A stretch of DNA of 64,000 nucleotides, from contig CAKOVP010000001.1 of the NCBI GenBank assembly GCA_934122035.1, forward strand, positions 60-64,059, in the 5' to 3' direction. Made by a program: the position numbers and the translations under genes. The DNA is from an uncultured Clostridia bacterium (lineage in GTDB: Bacteria > Bacillota > Clostridia > TANB77 > CAG-508). Below, in pieces: positions 1-64,000 of this stretch. The stretch's first letter is position 1; the number at the start of each line of letters is the position of its first letter. The notes under the pieces are model-generated. The model worked only from the letters and a program-made list of their open reading frames with translations, was not told the DNA's origin and searched no databases.

Positions 1-10750: not shown

Positions 10751-12556
10751 TTATTTAATTTTAGCCAAACTTAGAATTGTTTTGTTTAATTCTTCTTCTA
10801 GTTCAGCAATTTCTTCTCTTGTTAAATTTTCTTGTTCTGCTTTATCTATTTTTGAAAGTATTGAATTTCTTTTTTGTAACAAATATTCTTTTCTATATGT
10901 GACAATTACATCTTCTATACATTTATTTACATCTGAAATTTCAAAATCATAAGACATAATTCCAGATAAATAATTTACAGTATCTTCATCTTCAAATAAA
11001 TCGATTAGGTTTTCTATATTAATATTTCCTTTTTCTTGTACGTCATACAATTTGTTTATTATTTGAACATTTCTTTCTACTTTTATTAAATTGCTCGTTG
11101 CTATGTTTTTTAGTTTTTCAAAAGCTACATCTGGATAATTTACTAACAAATATATTATCAAGCTTTCTCTTTTCTTCGTTTTTTCGTCTACTTCTACATT
11201 ATCTACAGCAATATGATTTGTAATATTTATTGGTGCTACCTTTTTTTCTAGTTTTTGCTCTGCTTTACTATTTGCATACAATAGCTTATTTATTTCTGCA
11301 TAGATAGCATCTTTTGAAACTTTATATTCTAGAGAAATTTTATCTATGTATACTTCTCTTTCCATATTGTTATCTACTTTTGCTAAGATTTTTGCAACTT
11401 CATTGAAAAATTTTATTTTATCATTTACATTTTCTAAATCCAAATTTTTCTTAAGCATTTTTACTTTAAATTCTACAAGTGAAATTGCACTATCTACATA
11501 TTTTTGAAATCTTTCTGGACCATACTTTACAACAAATTCATCTGGGTCTTTAGCACCCTCTATTTGTAAAATTCTAATGTCACATCCCAAATTTTTTAAT
11601 ATTTCTAGTCCTCTTAAAGTAGCAGCTTGTCCTGCGCCATCAGCATCATAACCTATTATTACTTTCTCACAACTTCTTCTTAAAAGTCTTCCTTGAGCTT
11701 CTGTTAACGCTGTTCCAAGAGATGCAACAGCATTGTGAATTCCTCTTTGATGTAATGATATGGCGTCCATATATCCTTCTACCATTATTATAGTTTTGGG
11801 ATTGTCTTTTTTAGCTATATTAAATGCAAATAAATGTCTTCCTTTGCTATATACTACATTTTCCGGCGAATTTATGTATTTAGGCTTACTATCATCTAGT
11901 ACTCTTCCACCAAAGGCAATTACTCTTTCTCTGGTGTCTACTATAGGAAACATTAATCTATTTCTATATCTGTCTATAAATTGTCCATTTTGATTTTTAT
12001 TTGCAAGGCCGGACTCTAATATTTCTGCATCTGTAAAACCTTTTGATTTTAAATATTGATATAATTCATTAAATCTGCCAGAATAGCCTATTTTAAAAGC
12101 CTTTAGAGTTTTATTGTCTAAATGCCTTTTTTTTACGTATTCTTGTGCTGGTTTTGCTGTTGGTTTATATAAATTTTGATGATAAAATTCTGCCGTTTCG
12201 CTATTTAATTCGTATATTCTAGATTTTAATTTTGCAATTCTATCGTCTTCTGGATTTTCAAGCGTTGGTAATTCCACTCCTGCTCTATTAGCAAGCATTT
12301 CTACCGATTCTTTAAAGTTTATATTTTCAATTTTGCTCACAAAATGAAAAACATTTCCGCCAACTCCACATCCAAAGCAATGGAATATTTGTTTATCAGG
12401 GGATACAGAAAATGATGGAGATTTTTCTTTATGAAATGGACATAACCCAAAAAAGTTTCTACCACTTCTCTTTAGTACTACATATTGAGATATTATATCT
12501 ACTATATCGTTTTTACTTTTGATTTCATCTAATAATTCGTCACTATATCTCGCCAT
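10751..12556 (-). CDS. dnaG: DNA primase
   Basis: 601 aa; zinc ribbon 'CPFHKEKSPSFSVSPDKQIFHCFGCGVGGN', TOPRIM 'EGYMD', immediately upstream of sigA. Confidence 0.95.
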   Translation of the reverse strand: MARYSDELLDEIKSKNDIVDIISQYVVLKRSGRNFFGLCPFHKEKSPSFSVSPDKQIFHCFGCGVGGNVFHFVSKIENINFKESVEMLANRAGVELPTLENPEDDRIAKLKSRIYELNSETAEFYHQNLYKPTAKPAQEYVKKRHLDNKTLKAFKIGYSGRFNELYQYLKSKGFTDAEILESGLANKNQNGQFIDRYRNRLMFPIVDTRERVIAFGGRVLDDSKPKYINSPENVVYSKGRHLFAFNIAKKDNPKTIIMVEGYMDAISLHQRGIHNAVASLGTALTEAQGRLLRRSCEKVIIGYDADGAGQAATLRGLEILKNLGCDIRILQIEGAKDPDEFVVKYGPERFQKYVDSAISLVEFKVKMLKKNLDLENVNDKIKFFNEVAKILAKVDNNMEREVYIDKISLEYKVSKDAIYAEINKLLYANSKAEQKLEKKVAPINITNHIAVDNVEVDEKTKKRESLIIYLLVNYPDVAFEKLKNIATSNLIKVERNVQIINKLYDVQEKGNINIENLIDLFEDEDTVNYLSGIMSYDFEISDVNKCIEDVIVTYRKEYLLQKRNSILSKIDKAEQENLTREEIAELEEELNKTILSLAKIK

Positions 12557-12703
12557 TCTCTTTTACCTTTCTTTATTATTATATATTCGACAAAAAAACA
12601 ATTAATCCTTCTTTTGTTTCCACAATATGTAAACTGATTTATTTTTTTCATACAAAAAGACTAACTTTTGGTTAGTCCTTTATTTTTATAATTTATCTAA
12701 TTT

Positions 12704-13285
12704 TTACAAAATACCTGTTGTGTTATCATTTGAGTCGTTAAATGGAATAAATTTGCTTACTATGTTTCCTGTATCTATTGTATCCATTGTTGCTTTATGT
12801 TCTTCAAATGATAAATTAATTTTATTTTCAATTAAATCTTCTACTTCATTTTCTGATGCATGTTCAGCAAGTACAAGTTCACTTACAAGTATTTGCTTAG
12901 CATTGCTAAGCATCTTCTTCTCGCCTGTAGAAAGACCTTTTTCTTTTTGTTTATAACTTAAATTTCTAACTACATCTGCAATTTCGTAAACATTTCCACT
13001 TTTCATTTTTTCCATATTTTCTTTATATCTTTTGTTCCAATTATTAGACATTTCTGTCTCATTTGCTTCTAATACTTCTAAAACTTTTCCAGCTTCTGCT
13101 TTATTTATTACGTTTCTAACGCCTACTTCTTCTGCCTTTGCAATTGGTACCATAACCTTTACTTCTCCAGGCATTTTTATTATATAATAATCCTGCTTTT
13201 CTCCTAAGATATCTTTTTGTTCTATAGCATCTATTGTTCCTGCTCCGTGCATTGGGTATACTATTTTGTCTCCAACATTAAACAT
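12704..13285 (-). CDS. CarD/CdnL-family transcriptional regulator
   Basis: N-terminal RNAP-interacting domain 'MFNVGDKIVYPMHGAGTIDAIEQKDILGEKQDYYII'. Confidence 0.65.
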   Translation of the reverse strand: MFNVGDKIVYPMHGAGTIDAIEQKDILGEKQDYYIIKMPGEVKVMVPIAKAEEVGVRNVINKAEAGKVLEVLEANETEMSNNWNKRYKENMEKMKSGNVYEIADVVRNLSYKQKEKGLSTGEKKMLSNAKQILVSELVLAEHASENEVEDLIENKINLSFEEHKATMDTIDTGNIVSKFIPFNDSNDNTTGIL

Positions 13286-13567
13286 GTAATTATCTCCTTC
13301 CCTATTATATAATATTTATGTAAATAAAGCTTTTTAATCTCTTTAAACTACGTTTCTATTATACCATAAAAAATGGTAAAAGTCAAAGATTTTACCATTT
13401 TTTATTATCGTCCCTTGTGGGCTATTTTTAGCCATTTATGCGGTTTTTATGTTGTTTTTTACATAAAATTTTTTCATAATAAATTTTAATGATTTTATTA
13501 AAAAATTTTTAATTTTTGATGAATTTATTTATAATTAAAAATTTATAAAACAGTCTTTATATAAATT

Positions 13568-14029
13568 TTATTTTCTTGTAGATCCAAATCCACCCATTCT
13601 TTGTCCTGTTGCATTGTCGTTATCTGTTATTAAGTATTTTTCAAATATTCCTTGTCCAATGCATTCGCCTTTTTTTATTTCTACATCTTCATCTTTTATA
13701 TTATAGAATGCAAACATTATTGCTCCATCATTATCTGGATTTCCATAGTAATCTTTATCTACTATTCCAACACTATTTGCAAGAACTAAGCCTTTCTTCT
13801 TTGGGTTTGAACTTCTATTATATAAACAAAGCATTTCGTCATCTTGCATATATGCTTTTATTCCTGTTTTTACAAGTGTTGGATTCATTCCTGGTTTGAA
13901 TGCTGGTATAACGCAGTCTTCTGCTGCTTCGAAGTCATATCCTGCAGAAAATTTTGTTTTTCTTTCTGGAAGATTTATTTGTTTATCTTCAAATCCTTTT
14001 GCAATTTCAAATCCTCTTATTTTTTCCAT
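13568..14029 (-). CDS. dut: dUTPase-like (dCTP deaminase/dUTPase superfamily)
   Basis: 153 aa; 'GIVDKDYYGN' and C-terminal 'RMGGFGSTRK' dUTPase motifs. Confidence 0.7.
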   Translation of the reverse strand: MEKIRGFEIAKGFEDKQINLPERKTKFSAGYDFEAAEDCVIPAFKPGMNPTLVKTGIKAYMQDDEMLCLYNRSSNPKKKGLVLANSVGIVDKDYYGNPDNDGAIMFAFYNIKDEDVEIKKGECIGQGIFEKYLITDNDNATGQRMGGFGSTRK

Positions 14030-14237
14030 ATTAAATTCCTCTTTTCTTATTATTTTTCTTGCTAATTATAACATACGGAATTTATTTTGTATATAGAGCA
14101 AATCCTCAATTTTTATTTTAATTCTCTATAAAATTTAAAATTTGCAACAAATTAATTCGTTCATGGAATTTTTTTCTATGCAATAATATAATAGGAAAAC
14201 CTTTATGATTTTCCTATTAATAAATAAGCTTTTAAAT

Positions 14238-15284
14238 TTATCTTTCTATATCTGAGTCTGCTTCCTTGTTTGCAATTTTTAATTTTTCTATGAATCCATC
14301 CTTGTATATTTCTGGATATATATCTGCATAAGAAAAATCTCTGTTATGTATTTTAAATATCTCTTCATAATCGTATAACATTGATTTATTTATTGCAGAA
14401 AATCTGCTTCTTGCAGTGTCTTTACGAGTATATTTTTTCATTGTTTCATCATCTTTTGCAATTACATTATATGGTACTAAACTTATTCCTAAATTTGCTG
14501 CTGCAAAATTTCTATGATGACCATTTATTATTCCTCTTACCCCATCTACTACAACTACATCAATAGCTTCGCTTGGTAAATATCCGTTATTTCTTATGCT
14601 CTCTACTATTTCATCAAAATCAACTGCTGTATCTCTAACATTTTGCAATGGTAATAGAGTTTTTGGACTTGTCCATTTTTTTGAATATGTGTATCCATCT
14701 CTGTCGTCTTCAAAACATTCTGCAATTACCTTTGCACTATCTTTTATTGTTGAATAAGATGTGTCTATTAATAACTTATAATTGTTTTCATCTTCCAAGT
14801 CTATGCCATATCTTTGTTTATATCTTGCAACTTCTCCTCTTTTTCTTGCTGCTGTTACCTTTGTTGCTTCCTCTAATGATGAATATTGGTCTCCTGCTTC
14901 TCTGCTTGAATCGTTAAATACTCTTTTTCCAGCAATTGCATCATTTGTTGTAAGTCTTACTGAGAACGATTCTGGAAGGACATACCATCCAAGTCTAGCA
15001 TCAACTATTAGTATTTCGTCATCACTACTTTCTTGTATGAACTTTTCGCCATACTTTTTAGTATTTTCGTCTAGCATTAAGTCCACGTCTTTTCTCTTTT
15101 TTTGGACTTGCTTGCTAAACTCTTCTAGTGATAATCCTTTTTCAGCTGCTAAGTTTCTAAATATTTGTCCAACAGATAATACCTTTACTTTATAACCTTT
15201 TTCTTCTAACTCTCTTTTTATTTCTTTTATTGTTGTACTTTTTCCACTAGCTGGTTCTCCTGAGATACTTATTATTTTATTCAT
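14238..15284 (-). CDS. fusion protein: cytidylate-kinase-like P-loop NMP kinase domain + ParB/sulfiredoxin-like domain
   Basis: N-terminus 'ISISGEPASGKSTT' (Cytidylate_kin2-like, about 215 aa); C-terminus 'VVVVDGVRGIINGHHRNFAAANLG' matches the ParB N-domain GxxRxxA motif. Confidence 0.55.
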   Translation of the reverse strand: MNKIISISGEPASGKSTTIKEIKRELEEKGYKVKVLSVGQIFRNLAAEKGLSLEEFSKQVQKKRKDVDLMLDENTKKYGEKFIQESSDDEILIVDARLGWYVLPESFSVRLTTNDAIAGKRVFNDSSREAGDQYSSLEEATKVTAARKRGEVARYKQRYGIDLEDENNYKLLIDTSYSTIKDSAKVIAECFEDDRDGYTYSKKWTSPKTLLPLQNVRDTAVDFDEIVESIRNNGYLPSEAIDVVVVDGVRGIINGHHRNFAAANLGISLVPYNVIAKDDETMKKYTRKDTARSRFSAINKSMLYDYEEIFKIHNRDFSYADIYPEIYKDGFIEKLKIANKEADSDIER

Positions 15285-15448
15285 ATTTTCCTCCCGCTCT
15301 TTTTAATTAACATAATTATTTTACCACATTTTATACTATTTGTAAAGTTCTGTAAAAAATGTGTGTTCTTATGTCAGCGTTCAATTGGAAAGGCTAAGTT
15401 AATGACCTATATCTATTGTTTGAAATCTTGCTACTATTTTGGATACAG

Positions 15449-15490
15449 TAAAACCGATAAACACCTTGTATATTAGTGCTTATCGGTTTT
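15449..15490 (-). terminator. hairpin terminator downstream of 15722..16921
   Basis: AAACCGATAAACA...TGCTTATCGGTTT stem of 13 bp with one mismatch, followed by a T-run. Confidence 0.5.
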
Positions 15491-15721
15491 GTTTATTTAT
15501 ATATCGATTTGTTGTTTTATGCAAACTCTGCTCGGTAGTAACGATTTTTCCCATAGCTTTGCTTTGGTTCAAACCGTTTCCTACCTACTCTACAATCTTA
15601 TGTTTCCACCTAAAATTTTCCACATAACGTATTACTATGCTTTAGGTGCATAGTAATCTTTATGTTAATTTCTTGTCATTGAAGTTTTGAGTTCTTATTT
15701 AGAACCCATCGCTTCCATATC

Positions 15722-16921
15722 TCATGGTATCAAGTATAAAGTAGGGCGAGAACCATTGCCGCCGCCGATGCCGGTAGGATTGATGATGACACAAGCAGAA
15801 GCCGGATAGTAAGAACCATTGCCGCGGCCTCCTCTGAAAGCTCTGCTGCTGACTTCGGCGCCGGGGAGGCTGCCCGCTTCTTGGGTCCATTCCCAATAAT
15901 TTCCAGCAAAGTCATATATATTATTTGCCTTCCAACTTTCACTAAAGCCTGTATTTTGCTCACTTCCATGTCCATCTGCTGTATTGTTCTCGTAGTTTCC
16001 CCAAGAAGTTGAGTCTGTTATGTTAAATCCTGAACTTGCAAGCCATTTACATGTTGCATCCCACTGCAATCCCCATATCATTCTGGTTTTTACTTTTGAA
16101 CCTACAGTTAATGTTTTACAATTTTTATAGTGTTCATACCATGTTATACCTATTTGAGTAGCTCCTGTCTTCTCTCCATTTGCTGTTAACTCATATCTTC
16201 CTATATAAAATCCTTTATACTTCTCTATACTTCTTATCATTTCATCATATTCACTTACCATTGTCTCTGCCATATTTGCCAGACTACTAAATCCTGCTTT
16301 TTCTGCATTTGTGTCATTATCATATTCAGTTTCTATATCTGGCTCTCTAAAATCTGTGCTTCCCGGTAATCCTCTTGTATACCCACTTATTATTTCTGAA
16401 TTTGTATACTTTGTAGTTTTTACTCCTGTAGTTCCTGAAAGTGCTATTCCTTCTGTTACGGTTGTATATAAACTACTTGGTGTTTCTACTGGTACCCACA
16501 CCCATTGGTTTCCAGATAAATCTCTTCTTACATTTTCTTTTCCTTTATCTAATTCTTTATCTGCTACATTATCTGAAATTACTATTCCTTTTGCTTTTGT
16601 TCCTCCCACGTAATAGTAGCCTTCTGGTATTACTACATTTTCTACCGTTGTTTGTGAACTTCCAGAATTTCCTCCATTTCCAGAGTCTGTTTTATTTACA
16701 TAATTTGATAATTCTTGTTCTAAACTATTCATTGACTTTTCAGTATTTATTCTTGCTTGTTCTGTTTTGTCTCTTGCCTCCTGTGCTTTTGTTATTATTC
16801 CGTTTTCTCCTAATACTAAGTTAAGGCTTATTCCTGCTAGTATTAATAAAACAACTATTGTAACTACAAGAGCTACAAGCGTTATACCTCTGTTTCCTTT
16901 CATAAATTTTTTCTTTTTCAT
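15722..16921 (-). CDS. pilin-like N-terminal helix protein with C-terminal FGE-sulfatase (SUMF1)-type domain
   Basis: N-terminus 'KGNRGITLVALVVTIVVLLILAGISL' is class-III-signal/pilin-like without Glu+5. C-terminus has 'GNYWEWT', 'RAFRGG' and the 'GFYIGRYE' block typical of the FGE/SUMF1 fold. It is a paralog of 30553..32289. The 3' 170 bp are anomalously GC-rich. Confidence 0.6.
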   Translation of the reverse strand: MKKKKFMKGNRGITLVALVVTIVVLLILAGISLNLVLGENGIITKAQEARDKTEQARINTEKSMNSLEQELSNYVNKTDSGNGGNSGSSQTTVENVVIPEGYYYVGGTKAKGIVISDNVADKELDKGKENVRRDLSGNQWVWVPVETPSSLYTTVTEGIALSGTTGVKTTKYTNSEIISGYTRGLPGSTDFREPDIETEYDNDTNAEKAGFSSLANMAETMVSEYDEMIRSIEKYKGFYIGRYELTANGEKTGATQIGITWYEHYKNCKTLTVGSKVKTRMIWGLQWDATCKWLASSGFNITDSTSWGNYENNTADGHGSEQNTGFSESWKANNIYDFAGNYWEWTQEAGSLPGAEVSSRAFRGGRGNGSYYPASACVIINPTGIGGGNGSRPTLYLIP

Positions 16922-16950
16922 TTTTTTGTTTTTTCCTCCTTCTACTTTTG

Positions 16951-17149
16951 TTTCGTTAAGTATATAACTTAATCATAAGATACTTATACCATAAACATAT
17001 TATAAATTCAATAGAAAAGTATAATTTTAAATTATAAAAAATAGTATATAAATTCTTAAAAATTCATATACTATAAATACTTCTAAAGCAAGTAAATGTC
17101 TACAAATTTGGATTACTTACTTTATAATTAAGTTATATACTTAACGAAA
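16951..17149. other. candidate invertible DNA switch (23-bp perfect inverted repeats flanking a 153-bp promoter-bearing segment)
   Basis: IRL TTTCGTTAAGTATATAACTTAAT (16951-16973) and IRR, its exact reverse complement (17127-17149). The intervening segment carries TTGAAT-17nt-TGgTATAAG on the minus strand (-35 at 17006-17011, -10 at 16983-16988), firing toward the gene whose RBS and ATG lie 30 bp beyond IRL. Confidence 0.5.
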
Positions 17150-17257
17150 AAAGTTCACAAGTCTCTTAGAATAAAACTGGAATTTTAAAGTTTCAGTTTT
17201 TATTTTATTATTTGCAATTTTTACAATGATCAAGTTTGTAAGCTCTATTATAAAAAA

Positions 17258-17300
17258 AGATAACGATACTTAGTTTTTTTGTATCATTATCTTTTTATTT
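17258..17300 (-). terminator. hairpin terminator (bidirectional)
   Basis: AAGATAACGATAC...GTATCATTATCTT 13-bp stem with T-runs on both sides. Confidence 0.5.
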
Positions 17301-17356
17301 TGTGTTCAATCTGGATTTGAATTTAATTTTAAGTTTTATCCTTTAACTTTAATTTT

Positions 17357-17400
17357 CGCCCAAAAAGGGGCGTCCCCTTTGGGCGATTGGGGCGAATTTT
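17357..17400 (-). terminator. GC-rich hairpin terminator (mrnC/rbgA operon 3' end)
   Basis: CGCCCAAAAAGGGG-CGT-CCCCTTTGGGCG, near-identical to the hairpin at 9478-9506, with an extra GGGCGAATTTTT outer arm. Confidence 0.65.
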
Positions 17401-17420
17401 TCTATCTTGACAAAGTTTGT

Positions 17421-17861
17421 TTAAAGGCACATTTCTAGTATTTCTTTCAAGCGTTTGTCTTGTTTGCTTAGGTATAGGTATCCAATTAGAGCTTCAAATG
17501 CTGATGAATAGCTGTATTCTTCTACTGTAGAATTTTTTGGAACGTGATGGCTTTGTGCATTTCTGCCTCTTCTTACAATATCTTTTTCTTCGTCTGTAAG
17601 ATTGTCATATATTTTGTTTAGCACTTCTACTTGTCCATTTGCTTTTACATATTTTATTGCTTCTATATGTAGCATATGTGGCTTTAATTTTGTTGTATTT
17701 ACAAGATGCGTTCTAATAAATAGCTCGTATACAGCATCTCCTACATATGCCCAAGTTAGCGGTGGCATTAGTTTTACTTCTTCTAAATTTTTTTTTCTTT
17801 CTATTATTTCTTGCAATATTTTTACTTCCTTTTTATTCTTAAAATTTTTCTGCTTTTTCAA
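17421..17861 (-). CDS. mrnC: Mini-ribonuclease III (Mini-III)
   Basis: 'LTWAYVGDAVYELFIR...' RNase III catalytic-domain-only protein; the listed start overlaps rbgA, so the true start may be the internal Met. Confidence 0.75.
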   Translation of the reverse strand: MKKQKNFKNKKEVKILQEIIERKKNLEEVKLMPPLTWAYVGDAVYELFIRTHLVNTTKLKPHMLHIEAIKYVKANGQVEVLNKIYDNLTDEEKDIVRRGRNAQSHHVPKNSTVEEYSYSSAFEALIGYLYLSKQDKRLKEILEMCL

Positions 17862-18810
17862 TGGTTATCTTTCCAAGATTTCCGCTTCTATAGTCATCTA
17901 ATATTATTTTAGATGTTTTTTCTAAATCTACTTGATTGCCTCTTAGTTTAGCACCTCTTTTTTCTCCAATGTATTCCATTACTTCTGCAATTCTTTCGTT
18001 TTCTTCTAGTTCTTGGTTATTTAATATTTTTTCAACTATATCACTATTTAGCAAGTATCTGTCTATTACATTTTGTTTGTATTCTTCTAATAATATTTTC
18101 ATAAGATTATATGCTATTTCTTGTTGTTCTAGCACTTCACTTTTTATTGTTCCTGTATATGCTAAATTTAATGCAACCTTTTCATTGTCTAACTTTGGCC
18201 ATAAAACTCCTGGAGTATCTAATAATTCAACATTGTTTGATAATCGTATCCATTGTTTCTGTTTTGTAACACCAGGTTTATTTCCCACTACTGCTGAATT
18301 TTTTTGAGCTAGTTTATTTATTATAGATGATTTTCCAACGTTTGGAACTCCAATAATCATTATTCTAATTATTTTTCCTACTCTACCTTTATTTTCAGCT
18401 TTTTCTAAATCTTTTTTCATTATTTCATTTGCTGTAGGTATTATTTTTGAAACTCCTTCTCCAGTACTTGAATTGCATAGTATTGCAGGAATGTTCTCTT
18501 TTGCAAATTTAATTACCCATTTTTGATTTTCCTTTTCATCTGCCAAGTCTGCCTTATTTAAAACTACTATTCTTTTCTTATCTTTTATTAATTTTTTTAT
18601 CTCTGGGTTTTGGCTTGCCATTGGAATTCTAGCATCTAATAGTTCTACTACTATGTCTACAAGTTTTAAATCTTTTTGTATTTGTTCCATAGTCTTTTTC
18701 ATATGACCAGGAAACCAGTTTATATTATATTTACTATTTTCTTCTTTATTTTCATTTTTTGCTTTTTCTTGTCTCATTTTTCTTTTTTGATATATATCCA
18801 TATTTTTCAC
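17839..18810 (-). CDS. rbgA: ribosome biogenesis GTPase A
   Basis: Circularly permuted GTPase: 'VLNKADL' G4 precedes 'IGVPNVGKSSIINKL' G1 and 'LLDTPGVLWP' G3. Confidence 0.85.
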   Translation of the reverse strand: MKNMDIYQKRKMRQEKAKNENKEENSKYNINWFPGHMKKTMEQIQKDLKLVDIVVELLDARIPMASQNPEIKKLIKDKKRIVVLNKADLADEKENQKWVIKFAKENIPAILCNSSTGEGVSKIIPTANEIMKKDLEKAENKGRVGKIIRIMIIGVPNVGKSSIINKLAQKNSAVVGNKPGVTKQKQWIRLSNNVELLDTPGVLWPKLDNEKVALNLAYTGTIKSEVLEQQEIAYNLMKILLEEYKQNVIDRYLLNSDIVEKILNNQELEENERIAEVMEYIGEKRGAKLRGNQVDLEKTSKIILDDYRSGNLGKITIEKAEKF

Positions 18811-18931
18811 TTCCCATTTTTATAGTCTCATAGCTGTATTCCATTATAACATAAAAAGAGAGTTTCTTCTATCTCTCTTTTTATAAGTTACTATATTTAT
18901 TTTACAACTTTCATATTGTAAAATTTTTTAT

Positions 18932-19402
18932 TTATAATGTTCTATAGTTGTTTTTGTCTTCTCTTTCATCTTTTTTTATATCATATTTTTTATTTGTATA
19001 ATACCAATCTGTTTTTTTGTCTGTTGGATGTAATTGTTTGTTTTTGTCTAATAGCCAATCTAGCATTGTAAATATTGGTAGTGCAATTCCTATAAATGAG
19101 AAAAATACGTTCATATAGTTTGCTGCACTAATTTGTCCATTTGTTAATACTAAATTGTTCCATAAATCTACTCCAAAATATCCTAAATATGATACTAAAT
19201 ATAGAATTACTCCTAATAGTTTTCTTTTTGCTATTAGCACAAAACATAAAAGTGCTACAAATAGAAGCATTATTTCTGTGTTTAAGTTTATTGGTGTAAT
19301 CATAAAATCTATTGCCATTGCTGATGTGTATGTTGCAATTATTCTTACTATCCAAAATACTATATCTAATGATAAAACCATCCAAGTACTAAATTTTTGC
19401 AT
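18932..19402 (-). CDS. hypothetical 4-TM membrane protein
   Basis: 156-aa ORF with four hydrophobic segments; abuts the downstream pilin-like gene. Confidence 0.45.
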   Translation of the reverse strand: MQKFSTWMVLSLDIVFWIVRIIATYTSAMAIDFMITPINLNTEIMLLFVALLCFVLIAKRKLLGVILYLVSYLGYFGVDLWNNLVLTNGQISAANYMNVFFSFIGIALPIFTMLDWLLDKNKQLHPTDKKTDWYYTNKKYDIKKDEREDKNNYRTL

Positions 19403-19413
19403 TTTTTCTCCTC

Positions 19414-20775
19414 CTAGTATGTTATTTTAAATTTAGACATTTGATCTAACGGAATTGTTATAACTGGTCTAAATGTAATCTTTTTCTCATTTTCACCACC
19501 TAAATCTGTTGCTAGAACACAATCTAAATCTCCAATTCCACCATTTTTTATTACGTAAACTCCCCACATTGCCCATGCTGGGTCACAATATATTTGATAA
19601 GTAGCAACTTGATATGCAGCTGTTGTTCCAAATAATACATTATAAACATTTTCATCAGTATAATAATTTTTTGCAAAACTCATATTATATGTTAATAATG
19701 TTCCTTTAAACCCATGGTTTCTATTATAGGATGCAGTTGTTGGAGAGCTTTTGTGTTGTTGACTCCTTGTTGTTCCAGATGTTTGCCATCCAGCGCCTTG
19801 TTCTTCCCAATATAATGCTGGTGTGTAAAAATCACCATATGCAGAGTTGTATTCTAGTGTATATTGTTTTCCATAATTTGAGTCTCCCCATCCACTGGTA
19901 TGCCCTGCTTTTACACTTTTTCCTTCATCATTAAAGTTGGCTTCTATGTCTTCCATATTTAAGCATCTTGCAGTTGCTCCAACTTCTGTATTACTATATA
20001 GCTGAGAACATACATAATTCATATAATATATAGCATTGTTATATCCTTTAAATCCTTTTAAGTAAAAAGAACTGTTTGTTGCAGGTTCTGTTGTTGTAAG
20101 TTGTACTTGATTGTTTTCTTTGTCTATTTTTAATATCTTCCAAGTAACATTTACGTCTTCTGTAATTGTTTGGTCTGATGCATATCCACTATATTGAGCT
20201 TGTACTACACATGTTCTTGGTACTGGGGTGTAGTCAACTTTGTCACCTTGTTCCATTTTAGATATTCTTGTTGTCTTTTCAGCTGTTGAAACATTGCCTG
20301 CTTTATCGGTTATTTTTACTTTCATATTATATTTCACATTATTTTTTACATTTTTAAAAGTATAACTTTTAGCCTGATCATCTGTAGGATCTATTGTATA
20401 GTTTTCTCCTCCATCTGAGCTGTATTGAATTGTATCTATTCCAGACTCTCTCTCTGTAACATTAATACTTAGTTTTATTGCATCTTCTCCAATTATTTCC
20501 GTGTCAAAAGAGTTAATTGTTGGCGCATCTTTATCTTGTCTTATTATTACTTCATCATCTACATTTTCTGTTGCTTCTTTTTGTGCATTAATTATTTCTT
20601 GTGCTTCCTTTTGAGCAAGTTCTGTATTTTTATTTATCTCTTGGGCTGTTGATATAAGTCCATTATCTCCATAAATAGTACTCAAACTTATTCCTGCTAA
20701 TATTAATAATACAATACTTGTTATAGCCAATGCAATTAAAGTTACACCTTTTTCATCTTTATTTCTTATGTGCAT
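19414..20775 (-). CDS. pilin-like N-terminal helix protein with FN3/Ig-like middle domain
   Basis: N-terminus 'KGVTLIALAITSIVLLILAGISLSTIYGDNG' is nearly identical to the paralogs at 15722, 30553 and 32533. It has a Ser/Thr/Tyr-rich extracellular region; no FGE motifs seen. Confidence 0.55.
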   Translation of the reverse strand: MHIRNKDEKGVTLIALAITSIVLLILAGISLSTIYGDNGLISTAQEINKNTELAQKEAQEIINAQKEATENVDDEVIIRQDKDAPTINSFDTEIIGEDAIKLSINVTERESGIDTIQYSSDGGENYTIDPTDDQAKSYTFKNVKNNVKYNMKVKITDKAGNVSTAEKTTRISKMEQGDKVDYTPVPRTCVVQAQYSGYASDQTITEDVNVTWKILKIDKENNQVQLTTTEPATNSSFYLKGFKGYNNAIYYMNYVCSQLYSNTEVGATARCLNMEDIEANFNDEGKSVKAGHTSGWGDSNYGKQYTLEYNSAYGDFYTPALYWEEQGAGWQTSGTTRSQQHKSSPTTASYNRNHGFKGTLLTYNMSFAKNYYTDENVYNVLFGTTAAYQVATYQIYCDPAWAMWGVYVIKNGGIGDLDCVLATDLGGENEKKITFRPVITIPLDQMSKFKITY

Positions 20776-20808
20776 ATTTTTCTCCTTCTGTAAAATTATT
20801 AAGCGAAA

Positions 20809-20835
20809 GAAAATCTGATTTTCTTTCGCCTCAAA
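20809..20835 (-). terminator. hairpin terminator
   Basis: GCGAAAGAAAAT-ctg-ATTTTCTTTCGC perfect 12-bp inverted repeat. Confidence 0.5.
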
Positions 20836-20843
20836 ACTTTTTA

Positions 20844-21179
20844 TTAATCTACAAAATCAAATTCATCTTTGAATTTATCTTTAAATATTTCAAATACTTT
20901 GTTTAATATTTCTTCATCATCTACACTTACATATGATTCTTCTTCAGAGTCATCATCTGTGTCTTCTACTTTTAATATTACTACTTCTCCTGGTTCATCG
21001 CTTTCTTCATCTGCTGGTAATAATACAACATATTCTTCGTTATCTAGTTCTATTAAATCTAAAAATTCAAATTTATTTTCTTTTCCTTCTTCATCATTTA
21101 ATATTACTATGTTATCCTCTAATTCCTCTCCTAAGTTCTCGTTTGGTCTGTTTTCACTCATTTTGTTTTCTCCTTTCAA
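20844..21179 (-). CDS. DUF1292-family acidic protein (YrzB-like)
   Basis: Highly acidic about 105-aa protein downstream of ruvX, matching the conserved ireB-ruvX-DUF1292 order. The true start is probably MSENRP (21161). Confidence 0.65.
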   Translation of the reverse strand: MKGENKMSENRPNENLGEELEDNIVILNDEEGKENKFEFLDLIELDNEEYVVLLPADEESDEPGEVVILKVEDTDDDSEEESYVSVDDEEILNKVFEIFKDKFKDEFDFVD

Positions 21180-21251
21180 ATTTATATTAATTTGTATTGC
21201 TACAATATTAAAATCTTTTTATTTATTATTCTACATTTTTTGCATTGATAT

Positions 21252-21674
21252 TCATTTATTTTGATGTAATTTCATATAAGACTCTAGTATATATACGGCA
21301 GATATTGTATCCACTATATTACGTTTTTGATGTTTATTTATGTTTAAAAAGTTCATAGTTTTATGTGCTTCAACAGTTGTAAGTCTTTCATCCATTGTTT
21401 CTATTTTTATTTTGTTAAATTTACACTTTAATTTATGAATAAATTTTTCTGTAACTTCAACTCTTTCAGATTTTGTACCATTCATATTTAGAGGCAGTCC
21501 TACAACTATTGTGTCTATTTCATATTGTTCTAATATTTCTTCTAATCTTTTTAAAACTATTTTGTCATTTCCTTGATGATGAATTGTCTCTAACCCTTGT
21601 GCAGTAATTCCTAATGCATCTGTTATGGCTAGTCCAACTCTTGCATCTCCATAGTCTATTGATAGTGTTCTCAT
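21252..21674 (-). CDS. ruvX: Holliday-junction-resolvase-like RNase (YqgF/RuvX)
   Basis: 'LSIDYGDARVGLAITD...' YqgF motif. Confidence 0.85.
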   Translation of the reverse strand: MRTLSIDYGDARVGLAITDALGITAQGLETIHHQGNDKIVLKRLEEILEQYEIDTIVVGLPLNMNGTKSERVEVTEKFIHKLKCKFNKIKIETMDERLTTVEAHKTMNFLNINKHQKRNIVDTISAVYILESYMKLHQNK

Positions 21675-21675
21675 A

Positions 21676-21930
21676 TTATTTTCCCAATCCTATATATGTT
21701 TTTACCATCTCTTCTAATAATTCGTCTCTTTCTACTTGTCTTATTAAATTTCTTGCATTGTTATGACTTGTTATGTATGTTGGGTCTCCAGAAAGTATAT
21801 AACCAACTATTTGATTTATTGGATTATATCCTTTTTCTGTTAATGCTTTGTAAACATCTTTTAATATTTCCTTTGTTTTATCGTTTTTTTCTTTTTCGAC
21901 ATTAAAGCTAACTGTTTCGTCTGTAATCAT
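21676..21930 (-). CDS. ireB: IreB-family regulatory phosphoprotein (UPF0297)
   Basis: '[32 protein letters not shown]' UPF0297 signature. Confidence 0.75.
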
Positions 21931-21940
21931 AAAATACCTC

Positions 21941-23029
21941 CTATAAATAATTTATATTACTCTCAGCCGAATTGGCTGTATCTAAGTATTCCTCTAACTT
22001 TTTAGTAACTCCTACTAAGGCTGTTCCTTTGTAGTATTTTGCAAGTGCAATATTAATTACTGGTGAAACTTCTACTTCTTTTCCATTATAATCATCTGCT
22101 GGTGTAATTTTTAATACTTCAATTTGTGCTTTCATCGCTTTCATAAATTCTTCTACAGCTTGTAATTCTACGCCAGAAAATACTATTGCAAATTTAGGTC
22201 CCATATATCTAACAAATAAATATTCTGGTGCCAAATTTTGCTTTATTATATTGCAAATTTGATTTATTGTTTTATCACCTGTTTTTCTGCTTACAGTTTC
22301 GTTTATTGTAACTAAATTTGTAATTTTAAATAAGCAAACTGTTGAAGTATCGTATTTGTCTATTACTTTTTTGCCTTCTGTATATAAATATTCTGCTGTT
22401 TTTAGCTCTGAATATTCATCATCTCTAACTATCTTTTCTACTATTGACTGATTTTCTACTGTTTTTAATACAGATATTATGTTGTTTTTTACAACTTCTA
22501 ATATTGTTGTATCTGTATTGTCGAATTCATGAGGAGTGCTTCCTTCAATAATCCAGTAGCCTATATATACATTATCTATATATAATGGGAAAAACATAGC
22601 AGATTTTGCTCTTCCAAATTCCATTTTTTGATATGGTAATTTTTCATTTTCACTATTTACTGTAATGTATTTTGGTGTCGCAGTTTCAATAGAATCTCTA
22701 AACACTGGCTCTGATTGTAAATTTTTTAAAGTTTCCCAATGTTTTTCCATTACATTAGAGGCTTTTATTTCATAGTCTGCTCCATTATATACTACAATTG
22801 TTGAATATTTTATTTTATATTTCTCTATTAATATGTCGTTTATTCTTTGTAGTTTTTCATCTGCTGAAGATGTTTCACTTACTGTATTCATAAAATCTTG
22901 TAATACATTTAAACTTGTTATTTGTTGATCAATATTTTTAAACGCATCTACTTTTTTATGAATAGACATATTGTATACCATTAGTCCTACTATTATAGCT
23001 ACTAAAAAAAGTATTATTACTATTATCAA
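21941..23029 (-). CDS. membrane-anchored protein with degenerate GGDEF domain
   Basis: N-terminal TM, sensor-like middle region, and a C-terminal diguanylate-cyclase-like fold in which the A-site reads 'RYMGPKF' instead of RxGGDEF. Confidence 0.5.
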
Positions 23030-23056
23030 AAAGTATCACCCCTTATGCTTGTTATT

Positions 23057-25486
23057 TTAAAAATTTCTTCTCATTTTATTAAGTGTTTCATTCATATTAT
23101 TATTAAATTGTGTACTAGATTGCTTTTTATTTGCTTTACTATAATCATTATAATTCTTTGGAGCACTGCTGTTTGCAATTAGTGGATATACCATATCTCC
23201 TAATTTATTTAATGCTGTTAAGAATGCTTTTGAATATCCTTTTAGTGTAACTTCACAATCAACTAATCTCTCCAAATATTTTGCATATGTTTGATCTTCG
23301 AATGGAATATTTGTATATCTTATTGTGTCTTTGTTAAATAAATTGTTTTGATATGTTGTTGCAGGATCGTTATAACAAGATATTCCTCCAATTACCATTC
23401 TGTCTGTTAGTTTTCTAAGATTTAATGTTTTATTTAATACAATTCTTAGTTTGCTTTCATCTAATACATTTTTGTGTTGTAATTCATTTAGAAATGCTGT
23501 TAAAGGCTGAATTGTAAGTATGTCGTATGTTTGTACTAGATATATTTCTTGTGCATTTACAAAATATTCTACATTTGTATTAAAATCGCAGTCTAATAAT
23601 ATTAAAGAATAATTTTCTGCAAGTGTTGATAATATATTCTCGCAATCATCTAGACTTGGATTATTACCAGGAAGTGTTGTGTACACAGTAAGATTTTTTC
23701 CTGCTGGTATTCCATCTGCAATTCCACTTCTTAGATTATCTATACAATTAAATGCTTTGTTTCTTAAGTTGTCATCATTCATATTGTAAATGTAATATGC
23801 ATTTTTATTTTCTGTAAGGTCTAATATTGCAGTCTTTATTCCTTTTTCTGATAGTAATGTTGCTAGATTGTTAACTAAGAATGATGTTCCGTTTTTTGAT
23901 GTTCCAACAAATGCAACTATCTTTTTATTTCCAACTAATAAATTAGAAAGATTGCTTCTTCTAGCTTCTGTATTATATAAGCTTGTTTGATTATTTTCTA
24001 CTTCATTATTAGTTTCAGAATAATTATTGTATGAATTATACATATTATTCTCATAGTTATTATTTATTGGTTTTAATTCTGGTTCTCTATATACTGGTTC
24101 GGCAACATTTTGTTTTTGCACTGTTTCTTCAAATCCTGGAAGGAAAGTATCATCTGCTTGGTTGCTACTTTCATTATTAGCTAGTCCAAATAAGTCTATT
24201 GGTTCTTCCTCAACTGGTTCCACTTGCTGTACTGGTTGTACTACTTTTTCTTCCTTATTTTTTTGTTGCTTATCATAACTACCTTCTGTTTCTTGAGGTC
24301 TATCAATTGGCTCTTCTTGAAGACCTGGTAAAATCATTTCTTCTGGTTCTACATTTTTCTTTGGTCTTCCTCTACCTCTCTTAGGTTTTTGAACTTCCTC
24401 TTGTACTGGTTCTGCAACCTCTTTTTTAGGACGTCCTCTACCTCTCTTAGGAGCTTCCTCTATTTGAACATTCTCTATGTTATTTAACTTTTCTTCTATT
24501 TCTTTTGAAGCTTCAAATGGTACTAGTTCTTCTACTGTTGGTTCAGCATTCTCTTTTGGTTCTAAAGCTCTTACTGATGGTGCAATTTTTGCCTTTGGTT
24601 CTTCTTTATATACTTTTTCTACATTTTGCAAGTTAACTGAAGAAGGTATTACTACAGGTTTTGTAATTTTTCCTTTTTGTAGTTGCTCATTTATTAGCCC
24701 TATTCTATTATTTTGAACTCCATTAATATCTCTAGTAACAATTCTGTTTTTCTGCTCTTGTGCTTGTTGTTCTTTTGCTTTTCCTTTTACACTTCCAATC
24801 ATTACTTGTTGATATTTAGGTGATTTTTCTTCTAACACAGCTCTAACATTTAATGGTAGTTTTGCAGCAATTATTTTTAATTGAGCTTGATTGTACTGAG
24901 CTGCAATATCATCAAAACTGTATACAAACCTTTCTTCATCATTGCCTAATCTTTTGTAATGTCTTATTATATTATTCATTTCATCCTCTGGCACTGTATC
25001 TGGGTTTACACTTTGATACTCAATATCATCGGATTCGATTCCATAATATACTTTTGCTTCTTTTTTTGTACGTGGCTGAGCGATCAGTCTGCAAACATTT
25101 TCCATACTTCTATCTCTGCCCAATAAAACATTGTATATTCCAATACCAAATAATTTTATTAATATTGAATCTTTTTTCTCTCTTCTATCTGTTGCAATTA
25201 AAATAATAGGTATGTCTCCTTCAGTACTGTTAGATGCTTCATCACTAATTGCATCTAATTTGTCGAAAAGGAAATTATCTATTACTTCGTAGTTATTGTT
25301 TGTGTATGGTTCCAAATCTTCTCCTATAACTATTCTGTCATAAGATTTATCCTTTTGTAATTCTTTAATTATTGCATTGAAATAATAAACATTTTTCCAA
25401 GAGATTATTTCTTTATACATTGATTGATATTTTTTAATAATTGACTCTGAAACATTTTCATTATTTACAGCGAATAAAACTTTCAT
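23057..25486 (-). CDS. TadZ/CpaE-like protein: atypical receiver-like N-domain, AT-hook-containing Pro/Glu/Lys-rich linker, C-terminal deviant-Walker-A ParA/MinD ATPase
   Basis: 809 aa; two 'KRGRGRPKK' AT-hook motifs; 'KKIVAFVGTSKNGTSFLVNNLA' deviant P-loop; N-terminus resembles a CheY-like pseudo-receiver. Confidence 0.5.
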   Translation of the reverse strand: MKVLFAVNNENVSESIIKKYQSMYKEIISWKNVYYFNAIIKELQKDKSYDRIVIGEDLEPYTNNNYEVIDNFLFDKLDAISDEASNSTEGDIPIILIATDRREKKDSILIKLFGIGIYNVLLGRDRSMENVCRLIAQPRTKKEAKVYYGIESDDIEYQSVNPDTVPEDEMNNIIRHYKRLGNDEERFVYSFDDIAAQYNQAQLKIIAAKLPLNVRAVLEEKSPKYQQVMIGSVKGKAKEQQAQEQKNRIVTRDINGVQNNRIGLINEQLQKGKITKPVVIPSSVNLQNVEKVYKEEPKAKIAPSVRALEPKENAEPTVEELVPFEASKEIEEKLNNIENVQIEEAPKRGRGRPKKEVAEPVQEEVQKPKRGRGRPKKNVEPEEMILPGLQEEPIDRPQETEGSYDKQQKNKEEKVVQPVQQVEPVEEEPIDLFGLANNESSNQADDTFLPGFEETVQKQNVAEPVYREPELKPINNNYENNMYNSYNNYSETNNEVENNQTSLYNTEARRSNLSNLLVGNKKIVAFVGTSKNGTSFLVNNLATLLSEKGIKTAILDLTENKNAYYIYNMNDDNLRNKAFNCIDNLRSGIADGIPAGKNLTVYTTLPGNNPSLDDCENILSTLAENYSLILLDCDFNTNVEYFVNAQEIYLVQTYDILTIQPLTAFLNELQHKNVLDESKLRIVLNKTLNLRKLTDRMVIGGISCYNDPATTYQNNLFNKDTIRYTNIPFEDQTYAKYLERLVDCEVTLKGYSKAFLTALNKLGDMVYPLIANSSAPKNYNDYSKANKKQSSTQFNNNMNETLNKMRRNF

Positions 25487-25489
25487 TTG

Positions 25490-25894
25490 TTAACTCCTCC
25501 AACCTTTTACAACTATAGCAAATACTAATGGTAAAACTTGACATATTATTATTATTGTAACGCTTGCTATCATTAAGCCAAAGCCTTTGTCTCTTACGTC
25601 TAGTTTTTTAATTCCTATTATGTATTGATATATTGCAGCAATAACTATTGCCACAAAACCAAATGGAATGCTGTATATTCTAATTCTGTTTAACAAATAT
25701 GCAGTAAGTCCATATGCATCTGATCCATAAGCTTCTTTATAGTCTTCTAGTGTATTTAGTTCTTTTTCTTTTATTTCTATTAGTTTTCCTGTTACTGTAT
25801 TTTGATTTGTAACTGTTGCCGTGTTTTCTGCATATGCAACGCTTGTTCCAACTAAACAAAGCATTATGCAAATTACTGTTATTACCTTTTTCAT
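25490..25894 (-). CDS. hypothetical secreted/membrane protein (signal peptide + 2 TM)
   Basis: 134-aa ORF abutting 23057..25486; signal peptide 'MKKVITVICIMLCLVGTSVAYA'. Confidence 0.4.
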   Translation of the reverse strand: MKKVITVICIMLCLVGTSVAYAENTATVTNQNTVTGKLIEIKEKELNTLEDYKEAYGSDAYGLTAYLLNRIRIYSIPFGFVAIVIAAIYQYIIGIKKLDVRDKGFGLMIASVTIIIICQVLPLVFAIVVKGWRS

Positions 25895-26019
25895 ACAAAC
25901 TCCTCTCTATTTGCTTTTTGCCATAATCTTCCTATAATATTTTACATATAACATTTTACACTAGAATATTAAAAATAGCAAGAAAAATACTTACTATTTT
26001 TTTATATTTTTGCAAATAA

Positions 26020-26388
26020 TTATTTGCTTCTTTGAACTATTTCTACTATGTCTGCAATATATTTACTTATTCCTGGAATATTAAGTTTTATCAATTTTTG
26101 TAAAAAGTATATAATTACTGCTGTAATTATTGAAAATCCAATTCCTATTCCCGCTCCTTTTACAATTCCAGAAGAAAAACTTCTAGCTAAATACTTTTTT
26201 GTGTTGCCTGTTAATTCTATTAAATCTAGCACGTTATTTTTATTTAAATTGTAATTTATTTTTATAAGTTGAAGAAGTAGCTTTCTTTCTATTTTTTGTT
26301 TTATTTTATGTTTTTTTACTGTGTAGTTTTTTCTATGTGCCCTTATTTTATCTAATATTTTTCTTTTATATACTTTTCTCTTTTTCAT
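26020..26388 (-). CDS. hypothetical basic protein with C-terminal TM
   Basis: 122 aa; Lys/Arg-rich N-terminus, then a 'GAGIGIGFSIITAVIIYFL' TM segment. Confidence 0.4.
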   Translation of the reverse strand: MKKRKVYKRKILDKIRAHRKNYTVKKHKIKQKIERKLLLQLIKINYNLNKNNVLDLIELTGNTKKYLARSFSSGIVKGAGIGIGFSIITAVIIYFLQKLIKLNIPGISKYIADIVEIVQRSK

Positions 26389-26433
26389 AAAAAATAATCC
26401 ACCTTATATTTAGGATGGATTATTTTTATTTTT

Positions 26434-29394
26434 TTATTCTACAATATTAGAATTTTCTATAGTCTCATTATTTAAATTTTCGTTTATTGTGTTTTTATTT
26501 TCTTGCTCTTTTTTGTCTATTTCTTTTTTTAGTGCTTCTAGTCTATTTACTAATTCTTGTAGTTTTTTAGTGTCTTTTCCTATTTGTTCCCAATCATTGC
26601 TTTGTGTAGATGTTTTTAAGTTGTTATTTGCTTTTATTATTAAATTTACAAGTGTTTCTATGCTATCTGTATCTTGAACTTCTATATCTACGGCATTTTG
26701 AGAAACTAAGTTTGTTAATGCTTCTGCATAAGTATTTCCTATGGCAACTTTTGTTCCTGATGCAACAACTACTTTTTTAAGTACTGGTAATGAATCTGTT
26801 TCATTTACATATTGTTGATATATTGGCTCTATATATAGAAGTATGTTGTTTATTGGAACTATTATTATTTCTTTTGTAATTTTTGTTCCAGTAACATTTA
26901 TACTTTCTATCTCTTTTGAAATTGTTTCATCTTGACCTATTTGTGTATCTAATTGCATTGGTCCTAGTATGTTGCTATCTGTTGTATAATTGTATAATTT
27001 TAATACATTATTTCCATTTTCATCGCAAGAACCTACTAAATATGCTTTTAAATTTTGTTTGTCATATGGAGTGTAAGGAAGTACTAGTCCAAGTCTAGAT
27101 GTACTGCTATCTACAGTTTTTACCATTGTATAATATGGTTCTATGTCTTTTCCTTTTGTTGCAGTCATTTTACTGCTTGCATTGTGTTTTGCAACTTCCC
27201 ATACATCATCACTTCTATAAAGTACGTCTGGTTGTACGTTGTGATATCTTTCTAATATTTCTGCTTGAATTTTATATAAATATTCTGGATACACAAAATG
27301 ATTGCTTATATCTTCTGGAATTTCTTCTTCTGAGAATAAGTCTGGATATATGTTTTTGTATACCATTGCTATAGGGTCTGTTTTATCTGTAATATAGAAT
27401 GTTACTTCTCCTGAATATGCATTTATTATTACTTTTACAGAGTTTCTAATATAGTTAATTTCTTTTTTAGTTATTCCATTATTTTCTAGCATTGTTCTTT
27501 GCGAATATGGATAATTGTTTGTTGTTGTATAAGCATCTAATACCCATACAAGTTCTCCATTATTTGTTATTACCATATATGGATCTTCGTCGTAAGTTAA
27601 ATATGGCATAACTGTTTTTGCTCTTTGAATTACATTTCTGTTTGTTAAAATTTTGCTGTCACTTTTTACATTTCCAGATAATACTAGTTTTGCGTCTTTT
27701 TCTTTTATTGCAAGTACTATTCTATCTAAGAAATTTGCTGTTAGTCCTGCTTTTCCGTCATACACATTTTCTGCATTGCTTACTGCATCTTCTGTTGGAT
27801 AGTCGTATTCTTTTTTGCTGTTACTGTTTGTTACAACTGTGTCGTTTGTTTGTAATCCAAAGTATATTCTTGGTTCTTGTATATCTATTACTTCGTCTGT
27901 TTGTTCAAAAGATTTTTGAAGATGATTTATGTTTCCAGATGAAGTTACTGTACTTGCAGATGTTATTATTGCACCAAATCCGTGTGTGTATTCATATGTT
28001 TTGTTGTTATATGTTCCTTTAGAACTTGCTATTTCTCTTGGTGTTACATATACTAAACGTTGTTTTTCTTCTATAGAGTATACTCCTAATTGTGTGTTTT
28101 TGAATGTATAGTAACCTTTGCTTGTTTGAAGTCCTGTTAAGTCTTTTAATACAGTTTCTTTACTAACAATTGGTACATTGTTTATTGTATCTGAATTTTC
28201 TGTAATAGCACTTTGCGAAATTGTTCCACCGTCTGTAACTGTTGTTTCTTCTATATCAATGTCATAAGCTTTTTTTGTATTGCTTATGTTTTCTGCAATA
28301 AAGGTTCTTTCTTTATCAAGTTCATTTGAGTTTACAAATGTTAAGTTGAATCCAACCATTACTAGCATTAAACATACTAAATATGTTGGCACTATTAAAA
28401 TAAATTGAATTACTTTTTTAGTATTTCCTTTTCTGAACTGTTTTATTGCTTTAAATACAGAAAATACAATTATAAAGGCAAGAGCTACATAGCCCCATAA
28501 TCTTATTGTTGTTTCTGTAAGACCTGCACCAAATAATGAATAGTTTTCCGATTCATCATTATTTAGTATTAAGAATTTTTGTACTCCAACATTTTGAGTT
28601 TCTAATAGTACTAATGAAGCAAGTATGATTGTTAGTATTTTTATATTAGTTAAAGCCTGCTCTAATATAGGGCTCTTTTTAAAAGATTCCCTGCTTATTC
28701 CATCAAAATATATGTTAAATACAATTAAGTAATATATTACAGCATATATTGTTGATATAACTACTGATACTAAAGCATATAGAAGTACTAATTCCAAGAA
28801 TGGCCATATAAATACAAAATATCCTATGTCTAGCCCAAGAACTGGGTCTGTAGCAACAAATTGAGTGCTATTAAAGCAAGGAAGTGCCTTTTCCAAAATC
28901 ATTCCAGATGTTGTAATTGTTACTAGTATTGCTACTATGAAGGATATTGATTTTTGTGGTAATTTGGGCATTTGCTTTTTTTCGTCATCGAAAAATGTTT
29001 TTAATCCTTTTTTTACTCTTGATGTAGTAATATACATTATGCTAAATGATAGTACAAAATTGATTATTGCTGTTATAGAAATGTTTTGCAAATTCTGCCA
29101 AAATATTGAAATGTAGTTTTCTCCAATTTCTTTAATTTCTAGATATTCGCCTCTTTCTACTACATAAGCAATTATTAAAGCGATTGCAAATACAGCAAGA
29201 ACAATTCTTCTTCTTGTTTTGCTTTTCTTTATTTTTTCCTCATTTGCAACTAAATTCACATTTTCTATATTTTCATCTTTTGAATTTTCTCCATTTTTAT
29301 TTTCTTTAATTTCTTGATTTTCTTCTGGTTTGTTAGATTCTACTTCATTTGTTGTTTGTTTTATTTCTTCATTATTTTGTTTTTTTTCTTTCAA
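26434..29394 (-). CDS. UPF0182-family large membrane protein (COG1615)
   Basis: 986 aa; N-terminal polytopic membrane region plus a large extracytoplasmic domain, typical of clostridial UPF0182 proteins. Confidence 0.65.
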   Translation of the reverse strand: MKEKKQNNEEIKQTTNEVESNKPEENQEIKENKNGENSKDENIENVNLVANEEKIKKSKTRRRIVLAVFAIALIIAYVVERGEYLEIKEIGENYISIFWQNLQNISITAIINFVLSFSIMYITTSRVKKGLKTFFDDEKKQMPKLPQKSISFIVAILVTITTSGMILEKALPCFNSTQFVATDPVLGLDIGYFVFIWPFLELVLLYALVSVVISTIYAVIYYLIVFNIYFDGISRESFKKSPILEQALTNIKILTIILASLVLLETQNVGVQKFLILNNDESENYSLFGAGLTETTIRLWGYVALAFIIVFSVFKAIKQFRKGNTKKVIQFILIVPTYLVCLMLVMVGFNLTFVNSNELDKERTFIAENISNTKKAYDIDIEETTVTDGGTISQSAITENSDTINNVPIVSKETVLKDLTGLQTSKGYYTFKNTQLGVYSIEEKQRLVYVTPREIASSKGTYNNKTYEYTHGFGAIITSASTVTSSGNINHLQKSFEQTDEVIDIQEPRIYFGLQTNDTVVTNSNSKKEYDYPTEDAVSNAENVYDGKAGLTANFLDRIVLAIKEKDAKLVLSGNVKSDSKILTNRNVIQRAKTVMPYLTYDEDPYMVITNNGELVWVLDAYTTTNNYPYSQRTMLENNGITKKEINYIRNSVKVIINAYSGEVTFYITDKTDPIAMVYKNIYPDLFSEEEIPEDISNHFVYPEYLYKIQAEILERYHNVQPDVLYRSDDVWEVAKHNASSKMTATKGKDIEPYYTMVKTVDSSTSRLGLVLPYTPYDKQNLKAYLVGSCDENGNNVLKLYNYTTDSNILGPMQLDTQIGQDETISKEIESINVTGTKITKEIIIVPINNILLYIEPIYQQYVNETDSLPVLKKVVVASGTKVAIGNTYAEALTNLVSQNAVDIEVQDTDSIETLVNLIIKANNNLKTSTQSNDWEQIGKDTKKLQELVNRLEALKKEIDKKEQENKNTINENLNNETIENSNIVE

Positions 29395-29410
29395 ACTAAT
29401 TCCTCCAATC

Positions 29411-30316
29411 TTAAATTAAAGCTTTTACAAAGTCCTCACTATTAAATATTTCCATATCGTCTATTTGTTCACCTACACCAATAAATTTTACTGGTACTTT
29501 ATTTTCGTTTACAATTCCTATAACGCTACCACCTTTTGCTGTTCCATCTAGTTTTGTAAGTATTATGCCTGTAATATCTACTGTCTCTTTAAATGCTTGT
29601 ACTTGAGATATTGCATTTTGACCTGTTGTAGCATCTAAAACCATTAACACTTCTTCTGATGCATCTGGTAATTCTTTATCTATTACTCTTTTTATTTTTA
29701 CAAGCTCATCCATTAAATATTTTTTATTATGAAGTCTTCCTGCAGTATCACAAATTAGAACATCTGCATTTTGTTCTTTTGTGATTTTTATTGCATCATA
29801 TACAACAGATGCAGGGTCTATTCCCTCTGCTCTTTTTACTATTTGGCATCCGCTTCTATTTGCCCAAATTTCTAGTTGTTCTACAGCTGCTGCTCTAAAA
29901 GTATCGGCTGCTGCAACAACAACTTTTTTTCCATCTTTTTTTAGTCTATTAGCAATTTTTCCAATTGATGTTGTTTTTCCAACTCCATTTACTCCAACTA
30001 CTAATATTACAGCTGGTTTTGTTTGTAATTTTAGGCTAGAATCTGTTTCATCAAAAATCTCTTTAATTTCTTTTCTTAAAGCTTCCTTAACTTGCTCTGC
30101 ATCTTGGATATTTTCTTTTTTTATTCTTTGTCTTAGTTTCTCTATAATATCTGCTGATGTATTTGCTCCAACATCAGACATTATTAGTGCTTCTTCTAGT
30201 TCTTCTAATAAATCTTCATCTACTTTTCTAAAATTACTAAATATATTGTTCATTTTTTCATCAAATGATGTTTTTGTTTTGTTTAAGCCATTTTTTAATT
30301 TATCAAAAAATCCCAT
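29411..30316 (-). CDS. ftsY: signal recognition particle receptor FtsY
   Basis: 301 aa; SRP54-type NG domain 'VGVNGVGKTTSIGKIA...DTAGR...TKLDGTAKGG'. Confidence 0.9.
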   Translation of the reverse strand: MGFFDKLKNGLNKTKTSFDEKMNNIFSNFRKVDEDLLEELEEALIMSDVGANTSADIIEKLRQRIKKENIQDAEQVKEALRKEIKEIFDETDSSLKLQTKPAVILVVGVNGVGKTTSIGKIANRLKKDGKKVVVAAADTFRAAAVEQLEIWANRSGCQIVKRAEGIDPASVVYDAIKITKEQNADVLICDTAGRLHNKKYLMDELVKIKRVIDKELPDASEEVLMVLDATTGQNAISQVQAFKETVDITGIILTKLDGTAKGGSVIGIVNENKVPVKFIGVGEQIDDMEIFNSEDFVKALI

Positions 30317-30370
30317 TATTCTTTTCCTTTCGTATGTTAATTATAGTTAACCTTTTCTATTTTACCATAA

Positions 30371-30402
30371 AATGCAAAAAAATACTAGAGGAAAATAAAT
30401 AA
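30371..30402. terminator. perfect hairpin between ftsY and the pilin-like gene
   Basis: ATACTAGAGGA-aaataaataa-TCCTCTAGTAT. Confidence 0.4.
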
Positions 30403-30552
30403 TCCTCTAGTATGTTAATCATCACCGCAATTGTCACAGCCAAAGATATTAACGTTACTCCTTCTTCTTTGTTTAATCTATTCCTCTAAAATTATTTTCC
30501 TCCTTCAAGGTATACTTGTTAGAATTTGTATATAATGTGTAGAATTCAGAAT

Positions 30553-32289
30553 TTATAAAAATAAAGCAATTCTGAAACCAGTACTATCATTTGCACTATC
30601 AGAAGTATAACCTCGTGAATTAGCAGATGTTCGACCAGAAATTCCTCCATAACTGCCTCCTCTTGAGACAATTTTTGAAGTATCAGAATATTTTTCAGTT
30701 GTCATTTCTGCTACATTTCCAGCAATGTCATAAATATTTTTTATTACACTAGAACAGCCAGTTGTAACTAATATTGATCTACTCACCATTTTTCCTGCCT
30801 CGTTGCCTGAAAAGTCAATATATCCAACATAAGTGTTATAAAAATTACCAGGCATCTGTCTCCACTCAGTATAAGAAATGCCTTCATTTTTTGGTATAAA
30901 TGTCATCATTGCATCCCAAGCATAACTACTTGGCAATTTAAAATTTAATTCATTCCCATGTTTTATTTTAAAACTTTTTACTAATTCTTGTGCTTGTGCC
31001 AATGTTACATAATTATATGGTGCTTGTCCTCTTTTTATTGTTACAGTGTTAGTTGTTGAAGAATTTTCATCTCTATAGTTTTTTGACTCTGTACTCTCTT
31101 TATCTCCAGCTTCATACCTTCCAAGGTAAAATCCTTTATACATGTCTACACTATTTTTTTCATCATCTGGTAACTTCTCTGTAAAATATTTTGTATTTGA
31201 ACTACTAAAATTTATTTTTTCAGAATTTGTCTCTGTATCTATTTCACCAGTTGCAACCTGAGAACCACTAGCAACTCTTTTATAGTCTTTTATATCATCT
31301 ACAGGTATCCAAACAAATTGATTGCCTACTAAATCAGTACCAACACTAGTAGCTCCACTATATTTATTTTCATCCTCTTTTTCATCCGAAATTATTAGCC
31401 CCCATTTTCTTGTTCCTCCAACATAGTAAAATCCATCTGGTATTATTACTCCATCTATCATATTGTCCACAATATATACGCCTTTTCCAAATGTTACGTC
31501 TGTTATTGCGCCTTCTTCTCTTCCATCTGCTTGTTGTCCTGATATATTAACAGCTATTTTATCTCCTGCTGAAAGTCCACTATCTGCTGATATTGTGTAA
31601 CTTGCTGTTCCTATTGTACCATTCCAAGTAACTGTAACTTCCGTATTATTTATTTTTACTGTAGGTGTTTGAGTTAGTTCATAGTTTGTTATTATTCTTA
31701 ATGTTACCTTATCTCCAAGTGTAGCTTTGTTCTTATTAGATCCATTGCTTTGCATTGTAACAGATGCAACTATGGGAAGATCTGTTTTTTTATAATAATT
31801 TCCAGCAACAAAGTCATCTGTTAAAGTATAATATGTTATTCCATTTATTGTAATTCCTTTTACATAGTATACTGTTAAACTAACATCATCAACAACATAC
31901 AAATCAGTTGTTGTATAATTTTTTTGTTTATTTCCTTCGCCATTATTTAATTCAACGTCTAGTAAGTCTGTTTTTATTGGATAATAGTTGCCTCCATCGT
32001 TTACGTTTTTCATATCTGAGCTTATATTTAAAGCTATTTTAGTACTAGTATCTATTGGTAATGTTCCATTATTCAAATAATATACTTTTACTTCTTCTGT
32101 TAGAGTTACTATATCTTCTTTTACTTCATTAAATCTTTTTAATTCTGTGCTAGTCGATAAACTTGATGTTATAGATATTACCAGAATCATCATTACAACT
32201 ATTGTAACAACTAAAGAAATTAATGTTACACCTTTTTCGCTTTTTAGGTTTTTATGCATCTCTAATCGCATTCCTCCTTCTAGGCACAA
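30553..32289 (-). CDS. pilin-like N-terminal helix protein with Ig-like domain and C-terminal FGE-sulfatase (SUMF1)-type domain
   Basis: N-terminus 'KGVTLISLVVTIVVMMILVISI'. C-terminus has 'FKLPSSYAWDAMM', 'GNVAEMT', 'SRGGSYGG' and 'GFRIALFL', which are hallmark FGE-fold motifs. The probable start is the Met at 32259, giving MHKNLK. Confidence 0.65.
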   Translation of the reverse strand: MCLEGGMRLEMHKNLKSEKGVTLISLVVTIVVMMILVISITSSLSTSTELKRFNEVKEDIVTLTEEVKVYYLNNGTLPIDTSTKIALNISSDMKNVNDGGNYYPIKTDLLDVELNNGEGNKQKNYTTTDLYVVDDVSLTVYYVKGITINGITYYTLTDDFVAGNYYKKTDLPIVASVTMQSNGSNKNKATLGDKVTLRIITNYELTQTPTVKINNTEVTVTWNGTIGTASYTISADSGLSAGDKIAVNISGQQADGREEGAITDVTFGKGVYIVDNMIDGVIIPDGFYYVGGTRKWGLIISDEKEDENKYSGATSVGTDLVGNQFVWIPVDDIKDYKRVASGSQVATGEIDTETNSEKINFSSSNTKYFTEKLPDDEKNSVDMYKGFYLGRYEAGDKESTESKNYRDENSSTTNTVTIKRGQAPYNYVTLAQAQELVKSFKIKHGNELNFKLPSSYAWDAMMTFIPKNEGISYTEWRQMPGNFYNTYVGYIDFSGNEAGKMVSRSILVTTGCSSVIKNIYDIAGNVAEMTTEKYSDTSKIVSRGGSYGGISGRTSANSRGYTSDSANDSTGFRIALFL

Positions 32290-32532
32290 ATAAGGTTGAT
32301 AAATTTAATTATATTTCAACCTCTTAGCCTTTCTTCTGTATACATTTTTCTTTATAATATCATACCATTGGTGTAGTTTCAATAAATAAATTAATTTGTA
32401 ATAAATTTGTAATTTTTTAATTTTGTTGCTTTTGGCCATGGATAATTTCTAAATTATCTTGAAAAAAAAATTTTGCTGTGTTAGTATGTAATTAATATTA
32501 TTTAACAATATTTTATAAGTTAGGAGAAAAAA

Positions 32533-33030
32533 GTGAGAAAAGATAGTAAAATAAGTGGAATAACTTTAATATCCTTAGCTGTGACTATTAGTGTATTAAT
32601 TATTTTATCTGGAGTAACAATAAGTAATTTATTGGGAGAGGATGGTATATTAGAAAAATCAAATCATCAAAAAGAAAAGAGTATGGTAACAATATATAAA
32701 AACCGTATAGAAACAGTAATAAATGAAAGTAAATTAAAATATAGTACAGATAATTTAAGCCTCGCAGAATTAAATGTTGAATTTAATAATAAAGAATGGG
32801 CAAGTAGCATGAGAATAACAGAGAGTGGAACAGATAAGCTACAAGTAAAAACAAATGATGGTTACTTTTTTTATGTAACTGAAAAGTCTATAGAATATAA
32901 AGGTACAAATCAAGAGGATAAGGAAGAGATTAAAATTCCAACGTCAGATGAAATATCGTACACTCCGAAAGATACAAATTGGCATGTGACTACAGTGAAA
33001 GAAGCAATAGATTATTTGATGAATAACTAA
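32533..33030 (+). CDS. pilin-sized protein with the family's conserved pilin-like N-terminus
   Basis: 165 aa; GTG start with RBS AGGAGA; 'ISGITLISLAVTISVLIILSGVTISNLLGEDG'. Confidence 0.55.
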   Translation: MRKDSKISGITLISLAVTISVLIILSGVTISNLLGEDGILEKSNHQKEKSMVTIYKNRIETVINESKLKYSTDNLSLAELNVEFNNKEWASSMRITESGTDKLQVKTNDGYFFYVTEKSIEYKGTNQEDKEEIKIPTSDEISYTPKDTNWHVTTVKEAIDYLMNN

Positions 33031-33054
33031 AATGTGTGAAAGGAAGTAATAAAA

Positions 33055-33579
33055 ATGAGATTTATAAGAAAAAATATTAAATTGATTATAGGGATAATAA
33101 TAGGTATAACTATTACAAGTTGCATAAGTGTATATGCCACATATACATACTTTGCAGATGAAGTAAAATATACTGATAATAAAAGTGTAAAACAAGCGTT
33201 GGATGAATTATATGCAATGAAAAACAGCAATGCAGAATTGGATAACTTAAAAAAACTATTAAATCAAACTAATGCAACTTCGCAAGATATTTTAAATGGG
33301 AAAATAGCATATAGTGGCGGAAATCTAATTACAGGAACATTAAATACAGAAAAAAATTGGACATTAGTAATATCATATAAAATATACTTAGGCTGGAATG
33401 GAAATACAGGATATGGATATAATGAAGGTAAAATTACAGTAAAAAATAAAGATGGAAACAGAACAATAGTTAACAGTGGCGGTTCATTAGCGAGTGCAAC
33501 TGAAAATTGGAATGGAAATTATAGTATAAACTCAAATATTGCAGATGTTAAAATTGAATCGTTTACAATAGATGAATAA
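33055..33579 (+). CDS. hypothetical secreted protein with N-terminal hydrophobic helix (possible minor pilin)
   Basis: 174 aa; N-terminus 'IKLIIGIIIGITITSCISVYA'; RBS AAAGGAAG. Confidence 0.45.
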   Translation: MRFIRKNIKLIIGIIIGITITSCISVYATYTYFADEVKYTDNKSVKQALDELYAMKNSNAELDNLKKLLNQTNATSQDILNGKIAYSGGNLITGTLNTEKNWTLVISYKIYLGWNGNTGYGYNEGKITVKNKDGNRTIVNSGGSLASATENWNGNYSINSNIADVKIESFTIDE

Positions 33580-33624
33580 GATATGAGATATTTGATTTGG
33601 ATATTGTTAGCGAAAGGAGCAAAC

Positions 33625-34017
33625 ATGAATGCAAACGAACCATTAGCATATAGAATGAGTCCTAAAACGCTGGAAGACTATGTGGGACAAGAATAAATTT
33701 TAGGACAAGATAAAATTTTATATAGAACAATAAAGGCAGATAGACTATCTAGCATTATATTATGGGGACCTCCTGGATGCGGAAAAACGTCTCTGGCAAG
33801 GGTTATAAGTAATACTACTAAATATAAATTTACAAAATTGAATGCTGTAACTGCAGGAGTTGGAGACATTAAAAATGCAATTGAGGAAGCTAAAAACCCT
33901 TTTTAAACCCATCTGGAAGATGTATATTATTTATAGATGAAATTCATAGATTTAACAAATTGCAACAAGATGCATTGCTTCCATGTGATCAATTCTGACA
34001 AATTTTGAATTAACTAA
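33625..34017 (+). pseudogene. rarA: recombination factor RarA/MgsA, 5' fragment with in-frame stop, frameshift and truncation
   Basis: Reads 'MNANEPLAYRMSPKTLEDYVGQE*' then 'ILGQDKILY...LWGPPGCGKTSLARVISN' and, in a shifted frame, '[20 protein letters not shown]'. Only about the first 130 of about 420 codons are present. Confidence 0.6.
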
Positions 34018-34588
34018 TTTGTGTAGTTTGTCAATTAATCCTTGTTCTATAAATTTGTCACAGAATTCCATTTCTGCTGAACCTTCACAGTCGGCACATG
34101 TTATTATAGGAGTATTAACATATACATATCCATTGTTTTGAAAATACTCGTGTATTGCAAATGCTGCAACACTTCTAATTCTAAATACTGCATTAAAAGT
34201 ATTTGTTCTTGGACGCAAATGTGCAACAGTTCTTAAATATTCAAAAGAATGTCTTTTCTTTTGTAATGGATAATCTGAATCTGCTAAATTAAATATTTCT
34301 ACACTATCTGCATGAATTTCGAATGGTTGCTTTGCATTCTCCGTTTTTACAACTTTTCCAGTTACTATAATAGATGAACTGATTGTTAATTTACGAACTT
34401 CTTCAAAATTTGCTAATTTATCGTTGAAAACTATTTGCAAATTATTGAAAAAAAGAGCCCTCATTTAATTCTATAAATCCAAAAACTTTTGAATCTCTAA
34501 CTGTTTTAACCCAGCCAGCAACTTCAACAGTTTTGTCAATGTAATTTTCTGTGTTACGATATAAATCTTTAATTGTTACTTTCTCCAT
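33952..34588 (-). pseudogene. asnS: asparaginyl-tRNA synthetase, 5' fragment (frameshifted at a T7 run, truncated)
   Basis: '[47 protein letters not shown]' plus, after a frameshift, 'NNLQIVFN...[22 protein letters not shown]...YVNTPIIT' (OB fold and start of the class II core). Homology ends near 34060, where it meets the rarA fragment. Confidence 0.6.
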
Positions 34589-34852
34589 AAGAAACGCTCC
34601 TATCTCTATTAACATAAGGAAATTATACGCGCAAATGGCAAAAAAATAAAGGAAAAAAGAAATCGAATGTGAAAATTATGAATAAACATTGAAATTTTGT
34701 TGCTTTTTTGCTTGACTTTTAAGCTGTTTTGCTATAGAATAGTATAGCGTAATTAGAGTATGACCATATATAAAAACTTCTCCCCGGTAGTTTTTATAAT
34801 GTGATTTCATATATATTAAAATATTTATATTGAATGGAGGGTATTTTTTACC

Positions 34853-35287
34853 ATGAATAATACAACATATAGTATTAAAAAAAGTGAAATTGAAAGAAAA
34901 TGGTATATAATCGATGCTGCTAACAAACCATTAGGAAGAGTTGCTGCAGAAGCTGCAAAACTTTTAAGAGGAAAACATAAACCTACTTATACTCCAAATA
35001 TGGATGCAGGAGATCACGTTATTATCATAAACTGCTCAGAAGTTGTTTTAACAGGAAATAAAGCAACACAAAAAATTTATAGACATCATTCTTCATACAT
35101 TGGTGGTATGAAAGAAATACAAGCAAAAGATATGCTTGCAAACAAACCAGAAAAAATGATGACTTTAGCTGTTACAGGTATGCTTCCTCACAACAGTTTA
35201 GGAAGACAAATGGCTAAAAAATTAAGAGTATACGCTGGAGCTGAGCATGAAAATATGGCTCAAAAACCAGAAGTATGGAATTTTTAA
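34853..35287 (+). CDS. rplM: 50S ribosomal protein L13
   Basis: 144 aa; strong L13 similarity with GGAGGG RBS. Confidence 0.95.
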
Positions 35288-35306
35288 TTAGGAGGGAGAA
35301 ATAAAA

Positions 35307-35717
35307 ATGCCTAGAACAAAAAAGGAACAAGAAGTTTTTAATGGTACTGGAAGAAGAAAAAGTTCAGTTGCTAGAGTTAGAATAATGAGTGGAAAAGGAA
35401 ATATCACAGTTAATGGAAAATCATTAGATGAATATTTCGGAGAAGAAACTCTAAAGGTTATTGTTAGACAACCTTTAACAGCTACAAATACTTTAGATAA
35501 ATTTGATGTTATTGCTACAGTAAAAGGTGGCGGTTTCTCAGGTCAAGCAGGAGCTGTTCGTCATGGTATAGCAAGAGCTTTAAATGAAGCTAACAGAGAA
35601 GAATATAGACCAACTTTAAAAGCAAGCGGATTCTTAACAAGAGATTCTCGTAAGAAGGAAAGAAAGAAATATGGTCTTAAGAAAGCTAGAAAAGCTCCAC
35701 AATTCAGCAAGAGATAG
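35307..35717 (+). CDS. rpsI: 30S ribosomal protein S9
   Basis: 136 aa; the C-terminal '...[12 protein letters not shown]' is typical of S9. Confidence 0.95.
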
Positions 35718-35721
35718 ACTT

Positions 35722-35760
35722 TGTATACAAAAATCGAAAGTTTTTATACTTTCGATTTTT
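35722..35760 (+). terminator. rho-independent terminator of rplM-rpsI
   Basis: AAAATCGAAAGT-ttttat-ACTTTCGATTTTTT. Confidence 0.7.
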
Positions 35761-35986
35761 TCTTTAATTTTAATATTCAGTTTTCTAAAAAATAAAACCA
35801 ACTATATTTCTTTTTTATATATCAAGTTTTTTTATTTCTTTTATGCCTATTTCTCCATTTTTTCCTATCATTGTGTATCTCATATTTTGTATATATTTTT
35901 CTATTTCTTTTATTTTTTCTTTAAATTCATATTCCATTGGATAATTGCTTGTATTAATTAGCTGTATATTATTTATTATTATTCCC

Positions 35987-36736
35987 TCAAATCCTCTTTT
36001 TATATTTATTTCTCCGCTTATACAAATTTAATATTATTGCTGTTCTATTTATATTATATTGATTTATACTTTCTCTGTTAAAGTCAAAATTTATTATATA
36101 TTTTGCTCTTGCAAGGCTTTTTCTTTTATTGTTCAGTACAGCTAGCATCTCTAAATTCTCTTCTGCCCTATCTTCTAATTTTTTTAGCTTTTCTATATTC
36201 TCTGTTACAATATAAATCATTTTATATTGCTTTTTAAAGTTCTCCAATAATTTTGCATCAACTTCATTATTTGTTAAAACATATATGCTCTGTTCTTCTG
36301 CTTGTTCATTTTTTATTTTTATTATATTATTTAAAATTTCTATTATAAAAGTACAATAAATCGCTTTACTGTTTTCATTTTCTTTTATTACATCTTCAAT
36401 ATAATTCTGATGTGTTTTATAATGAAATACTTTTAATAGCCTTATTAAACAATATTTATTCCTGTTATTATTTCTATCTTTATCCTTATCATCATTTAAT
36501 TTTAAATTAGTTTTTATACACTCTATTACTCTTTTAGACGGTATTATATCTATTTGCTCTTTTCTATTTACATTTCTTATTAATTTATAAATTCTTCTAT
36601 TAATTTTCTCAACTGTTTTTTGAACATTTTTATACACCTTTTCTCTTATATAATAAATATCATCATTTAAAGTATTGTAATTCTCTTTTTCATTCTCTTC
36701 ATATACATCAACATAAATCTTCAAAACAATCACCAT
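35987..36736 (-). CDS. hypothetical protein (Lys/Asn-rich)
   Basis: 249-aa ORF with no recognised domain; preceded by the tandem repeat pair. Confidence 0.35.
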   Translation of the reverse strand: MVIVLKIYVDVYEENEKENYNTLNDDIYYIREKVYKNVQKTVEKINRRIYKLIRNVNRKEQIDIIPSKRVIECIKTNLKLNDDKDKDRNNNRNKYCLIRLLKVFHYKTHQNYIEDVIKENENSKAIYCTFIIEILNNIIKIKNEQAEEQSIYVLTNNEVDAKLLENFKKQYKMIYIVTENIEKLKKLEDRAEENLEMLAVLNNKRKSLARAKYIINFDFNRESINQYNINRTAIILNLYKRRNKYKKRI

Positions 36737-36810
36737 TAAATATTATTTAACAAATAAAATTATTATTCTTTTTTAAATACACTATTTTTTACATCACCTG
36801 TCTAAAGAAA

Positions 36811-37090
36811 CTAATACATTGGAAAAAAATATTCAAGTCAATAACTCGAATAACTGCTTGCAAAATTGATGCTTCATAATTTTGTAAGTAGTTTGAAGAT
36901 GTTTTGACGCAGAATATTCTTTTTACAACTGTATTAGTTTCTTGTTACTCATCTTAAATAAAAGCTAATACATTGAAAAAAATATTCAAGTCAATAACTC
37001 GAATAACTGCTTGCAAAATTGATGCTTTATAATTTTGTAAGCAGTTTGAAGATGTTTTGACGCAGAATATTCTTTTTACAACTGTATTAG
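36811..37090. repeat. tandem direct repeat: two about 126-bp units (36811-36937, 36965-37090) with 8-9 bp terminal inverted repeats and an internal hairpin
   Basis: Units are about 96% identical. Each begins CTAATACA and ends TGTATTAG, and contains AACTGCTTGCAAAATT...AATTTTGTAAGYAGTT (a 16-bp imperfect stem). Confidence 0.85.
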
Positions 37091-37120
37091 CTTTTTAATA
37101 TTCATTATAAATAATTTAAA

Positions 37121-38812
37121 TTACTTCACATTAAGTATCTCAGATATTGTTCCCCAAATTTCCTCTGGTTCTCTGTCTTTTGCCCAGAATGATGCTCCAG
37201 CTAAATTATACGTGTTTACTAAGTTCAATTTGTATGTTAAAGATTTTGTATCTTCTATCCACATTTTATATGTTTTTCCATTTTTAGTATATTCAGCATA
37301 ATTTTGTTTTAAAGAATCATCCCAAGTAATTGTTGCATTTTCTGGTAGAGTTTGCTTTATCTCGTTCATAAATACAACTTTGCTATCTATGCTCCCATTT
37401 TTTTCCGTCCAAAGTCTTGTATAGAATGGTGCTCCTAAAATTAATTTTTCCGAAGGAACTTCCTCTTGCTTTAAGAATTTTTTTATGTTTGCTTCTACCC
37501 AATCGCATCCTGCTGTTGTTCCTTCTTTTGGAGATGATATACCATTTTGGTCATATCCCATAAATACTATATAATCTGCTGCTTTTGCTATTTCGTTTCT
37601 GTTATAACACAAAGACCAATCTGGAGATCCATCTGGTGCTGTTACATCTACAGATAGAACTTTACCTAAATCTCTTAGTCTTGGAGCAAGCTCTACTACT
37701 AGTCTTGTATACATTTCCTTATCTGATTCGTAAATGTTTTCAAAGTCTAAGTTTATTCCATCTAAGTTAAATGTAACAACTGCTGTTATAATATTGTCTA
37801 TAAGTTTTTGTCTTAGTTCATAATCATTTATGATTTCTGATGTTGTGTCTTTTAAAGAATTATTAGAGATTGATGCCCAAACTTTATATCCGTTGTTATG
37901 AGCCCAATTTATATAGCTAGTTCCTCTTGTTCCAACATTTGCGACTATGTTTCCTTTTCCAAGTTTTTGTAATGTAAAGAATGTTGGAGAGACAACATTT
38001 ACTCCCTCTATTTTTCCACTTCTTTGAGGAGCTTGTCCATATTCTGAGAAATAATCCCAAAACATACTAATATTTCCTTCTATTTGCTTTTCTATTTCTA
38101 AATTGTCTCTTACTTTTTTTGTATTTGCAAGTGTGTTCGTTTTTACATAACCAACTTTTCCACTTTCTGTTGTAACTTTTGTCCAACCATTTGCTACATT
38201 TTCTTGATTTGCTGCAATTGTTAGTGTATCTCCTTTTGCAACCTTTGCAACTGTTCTAGAAAAAGTATCTGGTTTGTATTTTACTTTGTTGTTTTTACTG
38301 CTATTTGCATAAGTTAGTTCTTTATCTAAGGAAACAAGTATTACTGTATCTGTTTCCTGTGAATACGTTGTTTCCACATTATATACACTCTTGCTTATTT
38401 CTGAAAATGGCAAATAAAAATTATCATTTACTTTTTTGGCAGCTGCAATTAAGTCTTTTTCAGCTCCATTTACAATCATTTTTTTCTCGTCTAATTTTAA
38501 TGTAGCAACTTTTGTATTTGAAGTTGTAATTATCTGATCATATTTATTATCATAAAATATGCTTCCATCAAAGAAATTTGCAATATCCTTTGTTGATACA
38601 TAAATTACTCCATTTTCTACTATAACATCATTTTTCAAATTTTTTGTAATGTTACTATTATTTATAACCAAATTTGTTTTTGCTGTTATATCATTTTTTA
38701 TATAATTTGATGATTTATTTAATACAAATGCTGTTGCAAGCAAGAATATTATTACTACTACCAATTTATATAAATATATTTTTTTCTCTTTTTTTGCCTT
38801 TTTTATCGCCAT
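37121..38812 (-). CDS. glycoside hydrolase family 18 protein with N-terminal anchor, copper-amine-oxidase-like/SH3-like modules (spore peptidoglycan hydrolase-like)
   Basis: GH18 catalytic motif 'LDGINLDFEN'; N-terminal TM; 563 aa. Confidence 0.65.
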   Translation of the reverse strand: MAIKKAKKEKKIYLYKLVVVIIFLLATAFVLNKSSNYIKNDITAKTNLVINNSNITKNLKNDVIVENGVIYVSTKDIANFFDGSIFYDNKYDQIITTSNTKVATLKLDEKKMIVNGAEKDLIAAAKKVNDNFYLPFSEISKSVYNVETTYSQETDTVILVSLDKELTYANSSKNNKVKYKPDTFSRTVAKVAKGDTLTIAANQENVANGWTKVTTESGKVGYVKTNTLANTKKVRDNLEIEKQIEGNISMFWDYFSEYGQAPQRSGKIEGVNVVSPTFFTLQKLGKGNIVANVGTRGTSYINWAHNNGYKVWASISNNSLKDTTSEIINDYELRQKLIDNIITAVVTFNLDGINLDFENIYESDKEMYTRLVVELAPRLRDLGKVLSVDVTAPDGSPDWSLCYNRNEIAKAADYIVFMGYDQNGISSPKEGTTAGCDWVEANIKKFLKQEEVPSEKLILGAPFYTRLWTEKNGSIDSKVVFMNEIKQTLPENATITWDDSLKQNYAEYTKNGKTYKMWIEDTKSLTYKLNLVNTYNLAGASFWAKDREPEEIWGTISEILNVK

Positions 38813-38887
38813 ATTTTATTGGTTTCCTTTCCTTGGGCACAAATTTTGGGTAAAAATTTATCTATTTTTTACTCACTTTGTAGCTCT

Positions 38888-39670
38888 TTAGTACTTTAAT
38901 ATTTGATTTCTAACTATTACTTCTGGTTCTTGTAATTGCTCAGTTTTTGTTTCTTCGTTTCTTTCTTGTAACAACTTTTTTTTTCCAAATTTAGATCTTT
39001 TTCTAGATTTTATTTGATATTGTTGTTCTTCATCTACTATTGTAAAATCTCTAGTTTCGTCTACTTTTATATATTGAGGCTCATTGTTTTTATTTATGTT
39101 ATATTCTATACTATTGTGTTCGTGTTTATTGTAGAATGTTTCTATATATTGCTTTATTTTATGATATCCTTTTTCTTCTTCTTCAAGGTATTCCTCTATA
39201 TTATTTCTTAAATCTTTAGGAAATCTTTCCATTGGATAGTCTAAATATTTGCATTGCCAAATAGCCATTCTATCTTCACTTGTATAGTTTGAATTTATTA
39301 AATCATCACAGTTATATTCTGCTAAAAATTCTACATTTTCTATGCTGATTGTTATGTTACTCCACAAAATTCTATCGTACCTATAACACTCATGTCTTAG
39401 TTCTTTTAATAATCCATATAATTCAGCTGTTAATTTTATATATTCTTTTTCATCTAGATTAAATTTTAAAGGAATTTGATACACGTTAATTGGATTTCTT
39501 TTTATTATGCTTTTAGGAAAATAGTAAAAAAACATTTCTCCTGTTTCTTCACCATTTTCCCTTTGTATTACTGTTGCATATAAATATATACTTTCCCATT
39601 TTTCTGGTATCATATAAAATAGACATTGTCTAATTTTGGAATATAGTTCTCTTATTGTTGCTTTCGCCAT
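38888..39670 (-). CDS. DUF600/YezG-family immunity protein (polymorphic-toxin antitoxin family), with extended acidic/basic C-terminal tail
   Basis: 'ELYSKIRQCLFYMIPEKWESIYLYATVIQRENGEETGEMFFYYFPK...LYGLLKELR' matches the DUF600 N-terminal pattern. Confidence 0.55.
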   Translation of the reverse strand: MAKATIRELYSKIRQCLFYMIPEKWESIYLYATVIQRENGEETGEMFFYYFPKSIIKRNPINVYQIPLKFNLDEKEYIKLTAELYGLLKELRHECYRYDRILWSNITISIENVEFLAEYNCDDLINSNYTSEDRMAIWQCKYLDYPMERFPKDLRNNIEEYLEEEEKGYHKIKQYIETFYNKHEHNSIEYNINKNNEPQYIKVDETRDFTIVDEEQQYQIKSRKRSKFGKKKLLQERNEETKTEQLQEPEVIVRNQILKY

Positions 39671-39687
39671 CTAATTACTCCATAAAA

Positions 39688-41223
39688 TTATTTTTCTACT
39701 ATTATGCTTTCCCCTGTCATTTCGGCTGGTTTTTCTAAGTTCATTATGTCTAACATTGTTGGTGCTAAATCTGCAAGTTTTCCTTCTTTTAGTTTAGCGT
39801 TTTCCATTCCAACTAATATTACTGGAACTGGATTTGTTGTATGTGCTGTATGAGGTTCTCCTGTTTTGTAGTCTATCATTTGCTCGCAGTTACCATGGTC
39901 TGCTGTTATTATTAATCTACCTTGTTGTGCATTTACAGCTTCTACTACTTTTCCAACACATTCGTCAATTGTTTCTACAGCTTTTATTGCTGCATCTAAG
40001 TTTCCTGTATGTCCAACCATATCTGTATTTGCATAATTTAATATTATTGCATCATATTTTTTAGAATTTATTGCATCTACTACTTTTTCTGTTACTTCTC
40101 TTGCACTCATTTCTGGTTGCATATCATATGTTTCTACCTTTGGAGATGGAACTAAAATTCTGTCTTCTCCTGGATATTGTTTTTCTTGACCACCATTAAA
40201 GAAGAATGTTACGTGTGCATATTTTTCTGTTTCAGCAATACGAAGTTGTGTATAGCCTAAGTCACTAATATATTCACCAAATGTATTTTTTAAATGTTCT
40301 TTTTTGAATGCTATTTCTACATTTGGAAGTGTTTCATCATATGGAGTCATGCATACAAAGCATAAATCTAAGTCTTTTCTTGTTTCAAATTCGTTGAATT
40401 CTGGATCTACTAATGTTCTTGTAATTTGTCTTGCTCTATCTGGTCTAAAATTAAAGAATATTACAGAATCGTGTGGCTCTATTTTTGCAACTGGATTTTC
40501 TCCATTACAAATTACTGTTGGTTCTATAAATTCATCAAATACTTCTTTTTGATAAGATGCTTCTACTGCTTGAATTGCAGAACTTGCTTTATTTCCTTTT
40601 CCATAAACCATTGCATCATATGCTTTTTGCTCTCTTTGCCATCTCTTATCTCTGTCCATTGCATAGAATCTACCAGAAATTGTAGCAATTTTTCCAATTC
40701 CTTTTTCTTTCATTTTTTCTTCTAGTTTTGTTATATAACTTTCGCCAGAAGCAGGTGGTGTATCTCTACCATCCATAAAGCAGTGTACAAATACATTTTC
40801 AAAATCTTTTCTTTTTGCAAGTTCTAGTAATCCATATAAATGACGAATATGACTATGAACTCCACCATCAGAAACTAATCCCATAATATGTAATTTTGAA
40901 TTGTATTTTTTACAATTTTCTATTGCTTTATTAAATTCTGAAATGCTAAAAAAGTCTCCGTCTTCAATTGATTTTGTTATTTTTGTTAGCTCTTGGTATA
41001 CAATTCTTCCAGCACCTATGTTTGTGTGTCCTACTTCTGAATTTCCCATTTGACCTTTTGGAAGTCCTACACTAAGACCACTTGCAAATATTCTTGAATT
41101 TGGACAAGTTTTCATTAATCTGTCTAAATTTGGTGTGTTTGCAAGCTTTACTGCATTTCCTTGTTCATTTTCGTTTATTCCAAATCCATCTATTATCATT
41201 AGCATTGTTAATTTATCTTTCAT
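39688..41223 (-). CDS. gpmI: 2,3-bisphosphoglycerate-independent phosphoglycerate mutase
   Basis: 511 aa; iPGM metal-binding motifs; completes the gap-pgk-tpiA-gpmI order. Confidence 0.95.
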   Translation of the reverse strand: MKDKLTMLMIIDGFGINENEQGNAVKLANTPNLDRLMKTCPNSRIFASGLSVGLPKGQMGNSEVGHTNIGAGRIVYQELTKITKSIEDGDFFSISEFNKAIENCKKYNSKLHIMGLVSDGGVHSHIRHLYGLLELAKRKDFENVFVHCFMDGRDTPPASGESYITKLEEKMKEKGIGKIATISGRFYAMDRDKRWQREQKAYDAMVYGKGNKASSAIQAVEASYQKEVFDEFIEPTVICNGENPVAKIEPHDSVIFFNFRPDRARQITRTLVDPEFNEFETRKDLDLCFVCMTPYDETLPNVEIAFKKEHLKNTFGEYISDLGYTQLRIAETEKYAHVTFFFNGGQEKQYPGEDRILVPSPKVETYDMQPEMSAREVTEKVVDAINSKKYDAIILNYANTDMVGHTGNLDAAIKAVETIDECVGKVVEAVNAQQGRLIITADHGNCEQMIDYKTGEPHTAHTTNPVPVILVGMENAKLKEGKLADLAPTMLDIMNLEKPAEMTGESIIVEK

Positions 41224-41251
41224 TTTTATAACTTCCTTCCTCTAATTTTCT

Positions 41252-42004
41252 TTATTTATTGTAATTAACTATTTTTGCAAATTCATCTGGTTTTAAGCTT
41301 GCTCCACCAACTAATGCTCCATCTATATCTGATGTTTCGAATAATTCTTTTGCATTACTTGATTTTACACTTCCACCATATTGTATTATTACTTCTTGTG
41401 CAACATCTTTTCCATATAAAGATTCAATTTTGTTTCTTATTGCCTTTATACTGTTATTTGCATCTTCTGCTGTTGCTGTTTTTCCTGTTCCAATTGCCCA
41501 GATTGGTTCATAAGCAATTATTGTATTTTTTATTTGCTCATTTGTTAATCCTTCTAGTGCTTTTTCTGTTTGATTTGTAATTATTTCTTCTGTTTTTCCA
41601 GCTTCTCTTTGGTCTAAACTTTCTCCAACACAAACTATTGGTTTTAATTCATTTGCAAATGCTGCTTTTATTTTCTTATTTACAGTTTCGTCTGTTTCTG
41701 CAAAATATGCTCTTCTTTCAGAGTGTCCTATTATAACATATTCTACTCCTACAGATTTTAGCATTTGCCCAGAAACCTCTCCTGTATATGCACCACTTTC
41801 TTCCCAGTGCATATTTTGTGCTCCAAGCTTTATATTAGAACCTTCTAGTGAATGCCAAGCGTAAAATATATCTGTAAATGGCACACATAAAATTATTTCA
41901 TTTTCTGATTTTTTAACCATTGGTGCTATTTGCTCTATAAAGTTTATTGTTTCTCCAGGAAGCATATTCATTTTCCAGTTTCCTGCTATAACTTTTCTTC
42001 TCAT
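41252..42004 (-). CDS. tpiA: triose-phosphate isomerase
   Basis: 'AGNWKMN...IGHSERR...AYEPIWAIGTGKTA' TIM signatures. Confidence 0.95.
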   Translation of the reverse strand: MRRKVIAGNWKMNMLPGETINFIEQIAPMVKKSENEIILCVPFTDIFYAWHSLEGSNIKLGAQNMHWEESGAYTGEVSGQMLKSVGVEYVIIGHSERRAYFAETDETVNKKIKAAFANELKPIVCVGESLDQREAGKTEEIITNQTEKALEGLTNEQIKNTIIAYEPIWAIGTGKTATAEDANNSIKAIRNKIESLYGKDVAQEVIIQYGGSVKSSNAKELFETSDIDGALVGGASLKPDEFAKIVNYNK

Positions 42005-42576
42005 CTTTCTTGCCCTCTTTCATAAATAATTTCATCTAACTTTTGTAATAGATTTTTAGTTTGTGGCAAATATGGAATTCTTATATTATTGCTTCCAGAT
42101 TTTATTATTTCTTTTACTTTTTCATAGTCCATCCATTGTATTGCTGCAACTTCTTCTTTTTGTAATTCAAAATCTTCTTCTGGAATTTTTCTATCAAGTT
42201 TTAATATATACCAAGGAAATATATAATTACCTGGTCTGCCATATTTTCTAAAGTCACATCGTTCTGAACCAACTTTTATTATTTTTTCAAATTCTCTTGT
42301 TTTTATTGCATTTTCGCCAAGTTCTTCTTTTATTTCTCTTCTAACAGCTTGGCTTTCTCGTTCACCTTGTCTAACATGGCCAGAGCATAAATCTAACATT
42401 CCAGCATCATGCAATTTTCCATTGCTTCGTATTTCCATTAAAACCTGATTGTTATTATTTAGTATCCATATTTGAAAGGCTTTTATTAATTTTCCTTCTT
42501 TTATTGCTGTTTCTCTTGGCATACTAATTCCTGTTTTATAGCCGTCTTTTGTAAATATATCGACTAATTCTTCCAT
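42001..42576 (-). CDS. Nudix hydrolase
   Basis: Nudix box 'GHVRQGERESQAVRREIKEELG'; overlaps the tpiA start by 4 nt. Confidence 0.75.
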   Translation of the reverse strand: MEELVDIFTKDGYKTGISMPRETAIKEGKLIKAFQIWILNNNNQVLMEIRSNGKLHDAGMLDLCSGHVRQGERESQAVRREIKEELGENAIKTREFEKIIKVGSERCDFRKYGRPGNYIFPWYILKLDRKIPEEDFELQKEEVAAIQWMDYEKVKEIIKSGSNNIRIPYLPQTKNLLQKLDEIIYERGQER

Positions 42577-42614
42577 TTGTCAAACCTTTCTTATTGTATT
42601 TTGTCACTAAAAGT

Positions 42615-43802
42615 TTATTTATCTAATAAACATTCTACTCCTGGAAGTTTCTTTCCCTCTAAGAATTCAAGAGATGCTCCACCACCTGTAGAAATATGAG
42701 TAAATTTGTCTCCAATTCCTAATTTTTCTATAGCTGCTGCTGAGTCGCCTCCACCAATTATTGTTGTAACTCCTTGCATATCTCCTAAGAATTTTGCTAT
42801 GCTGTTTGTTCCTATTGCAAATTGGTCAAATTCAAATAGTCCAACTGGTCCATTCCAAATTACTGTTTTTGCCTTAGCTAATTCTTCTTCATACATTTTT
42901 ATTGTTTTGGCTCCTATATCAAAGCCTTCCCATCCATCTGGTATTTCTTTGTAAGAAACTGTTTTACTTTCTGTATCTTCTTTAAATTCTTTACCAACTT
43001 TTGTATCTATTGGTAACATTAATTTAACACCTTTAGCCTTTGCTTTTTCCATTAATGATGTTGCAAGATCAAGTTTATCTAATTCACAAATAGAATTTCC
43101 CACATTGTATCCCATTGCTTTAAAGAATGTGTAAGCCATTCCTCCGCCAATTATTAATGTATCTACTTTTTCTAATAAGCTATCTATAACTCCAATTTTA
43201 TCTGAAACCTTTTTTCCACCTAATATTGCCATAAATGGTCTTTCTGGATTTTCTAATGTTGTTCCTAAGAAGTTTATTTCTTTTTCCATTAAAAATCCTG
43301 CAACTGCTGGTAAAAATTTAGCAACTCCAGCTGTAGAACTGTGTGCTCTATGGGCTGTTCCAAATGCGTCATTTACATATATTTCTGCCATTGATGCAAG
43401 TTCTTTTGCAAATTCTTCGTCATTTGCTTCTTCTCTTGAATCAAATCTTACATTTTCTAAAAGTACTATTTCTCCATTTTGCATATTTGATGTAAGTTCT
43501 TTTGCACTTGGTCCAATTATGTCTTCTGCAAGTTTTACTTCTCTGCCTAACAATTTAGATAATTCTTTTGCAACTGGTGCTAAAGAGAATTCTTTTTTTA
43601 CCTGTCCCTTTGGTCTACCAAGGTGTGAGCAAAGAATTACTTTGCAATTATTTTCTAGTAAATATTTTATTGTTGGAAGTGCTCCTACAATTCTTCTATT
43701 ATCTGTGATATTAAAGTTTTCATCTAATGGTACATTAAAGTCACATCTTACTAACACTTTTTTATTTTTTAAGTCAATATCTCTAACAGTTTTTTTATTC
43801 AT
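42615..43802 (-). CDS. pgk: phosphoglycerate kinase
   Basis: 395 aa; full-length PGK. Confidence 0.95.
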
Positions 43803-44070
43803 ATAAAAACCTCCTTCAGATTTTTGCCATTATTTATCTAACTTGTTTTTAAGATAGATATTACAAAACTATATTTTTAAGAGTTATAGTCCTCTAATAT
43901 TTATCTTTTTAAATTTAATATGTAGAATTTCTAAACTATTACTTTCTAGTAATTATTAATTCTCTGGGGCTTGATTTTTTTAAGCCCCAAAAGAATTTTA
44001 TAAAGTAAAATTTATCATTGCAAAATTTATTTTGTTATATTAGACAATATTGCCGAATTCATAATAACAA

Positions 44071-45177
<1,107 letters not shown>

Positions 45178-45354
45178 TTACATTTATTAGCTTTTTTTAG
45201 GCAATTTTTCTACTATTTTTTCACAAAATAACTTTAAAAATTTTTGCAAATTACTTTCATTTTATATTTTATAAAATACCCACATTATTCTTTATAATTT
45301 TATTTTTAGAAATAAAAAAAGCAAGCCAAAATAGACTTGCAAACGTTTGCTTAA

Positions 45355-45582
45355 TTAAAAATTAATTTTTTGGAACATAAAGCCTTGTACTTGTTCTGTT
45401 GTAATTTCTTGATGCCAAAAATCATTTATTGCTTTAAAAGTAGCTTCTTGCTTTGGTGTTAATTCTACTGTTATGTCTTGGAATAAGAAGTTCTTTATTT
45501 TTGTCCACATTGTAACTTTTGTTGGTACTGCTGTGTCAAATTGATTTTCTACTACATTATCATTATTTAATGGTCCTTCCAT
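45355..45582 (-). CDS. hypothetical small protein
   Basis: 75-aa version beginning MEGPLNN with RBS AAGGAGG 7 nt upstream; no recognised domain. Confidence 0.4.
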   Translation of the reverse strand: MEGPLNNDNVVENQFDTAVPTKVTMWTKIKNFLFQDITVELTPKQEATFKAINDFWHQEITTEQVQGFMFQKINF

Positions 45583-45715
45583 ACTGCTTCCTCCTTTGTA
45601 AGAAAATATTATTTTTTTCTTTACCATATTTATACTATAAAAAAAATATTTTATCAAGTCTTTTTTACATATTTTTTTGTTTTTTTTAAATTTTTATTTT
45701 TATTTTAAGTTTTTG

Positions 45716-46270
45716 TTATATTTCCATTTGCTTTCCTAAAAAATTTGCAGCAGATTGAGCCACCTTTTGCTCAACTTCTGTCATTTTAGTTTTATCATCT
45801 TTAGACAATAATATTACACTTCCAACCGTGTCTCCATCTGATATTATAGGATATATTACTTGTGCTTTGGAAATTTTATCGTTTTTTTCCTTGCCTGTTA
45901 TTGGAACTGCCATATCATTATTGTCTTTACTTATATATTTTTTCTTATCTTCTAATATTTGTTCTAACTCTTTACTTATTCCTTGTTCAAGCCATTCTTT
46001 TTTAGGCATTCCAGACACTGCAATTACAGTATCTTTGTCTGTTATGCAAGCTATATGTCCTGTTGTTTTATTTAAGGTTTCTGCATACTCTGTTGCAAAT
46101 TCAGAAAGCTCTCCAATTGGAGAATATTTTTTTAATATTACTTGTCCTTCTCTATCTGTAAATATTTCTAGCGGATCTCCTTCTTTTATTCTTAAGGTTC
46201 TTCTTATTTCTTTTGGAATTACTACTCTGCCCAAGTCGTCTATTCTTCTTACAACTCCTGTTGCTTTCAT
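45716..46270 (-). CDS. spoVT: stage V sporulation protein T (AbrB-N + GAF)
   Basis: 'VVRRIDDLGRVVIPKEIRRTLRIKEGDPLEIF' SpoVT/AbrB swapped-hairpin N-domain; 184 aa. Confidence 0.85.
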   Translation of the reverse strand: MKATGVVRRIDDLGRVVIPKEIRRTLRIKEGDPLEIFTDREGQVILKKYSPIGELSEFATEYAETLNKTTGHIACITDKDTVIAVSGMPKKEWLEQGISKELEQILEDKKKYISKDNNDMAVPITGKEKNDKISKAQVIYPIISDGDTVGSVILLSKDDKTKMTEVEQKVAQSAANFLGKQMEI

Positions 46271-46371
46271 TTATTTCCTCCTCATTTATAAAAGTAATTT
46301 ATATTTCTTATTATTACAAATAAGGAAAAAAATATACATTTTAAGCAGGATTTTTTCAATCCTGCTTATTT

Positions 46372-48330
46372 TTAATCTACTGTAGTATTTTTATATTTAT
46401 CTACAACATTTCCAAGTTCTTTTGCAAACTCTTCTATCATTACTGTTTTTATTGTTGGTCTCTTTCCATCAATATAATTATCCATTATCATTTTTAATTT
46501 TCGCATATTTTCTATTTCTAATTTAATCAAGTCACTATTTTGTTTTGCTCTTTCGGCAAGCATTTCTCTTATTGTTACCATATCTTCATTACTTGCACAA
46601 GATAGTCTTTGGAACAATTGGAATGGATCGTAATATTTAAATATTGGTATGTCTTTGCATTCTTTTGCATATTTGTCATAGAATACTTCCATTTTCATAG
46701 GAATACATTTAAATAATTCTTCCGTCTTTTCTGTATACATTCTGTCTTTTAATTGTGTATTTATTTCGTAGAATCTTTTAATTATTCTTTGCATTTCTTC
46801 TCCAGGATTTTCTATAGCAATTTGTTCTAATTCTTCTTTTGCATCTGCACAATATTCTGAAGTTACAGAAGCAATATTCATTCCATTTGTAAAAACACTT
46901 TCCATTGTTTTTATATCATAGTCTATTAAGTTCTTTTCTATGAAATATGAAAAATATGCAAATAATTTTACACACTCTATTGGTTCTATTTTTCCATCTT
47001 TTATGTCTTTCAATATTCCATTTATTACACTTGGAAATTGATCATCTGTAATTTTCCAATATTCTTCTGTAAGTAGTCTTTTATATCCTGGTAGTTGGTC
47101 TGTATCGACTGTATTTCTTATAACTTCCATATCATCTCTAAATATTTTCATATCAAATATTCTTGTACGTACATATAATTCGATAAATTTGAAGAATCTA
47201 TAGTCTGCTTTGAAGTTATAGTAATATGTACTATCAAATTCTTTAATATAGAATTGGCGATTGTCCATAAATACTCTTGAAGATACAAGTATTGCTCTAT
47301 ATTCTTCGTTGTTTGCTATGTTTTTAAACTTATCTTTTGTAACTTTTCCAGCTTTTATTTCAAACGAAATAGCAATTGTAAATATAAGCATTGTTTGTAG
47401 CACTCTATTATTTGTATTTGGATATGACGCATTTACCATATCAAATACTTTTTTAAAGTCATTTAAAGCATGTTTTAGAATTCTTAAGTTTCTTGTTCCA
47501 CTCTTATTAAATGTTGATGTTATTAGATTTGAATTTTGTCTTAAAAATCTTATTAGTTCTGGATATCTTTCATATCTCATAAATAAGCCATTTATAATAT
47601 AAGTAAATTCTGGTGCATATTCAAAAGTTTCACCAATAAGTTTTTCTTTTATTCTTTCATAGTCATTTGCTTTATCAAATACGTATTCTATTGTATCTTG
47701 AATACGCTCTACCATTGGTTCATCTGTTTTTATATTTAGCTTATTTTCTTTATCTAATAAATATGTAGCAATAAATGTTTTCATTTCTAGATTGCTACTT
47801 TTTAGCTTAGTAGATAGCTCTTTTTCATTGCAAATAATTATTGTTTTTATATGGTCATGTTCTACGAAGTTATTTATATATCCTAAAATATCTATAACGT
47901 CTACATTGGCTCTTTCTAGGTCATCAAAGCAAAGAACTTTGTCCTCTGTAGAGAAAAATTCTTCATAGTTTATTTTATCTCCATTTTGTGTAACTCCAAA
48001 AAAGTTTGCCATATCTAGTCCTGTTTTGGCATACTCTGGAATTACTTTTTCGCCTTTTGATCCCATATATTTTTTTAGGTTTTTGTCCATTAATTGAGTA
48101 GTTTCTATGAATATTTTTTTGCTTATTTCTTCTAGGTTAGAAATACCATATAAAGACATATAAATGGTTGTATATTTTTTACCATTTACTTGCATTGATT
48201 CAATTTTATTTCTTATTTTGTGATTCCAAAAATAAGTTTTTCCGCTTCCCCATTCACCATTTATCATTATGGCGTAATCTGTGTAATCTGCTCTAATGTA
48301 GTCCAATATGCTTTCTACTAAATCGTCCAT
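46372..48330 (-). CDS. KAP-family P-loop NTPase
   Basis: Walker A 'INGEWGSGKTYFWN' typical of the KAP NTPase family; 652 aa. Confidence 0.7.
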   Translation of the reverse strand: MDDLVESILDYIRADYTDYAIMINGEWGSGKTYFWNHKIRNKIESMQVNGKKYTTIYMSLYGISNLEEISKKIFIETTQLMDKNLKKYMGSKGEKVIPEYAKTGLDMANFFGVTQNGDKINYEEFFSTEDKVLCFDDLERANVDVIDILGYINNFVEHDHIKTIIICNEKELSTKLKSSNLEMKTFIATYLLDKENKLNIKTDEPMVERIQDTIEYVFDKANDYERIKEKLIGETFEYAPEFTYIINGLFMRYERYPELIRFLRQNSNLITSTFNKSGTRNLRILKHALNDFKKVFDMVNASYPNTNNRVLQTMLIFTIAISFEIKAGKVTKDKFKNIANNEEYRAILVSSRVFMDNRQFYIKEFDSTYYYNFKADYRFFKFIELYVRTRIFDMKIFRDDMEVIRNTVDTDQLPGYKRLLTEEYWKITDDQFPSVINGILKDIKDGKIEPIECVKLFAYFSYFIEKNLIDYDIKTMESVFTNGMNIASVTSEYCADAKEELEQIAIENPGEEMQRIIKRFYEINTQLKDRMYTEKTEELFKCIPMKMEVFYDKYAKECKDIPIFKYYDPFQLFQRLSCASNEDMVTIREMLAERAKQNSDLIKLEIENMRKLKMIMDNYIDGKRPTIKTVMIEEFAKELGNVVDKYKNTTVD

Positions 48331-48341
48331 AAATTCCTCCT

Positions 48342-49007
48342 TTAATCTTTTGCAATTGTTAATACTCCAATTTTTTTATTTGTATATTTTTTCAATATTT
48401 TTGCACATTCATTTGCAGTGCTTCCTGTTGTAAATATATCATCAAAAATTAGTATTCTTTTGTTTTTTATTATTTCTGTTTCGTTTATGCTATATGCATT
48501 TTTTGCATTTTCTATTCTTTGCTTTTTATTTAGCAAACTCTGTGCTGTATTATTTTTTGTTTTATTTAATGAATTTACATATTTTAGATTTGTTCCTTGT
48601 TTTTCTACGTCTTTTGAAAGTTGTTTTGCAATTATTTCTGTCTGATTATAACCTCTTTCTCTTTTCTTTTTATTATGCATTGGAACTGAAATTATTATAT
48701 CATAACTTTTTAAATTGTCACATATTTTTTTGTTATTTATAAAAATCTTTTCAAAGGTCATATAATAATATGGTTTATTGTTGAATTTATAATTTATTAT
48801 TTGCTCTCTTATAAAGTTTTCGTATTGAAAAAGATATATATGTTCATTAAAGTATATATCTTTTTTGTTGTAGCTATCTATATTAAAATGCTCTAATTTT
48901 TTTAGTTTTATTTTGCAGTCTTCACATAGACAATTTCTGTCTATTTTTCCACAAAAAGAACACACTGGCGGAAAAATTAAATTTAATATTTCCTCTTTAA
49001 TATTCAA
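48342..49007 (-). CDS. comFC: ComF-family phosphoribosyltransferase (ComFC)
   Basis: N-terminal Cys4 zinc-finger 'CSFCGK...CEDCK' and C-terminal PRTase 'ILIFDDIFTTGST'. Confidence 0.75.
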   Translation of the reverse strand: MNIKEEILNLIFPPVCSFCGKIDRNCLCEDCKIKLKKLEHFNIDSYNKKDIYFNEHIYLFQYENFIREQIINYKFNNKPYYYMTFEKIFINNKKICDNLKSYDIIISVPMHNKKKRERGYNQTEIIAKQLSKDVEKQGTNLKYVNSLNKTKNNTAQSLLNKKQRIENAKNAYSINETEIIKNKRILIFDDIFTTGSTANECAKILKKYTNKKIGVLTIAKD

Positions 49008-49071
49008 AATTTTTTCTATAATTTCTCTCCTTAAATTGATTATTCTTTATCTGTTTTATGTGCTTATTTGC

Positions 49072-51327
49072 TTAATCAGCAATTTTTTCTAGTTTAAATT
49101 TAAGTCCTGTATTTCTCTGTCTTGATTCATTATTTGAAATCATATAATTTATTACACTTTGTGAACCTATTACTATTAATAATTTTTTTGCTCTGGTCAT
49201 TGCTGTGTATATTAAATTTCTTGTTAATAACATTGGTGCTGTTTGAGCAGCCACTAATATTACAACATCAAACTCACTTCCTTGTGATTTATGCACTGTT
49301 ATGCTGTAGGCATGTTCTAACTGATCTAAATCTGTATTTTCATATGTAGCAATTTTGCCATCATCAAATTTTACTCTTACTGTTTTTGCTTCTTTATTTA
49401 TCCTTTCAATTCTTCCGAGTTCTCCATTAAAAATGCCATTTCCAAGCTCTTTTTTAAATTCTCTCTCATTCTCTTTTTCCCACAAAATATTGTAATTGTT
49501 TTTTGTTTGCATTACTCTATCTTGTTCTCTAAAAATTACCTCTCCATATGTTCTTTCATTTTTCTCTTCTTCTTCAGGATTAAGTTCTCTTTGTAATAAA
49601 TTGTTTAATTCTTTTGTTCCAAGTTTTCCTTTTTTGGTTGGAGTAATTACTTGTATGTTATTAAAGAAGTCATAGTTGCCAAAATTTCTTAGCCTTCCCT
49701 TACATAAGCTTACAATTTCGTTTTGTATTTTTTCTTGGTTTACTTCATTTATATAAAAGAAGTCGTCCAATAATTCTACATTTTCATTGTTTATTATTGT
49801 TTCTTTTATGTTTCCAGATATAAAATTTTCTCCTTCATTTACTCTATGGGCATTTACTATTATTTTGCTTTTAGCAGCTTGTCTAAAAATTTGATTTAAT
49901 GTAATTGTTTTTACTGTATTTGATGTTATTATATCTTTTAATACACTTCCAGGGCCAACTGATGGAAGCTGGTCTATATCTCCTACTAGTACTAGCTTTG
50001 TGCCTTTATAGATTGCTTTTACTAAATAGTTCATTAAGAACATATCAAGCATTGAAGCTTCATCTACAATTATTATATCACCATCTATTGGTGTTACTAA
50101 TAAATCTGTATTAAAATTATCTGCATCATCTGAAATTCCAGCAAGTTCAAGAAGTCTGTGCAGAGTTTTTGCTTCTTCTCCTGTTGTTTCTGTCATTCTC
50201 TTTGCAGCTCTTCCTGTTGGTGCACAAAGTACAGGTTTCATTCCGTGTTTTTTGTATAATTCTATTATTGCCTTTATGATTGTTGTTTTACCAGTTCCTG
50301 GTCCACCAGTAATTATGCATACATTATTCTCATTTATGCTTTCTACAGCTTCTCTTTGTTTTTCTGATAACTCTATATTTATGTCTTCTTCTATTTTTTC
50401 TAAATCTTTTTTCAAATTTTTTATATATTTAACATTATCCGCATTTCTTAAATTAATTATTTTTTCTGCAATATTTTTTTCTGATTGATAAAAAGGTTTA
50501 GAATATACCCACTCTTGCCCATCTTCTCTTTCTTCTATGTATATTTCTTCTTTTGCCTTCATATTTATTACTGCATTTTCAATTGAGTTTATATCTATTT
50601 TTAGCAAATCTTTCTCATAATTTAGCAAATTATTATATAATACACATGAATTTCCATTAAGTCCTATTTTTTCTAATCCATATTTAATTCCACTTCTTAT
50701 TCTAGTATAATTGTCTATTTCTACACCTAATTCTAGTGCAATTTTATCTATTTTTTCGAAGCTAACTTTACTTGCAACATCTATTAATATATATGGATTT
50801 TGACTTATTTTTTCTAATGCATCATTTCCGAGTTTTTTATAGACATTTTCTGCACTTTGAGGGCCTATTCCAAATTTATCTAAGAAGCCAACTATTTGCC
50901 ATATTTCCCAGTTTTCTATGAATTGTTGTGCAATTTCTAATGCTTTTTCTTTGCTTATTCCTCTTATCTGTGTTAATTTTTGAGGTTCTAATTTTATAAC
51001 ATTTACTGTGTCTTCTCCAAAAGTATTAACAATTTTTTTAGCAGTAGCTGGTCCTACACCTTTAAAATTACCATTTGCTAAATATTGCTCTAGAGCTTCT
51101 GGTGTTGTTGGCATCATTTTTTCAAATGTTAATATTTTTATTTGTTCACCATAATCTGGATGAGAGACAACATTTCCATTTATTCTTATGTTATCGCCCA
51201 CATTTATAAAAGGTAAATATCCTACAACCGTTGTTTCTTCTTTTTCTGTTGTTTCAAAGGTTGCAACCGTATAACTATTTACCTCATTTTTATATATTAT
51301 ATTTGTTATTTGTCCTTCTAACTGCAA
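49072..51327 (-). CDS. recD2: ATP-dependent RecD2-like DNA helicase
   Basis: 751 aa; SF1 helicase motifs 'ITGGPGTGKTT' and 'VDEASML'; RecD2-type N-terminal OB/HhH region. Confidence 0.85.
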   Translation of the reverse strand: MQLEGQITNIIYKNEVNSYTVATFETTEKEETTVVGYLPFINVGDNIRINGNVVSHPDYGEQIKILTFEKMMPTTPEALEQYLANGNFKGVGPATAKKIVNTFGEDTVNVIKLEPQKLTQIRGISKEKALEIAQQFIENWEIWQIVGFLDKFGIGPQSAENVYKKLGNDALEKISQNPYILIDVASKVSFEKIDKIALELGVEIDNYTRIRSGIKYGLEKIGLNGNSCVLYNNLLNYEKDLLKIDINSIENAVINMKAKEEIYIEEREDGQEWVYSKPFYQSEKNIAEKIINLRNADNVKYIKNLKKDLEKIEEDINIELSEKQREAVESINENNVCIITGGPGTGKTTIIKAIIELYKKHGMKPVLCAPTGRAAKRMTETTGEEAKTLHRLLELAGISDDADNFNTDLLVTPIDGDIIIVDEASMLDMFLMNYLVKAIYKGTKLVLVGDIDQLPSVGPGSVLKDIITSNTVKTITLNQIFRQAAKSKIIVNAHRVNEGENFISGNIKETIINNENVELLDDFFYINEVNQEKIQNEIVSLCKGRLRNFGNYDFFNNIQVITPTKKGKLGTKELNNLLQRELNPEEEEKNERTYGEVIFREQDRVMQTKNNYNILWEKENEREFKKELGNGIFNGELGRIERINKEAKTVRVKFDDGKIATYENTDLDQLEHAYSITVHKSQGSEFDVVILVAAQTAPMLLTRNLIYTAMTRAKKLLIVIGSQSVINYMISNNESRQRNTGLKFKLEKIAD

Positions 51328-51388
51328 AATTTTATCCTCTATTCTTTTTTTCTTATATTATCACATATGTTTTTCTATTTCAATTATT

Positions 51389-64000: not shown

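What the first reader, a model, noticed from the sequence alone, without database searches (positions are those of the whole stretch)
15722..33579. Dispersed paralog family with a near-identical pilin-like N-terminal helix lacking Glu+5; two members carry FGE/SUMF1-type C-terminal domains
Four genes (15722..16921, 19414..20775, 30553..32289, 32533..33030) share the N-terminal block K-G-[IV]-T-L-[IV]-[AS]-L-[AV]-[IV]-T-I-[VS]-V-[LM]-[LMI]-I-L-[AS]-G-[IV]-[ST]-[IL]-S...G-[ED]-[ND]-G. This resembles a class III (prepilin) signal and hydrophobic helix, but the canonical Glu at +5 is replaced by Ala or Ser, as in minor pilins and pseudopilins of the GspK type. Their C-terminal regions diverge. Two have the motifs of the formylglycine-generating-enzyme fold (GNxWEWT, RGGS, GFR), one has FN3/Ig-like modules, and one is pilin-sized. 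A minor-pilin-like module fused to a large FGE-fold domain is not a combination I recognise. The copies are scattered between conserved housekeeping operons; for example, one replaces the mltG position after DUF1292. No pilus assembly ATPase or prepilin peptidase is in the window.
Basis: partly seen in the sequence, partly recalled or inferred. Interest (0 to 1): 0.7.

Follow-up and report, generated by a model that had tools for sequence, protein, structure and literature searches.

The report
Hypermutated pilin-like surface binding proteins
Four scattered genes in an uncultured gut Clostridia genome share a type IV pilin-like front end, and one of them carries a binding domain whose tip is rewritten by a diversity-generating retroelement, so these bacteria appear to mount a hypervariable binding domain on a pilin-like stalk.

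Summary
Four ORFs share a class-III-signal-like N-terminus (K/R leader, Gly-1, [IV]-T-L, about 20 hydrophobic residues) with Ala or Ser instead of Glu at +5. Two of them (p1 15722-16921, p3 30553-32259) end in an FGE-sulfatase/C-type-lectin (CLec) fold.

p1's FGE-fold domain is not an enzyme. It is the variable protein of a diversity-generating retroelement (DGR).
- Its last ~150 nt are A-poor with NNC/NNT codons.
- 117 orthologs are hypervariable at about 22 interleaved positions.
- A template repeat I predicted from the sequence occurs in 10 metagenome contigs, beside a reverse transcriptase, bAvd and a p1-like target.
- Across 7 variable regions, 87% of substitutions fall on template adenines.

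No template or reverse transcriptase lies in the window, so p1 is a remote target. p3 is not diversified.

The N-terminal module is very widespread in gut Clostridia MAGs. A 70-aa member sits inside a pilD-pilB-pilT-pilC operon in relatives. Pilin processing and pilus display remain inferred.

This is a new variant of known kinds (DGR target plus modular pilin). Interest 0.6.

The parts
15722..16921 (-). p1: pilin-like N-terminus, Gly/Ser/Asn linker and CLec/FGE-fold domain carrying a DGR variable region. It is a remote DGR target.
   Evidence: ORF. More than 7900 homologues, none with a Pfam hit or a name. The syntenic ortholog in another strain is only 84% identical while neighbouring genes are 98-99.4% identical.
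16823..16921 (-). p1 class III-like signal: leader MKKKKFMKGNRG, putative cleavage after Gly12, then ITLVALVVTIVVLLILAGISL (Ala at +5).
   Evidence: Sequence. Pfam N_methyl 17.3 bits, below the 21.2 cut-off. 86% DNA identity over 99 nt to the 70-aa pilin gene of the T4P operon in L008-L010.
15725..16645 (-). p1 CLec / FGE-sulfatase-fold ligand-binding domain (residues 93-399).
15734..15890 (-). p1 variable region (VR), residues ~344-396.
   Evidence: A content falls to 0.15-0.28 and C rises to 0.27-0.30, with NNC/NNT codons. Entropy is 2.5-3.4 bits at about 22 positions in 117 orthologs, against 0.1-0.4 elsewhere. Aligned to the metagenomic TR there are 28 mismatches at TR adenines and 6 elsewhere, plus a 15-nt insertion and a 6-nt deletion.
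15606..15733 (-). Conserved 3' flank of the VR: end of the coding sequence, stop codon and two hairpins. Candidate cis element for mutagenic homing.
   Evidence: ~80% identical to the flank of cassette-adjacent targets and nearly invariant for ~60 nt across 7 loci. Folds at -18 kcal/mol, z -3.96.
19414..20775 (-). p2: pilin-like N-terminus, Ig-like (Big_13-like) domain and a 285-aa C-terminal domain of unassigned fold. Not diversified.
   Evidence: 67 members in its 90% cluster, 99% identical across strains. The C-domain family occurs behind the same N-terminus in L011, L022, L024, L030, L033, L040 and L066. No Pfam or PDB match.
30553..32259 (-). p3: pilin-like module, a beta-rich middle region and a CLec/FGE-fold domain without signs of diversification.
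   Evidence: Identical over 1707 nt in a second sample. Normal base composition. The 16-18 differences in close variants are scattered, not concentrated in a VR.
31780..32259 (-). p3 N-terminal pilin-like module (residues 1-160): leader, Gly-1, 52-residue alpha-1 helix and a beta-sheet.
30556..31458 (-). p3 CLec/FGE-fold domain.
   Evidence: 28% identity to the p1 domain, E 2e-23. PF03781 E 1.1e-3 on residues 519-575. Weak match to SUMF2.
32533..33030 (+). p4: pilin-sized member, with the N-terminal module plus a domain homologous to the first ~180 residues of p2.
   Evidence: Narrow distribution, only 6 homologues. 24 members in its 90% cluster.
30357..30485 (-). Start-less remnant of a fifth N-terminal module (..EEGVTLISLAVTIAVMINIL..*).

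Best explanation
The four genes belong to a very large family of surface proteins of uncultured, low-GC gut Clostridia. Family members share a type IV pilin-like N-terminal module (class III-like signal plus a long alpha-1 helix, with Ala or Ser instead of Glu at +5) and carry different extracellular modules.

p1 is the variable protein of a diversity-generating retroelement. A reverse transcriptase copies a template repeat (TR) with errors at adenines. The cDNA then overwrites the last ~150 nt of p1, randomising about 22 residues on the binding face of its C-type-lectin/FGE-fold domain.

Shown here:
- the CLec/FGE fold of the p1 domain;
- the hypervariability pattern among p1 orthologs;
- the adenine-specific relation of the p1 VR to a TR found in metagenome contigs;
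- RT, bAvd and MutS_I cassettes next to p1-like, pilin-fronted targets in relatives;
- conserved hairpins in the 3' flank of p1.

Inferred:
- the window's own genome has such a cassette elsewhere, acting on p1 in trans (probability about 0.7; the window's VR has two indels relative to the TR, so it may no longer be rewritten);
- the N-terminus is cleaved by the PilD-type peptidase encoded in the clade's pilM/N-pilin-pilD-pilB-pilT-pilC operon;
- the proteins are then presented on or by a type IV filament, plausibly as Glu5-less tip subunits, or remain as membrane-anchored stalks (about 0.55 for pilus-dependent presentation).

p3 carries a non-diversified paralog of the same domain on a fuller pilin module. 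p2 and p4 carry Ig-like and unassigned modules.
For: Fold:
- AF2 pLDDT 93.7.

Variable region:
- A-poor, C-rich 3' end with NNC/NNT codons.
- Entropy of 2.5-3.4 bits at about 22 positions, interleaved with invariant RGG/GS/PAS/PT/SRPTLYLIP, in 117 orthologs.
- p1 is 84% identical between strains whose neighbouring genes are 98-99.4% identical.

Template repeat and cassettes:
- The pattern GCTTCTNNNNNNAAYAAYAAYAAYCCTACC, derived only from the VR, hit 10 metagenome contigs.
- Each hit lies in an Asn-codon-rich repeat. On the five contigs with enough intact flank (L100, L101, L103, L104, L106) an RT ORF or RT fragment lies beside it.
- L103 holds a full cassette: a pilin-fronted p1-like target, then the 136-aa MutS_I protein (42.5 bits), bAvd (68.6 bits) and a 339-aa RT (RVT_1, 84 bits). 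L101 holds the same genes after the 3' end of a p1-like target.
- Over 7 VRs, 181 of 374 TR-adenine positions differ, against 26 of 543 non-adenine positions.
- Two further pilin-fronted targets with adjacent cassettes: L069 (22 of 25 mismatches at A) and L075 (21 of 22).
- Conserved hairpin-bearing flank downstream of the VR.

Pilin link:
- Invariant Gly-1/Thr+2/Leu+3 block.
- N_methyl scores of 13-19 bits, just under the cut-off, and four short family members that carry PF07963 in precomputed hits.
- The 70-aa member P0248 lies inside a T4P operon.
- The L027 operon, and L011 with PilT/PilC on the same 531-kb contig as three dispersed paralog loci.
- Glu5-bearing homologues of the p3 module.
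Against: - No RT, Avd or TR is in the window, nor in the ~15 kb of its contig outside the window that I read.
- The cognate TR comes from other samples, and I could not show that it belongs to this genome.
- The window's VR has a 15-nt insertion and a 6-nt deletion relative to the TR, unique among 117 orthologs. This copy may be a decaying or stalled target.
- Glu5 is absent in 112 of 112 family ORFs in 77 genome loci (the scan pattern itself required Ala or Ser at +5, so this count is biased).
- Pfam N_methyl and TIGR GspG are below their thresholds.
- p1 has no globular pilin head, only a helix and a linker.
- The genes are dispersed among housekeeping operons, not in pilus loci.
- PilD, PilB and PilC were found only in related genomes. 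The only link to the window's species is co-occurrence in one sample (L010 and L090).
Confidence: 0.72

Rival explanations
1. The N-terminus is only an uncleaved signal anchor. The proteins are type II membrane proteins that hold binding domains (one of them DGR-diversified) on a helical stalk at the cell surface, with no role for prepilin peptidase or a type IV filament.
For: No Glu5 anywhere in the family. Pfam N_methyl is below its cut-off. The genes are dispersed outside pilus loci and the window has no pil genes. p1, p2 and p4 have no recognisable globular pilin head. DGR surveys report that most cellular targets simply have an N-terminal TM segment or signal peptide (PMC8144416).
Against: An anchor alone would not need the strict conservation of Gly-1, Thr+2 and Leu+3 and of a short basic leader. 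A member made of the module alone is encoded directly upstream of pilD in a pilM/N-pilD-pilB-pilT-pilC operon. Homologues of the p3 module carry Glu5. The p3 module model has the 52-residue alpha-1 helix plus beta-sheet of pilins.
Confidence: 0.25
2. The C-terminal domains are membrane-anchored FGE/SUMF1-type or EgtB-type enzymes that modify a substrate at the cell surface.
For: GNxWEWT, RGG and GFR motifs. Weak PF03781 hits. FGE, SUMF2, EgtB and OvoA appear among the fold matches.
Against: No cysteine is invariant or nearly invariant in the 26-sequence alignment of the domain family, so the Cu-binding Cys pair of FGE is absent. The region equivalent to the active site is the hypervariable stretch. 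The best fold match is a DGR variable protein. The non-catalytic FGE-fold proteins SUMF2, TvpA and PorK are the best sequence matches.
Confidence: 0.02
3. The hypervariability of the p1 C-terminus comes from recombination among paralogs or ordinary diversifying selection, not from a retroelement.
For: The middle of p1 is also diverged between strains (10-20 differences per 60 nt). Module swapping between paralogs occurs (P0286). The window's VR has indels relative to the TR.
Against: 87% of 207 substitutions in 7 VRs fall on TR adenines, which make up 41% of the TR. Third codon positions stay C or T. The TR was predicted from the VR and then found next to an RT and bAvd.
Confidence: 0.03

Closest known systems
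DGR variable proteins with an FGE-type C-type-lectin fold: TaqVP (Thermus aquaticus, 5vf4), TvpA (Treponema denticola, 2y3c), Mtd (Bordetella phage BPP-1, 1yu0)
   Different: The N-terminal part is a type IV pilin-like module rather than a lipoprotein signal (TvpA) or a phage tail-fibre trimerisation domain (Mtd); these two comparators are from my own knowledge. The window's copy has no adjacent cassette. Sequence identity is 16-19%.
Bacteroides type V pilus adhesins diversified by DGRs (bioRxiv 10.1101/2024.11.15.621889)
   Same: Gut commensals that aim a DGR at the adhesive component of a pilus-type surface structure (abstract).
   Different: That pilus is a different, unrelated class (type V, chaperone-less strand exchange) in a different phylum. 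The preprint does not mention type IV pilins, Firmicutes or Clostridia.
Modular type IV pilins PilB and PilC of Streptococcus sanguinis (PMC8179133, PMC9934059; reviewed in PMC10191384)
   Same: A pilin N-terminal module with a grafted adhesive domain, in a monoderm organism, thought to be tip-located.
   Different: By my recollection the S. sanguinis modular pilins have canonical class III signals with Glu5; I did not check this here. They carry a full pilin domain and lie in the pil locus. Here Glu5 is missing, p1 keeps only the alpha-1 helix, the genes are dispersed, and one module is hypermutated.
Glu5-less tip minor pilins (GspK / PilK / PilX-type)
   Same: No Glu at +5. The review states that the tip complex is capped by a subunit lacking Glu5 (PMC10191384).
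   Different: No sequence or domain similarity to GspK. In this clade nearly the whole family lacks Glu5, including the 70-aa operon member, so the absence does not single out a cap subunit.
Formylglycine-generating enzyme SUMF1 and its paralog SUMF2 (1y4j)
   Same: The same fold. SUMF2 is the best sequence-profile match in the PDB (E 2e-4).
   Different: No catalytic cysteines. The equivalent region is hypervariable. The role is binding, not catalysis.
Tad-like pilus cluster and 'pilin 938' of the gut clade TANB77 (PMC11680825)
   Same: Possibly the same bacterial order. That rests on my recollection that Clostridium sp. CAG:273, one of the genomes hit, is placed in TANB77/CAG-508 by GTDB; I did not test it. 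Both concern pilin-like proteins of uncultured gut Clostridia.
   Different: That cluster is TadA/TadB/TadC-based, with 143-236 aa pilin-like proteins. The operon found here is PilB/PilT/PilC/PilD-based, and the family here has a different N-terminus.

Membership tests
DGR variable protein (target) | C-terminal C-type-lectin / FGE-type fold that tolerates variation | tested here: met
DGR variable protein (target) | Variable region that matches a template repeat, with differences concentrated at template adenines | tested here: met
   The TR was found in 10 metagenome contigs from a pattern predicted from the VR. Window VR: 28 A-site and 6 non-A mismatches. Seven VRs pooled: 181 of 374 A sites differ against 26 of 543 non-A sites. 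Caveats: the TR comes from other samples, and the window VR has two indels.
DGR variable protein (target) | Population-level hypervariability confined to the VR | tested here: met
   117 orthologs: 2.5-3.4 bits at about 22 positions within residues 343-389, against 0.1-0.4 bits in the body of the protein.
DGR variable protein (target) | Reverse transcriptase, accessory protein (Avd) and TR near the target | tested here: not met
   None in the 64-kb window. They are present next to paralogs and orthologs in L069, L075, L101 and L103. p1 would therefore be a remote target.
DGR variable protein (target) | RT/TR cassette present elsewhere in the same genome | not testable with these tools
   Only the 79.5-kb contig of this MAG is reachable.
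DGR variable protein (target) | IMH-type 3' boundary and a downstream hairpin | tested here: inconclusive
   TR and VR are identical through ..GGTTCTCGCCCTACT and then diverge. The ~116-nt flank with two hairpins is conserved in 7 loci, z -3.96. Its function was not tested.
Type IV pilin / class III signal peptide protein | Short basic leader ending in Gly, followed by about 20 hydrophobic residues | tested here: met
   Read from the sequence.
Type IV pilin / class III signal peptide protein | Glu at position +5 of the mature protein | tested here: not met
   Ala in p1, p2 and p4; Ser in p3. In 112 family ORFs: 106 Ala, 5 Ser, 1 Val (the seed pattern was biased to Ala/Ser). Homologues P0313 and operon gene g152 have Glu.
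Type IV pilin / class III signal peptide protein | Curated profile (Pfam N_methyl PF07963; NCBIfam pilin or pseudopilin models) above its threshold | tested here: not met
   17.3, 13.2 and 14.7 bits against a cut-off of 21.2; p4 has no hit. TIGR01710 21.9 against 88.85. Four short relatives carry PF07963 in precomputed hits.
Type IV pilin / class III signal peptide protein | Alpha-1 helix of about 53 residues packed on a beta-sheet head | tested here: inconclusive
Type IV pilin / class III signal peptide protein | Genomic association with prepilin peptidase, assembly ATPase and platform protein | tested here: inconclusive
   Absent from the window. In relatives a family member lies in a pilM/N-pilin-pilD-x-x-pilB-pilT-pilC operon. 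PilT/PilC lie on the same 531-kb contig as 3 paralog loci. The same species was not shown.
Type IV pilin / class III signal peptide protein | Cleavage and N-methylation by prepilin peptidase; polymerisation into a filament | not testable with these tools
   Requires biochemistry.
Formylglycine-generating enzyme (SUMF1) family | FGE-sulfatase fold | tested here: met
Formylglycine-generating enzyme (SUMF1) family | PF03781 above its gathering threshold | tested here: not met
   p3 19.1 against 23.3 bits; p1 no hit. 7 of 26 relatives reach E <= 0.01. The L075 target scores 25.1 bits.
Formylglycine-generating enzyme (SUMF1) family | Conserved catalytic cysteine pair (copper site) | tested here: not met
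   No cysteine is among the invariant or nearly invariant columns of the 26-sequence alignment. The corresponding stretch is hypervariable.

The most novel reading that the evidence does not exclude
A widespread clade of uncultured gut Clostridia uses a Glu5-less, largely alpha-1-only pilin module as a general display scaffold. Through it, dozens of dispersed genes per genome are presented on a PilB/PilT/PilC type IV filament, and DGRs hypermutate the lectin-fold members. That would give these bacteria pili with programmable binding specificity. It would be the first case of retroelement-driven diversification of type IV pilus subunits, and a monoderm counterpart of the DGR-diversified type V pilus adhesins of Bacteroides.
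Probability: 0.4. Interest if true: 0.8.

Novelty: new variant of a known kind. Interest (0 to 1): 0.6.

Why it matters
DGRs are the only known bacterial system of targeted protein hypermutation, and the gut holds the highest density of them. For Bacteroides the targets were recently tied to type V pili. For the abundant uncultured Clostridia the targets have only been described as membrane-anchored proteins.

If the anchor is a type IV pilin module, hypermutated binding domains would be carried on a retractile filament. This bears on adhesion to mucus, food particles, other cells or phage, and on how small-genome gut Clostridia adapt within a host.

It also raises a question about pilus assembly. 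An entire, very large pilin-like family lacks the Glu5 that is considered central to subunit docking.

Practically, the hypervariable gene breaks metagenome assemblies and is unannotated in public data: no Pfam hit and no name for more than 7900 relatives.

Tried and rejected
- Phage origin: tblastn of p1 against 50,697 phage records found nothing.
- TR in the window: direct-repeat search around p1 and self-BLAST with an adenine-bias filter over the window and 87 loci found TR/VR pairs only in L069 and L075, none in the window.
- The L075 and L069 TRs are not p1's template. BLAST of the p1 VR against all held loci matched neither TR, only p1 copies and the variable regions of other p1-like genes.
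- p3 as a second DGR target: rejected. It is identical in two samples, has normal composition, and its differences are scattered.
- p2 C-terminal domain: I suspected a DUF1566-like CLec domain from its ..FRPV.. ending. There was no support from Pfam, the PDB profile search or hhalign against the CLec family.
- p4: only 6 homologues, too few for a useful model. I modelled the p3 pilin module instead.
- FGE enzyme reading: rejected, because there is no cysteine pair.
- Rfam and tRNA scans: nothing near the genes.
- The TANB77 'conserved pilin' paper describes a Tad-type cluster, not this family.
- Linking the pil operon or the DGR cassette to the window's own species failed. L005-L007 are only ~79% identical to the window. 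The pil loci share no long DNA with it. There is only one shared sample (L010 and L090).
- Literature searches for DGR together with type IV pilins returned no paper describing such targets.


Full report
OBSERVATION. The four ORFs are present as described. Their N-termini are:
- p1: MKKKKFMKGNRG|ITLVALVVTIVVLLILAGISL
- p2: ..DEKG|VTLIALAITSIVLLILAGISL
- p3: ..SEKG|VTLISLVVTIVVMMILVISIT
- p4: ..KISG|ITLISLAVTISVLIILSGVTI

Ala or Ser stands at +5 in all four. Pairwise BLASTP E-values on these segments run from 2e-14 to 2e-6. A fifth, start-less remnant lies at 30357-30485. p1 and p3 also share a ~310-residue C-terminal domain (E 2e-23), and p4 is homologous to the first ~180 residues of p2. The window is otherwise housekeeping: RNase Y, recA, dnaG, sigA, ylqF, ruvX, ftsY, glycolysis genes, and spoVG, spoVS and spoVT. 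It has no pilB, pilC or pilD. It comes from a 79.5-kb contig of a gut metagenome assembly with 28.6% GC.

p1 IS A DGR TARGET.
- The last ~180 nt of p1 stand out in this AT-rich genome. A content drops from ~0.4 to 0.15-0.28, C rises to 0.27-0.30, and the codons are NNC/NNT.
- In 117 orthologs the body of the protein is nearly invariant (0.1-0.4 bits). About 22 positions between residues 343 and 389 carry 10-17 different residues (2.5-3.4 bits), interleaved with invariant RGG, GS, PAS, PT and SRPTLYLIP.
- A strain whose neighbouring genes are 98-99.4% identical has a p1 that is only 84% identical, and its VR differences sit in codon positions 1 and 2.
- Self-comparison of related loci gave two textbook cassettes. 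In L069 a 607-aa pilin-fronted target is followed by the VR, a TR, bAvd and an RT, with 22 of 25 mismatches at TR adenines. In L075 the count is 21 of 22.
- I wrote the expected template for p1 as Asn codons at the hypervariable positions between invariant bases and scanned the metagenome contigs for it. Ten contigs matched. Each match lies in a 139-nt repeat rich in AAC/AAT. An RT ORF or RT fragment lies beside the repeat on the five contigs with enough intact flank. L103 carries a full cassette: a pilin-fronted p1-like target, a 136-aa MutS domain I protein, bAvd (68.6 bits) and a 339-aa RT (RVT_1, 84 bits). L101 carries the same genes after the 3' end of a p1-like target.
- Over seven VRs, 181 of 374 TR-adenine positions differ, against 26 of 543 other positions.
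- The ~116 nt downstream of the VR, with two hairpins, is conserved between cassette-adjacent and remote copies.

The window holds no TR or RT, and homology to the cassette loci stops 116 nt after the stop codon. p1 is therefore a remote target. Its VR carries a 15-nt insertion and a 6-nt deletion relative to the TR, unique among orthologs, so current activity on this copy is uncertain.

p3 shows none of these signs. It is identical over 1707 nt in a second sample, its composition is ordinary, and its differences are scattered.

THE N-TERMINAL MODULE. A profile of the four N-termini finds 5800 proteins. The best-scoring are 52-125 aa proteins that consist of the module alone. One of them, the 70-aa P0248 seen on 141 contigs, lies in an operon: a PilM/N-like gene, two small genes, P0248, prepilin peptidase (A24_N_bact, 102 bits), two pilin-sized genes with Asp or Glu at +5, PilB, PilT and PilC.

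A scan of GTDB species representatives gave more than 595 matches among the pattern hits. All 80 retained loci are from uncultured gut Clostridia or closely labelled MAGs from human, mouse and rabbit samples, including Clostridium sp. CAG:273. Several loci fall in the same genome, and tandem sets of 2-5 genes are common. In total 112 ORFs were counted, mostly 200-700 aa, all with Ala, Ser or Val at +5. On one 531-kb contig PilT/PilC and three paralog loci coexist.

MECHANISM.
Shown: the CLec fold, the adenine-specific VR/TR relation, the cassettes beside pilin-fronted p1-like targets in relatives, and the operon context of the N-terminal module.
Inferred: (a) a cassette elsewhere in this genome rewrites p1 in trans through the conserved 3' flank; (b) the PilD-type peptidase cleaves after the conserved Gly; (c) the proteins are presented by the type IV machinery. 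A tip position would fit the rule that the cap subunit lacks Glu5 (PMC10191384). However, almost the whole family lacks Glu5, so that absence cannot single out a cap subunit. The main rival is a plain membrane anchor with no pilus involvement (about 0.25).

COMPARISON AND NOVELTY. CLec-fold DGR targets (Mtd, TvpA, TaqVP), remote targets, bAvd and MutS-like accessory genes are known; the last item is from my own knowledge of DGR surveys. Modular pilins are known (PMC8179133). DGR-diversified pilus adhesins are described for Bacteroides type V pili (bioRxiv 10.1101/2024.11.15.621889), and that preprint does not mention type IV pilins or Firmicutes. The global DGR survey notes only N-terminal TM segments or signal peptides in cellular targets (PMC8144416). 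I found no paper that joins DGRs with type IV pilin-like targets. The finding is therefore a new variant of known kinds, not a new category. The FGE enzyme reading is excluded.

Noticed in passing
window 30357-30485 (-): A start-less, ~42-codon remnant of the pilin-like N-terminal module (RNRLNKEEGVTLISLAVTIAVMINIL..stop) lies between p3 and ftsY. It is a decayed fifth paralog.
   Followed up: partly
protein P0286, compared with window 30553-32259: P0286 has the first 265 residues of p3 (about 12 differences) joined to a p1-type, VR-bearing CLec domain ending SRPTLYLIP. The paralogs therefore exchange modules.
   Followed up: partly
L089-L091 (p1 orthologs cut after 242, 140 and 60 codons); window end at 64000: Assemblies break inside or next to p1. 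The window's contig ends 229 nt past the window beside rlmN, where a related species (~79% DNA identity) carries a 77-aa short pilin-like gene (P0198).
   Followed up: partly
L103 1587-1997; L075 11838-12308: The DGR cassettes of this clade carry a 136-156 aa protein upstream of bAvd and the RT. In L103 it is a MutS domain I protein (PF01624, 42.5 bits).
   Followed up: partly
L103 62-1500: The cassette-adjacent p1-like target has an in-frame stop codon inside its VR. This may be a product of mutagenesis or an assembly of mixed alleles.
   Followed up: no
between window 18811 and 18931, compared with L088-L094: A strain-variable insertion hotspot lies between the 156-aa membrane protein gene and ylqF. 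L088-L091 have Bro-N plus recombinase Zn-ribbon genes, L092 and L093 have RhuM, L094 has KilA-N genes, and the window has nothing.
   Followed up: no
window 23057-25486 (-): An 809-aa protein has no Pfam family apart from two AT-hook-like PKRGRGRPKK repeats. Its C-terminal third looks ParA/MinD-like by eye.
   Followed up: no
window 14238-15284 (-): A cytidylate-kinase-like protein carries an unassigned ~150-residue C-terminal extension.
   Followed up: no
window 19414-19920 (-), p2 residues 169-453: A 285-residue domain is found behind the same pilin-like N-terminus in at least 8 other loci. It has no Pfam, PDB or CLec-profile match, so its fold is unknown.
   Followed up: partly
window 33055-33579 (+): A 174-aa protein with an ordinary N-terminal TM anchor sits directly downstream of p4 and is conserved with it (27 members in its 90% cluster). 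It has no family match.
   Followed up: no

What the first reader, a model, noticed from the sequence alone, without database searches (positions are those of the whole stretch)
16951..17149. Candidate invertible promoter switch upstream of a pilin-like FGE-domain surface protein
Two perfect 23-bp inverted repeats (TTTCGTTAAGTATATAACTTAAT at 16951-16973, and its exact reverse complement at 17127-17149) bracket a 153-bp AT-rich segment. The segment carries a well-spaced sigma-A promoter (TTGAAT-17-TGgTATAAG) pointing at the gene that starts 30 bp beyond the proximal repeat. Two intrinsic terminators lie just outside the distal repeat, so they would absorb transcription once the segment is flipped. 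This has the same architecture and size as the recombinase-controlled phase-variation switches known in clostridia (flagellar and cwpV switches, about 150-200 bp between about 21-bp IRs). The regulated gene belongs to a surface-exposed paralog family, which is the kind of target that phase variation usually controls. No recombinase is encoded nearby, consistent with trans-acting RecV-like enzymes.
Basis: partly seen in the sequence, partly recalled or inferred. Interest (0 to 1): 0.85.

Follow-up and report, generated by a model that had tools for sequence, protein, structure and literature searches.

The report
Invertible promoter switch, captured ON
This is a real member of a large, apparently undescribed family of flip-flop promoter switches in uncultured human-gut Clostridia; this copy is switched on in every assembly seen and drives a surface protein whose binding tip is also hypermutated by a retroelement.

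Summary
The two perfect 23-bp inverted repeats (16951-16973, 17127-17149), the 153-bp segment between them and the outward-facing promoter are all present. Each arm holds a 17-bp core, TTAAGT-N5-ACTTAA. A metagenome scan for core pairs with free centres found 141 pairs. In 119 the two centres are exact reverse complements, with 31 different centres. Nearly all carry a strong promoter firing out through one core, and a pilin-like gene starts 20-70 nt beyond a core. At two other loci (plus a third, more diverged pair), assemblies from different samples have identical flanks but a reverse-complemented interior, so the family does invert. A tyrosine recombinase gene abuts such switches in three contig sets; none lies in this window.

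At this locus all 19 assemblies, from different samples, are ON. Ten of them carry unsymmetrical substitutions in the repeats. Flipping here is therefore inferred by homology, not observed. The C. difficile analogy is only partial, because here the promoter lies inside the switch.

The controlled gene has a C-type-lectin/FGE fold with a DGR-type variable region (15740-15880). Phase variation is thus stacked on retroelement hypermutation.

The parts
16951..16973 (.). Gene-proximal inverted repeat arm (23 bp). The 17-bp core TTAAGT-ATATA-ACTTAA is at 16956-16972. The outer half-site matches the extended family consensus TCnTTAAGT.
17127..17149 (.). Gene-distal inverted repeat arm, the exact reverse complement of 16951-16973. 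The core is at 17128-17144 with centre TATAT.
16974..17126 (.). Putative invertible segment of 153 bp, here in the ON orientation (promoter pointing at the gene).
   Evidence: The orientation is the same in 18 other assemblies.
16983..17011 (-). Promoter inside the segment: -35 TTGAAT (17011-17006), 17-nt spacer, extended -10 TGgTATAAG (16991-16983). The -10 ends 10 nt from the core.
   Evidence: Read from the sequence. The close relatives L048 and L053 have the same layout, and the whole family carries TTGAxx-16/17-TGnTATAAT at 17-21 nt from a core.
16919..16950 (-). Leader between the proximal repeat and the gene: GGAGG at 16939-16935, an A-tract, and the ATG at 16921-16919.
   Evidence: The A-tract length varies from 5 to 7 between strains.
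15722..16921 (-). Controlled gene, 399 aa. It has a pilin-like hydrophobic N-terminus (GITLVALVVTIVVLLILAG) followed by a C-type-lectin/FGE-fold domain.
15740..15880 (-). DGR-type variable region at the 3' end of the gene. It is A-poor and about 57% GC in a 28% GC genome. It differs between strains whose switch is identical.
   Evidence: The template repeat and reverse transcriptase were found beside a homologue in L007.
17173..17210 (+). Hairpin followed by a T-run, 24 nt beyond the distal repeat. It would stop transcription from the promoter once the segment is flipped.
17254..17305 (.). Second AT-rich hairpin with an A-run before it and a T-run after it, so terminator-like on both strands. 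It would insulate the switch from the upstream mini-RNase III gene and also stop OFF-state transcripts.
   Evidence: (pair I3)

Best explanation
The 199-bp element is an invertible promoter (inverton) of a family defined by a 17-bp core, TTAAGT-N5-ACTTAA, at each end.

Proposed mechanism:
- A tyrosine recombinase encoded elsewhere in the genome binds the two palindromic half-sites of each core.
- It exchanges strands within the asymmetric centre, which must be identical in the two partner sites.
- This reverses the 153-bp segment.

In the orientation seen here (ON), the internal extended -10 promoter reads out through the proximal core into the Shine-Dalgarno sequence and the 399-aa gene. After inversion (OFF), the same promoter would read out through the distal core into two hairpin/T-run terminators.

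The gene encodes a membrane-anchored, pilin-like protein. Its C-type-lectin-fold tip is rewritten by a diversity-generating retroelement, so on/off switching is stacked on hypervariation of the binding site.

What is shown:
- the anatomy of the element;
- that the family inverts at other loci;
- recombinase genes adjacent to switches at other loci;
- the DGR signature in the gene.

What is inferred:
- that this copy still flips;
- that the recombinase clade found elsewhere is the enzyme and is present in this genome;
- that the promoter and the terminators work as drawn.
For: 1. Perfect 23-bp repeats, with none expected by chance.

2. Pair-specific centres. Among 141 core pairs recovered with unconstrained centres, 119 have exactly reverse-complementary centres, against a chance of 1/1024 per pair. 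There are 31 different centres among 91 unique elements. The bases just outside the cores often do not match. This is what a shared crossover region predicts, and it would also keep different switches from recombining with each other.

3. Conserved anatomy. The -10 ends 17-21 nt from one core, and a pilin-like gene starts mostly 20-70 nt beyond a core.

4. Inversion seen directly. L058, L068 and L080 versus L077, L092, L119, L129 and L146 have flanks scoring as identical and an interior that matches only as its reverse complement. The same holds for L044 versus L056, L067, L084 and L139, where an exact reverse-complement check passed. A more diverged pair, L127 versus L141, shows the same pattern.

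5. A Phage_integrase-family tyrosine recombinase ends 9-15 bp from a switch in L037, L174 and L202-L205, and lies within switch clusters in L066, L099 and L133.

6. Terminator-like hairpins occur beyond the distal core in 27 of 65 family loci, against 5 of 65 shuffled controls, and there are two at this locus.

7. No known RNA family matches the region.
Against: At this locus all 19 assemblies from different samples are ON, whereas the family overall is 84 OFF to 13 ON.

Ten of the 19 have substitutions that break the repeat symmetry. One is in a half-site and three are in the centre. None is compensated.

Substitution density in the repeats is no lower than in the interior.

The inner half-sites here lack the conserved G/C of the extended consensus. 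One verified inverting locus also has two weak half-sites, so this point is not decisive.

The promoter and terminators are sequence predictions only. No recombinase was found in the window, and the rest of the genome could not be searched.
Confidence: 0.8

Rival explanations
1. Locked-ON relic. The element descends from an invertible promoter but no longer flips at this locus, or flips extremely rarely, and now serves as a fixed constitutive promoter for this paralogue.
For: 19 of 19 assemblies are ON, against about 13% ON in the family. Uncompensated substitutions sit in the core or centre in 10 of 19. The repeats show no excess conservation relative to the interior. Both inner half-sites deviate from the extended consensus. 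The gene itself is decaying in some strains: it has an internal deletion in L181 and is interrupted in L165.
Against: In the window's strain and eight others both 23-bp arms are still perfect, across two interior haplotypes that differ at about 8 positions. Consensus assemblies show only the majority orientation, so a switch that is more than 90% ON would look like this. Verified inverting loci also tolerate weak half-sites.
Confidence: 0.3
2. Fixed paired operator. The two palindromic TTAAGT-N5-ACTTAA sites are binding sites for a dimeric regulator that loops the promoter region, with no DNA rearrangement.
For: Each arm is itself a palindrome of the kind that dimeric regulators bind. This locus shows only one orientation.
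Against: A regulator places no constraint on the two centres being reverse complements, yet 119 of 141 pairs are, with 31 different centres. Homologous elements are found in both orientations between identical flanks. Tyrosine recombinase genes abut the sites.
Confidence: 0.03
3. Miniature mobile element. The repeats are terminal inverted repeats of a MITE-like insertion that happens to carry a promoter.
For: It is a short AT-rich segment bounded by terminal inverted repeats and present in many copies per genome.
Against: Interiors differ between copies apart from the promoter. Every copy sits at a fixed distance upstream of the same gene family. Both orientations occur with identical flanks, and no empty sites were seen. 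The centre of the repeat differs from copy to copy while the half-sites stay constant.
Confidence: 0.02

Closest known systems
Mycoplasma penetrans mpl (P35) lipoprotein family, with an invertible promoter next to each gene (Horino et al. 2003, as summarised in PMC2268961)
   Same: A multigene surface-protein family scattered over the chromosome. Most genes have their own small invertible promoter and switch independently. Candidate tyrosine recombinases lie near some of the genes and act on many sites.
   Different: The phylum, protein family and repeat sequence all differ. Here each pair has a private 5-nt centre within a shared 17-bp core, and the controlled proteins are DGR targets. I could not read the original paper, so repeat lengths were not compared.
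E. coli fimS with FimB/FimE
   Same: The promoter lies inside a short invertible segment. The enzyme is a tyrosine recombinase, encoded next to the switch in some loci (L037, L174, L202). The switch controls a pilus-type surface structure.
   Different: From my own knowledge, fimS is 314 bp with 9-bp repeats and needs IHF and Lrp. There it is one switch per operon rather than a family of dozens. The recombinase here matches the NCBIfam tyrosine-type DNA invertase models (which I take to be FimB/FimE-like) only at 25 bits, against a cut-off of 221. Its nearest solved relative is an integrase (6EMY/6EN0) that I take to be the Tn1549 Int, at E about 1e-15.
Clostridioides difficile RecV-dependent switches (flgB/Cdi4, cwpV/Cdi1; PMC5903667)
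   Same: Class Clostridia. The invertible segment is about 150-200 bp between repeats of about 20 bp. A tyrosine recombinase is encoded elsewhere and serves several sites.
   Different: From my own knowledge, the flgB and cwpV switches lie downstream of a fixed promoter and act after initiation. Here the promoter is in the segment. In C. difficile most of the repeat pairs are unrelated to each other, whereas here all share one core. Whether the recombinase is orthologous to RecV was not tested.
Bacteroides fragilis polysaccharide promoter inversions (Mpi)
   Same: Many promoters across the genome are flipped by a global enzyme, giving combinatorial surface variation in a gut commensal.
   Different: Mpi is a serine recombinase. 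The targets there are capsule operons, not single protein genes.
DGR variable proteins with a C-type-lectin fold (Bordetella phage Mtd, Treponema TvpA, Thermus TaqVP; Bacteroides type V pilin tips, bioRxiv 10.1101/2024.11.15.621889)
   Same: The controlled protein's best structural matches are TvpA, Mtd and TaqVP. Its C-terminal variable region varies at the template's adenine positions. A homologue has an Avd-like ORF, a reverse transcriptase and an AAC-rich template repeat beside it.
   Different: The N-terminus resembles a type IV pilin or pseudopilin rather than a type V pilin or a phage fibre. The gene sits behind an invertible promoter. The Bacteroides DGR paper contains no mention of invertible elements or inversions.

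Membership tests
Invertible promoter (inverton) phase-variation switch | Two inverted repeats flanking a short intergenic segment | tested here: met
   Perfect 23-bp arms 153 bp apart, with 0 expected by chance.
Invertible promoter (inverton) phase-variation switch | A promoter inside the segment that faces a gene in one orientation only | tested here: met
   Met at the sequence level only. TTGAAT-17-TGgTATAAG faces the gene, and the layout is conserved across 91 family elements. A weaker TCTACA-18-TATAAT at the other end would face the gene after inversion, so OFF may mean low expression rather than none. The transcription start was not mapped.
Invertible promoter (inverton) phase-variation switch | Both orientations exist at the same locus | tested here: inconclusive
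   At this locus 19 of 19 consensus assemblies are ON, and reads were not available. In homologous elements two loci clearly show both orientations between near-identical flanks, and a third, diverged pair does too.
Invertible promoter (inverton) phase-variation switch | A site-specific recombinase that acts on the repeats | tested here: inconclusive
   None is in the 64-kb window. Tyrosine recombinase genes abut homologous switches in L037, L174 and L202-L205. Presence in this genome and enzymatic activity were not tested.
Tyrosine-recombinase core site (two inverted half-sites around an asymmetric overlap that is identical in both partners) | Palindromic half-sites plus a centre matched within each pair | tested here: met
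   TTAAGT/ACTTAA half-sites, extended consensus TCnTTAAGT. Centres are reverse-complementary in 119 of 141 pairs, with 31 different centres. Cleavage positions are not known.
C. difficile RecV-type switches (flgB, cwpV) | The switch lies in the 5' UTR downstream of a fixed promoter and acts after initiation | tested here: not met
   The only good promoter lies inside the segment. The statement about C. difficile is from my own knowledge.
C. difficile RecV-type switches (flgB, cwpV) | Inversion depends on a RecV orthologue | not testable with these tools
   The rest of the genome is not available and no RecV sequence was held.
DGR variable protein (the controlled gene) | C-type-lectin/FGE fold with the variable region at the C-terminus | tested here: met
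   Model pLDDT is 95.4. Foldseek hits include TvpA, Mtd, TaqVP, PorK, FGE and EgtB at probability of at least 0.98. Seven of 32 diverse relatives hit PF03781.
DGR variable protein (the controlled gene) | Variation confined to positions that are adenine in a template repeat | tested here: met
   Against the template repeat of relative L007, 50 of 67 adenine columns vary versus 23 of 93 other columns, across 14 variable regions including the window's. This is a heterologous template, not this genome's own.
DGR variable protein (the controlled gene) | A cognate template repeat and reverse transcriptase in the same genome | tested here: inconclusive
   None is in the window. They are present beside homologues in L007, L077, L080 and L119. 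The rest of this genome is not available.
Type IV pilin / pseudopilin | Class III signal peptide with G|(F/M)TLxE and the conserved Glu5 | tested here: not met
   The sequence is RG|ITLVALVV, with Ala where Glu5 would be. Pfam N_methyl scores 17.3 bits, below its 21.2 cut-off. The protein is pilin-like only.

The most novel reading that the evidence does not exclude
Uncultured low-GC gut Clostridia may run a two-layer surface-variation system. Dozens of pilin-like adhesin genes would each sit behind their own invertible promoter. All the switches would share one 17-bp recombinase core but carry private 5-nt crossover centres that keep them independent. The binding tips of many of these proteins are rewritten by a diversity-generating retroelement. 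In at least one verified inverting locus (L077/L080/L119) the reverse transcriptase lies directly downstream of the switched gene, so hypermutation itself may be phase-variable.
Probability: 0.5. Interest if true: 0.8.

Novelty: new member of a known kind. Interest (0 to 1): 0.6.

Why it matters
Invertible promoters are a well-known device, so the element itself adds a member rather than a principle. What it adds is the following:

- a sharply defined recombination core (TTAAGT-N5-ACTTAA) with pair-specific centres, which makes it possible to find every such switch in metagenomes from sequence alone and to score its ON/OFF state;
- a candidate recombinase clade to test;
- a link between promoter inversion and DGR hypermutation in an abundant, uncultured gut lineage.

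I found no description of this link in the searchable literature. If the link holds, these bacteria choose which adhesins to display by DNA inversion and what those adhesins bind by retro-mutagenesis. That bears on colonisation, phage and immune evasion, and strain tracking in gut metagenomes.

Tried and rejected
1. The consensus promoter/terminator scanner found neither the switch promoter nor the AT-rich terminators, and its hits were at chance level. I relied on folding and family comparison instead.

2. The first structure prediction, with 27 close homologues, failed (pLDDT 32). A diverse alignment then gave pLDDT 95.

3. Pfam and NCBIfam on the protein gave only sub-threshold matches.

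4. I looked for a relation between half-site quality and ON/OFF state across the family and found none.

5. I looked for stronger conservation of the repeats than of the interior among 9 orthologous sequences and found none.

6. I first read the varying left-hand contexts of the ParA/ParB block (L165, L175-L180) as programmed swapping of 5' ends between paralogues. I dropped that reading once the L178 and L180 contexts proved to come from other species (73-78% identity in housekeeping genes) while the block is identical. An inserted mobile element fits better.

7. I first read the many homologues that start at 'MVVT...' as silent 5'-truncated cassettes. Their DNA shows an intact leader one base out of frame.

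8. UMGS1476 paralogues closest in protein sequence have no TTAAGT-type repeats upstream.

9. Rfam found nothing in the region.

10. The Horino 2003 paper could not be read.

11. A recombinase homologue at 58% identity (P0211) has no switch next to it.

Full report
OBSERVATION. The finding is accurate at the sequence level. TTTCGTTAAGTATATAACTTAAT lies at 16951-16973 and its exact reverse complement at 17127-17149. With up to three mismatches there is no other copy in the 64 kb, and none was expected in 100 shuffles. The arms bracket 153 bp. On the minus strand the segment carries TTGAAT (17011-17006), a 17-nt spacer and TGgTATAAG (16991-16983). Then come the proximal arm, GGAGG (16939-16935) and the ATG at 16921 of a 399-codon ORF. 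Each arm contains its own palindrome, TTAAGT-N5-ACTTAA.

Beyond the distal arm, in the direction a flipped promoter would fire, there are two hairpins followed by T-runs (17173-17200 and 17254-17296). The 251-nt stretch folds far better than shuffles, with z = -6.4. The surrounding genes are housekeeping genes on the same strand: ylqF-type GTPase, mini-RNase III, then the switch and its gene, a cytidylate-kinase-like protein, dUTPase, a CarD-like protein and DnaG. The organism is an uncultured, 28% GC human-gut Clostridia lineage. Its relatives include UMGS1476, several Hadza MAGs and Clostridium sp. CAG:780.

THE ELEMENT BELONGS TO A FAMILY. Loci encoding homologues of the gene in species-representative genomes showed further repeat pairs with the same core and 149-174 bp between them. 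Each pair sits directly upstream of a pilin-like gene.

I then scanned public metagenome contigs for TTAAGT-N5-ACTTAA, a 150-180 nt gap, and TTAAGT-N5-ACTTAA, leaving both centres free. With the earlier loci this gave 141 pairs. In 119 of them the two 5-nt centres are exact reverse complements of each other, against a chance of 1 in 1024 per pair. There are 31 different centres among 91 unique elements. The 22 other pairs are mostly direct repeats in unrelated contigs, plus four with a one- or two-base centre mismatch. The bases just outside the cores are often not complementary. Selection therefore acts on the half-sites, which are the same everywhere, and on agreement of the centre within a pair, which is private to that pair. 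A tyrosine-recombinase core site looks like this: two inverted binding half-sites around an overlap region that must be identical in the two partners. Private centres would also stop different switches from recombining with one another. The extended consensus is T-C-n-TTAAGT-N5-ACTTAA-n-G-A.

CONSERVED ANATOMY. In nearly every element a strong promoter (TTGAxx, 16-17 nt, TGnTATAAT) lies with its -10 ending 17-21 nt from one core and pointing outward through it. A gene whose product begins with a short basic leader and G(I/V)TL(I/V)AL... starts mostly 20-70 nt beyond one of the cores. Where both features could be called, 84 elements have the promoter at the far core pointing away from the gene (OFF) and 13 have it at the near core pointing into the gene (ON). 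Grouped by identical interior, that is 58 OFF-only groups, 6 ON-only and 2 with both. Terminator-like hairpins lie within 130 nt beyond the far core in 27 of 65 loci, against 5 of 65 shuffled controls.

DIRECT EVIDENCE THAT THE FAMILY INVERTS. Contigs from different samples carry the same locus in opposite orientations. L058, L068 and L080 (OFF) versus L077, L092, L119, L129 and L146 (ON) have flanks on both sides that score as identical, while the interior matches only as its reverse complement. The junction sequences read as expected for an exchange inside the cores. L044 (ON) versus L056, L067, L084 and L139 (OFF) behaves the same way, and here an exact reverse-complement check of the interior passed. 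L127 versus L141 is a more diverged pair with the same pattern. The centre keeps its orientation relative to the outer flank in both states.

THE LIKELY ENZYME. A motif scan of all ORFs in the fetched loci found tyrosine recombinases of about 315-320 aa with Pfam Phage_integrase and SAM-like N-terminal domains. The gene ends 9 bp before a switch in L037. A 74%-identical homologue ends 10 bp before a switch in L174. A 63%-identical homologue ends 15 bp before a switch in L202-L205. The recombinase also lies inside clusters of three or four switches in L066, L099 and L133. A homologue at 58% identity has no switch next to it. The nearest solved relative is an integrase (6EMY/6EN0) that I take to be the Tn1549 Int, at E about 1e-15. 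Matches to Xer and tyrosine-invertase models are far below their cut-offs. No recombinase is in the window, and I could not search the rest of this genome.

THIS LOCUS IN OTHER STRAINS. I used exact-protein look-ups of two variants of the gene and of its two conserved neighbours. These recovered the syntenic locus with a complete switch from 18 further samples: L154-L162, L165-L168, L170-L172, L181 and L183. All 18, like the window, have the promoter pointing into the gene. Nine of the 19 (counting the window) have perfect arms, across two interior haplotypes that differ at about 8 of 153 positions. Ten have substitutions that break the symmetry:
- a G-to-A change in the distal half-site plus a T-to-A change in the proximal centre (L154-L159);
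- a T-to-C change in the proximal centre (L160-L162);
- a T-to-A change in the proximal centre (L181).

None of these is compensated in the partner arm, and the repeats are no better conserved than the interior. Both inner half-sites of this element lack the conserved G/C of the extended consensus. One verified inverting locus also has two weak half-sites, so that does not decide the matter. One contig ends 19 bp short of the distal arm (L173) and another starts inside the segment (L163). Such breaks can result from mixed orientations, but this is weak evidence.

My reading is that the element is an inverton by descent and anatomy. In the window's strain it has everything needed to flip. It is either strongly biased to ON or, in several lineages, already locked ON.

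WHAT THE SWITCH CONTROLS. Pfam sees only a sub-threshold N-terminal methylation motif in the protein, and the Glu5 position is Ala. The FGE-sulfatase match is insignificant (E = 5.4). A search of 1.8 billion representative proteins gave diverse relatives. Seven of the 32 aligned sequences match PF03781 individually, and the profile hits human SUMF2 at E = 0.0016. With that alignment, residues 90-399 model at pLDDT 95.4. The best structural matches are the DGR variable proteins TvpA, Mtd and TaqVP, followed by PorK, CarF, FGE, EgtB and PvdO, which I take to share the C-type-lectin/FGE fold.

This prompted a look at the 3' end of the gene. Window 15740-15880 is about 57% GC and poor in A, in a 28% GC genome. 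In relative L007 the homologous gene is followed by an Avd-like ORF, a reverse transcriptase with YMDD, and an AAC-rich template repeat that aligns to the gene's 3' end. I aligned 14 variable regions against that template, including the window's and five from the syntenic locus in other strains. Fifty of 67 adenine columns vary, against 23 of 93 other columns. The controlled gene is therefore a DGR variable protein. This probably contributes to the protein being only about 81% identical between strains whose switch is identical. No template or reverse transcriptase lies in the window. About 25 of 62 complete switch-controlled genes in the sample have a similarly GC-rich tail. The best verified inverting locus (L077/L080/L119) has a reverse transcriptase directly downstream of the switched gene.

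COMPARISON WITH KNOWN SYSTEMS. In layout the closest system is the mpl family of Mycoplasma penetrans, where many scattered surface-protein genes each have their own invertible promoter (PMC2268961). E. coli fimS shares the internal promoter and the adjacent tyrosine recombinase. The Bacteroides capsule promoters share the genome-wide, combinatorial logic but use a serine recombinase. To my knowledge they work downstream of a fixed promoter, so the mechanism of gene control differs. Searches of the held literature found no description of this core sequence, of invertons in front of pilin-like genes in Clostridia, or of invertons controlling DGR targets. Large automatic inverton catalogues may nevertheless contain such elements without comment.

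VERDICT. I put 0.8 on 'member of a recombinase-driven invertible promoter family, here in the ON state', and roughly 0.3 on this copy being locked ON in practice. The element is a new member of a known kind. Its interest is raised by the clean, searchable core site and by the stacking of phase variation on DGR hypermutation.

Noticed in passing
window 15740-15880 (minus strand); L007 5865-7560: The 3' end of the switch-controlled gene is a DGR-type variable region, A-poor and about 57% GC. In relative L007 the homologous gene is followed by an Avd-like ORF, a reverse transcriptase and an AAC-rich template repeat. No template or reverse transcriptase is in the window.
   Followed up: yes
L165 3100-4796; L175-L180 about 5300-12348; L174 5948-10948: In one strain of the window's species (L165, 99.1% identical over 3.1 kb) the gene is cut within or just after its GITLVALVVT codons. 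It continues as '...VVTMLVH*' followed by three small ORFs, ParA, ParB and a 1491-aa SpaA-domain protein. The same block occurs with six different left-hand contexts, each ending in its own pilin-like leader. At least two of those contexts come from other species, judged by housekeeping genes at 73-78% identity. The block's 115-aa protein is on 775 contigs. This looks like a mobile element that inserts into the conserved N-terminal codons of these genes.
   Followed up: partly
L191 3400-3520; L192; L193 3400-3520 and 4860-4960: 59 of the 120 closest homologues are annotated as starting at 'MVVTIVV...'. In the three loci checked, an intact leader and the GITLVA codons lie one base out of frame, with CAAGAAAAACGG (five A) against four A in an in-frame variant. 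This could be decay, homopolymer slippage or a real downstream start.
   Followed up: partly
L174 5958-6156; L202 3961-4170: In the switches that abut the recombinase gene, the centre is ATCTT in both species and a half-site is ACTTTA. The promoter in the assembled orientation fires back into the 3' end of the recombinase gene, so antisense feedback is possible.
   Followed up: no
L004 3780-3797 / 4043-4060; L007 3791-3808 / 4043-4060: An 18-nt inverted repeat has its second arm inside the 'LIALVV' codons of the pilin-like gene and its first arm about 240 nt upstream. These paralogues lack TTAAGT cores. This may be a different, coding-sequence-embedded inversion site.
   Followed up: no
window 36805-36943 and 36960-37095: Two tandem copies of a unit of about 150 nt, each bounded by a 23-24-nt imperfect inverted repeat (AAGCTAATACA...TGTATTAGCTT) about 90 nt apart. 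They lie between a GH18 gene and an unknown 249-aa gene. There is no Rfam match at gathering thresholds.
   Followed up: no
window 19414-20775 (-), 30553-32289 (-), 32533-33030 (+): Three more genes share the same pilin-like N-terminus. One has an Ig-like domain and one has a weak FGE-sulfatase match (E = 0.0011). None has a TTAAGT-type core upstream, so only one of the four paralogues in the window is switch-controlled.
   Followed up: partly
window 16922-16934; alignment A2 columns 267-273: The A-tract between the Shine-Dalgarno sequence and the start codon has 5, 6 or 7 A in different strains. This changes the spacing between them.
   Followed up: no
L181 1500-1530 (equivalent to window 16890-16451): In one strain the switch-controlled gene has lost about 440 bp, including the membrane anchor, while the switch remains ON with a one-base centre mismatch.
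   Followed up: no
window 17099-17128 (+): A weak promoter-like site, TCTACA-18-TATAAT, sits at the distal end of the segment and points outward. After inversion it would face the gene, so the OFF state might give low rather than zero expression.
   Followed up: no

What the first reader, a model, noticed from the sequence alone, without database searches (positions are those of the whole stretch)
33625..34588. Tail-to-tail fusion of 5' fragments of rarA and asnS: a rearrangement breakpoint next to the pilin-like locus
On the plus strand there is roughly the first third of rarA. It carries a premature TAA after VGQE and a frameshift in a T-run, and loses homology at LLP|CDQF. On the minus strand there is roughly the first third of asnS, with a frameshift at a T7 run; its homology ends near 34060, after which the ORF continues with unrelated sequence. 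The two remnants meet in a region of about 60 bp. Two unrelated genes, each truncated after its 5' third and abutting in convergent orientation, is what an inversion or deletion with breakpoints inside both genes would produce. The reciprocal junction (asnS 3' / rarA 3') may exist elsewhere. The junction is immediately downstream of the divergent pilin-like gene pair at 30553-33579, so acquisition or movement of that locus may have caused it. asnS is normally essential, which implies a second copy or the indirect Asn-tRNA pathway.
Basis: seen in the sequence. Interest (0 to 1): 0.55.

Follow-up and report, generated by a model that had tools for sequence, protein, structure and literature searches.

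The report
Leftover rarA–asnS gene-fragment scar
Two dead gene stubs, the front ends of rarA and asnS, joined back-to-back beside rplM are a real, inherited rearrangement scar carried by many strains of an uncultured human-gut Clostridia species that keeps full-length copies of both genes elsewhere, so it is ordinary genomic debris that still appears to exchange sequence with the live genes.

Summary
The fusion is real. The first ~360 nt of rarA (+ strand) are joined directly at 33984-33986 to an asnS remnant (- strand). The "unrelated" ORF tail is still asnS: codons 1-173, an in-frame 327-nt deletion, then codons 283-310. There is no 60-bp spacer. The identical joint occurs in nine independent gut metagenome assemblies, so it is not a misassembly. 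In most of them the rarA stub is still an open frame. This window's strain has added a TAA and two homopolymer frameshifts.

The locus is polymorphic. Other strains lack a 2,260-bp unit (two pilin-like genes plus both stubs) bounded by a 15-bp direct repeat. Others show intact rarA or intact asnS at the same flanks.

Full-length rarA and asnS exist in the species elsewhere: ruvA-rarA, aspS-p490|asnS, or rarA|asnS head-to-head. Different strains' asnS stubs carry different patches of intact-gene alleles. The "intact here" contigs are mosaics nested within stub-bearing strains.

Best reading: a non-functional, duplicated breakpoint scar made by microhomology joining, now decaying and recombining with the live copies. 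The reciprocal-inversion, gene-loss and pilin-causation parts are not supported. Ordinary; interest is low to moderate.

The parts
32419..32433 (.). Left copy of the exact 15-bp direct repeat AATTTTGTTGCTTTT. It is the left boundary of the 2,260-bp unit missing from 'short-type' strains.
   Evidence: short-type junction present in nine samples; these are the only two exact copies in the window; such repeats are rare.
32533..33030 (+). 165-aa gene with a pilin-like N-terminus. It is part of the unit that is present or absent as a block.
   Evidence: No Pfam hit.
33055..33579 (+). 174-aa gene with an N-terminal membrane segment. It lies directly upstream of the rarA stub here, and of an intact rarA in L013/L019/L020.
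33583..33984 (+). rarA (RarA/MgsA) 5' remnant. Usual ATG at 33625, in-frame upstream ATG at 33583, codons 1-120. TAA at 33694-33696. One T missing from the run at 33900-33904.
33984..33986 (.). Tail-to-tail joint J1: rarA nt ~+361 joined to asnS nt +930, with one non-parental base (G at 33985), inside a patch of imperfect microhomology (...GCTTC...T.TG...).
   Evidence: The identical 28-mer is present in nine samples.
33986..34074 (-). asnS remnant, distal piece (AsnRS codons ~283-310).
34069..34075 (.). Joint of the in-frame 327-nt internal deletion in asnS, lying between two GAAATG hexamers.
34075..34588 (-). asnS remnant, proximal piece (codons 1-173: OB-fold anticodon-binding domain and the start of the class II core). 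Frameshift in the A7 run at 34447-34453.
34589..34693 (-). 105 bp of the asnS 5' region that includes a promoter-like TTGCCA...TATAAT read from the sequence (the scan did not list it). Homology to intact asnS loci stops at 34694.
34693..34707 (.). Right copy of the 15-bp direct repeat. The rplM promoter-like site (34712-34740) and rplM (34853-35287) follow.

Best explanation
The interval is a composite pseudogene, a breakpoint scar. It holds the ribosome-binding site and first ~360 nt of rarA, joined tail-to-tail to an asnS remnant. The joint was made by illegitimate recombination within a patch of imperfect microhomology. The asnS remnant keeps 105 bp of its own upstream region and has lost codons 174-282 by a second small deletion between GAAATG repeats.

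SHOWN: the joint is heritable and shared by many strains of an uncultured human-gut Clostridia species (closest named record Clostridium sp. CAG:245). Neither stub can make a working enzyme. The stubs are decaying at strain level. Full-length rarA and asnS exist in the same species at other places.

INFERRED, the favoured reading: the stubs are extra, duplicated copies, and stub-bearing genomes keep the working genes. The joint is of the kind formed at the novel junction of a small duplication, circle or template switch spanning the 5' ends of two divergently transcribed neighbours. That is how rarA and asnS lie in about a third of the contigs read that carry the species' commonest AsnRS. One break in the intergenic copy and one upstream of the rplM promoter would then have lodged the joint between the 174-aa gene and rplM.

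The stubs have no function of their own. Because they share 360-620 bp with the live genes, they act as ectopic homology. They receive gene-conversion patches. They appear to mediate large rearrangements that put an intact rarA or asnS at this locus. They are repeatedly lost with their two neighbouring genes through a 2,260-bp deletion between 15-bp direct repeats.
For: Identity of the fragments.

Same joint in independent assemblies: the identical 28-nt joint occurs in nine samples assembled with different programs. The rarA frame is open across the joint in seven of the nine. The asnS frame is open in two. This means the TAA and the rarA frameshift arose later than the joint.

Intact genes in the species: AsnRS P0121 is on 990 contigs. 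Of the 24 contigs read, 8 have it as the rarA(-)|asnS(+) divergent pair and 16 as aspS-p490|asnS. rarA is also found as ruvA-rarA-Rsm22.

The stub is nearly identical to a live allele: the rarA stub differs from the intact ruvA-linked allele of L135 at 3 sites shared by the stub-bearing strains, in 360 nt, plus strain-specific lesions. Its differences from the other allele class are 15 synonymous and 3-4 non-synonymous.

Sequence exchange: the asnS stubs of L008 and L017 carry two different patches of intact-gene alleles that remove the frameshift.

Mosaic contigs: L005 (intact asnS next to rplM) is 100.000% identical over 9,200 nt to the head-to-head contig L023 on one side. On the other side it has 0 differences in 4,844 aligned nt from the stub-bearing contigs L007/L016/L017, with the switch inside the shared 76 nt. 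L019 (intact rarA after the 174-aa gene) is 100% identical over 2,700 nt to the stub-bearing L006/L008/L016/L017 and switches allele inside the stub-homologous region.

Polarity: in the flank tree the 'intact here' form is nested within stub-bearing strains, so it is derived.

Short form: it equals the window minus 32434-34693, at the 15-bp repeat.
Against: No single genome or long contig was obtained that shows both the stubs and the intact genes. Exact-protein look-ups with RplM, RpsI, DUF5665 and TIM never reached the 1.56-Mb contig that carries asnS.

The 'intact here' contigs are SPAdes contigs or a scaffold with an N gap in rarA. Their switch points are the first identical stretches longer than 55 nt (62 and 76 nt). 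Repeat-induced chimeric assembly therefore cannot be excluded. Even so, stub and intact gene would have to co-occur in those samples.

The stub alleles are closer to the ruvA-linked rarA and to the aspS-linked asnS alleles than to those of the head-to-head pair: about 95% versus 97-99%. This weakens the specific duplication-of-the-divergent-pair origin.

The right 15-bp repeat starts exactly where asnS homology ends. No model tried explains this.
Confidence: 0.7

Rival explanations
1. Cut-type inversion. An ancestor had intact rarA after the 174-aa gene and intact asnS in front of rplM. A two-break inversion with both breaks inside the genes produced this joint and a reciprocal rarA-3'/asnS-3' joint elsewhere. 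Stub-bearing strains then have no working rarA or asnS and make Asn-tRNA by the indirect (GatCAB) route.
For: It needs only one simple event and explains both outer flanks. Contigs with intact rarA (L013, L019, L020) and intact asnS (L005) at exactly these flanks exist. L020's intact rarA carries the stub allele up to the breakpoint. rarA appears dispensable: it is degraded in L231 and in relatives.
Against: The intact-here contigs are nested within, and identical in their flanks to, one sub-clade of stub-bearing strains. The joint is shared by deeper clades, so the intact form is the derived one. Their gene bodies are identical to strains with the head-to-head pair, which a genome without intact copies could not supply by homologous recombination. 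Different stubs carry different intact-allele patches. Stub-bearing and short forms make up about 90% of contigs at this locus, yet intact AsnRS is far more abundant in the species. asnS is normally essential (established knowledge).
Confidence: 0.15
2. The whole 2,260-bp unit (165-aa gene, 174-aa gene, both stubs) is an insertion into an ancestral 'short' site. It would have entered by a circle integrating at the 15-mer or by a staggered cut with a 15-bp target duplication. The short form is then ancestral rather than a deletion.
For: Exact 15-bp direct repeats lie at both ends. The right copy abuts the end of asnS homology. Such repeats are rare (15 clusters in 64 kb) and this 15-mer occurs nowhere else in the window.
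Against: The unit has no transposase, integrase or terminal inverted repeats. The 165-aa and 57x-aa pilin-like genes are a divergent pair with a paralogous locus elsewhere in the window, so they look native. The donor arrangement this needs, asnS(-)|165-174-rarA(+), was not seen among 23 contigs carrying the 174-aa protein. Short and stub-bearing strains are interspersed in the flank tree, which fits recurrent loss.
Confidence: 0.2
3. A simple deletion removed the 3' parts of two originally convergent, adjacent genes.
For: It would give a tail-to-tail fusion in one step.
Against: In all 100+ loci examined, rarA is followed by an Rsm22-like gene and asnS by spoU-mfd. The two are never convergent neighbours.
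Confidence: 0.02
4. Assembly chimera or sequencing-error artefact of two intact genes.
For: Two of the lesions are in homopolymer runs.
Against: The same joint is present in nine samples assembled with MEGAHIT, SPAdes and other pipelines. The truncations are structural, not homopolymer errors. The TAA is a substitution shared by contigs from two further samples, L002 and L122.
Confidence: 0.01
5. The stubs are kept because they are expressed as useful truncated proteins: a free OB-fold tRNA-binding domain and a P-loop fragment.
For: Both keep their start regions. The asnS stub also keeps a promoter-like sequence, and the frames are open in several strains. Few non-synonymous differences from live alleles.
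Against: Independent stops and frameshifts occur in several strains. The whole unit is absent from about half of the strains. The low dN/dS is explained by allelic origin and conversion from live genes. The asnS stub has 5 private non-synonymous changes, while live alleles have none among 12 differences.
Confidence: 0.03

Closest known systems
Gene remnants (pseudogene fragments) left at chromosomal rearrangement joints in bacterial genomes
   Same: Truncated 5' parts of housekeeping genes, no longer functional, mark where DNA was broken and rejoined. They decay by point mutations and small deletions.
   Different: No insertion sequence or rRNA operon lies at the joint. The joining used a patch of imperfect microhomology. 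The scar is a population polymorphism seen in four states, and working copies persist elsewhere.
Novel join points of tandem duplications or excised circles, and template-switch (microhomology-mediated) copy events. Known from Salmonella and E. coli duplication studies (own knowledge, not checked here).
   Same: A tail-to-tail joint of the 5' parts of two divergently transcribed neighbours is what the new junction of a duplication spanning their shared promoter region looks like. Microhomology at both small joints.
   Different: The joint is not next to the intact pair. It lies at a distant site beside rplM, so further steps are needed. The stub alleles are not those of the head-to-head pairs sampled.
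Inversions with duplicated ends from staggered breaks (Ranz et al. 2007, PMC1885836)
   Same: This model predicts a fragment pair at one end and intact genes side by side at the other end of an inversion. That is the configuration seen here.
   Different: Tested and not met in detail. The intact head-to-head pair keeps asnS upstream bases -106 to -135, shared with the ancestral aspS-linked arrangement. The copy beside rplM lacks them.
Large inversions by homologous recombination between inverted repeats (rRNA operons, insertion sequences) that give alternative chromosome arrangements within a species (own knowledge)
   Same: Short inverted homologies appear to swap the flanks of rarA and asnS between two architectures.
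   Different: The repeats here are gene stubs of 360-620 bp at 95-99% identity. Reality of the inverted form rests on short-read contigs only.

Membership tests
RarA/MgsA AAA+ ATPase (functional member) | AAA+ module with Walker A and Walker B motifs | tested here: met
   Residues 44-114 match Pfam AAA (E=9e-15) and RuvB_N. GPPGCGKT and FIDEIH motifs are present.
RarA/MgsA AAA+ ATPase (functional member) | AAA lid (AAA_assoc_2, PF16193) and MgsA_C (PF12002) domains, with a total length of about 414-440 aa | tested here: not met
   The sequence ends at codon 120. Intact relatives of 414/428 aa carry both domains. The window copy also has a TAA and a frameshift.
Asparagine--tRNA ligase (class IIb, functional member) | N-terminal OB-fold anticodon-binding domain (PF01336) | tested here: met
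   Residues 21-98, E=2e-12. NCBIfam asnS equivalog positions 1-171.
Asparagine--tRNA ligase (class IIb, functional member) | Complete class II catalytic core (PF00152, ~308 profile positions) and a length of ~462 aa | tested here: not met
   Only profile positions 9-59 are matched. Codons 174-282 and 311-462 are absent. Scores are below the curated cut-off (205 against 414 bits).
Pseudogene / duplicated gene remnant | Truncated or disrupted frame, with a full-length homologue of the same allele class in the same species | tested here: met
   Co-residence in one genome is inferred, not shown.
Transposable element or integrative cassette (for the 2,260-bp unit) | Flanking direct repeats | tested here: met
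   Exact 15-bp repeats at 32419-32433 and 34693-34707.
Transposable element or integrative cassette (for the 2,260-bp unit) | Transposase or recombinase gene, or terminal inverted repeats | tested here: not met
   The only ORFs are the 165- and 174-aa proteins without Pfam hits, plus the two stubs. No terminal inverted repeats are listed.
Staggered-break inversion with duplicated ends | Each duplicated segment has the same outer boundary in both copies | tested here: not met
   The rarA side agrees (about -16). On the asnS side, the copy beside rplM stops at -105, while the intact pair continues to about -135 with ancestral sequence.
cis-regulatory RNA upstream of asnS or rplM (T-box, L13 leader) | Match to an Rfam model | tested here: not met
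   No hit with E<=0.1 in 32200-35400.

The most novel reading that the evidence does not exclude
The two stubs act as portable homology that lets the chromosome flip between two architectures: stubs beside rplM with rarA and asnS intact elsewhere, or intact rarA and asnS flanking the 174-aa gene and rplM. This would be homologous recombination over a very large segment, recurring in natural gut populations. It could have consequences for gene orientation relative to replication and for expression of asnS and rplM-rpsI.
Probability: 0.2. Interest if true: 0.55.

Novelty: new member of a known kind. Interest (0 to 1): 0.3.

Why it matters
Annotation: the region should be labelled as two pseudogene fragments, not as hypothetical ORFs of 37, 170 and 57 aa. 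It should not be read as loss of asnS or rarA from the organism.

Assembly of this uncultured gut clade: CAG-245 belongs to TANB77, a clade of clinical interest for its pilin-like proteins (PMC11680825). The stubs are repeats of live genes lying beside a hypervariable pilin-like locus. This helps explain why contigs break or may be mis-joined here.

Biology: it is a well-resolved natural example of a breakpoint scar. The same illegitimate joint persists across strains, decays, is patched by gene conversion, is deleted repeatedly, and may seed further large rearrangements. None of these processes is new in kind.

Tried and rejected
1. Misassembly: rejected by recurrence of the joint.
2. 'Unrelated sequence' after 34060: rejected, it is asnS codons 283-310.
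3. Deletion between convergent neighbours: rejected on synteny.
4. Staggered-break inversion from the 'intact here' arrangement: rejected. The head-to-head pair keeps ancestral asnS upstream bases -106 to -135 that the rplM-linked copy lacks.
5. Treating the 12% divergence of the distal asnS piece as great age: rejected, it matches another live allele at 96.8%.
6. Treating the low dN/dS of the stubs as selection on them: rejected in favour of allelic origin and conversion.
7. The 15-mer as a general motif: rejected. The only two exact copies are the boundary pair, and there is no enrichment at up to 2 mismatches.
8. Regulatory RNA in the asnS-rplM spacer: none found.
9. P0007, which looked like a second rarA chimera with a Clp ATPase: it is a ruvA-linked rarA with a 35-bp GC-rich patch, probably an assembly artefact.
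10. Contig L161, which starts 6 nt after the rarA breakpoint: judged uninformative (coverage 2x, no k-mer overlap).
11. Attempts to place this locus and the intact asnS on one contig failed. Exact look-ups with RplM, RpsI, DUF5665 and TIM, plus cluster members P0361 and P0375, reached only contigs of at most 146 kb among those shown, or sister species.
12. Full reconstruction of the order of rearrangements: abandoned. rarA has at least three upstream contexts and asnS at least three, and synteny around rplM-rpsI differs even between sister species.

Full report
ANATOMY. The window is AT-rich (28.6% G+C) and almost all genes lie on the minus strand. On the plus strand at 33625-33984 lies the start of a RarA/MgsA gene: NCBIfam PRK13341 E=4e-48, Pfam AAA and RuvB_N. 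An in-frame ATG lies further upstream at 33583. On the minus strand from 34588 lies the start of asnS: NCBIfam PRK03932 E=2e-60, model positions 1-171 of 451. Comparison with other strains confirms three lesions in this copy. They are GAA>TAA at 33694-33696, one T missing from the run at 33900-33904, and one extra base in the A/T run at 34447-34453.

Two details of the finding are wrong. First, the ORF tail below 34075 is not unrelated sequence. It is AsnRS codons ~283-310 (tblastn 78% identity, E=6e-14; 96.8% nucleotide identity to the asnS alleles of L032/L033). It follows an in-frame 327-nt deletion between two GAAATG hexamers. Second, the remnants do not meet across about 60 bp. rarA-derived sequence runs to 33984 and asnS-derived sequence begins at 33986. 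One non-parental base lies between them, within a patch where the two parents are partly alike. The asnS remnant keeps 105 bp of its own upstream region, which contains a promoter-like TTGCCA...TATAAT read from the sequence; the scan did not list it.

NOT AN ARTEFACT. Exact-protein look-ups of the neighbouring genes returned many human-gut metagenome contigs. The identical 28-nt joint is present in contigs from nine different samples made with different assemblers. In seven of them the rarA stub is an open frame across the joint (138 aa as called). In two the asnS stub is open (211 aa as called). The stop and the frameshift in rarA therefore arose in this strain's lineage after the joint was formed.

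A POLYMORPHIC LOCUS. Four states occur at the same flanks.
(a) The window state.
(b) A short state in nine samples, in which 32434-34693 (2,260 bp) is absent. This unit holds the 165-aa gene, the 174-aa gene and both stubs. The junction falls in an exact 15-bp direct repeat, AATTTTGTTGCTTTT, at 32419-32433 and 34693-34707.
(c) Contigs L013, L019 and L020, in which the 174-aa gene is followed by a full-length rarA (428 aa) and then by Rsm22-like, band-7, secG, rnr and pheS genes.
(d) Contig L005, in which rplM is preceded by a full-length asnS (462 aa) with spoU, mfd and ftsH beyond it.

WHERE THE LIVE GENES ARE. The AsnRS of L005 (P0121) is on 990 contigs. Of the 24 longest read, 8 have rarA(-) and asnS(+) as divergent neighbours 172 bp apart, including a 1.56-Mb contig. 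The other 16 have aspS(-), a 490-aa gene (-), then asnS(+). The aspS-linked arrangement is also that of the nearest species representatives (Clostridium sp. CAG:245 and two MAGs, AsnRS 98-99%) and of relatives at 83-89%, so it is ancestral. For rarA, a scan of metagenomes shows ruvA-rarA-Rsm22 in the same species (RarA 98%) and in many relatives. That is its ancestral context. Both genes have therefore been moved more than once in this lineage. Synteny around rplM-rpsI also differs between sister species.

RELATION OF STUBS TO LIVE GENES. Over 360 nt, the rarA stub differs from the intact ruvA-linked allele of L135 at 3 sites shared by the stub-bearing strains, plus strain-specific lesions. 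It differs at 19 sites from the allele of the head-to-head pairs, of which 15 are synonymous. The asnS stub is 97% identical to live alleles in its first 519 nt. It has five private non-synonymous changes, whereas two live alleles differ by 12 synonymous and no non-synonymous changes. This indicates modest decay of a copy of a live allele. Strains L008 and L017 carry two different patches of live-gene alleles inside the stub, and each patch removes the frameshift.

The 'intact here' contigs are mosaics. L005 is 100.000% identical over 9,200 nt to the head-to-head contig L023. On the other side it has 0 differences in 4,844 aligned nt from the stub-bearing contigs L007/L016/L017. The switch lies between asnS +7 and +82. 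L019 is 100% identical over 2,700 nt to the stub-bearing L006/L008/L016/L017. It switches to the other rarA allele between 33685 and 33746. In a tree of the rplM-side flank, L005 sits inside a clade of stub-bearing strains, and other stub-bearing strains, including the window, branch more deeply. The intact-here form is therefore derived from a stub-bearing genome. Its gene bodies must have come from intact copies. The simplest source is the same genome.

CAVEAT. These contigs are short-read assemblies: SPAdes contigs, plus one scaffold with an N gap in rarA. Their switch points are the first identical stretches longer than 55 nt. They could therefore be repeat-induced chimeras. Stub and intact gene would still have to be present together in those samples.

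ORIGIN. A deletion between convergent neighbours is excluded by synteny. A reciprocal inversion that broke the only copies explains the flanks with one event, but it conflicts with the nesting, the mosaics, the patches and the abundance of intact AsnRS. I give it 0.15. A staggered-break inversion with duplicated ends (PMC1885836) would give exactly this configuration, but it fails on one detail. The head-to-head pair keeps asnS upstream bases -106 to -135 shared with the ancestral arrangement, and the rplM-linked copy lacks them.

What remains is a copy-type event. A tail-to-tail joint of the 5' parts of two divergent neighbours is the novel junction of a small duplication, circle or template switch spanning their shared upstream region. 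One break in the intergenic copy would lose about 51 bp between rarA -16 and asnS -105. Together with one break in front of the rplM promoter, it would place the joint where it is. This part is inference. The stub alleles resemble the ruvA-linked and aspS-linked genes more than the sampled head-to-head pairs, so the source arrangement is uncertain.

UNEXPLAINED. The right copy of the 15-bp repeat begins at the very base where asnS homology ends. Exact direct repeats of 15 nt or more within 2.5 kb are rare here (15 clusters in 64 kb), and this 15-mer occurs nowhere else in the window. The 2,260-bp unit therefore behaves as a discrete module. Whether the short state is a recurrent deletion, as the interspersed tree suggests, or the ancestral empty site is not settled.

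COMPARISON AND VERDICT. Neither stub meets the defining features of a functional RarA or AsnRS (membership table). The unit has direct repeats but no recombinase gene and no inverted ends. The feature is a pseudogene scar of a known kind, well documented at population level. The organism belongs to the CAG-245/TANB77 group of uncultured gut Clostridia, judged by the nearest named record and by PMC11680825. Interest is 0.3. The most novel reading still open is that the stubs drive recurrent flipping between two chromosome architectures (probability about 0.2).

Noticed in passing
window 30553-32289 (-), and 15600-16950: The 57x-aa pilin-like gene has a hypervariable 3' half among strains (no match, or 83-97% identity). 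Its variant forms match a paralogous locus at 15.6-16.9 kb of the window. Many metagenome contigs end inside it.
   Followed up: partly
L004 5713-7669; L013 74-2133; L117 1824-2951: An IS256-family transposase (PF00872, split in two ORFs) lies between ftsY and the 57x gene, or to its left, in some strains. In L117 a 375-aa HTH_38 gene, possibly IS30-like, lies upstream of rplM.
   Followed up: no
window ~35807-35837 (L008 4915-6012, L009 3229-4326): Some strains carry a three-gene insertion between rpsI and the 249-aa gene: a SocA_Panacea-domain protein of 153 aa, plus 133-aa and 46-aa ORFs.
   Followed up: no
window 36808-37113: A ~153-bp segment is tandemly duplicated between the 249-aa gene and the GH18 gene. 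L001, L003 and L005 have a single copy.
   Followed up: partly
window 34853-35717; L129-L134, L215-L230: rplM-rpsI lie on the strand opposite to nearly all other genes of the window. In sister species the same two-gene module sits between infC-rpmI-rplT and yunB-sipL-veg in either orientation. Contigs often end just upstream of rplM, which suggests a recurrent rearrangement hot spot.
   Followed up: partly
P0049, P0078, P0083, P0105, P0107 (relatives): RarA homologues of related species are repeatedly called as 177-195-aa ORFs, several ending ...EGLRKL, on long contigs (P0083 on 35 contigs). This could be a recurrent frameshift or pseudogenisation of rarA at one site.
   Followed up: no
L231 1318-2502: A ruvA-linked rarA in which ~100 bp after the Walker B codons are replaced by a 35-bp GC-rich patch encoding a Clp-like TIVGAGSAEGAG. 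The gene is split into three ORFs. This is probably a chimeric assembly.
   Followed up: partly
L235 and L240 2023-6292 (corresponds to window ~45.7-46.3 kb): In two samples the spoVT-like gene (184 aa in the window's strain) is replaced by a 727-aa ORF joining a large serine recombinase to the SpoVT C-terminal part, preceded by small phage-like ORFs. It looks like an intervening element integrated in a sporulation regulator gene.
   Followed up: no
L215 11699-13662: A related species carries MutS_I-domain, bAvd and reverse-transcriptase (RVT_1) genes near rplT, resembling a diversity-generating retroelement.
   Followed up: no
L135, L136, L143 and ~20 further loci: ruvA immediately upstream of rarA on the same strand is conserved across many relatives. 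In L154, asnS is divergent from ruvA-rarA.
   Followed up: partly
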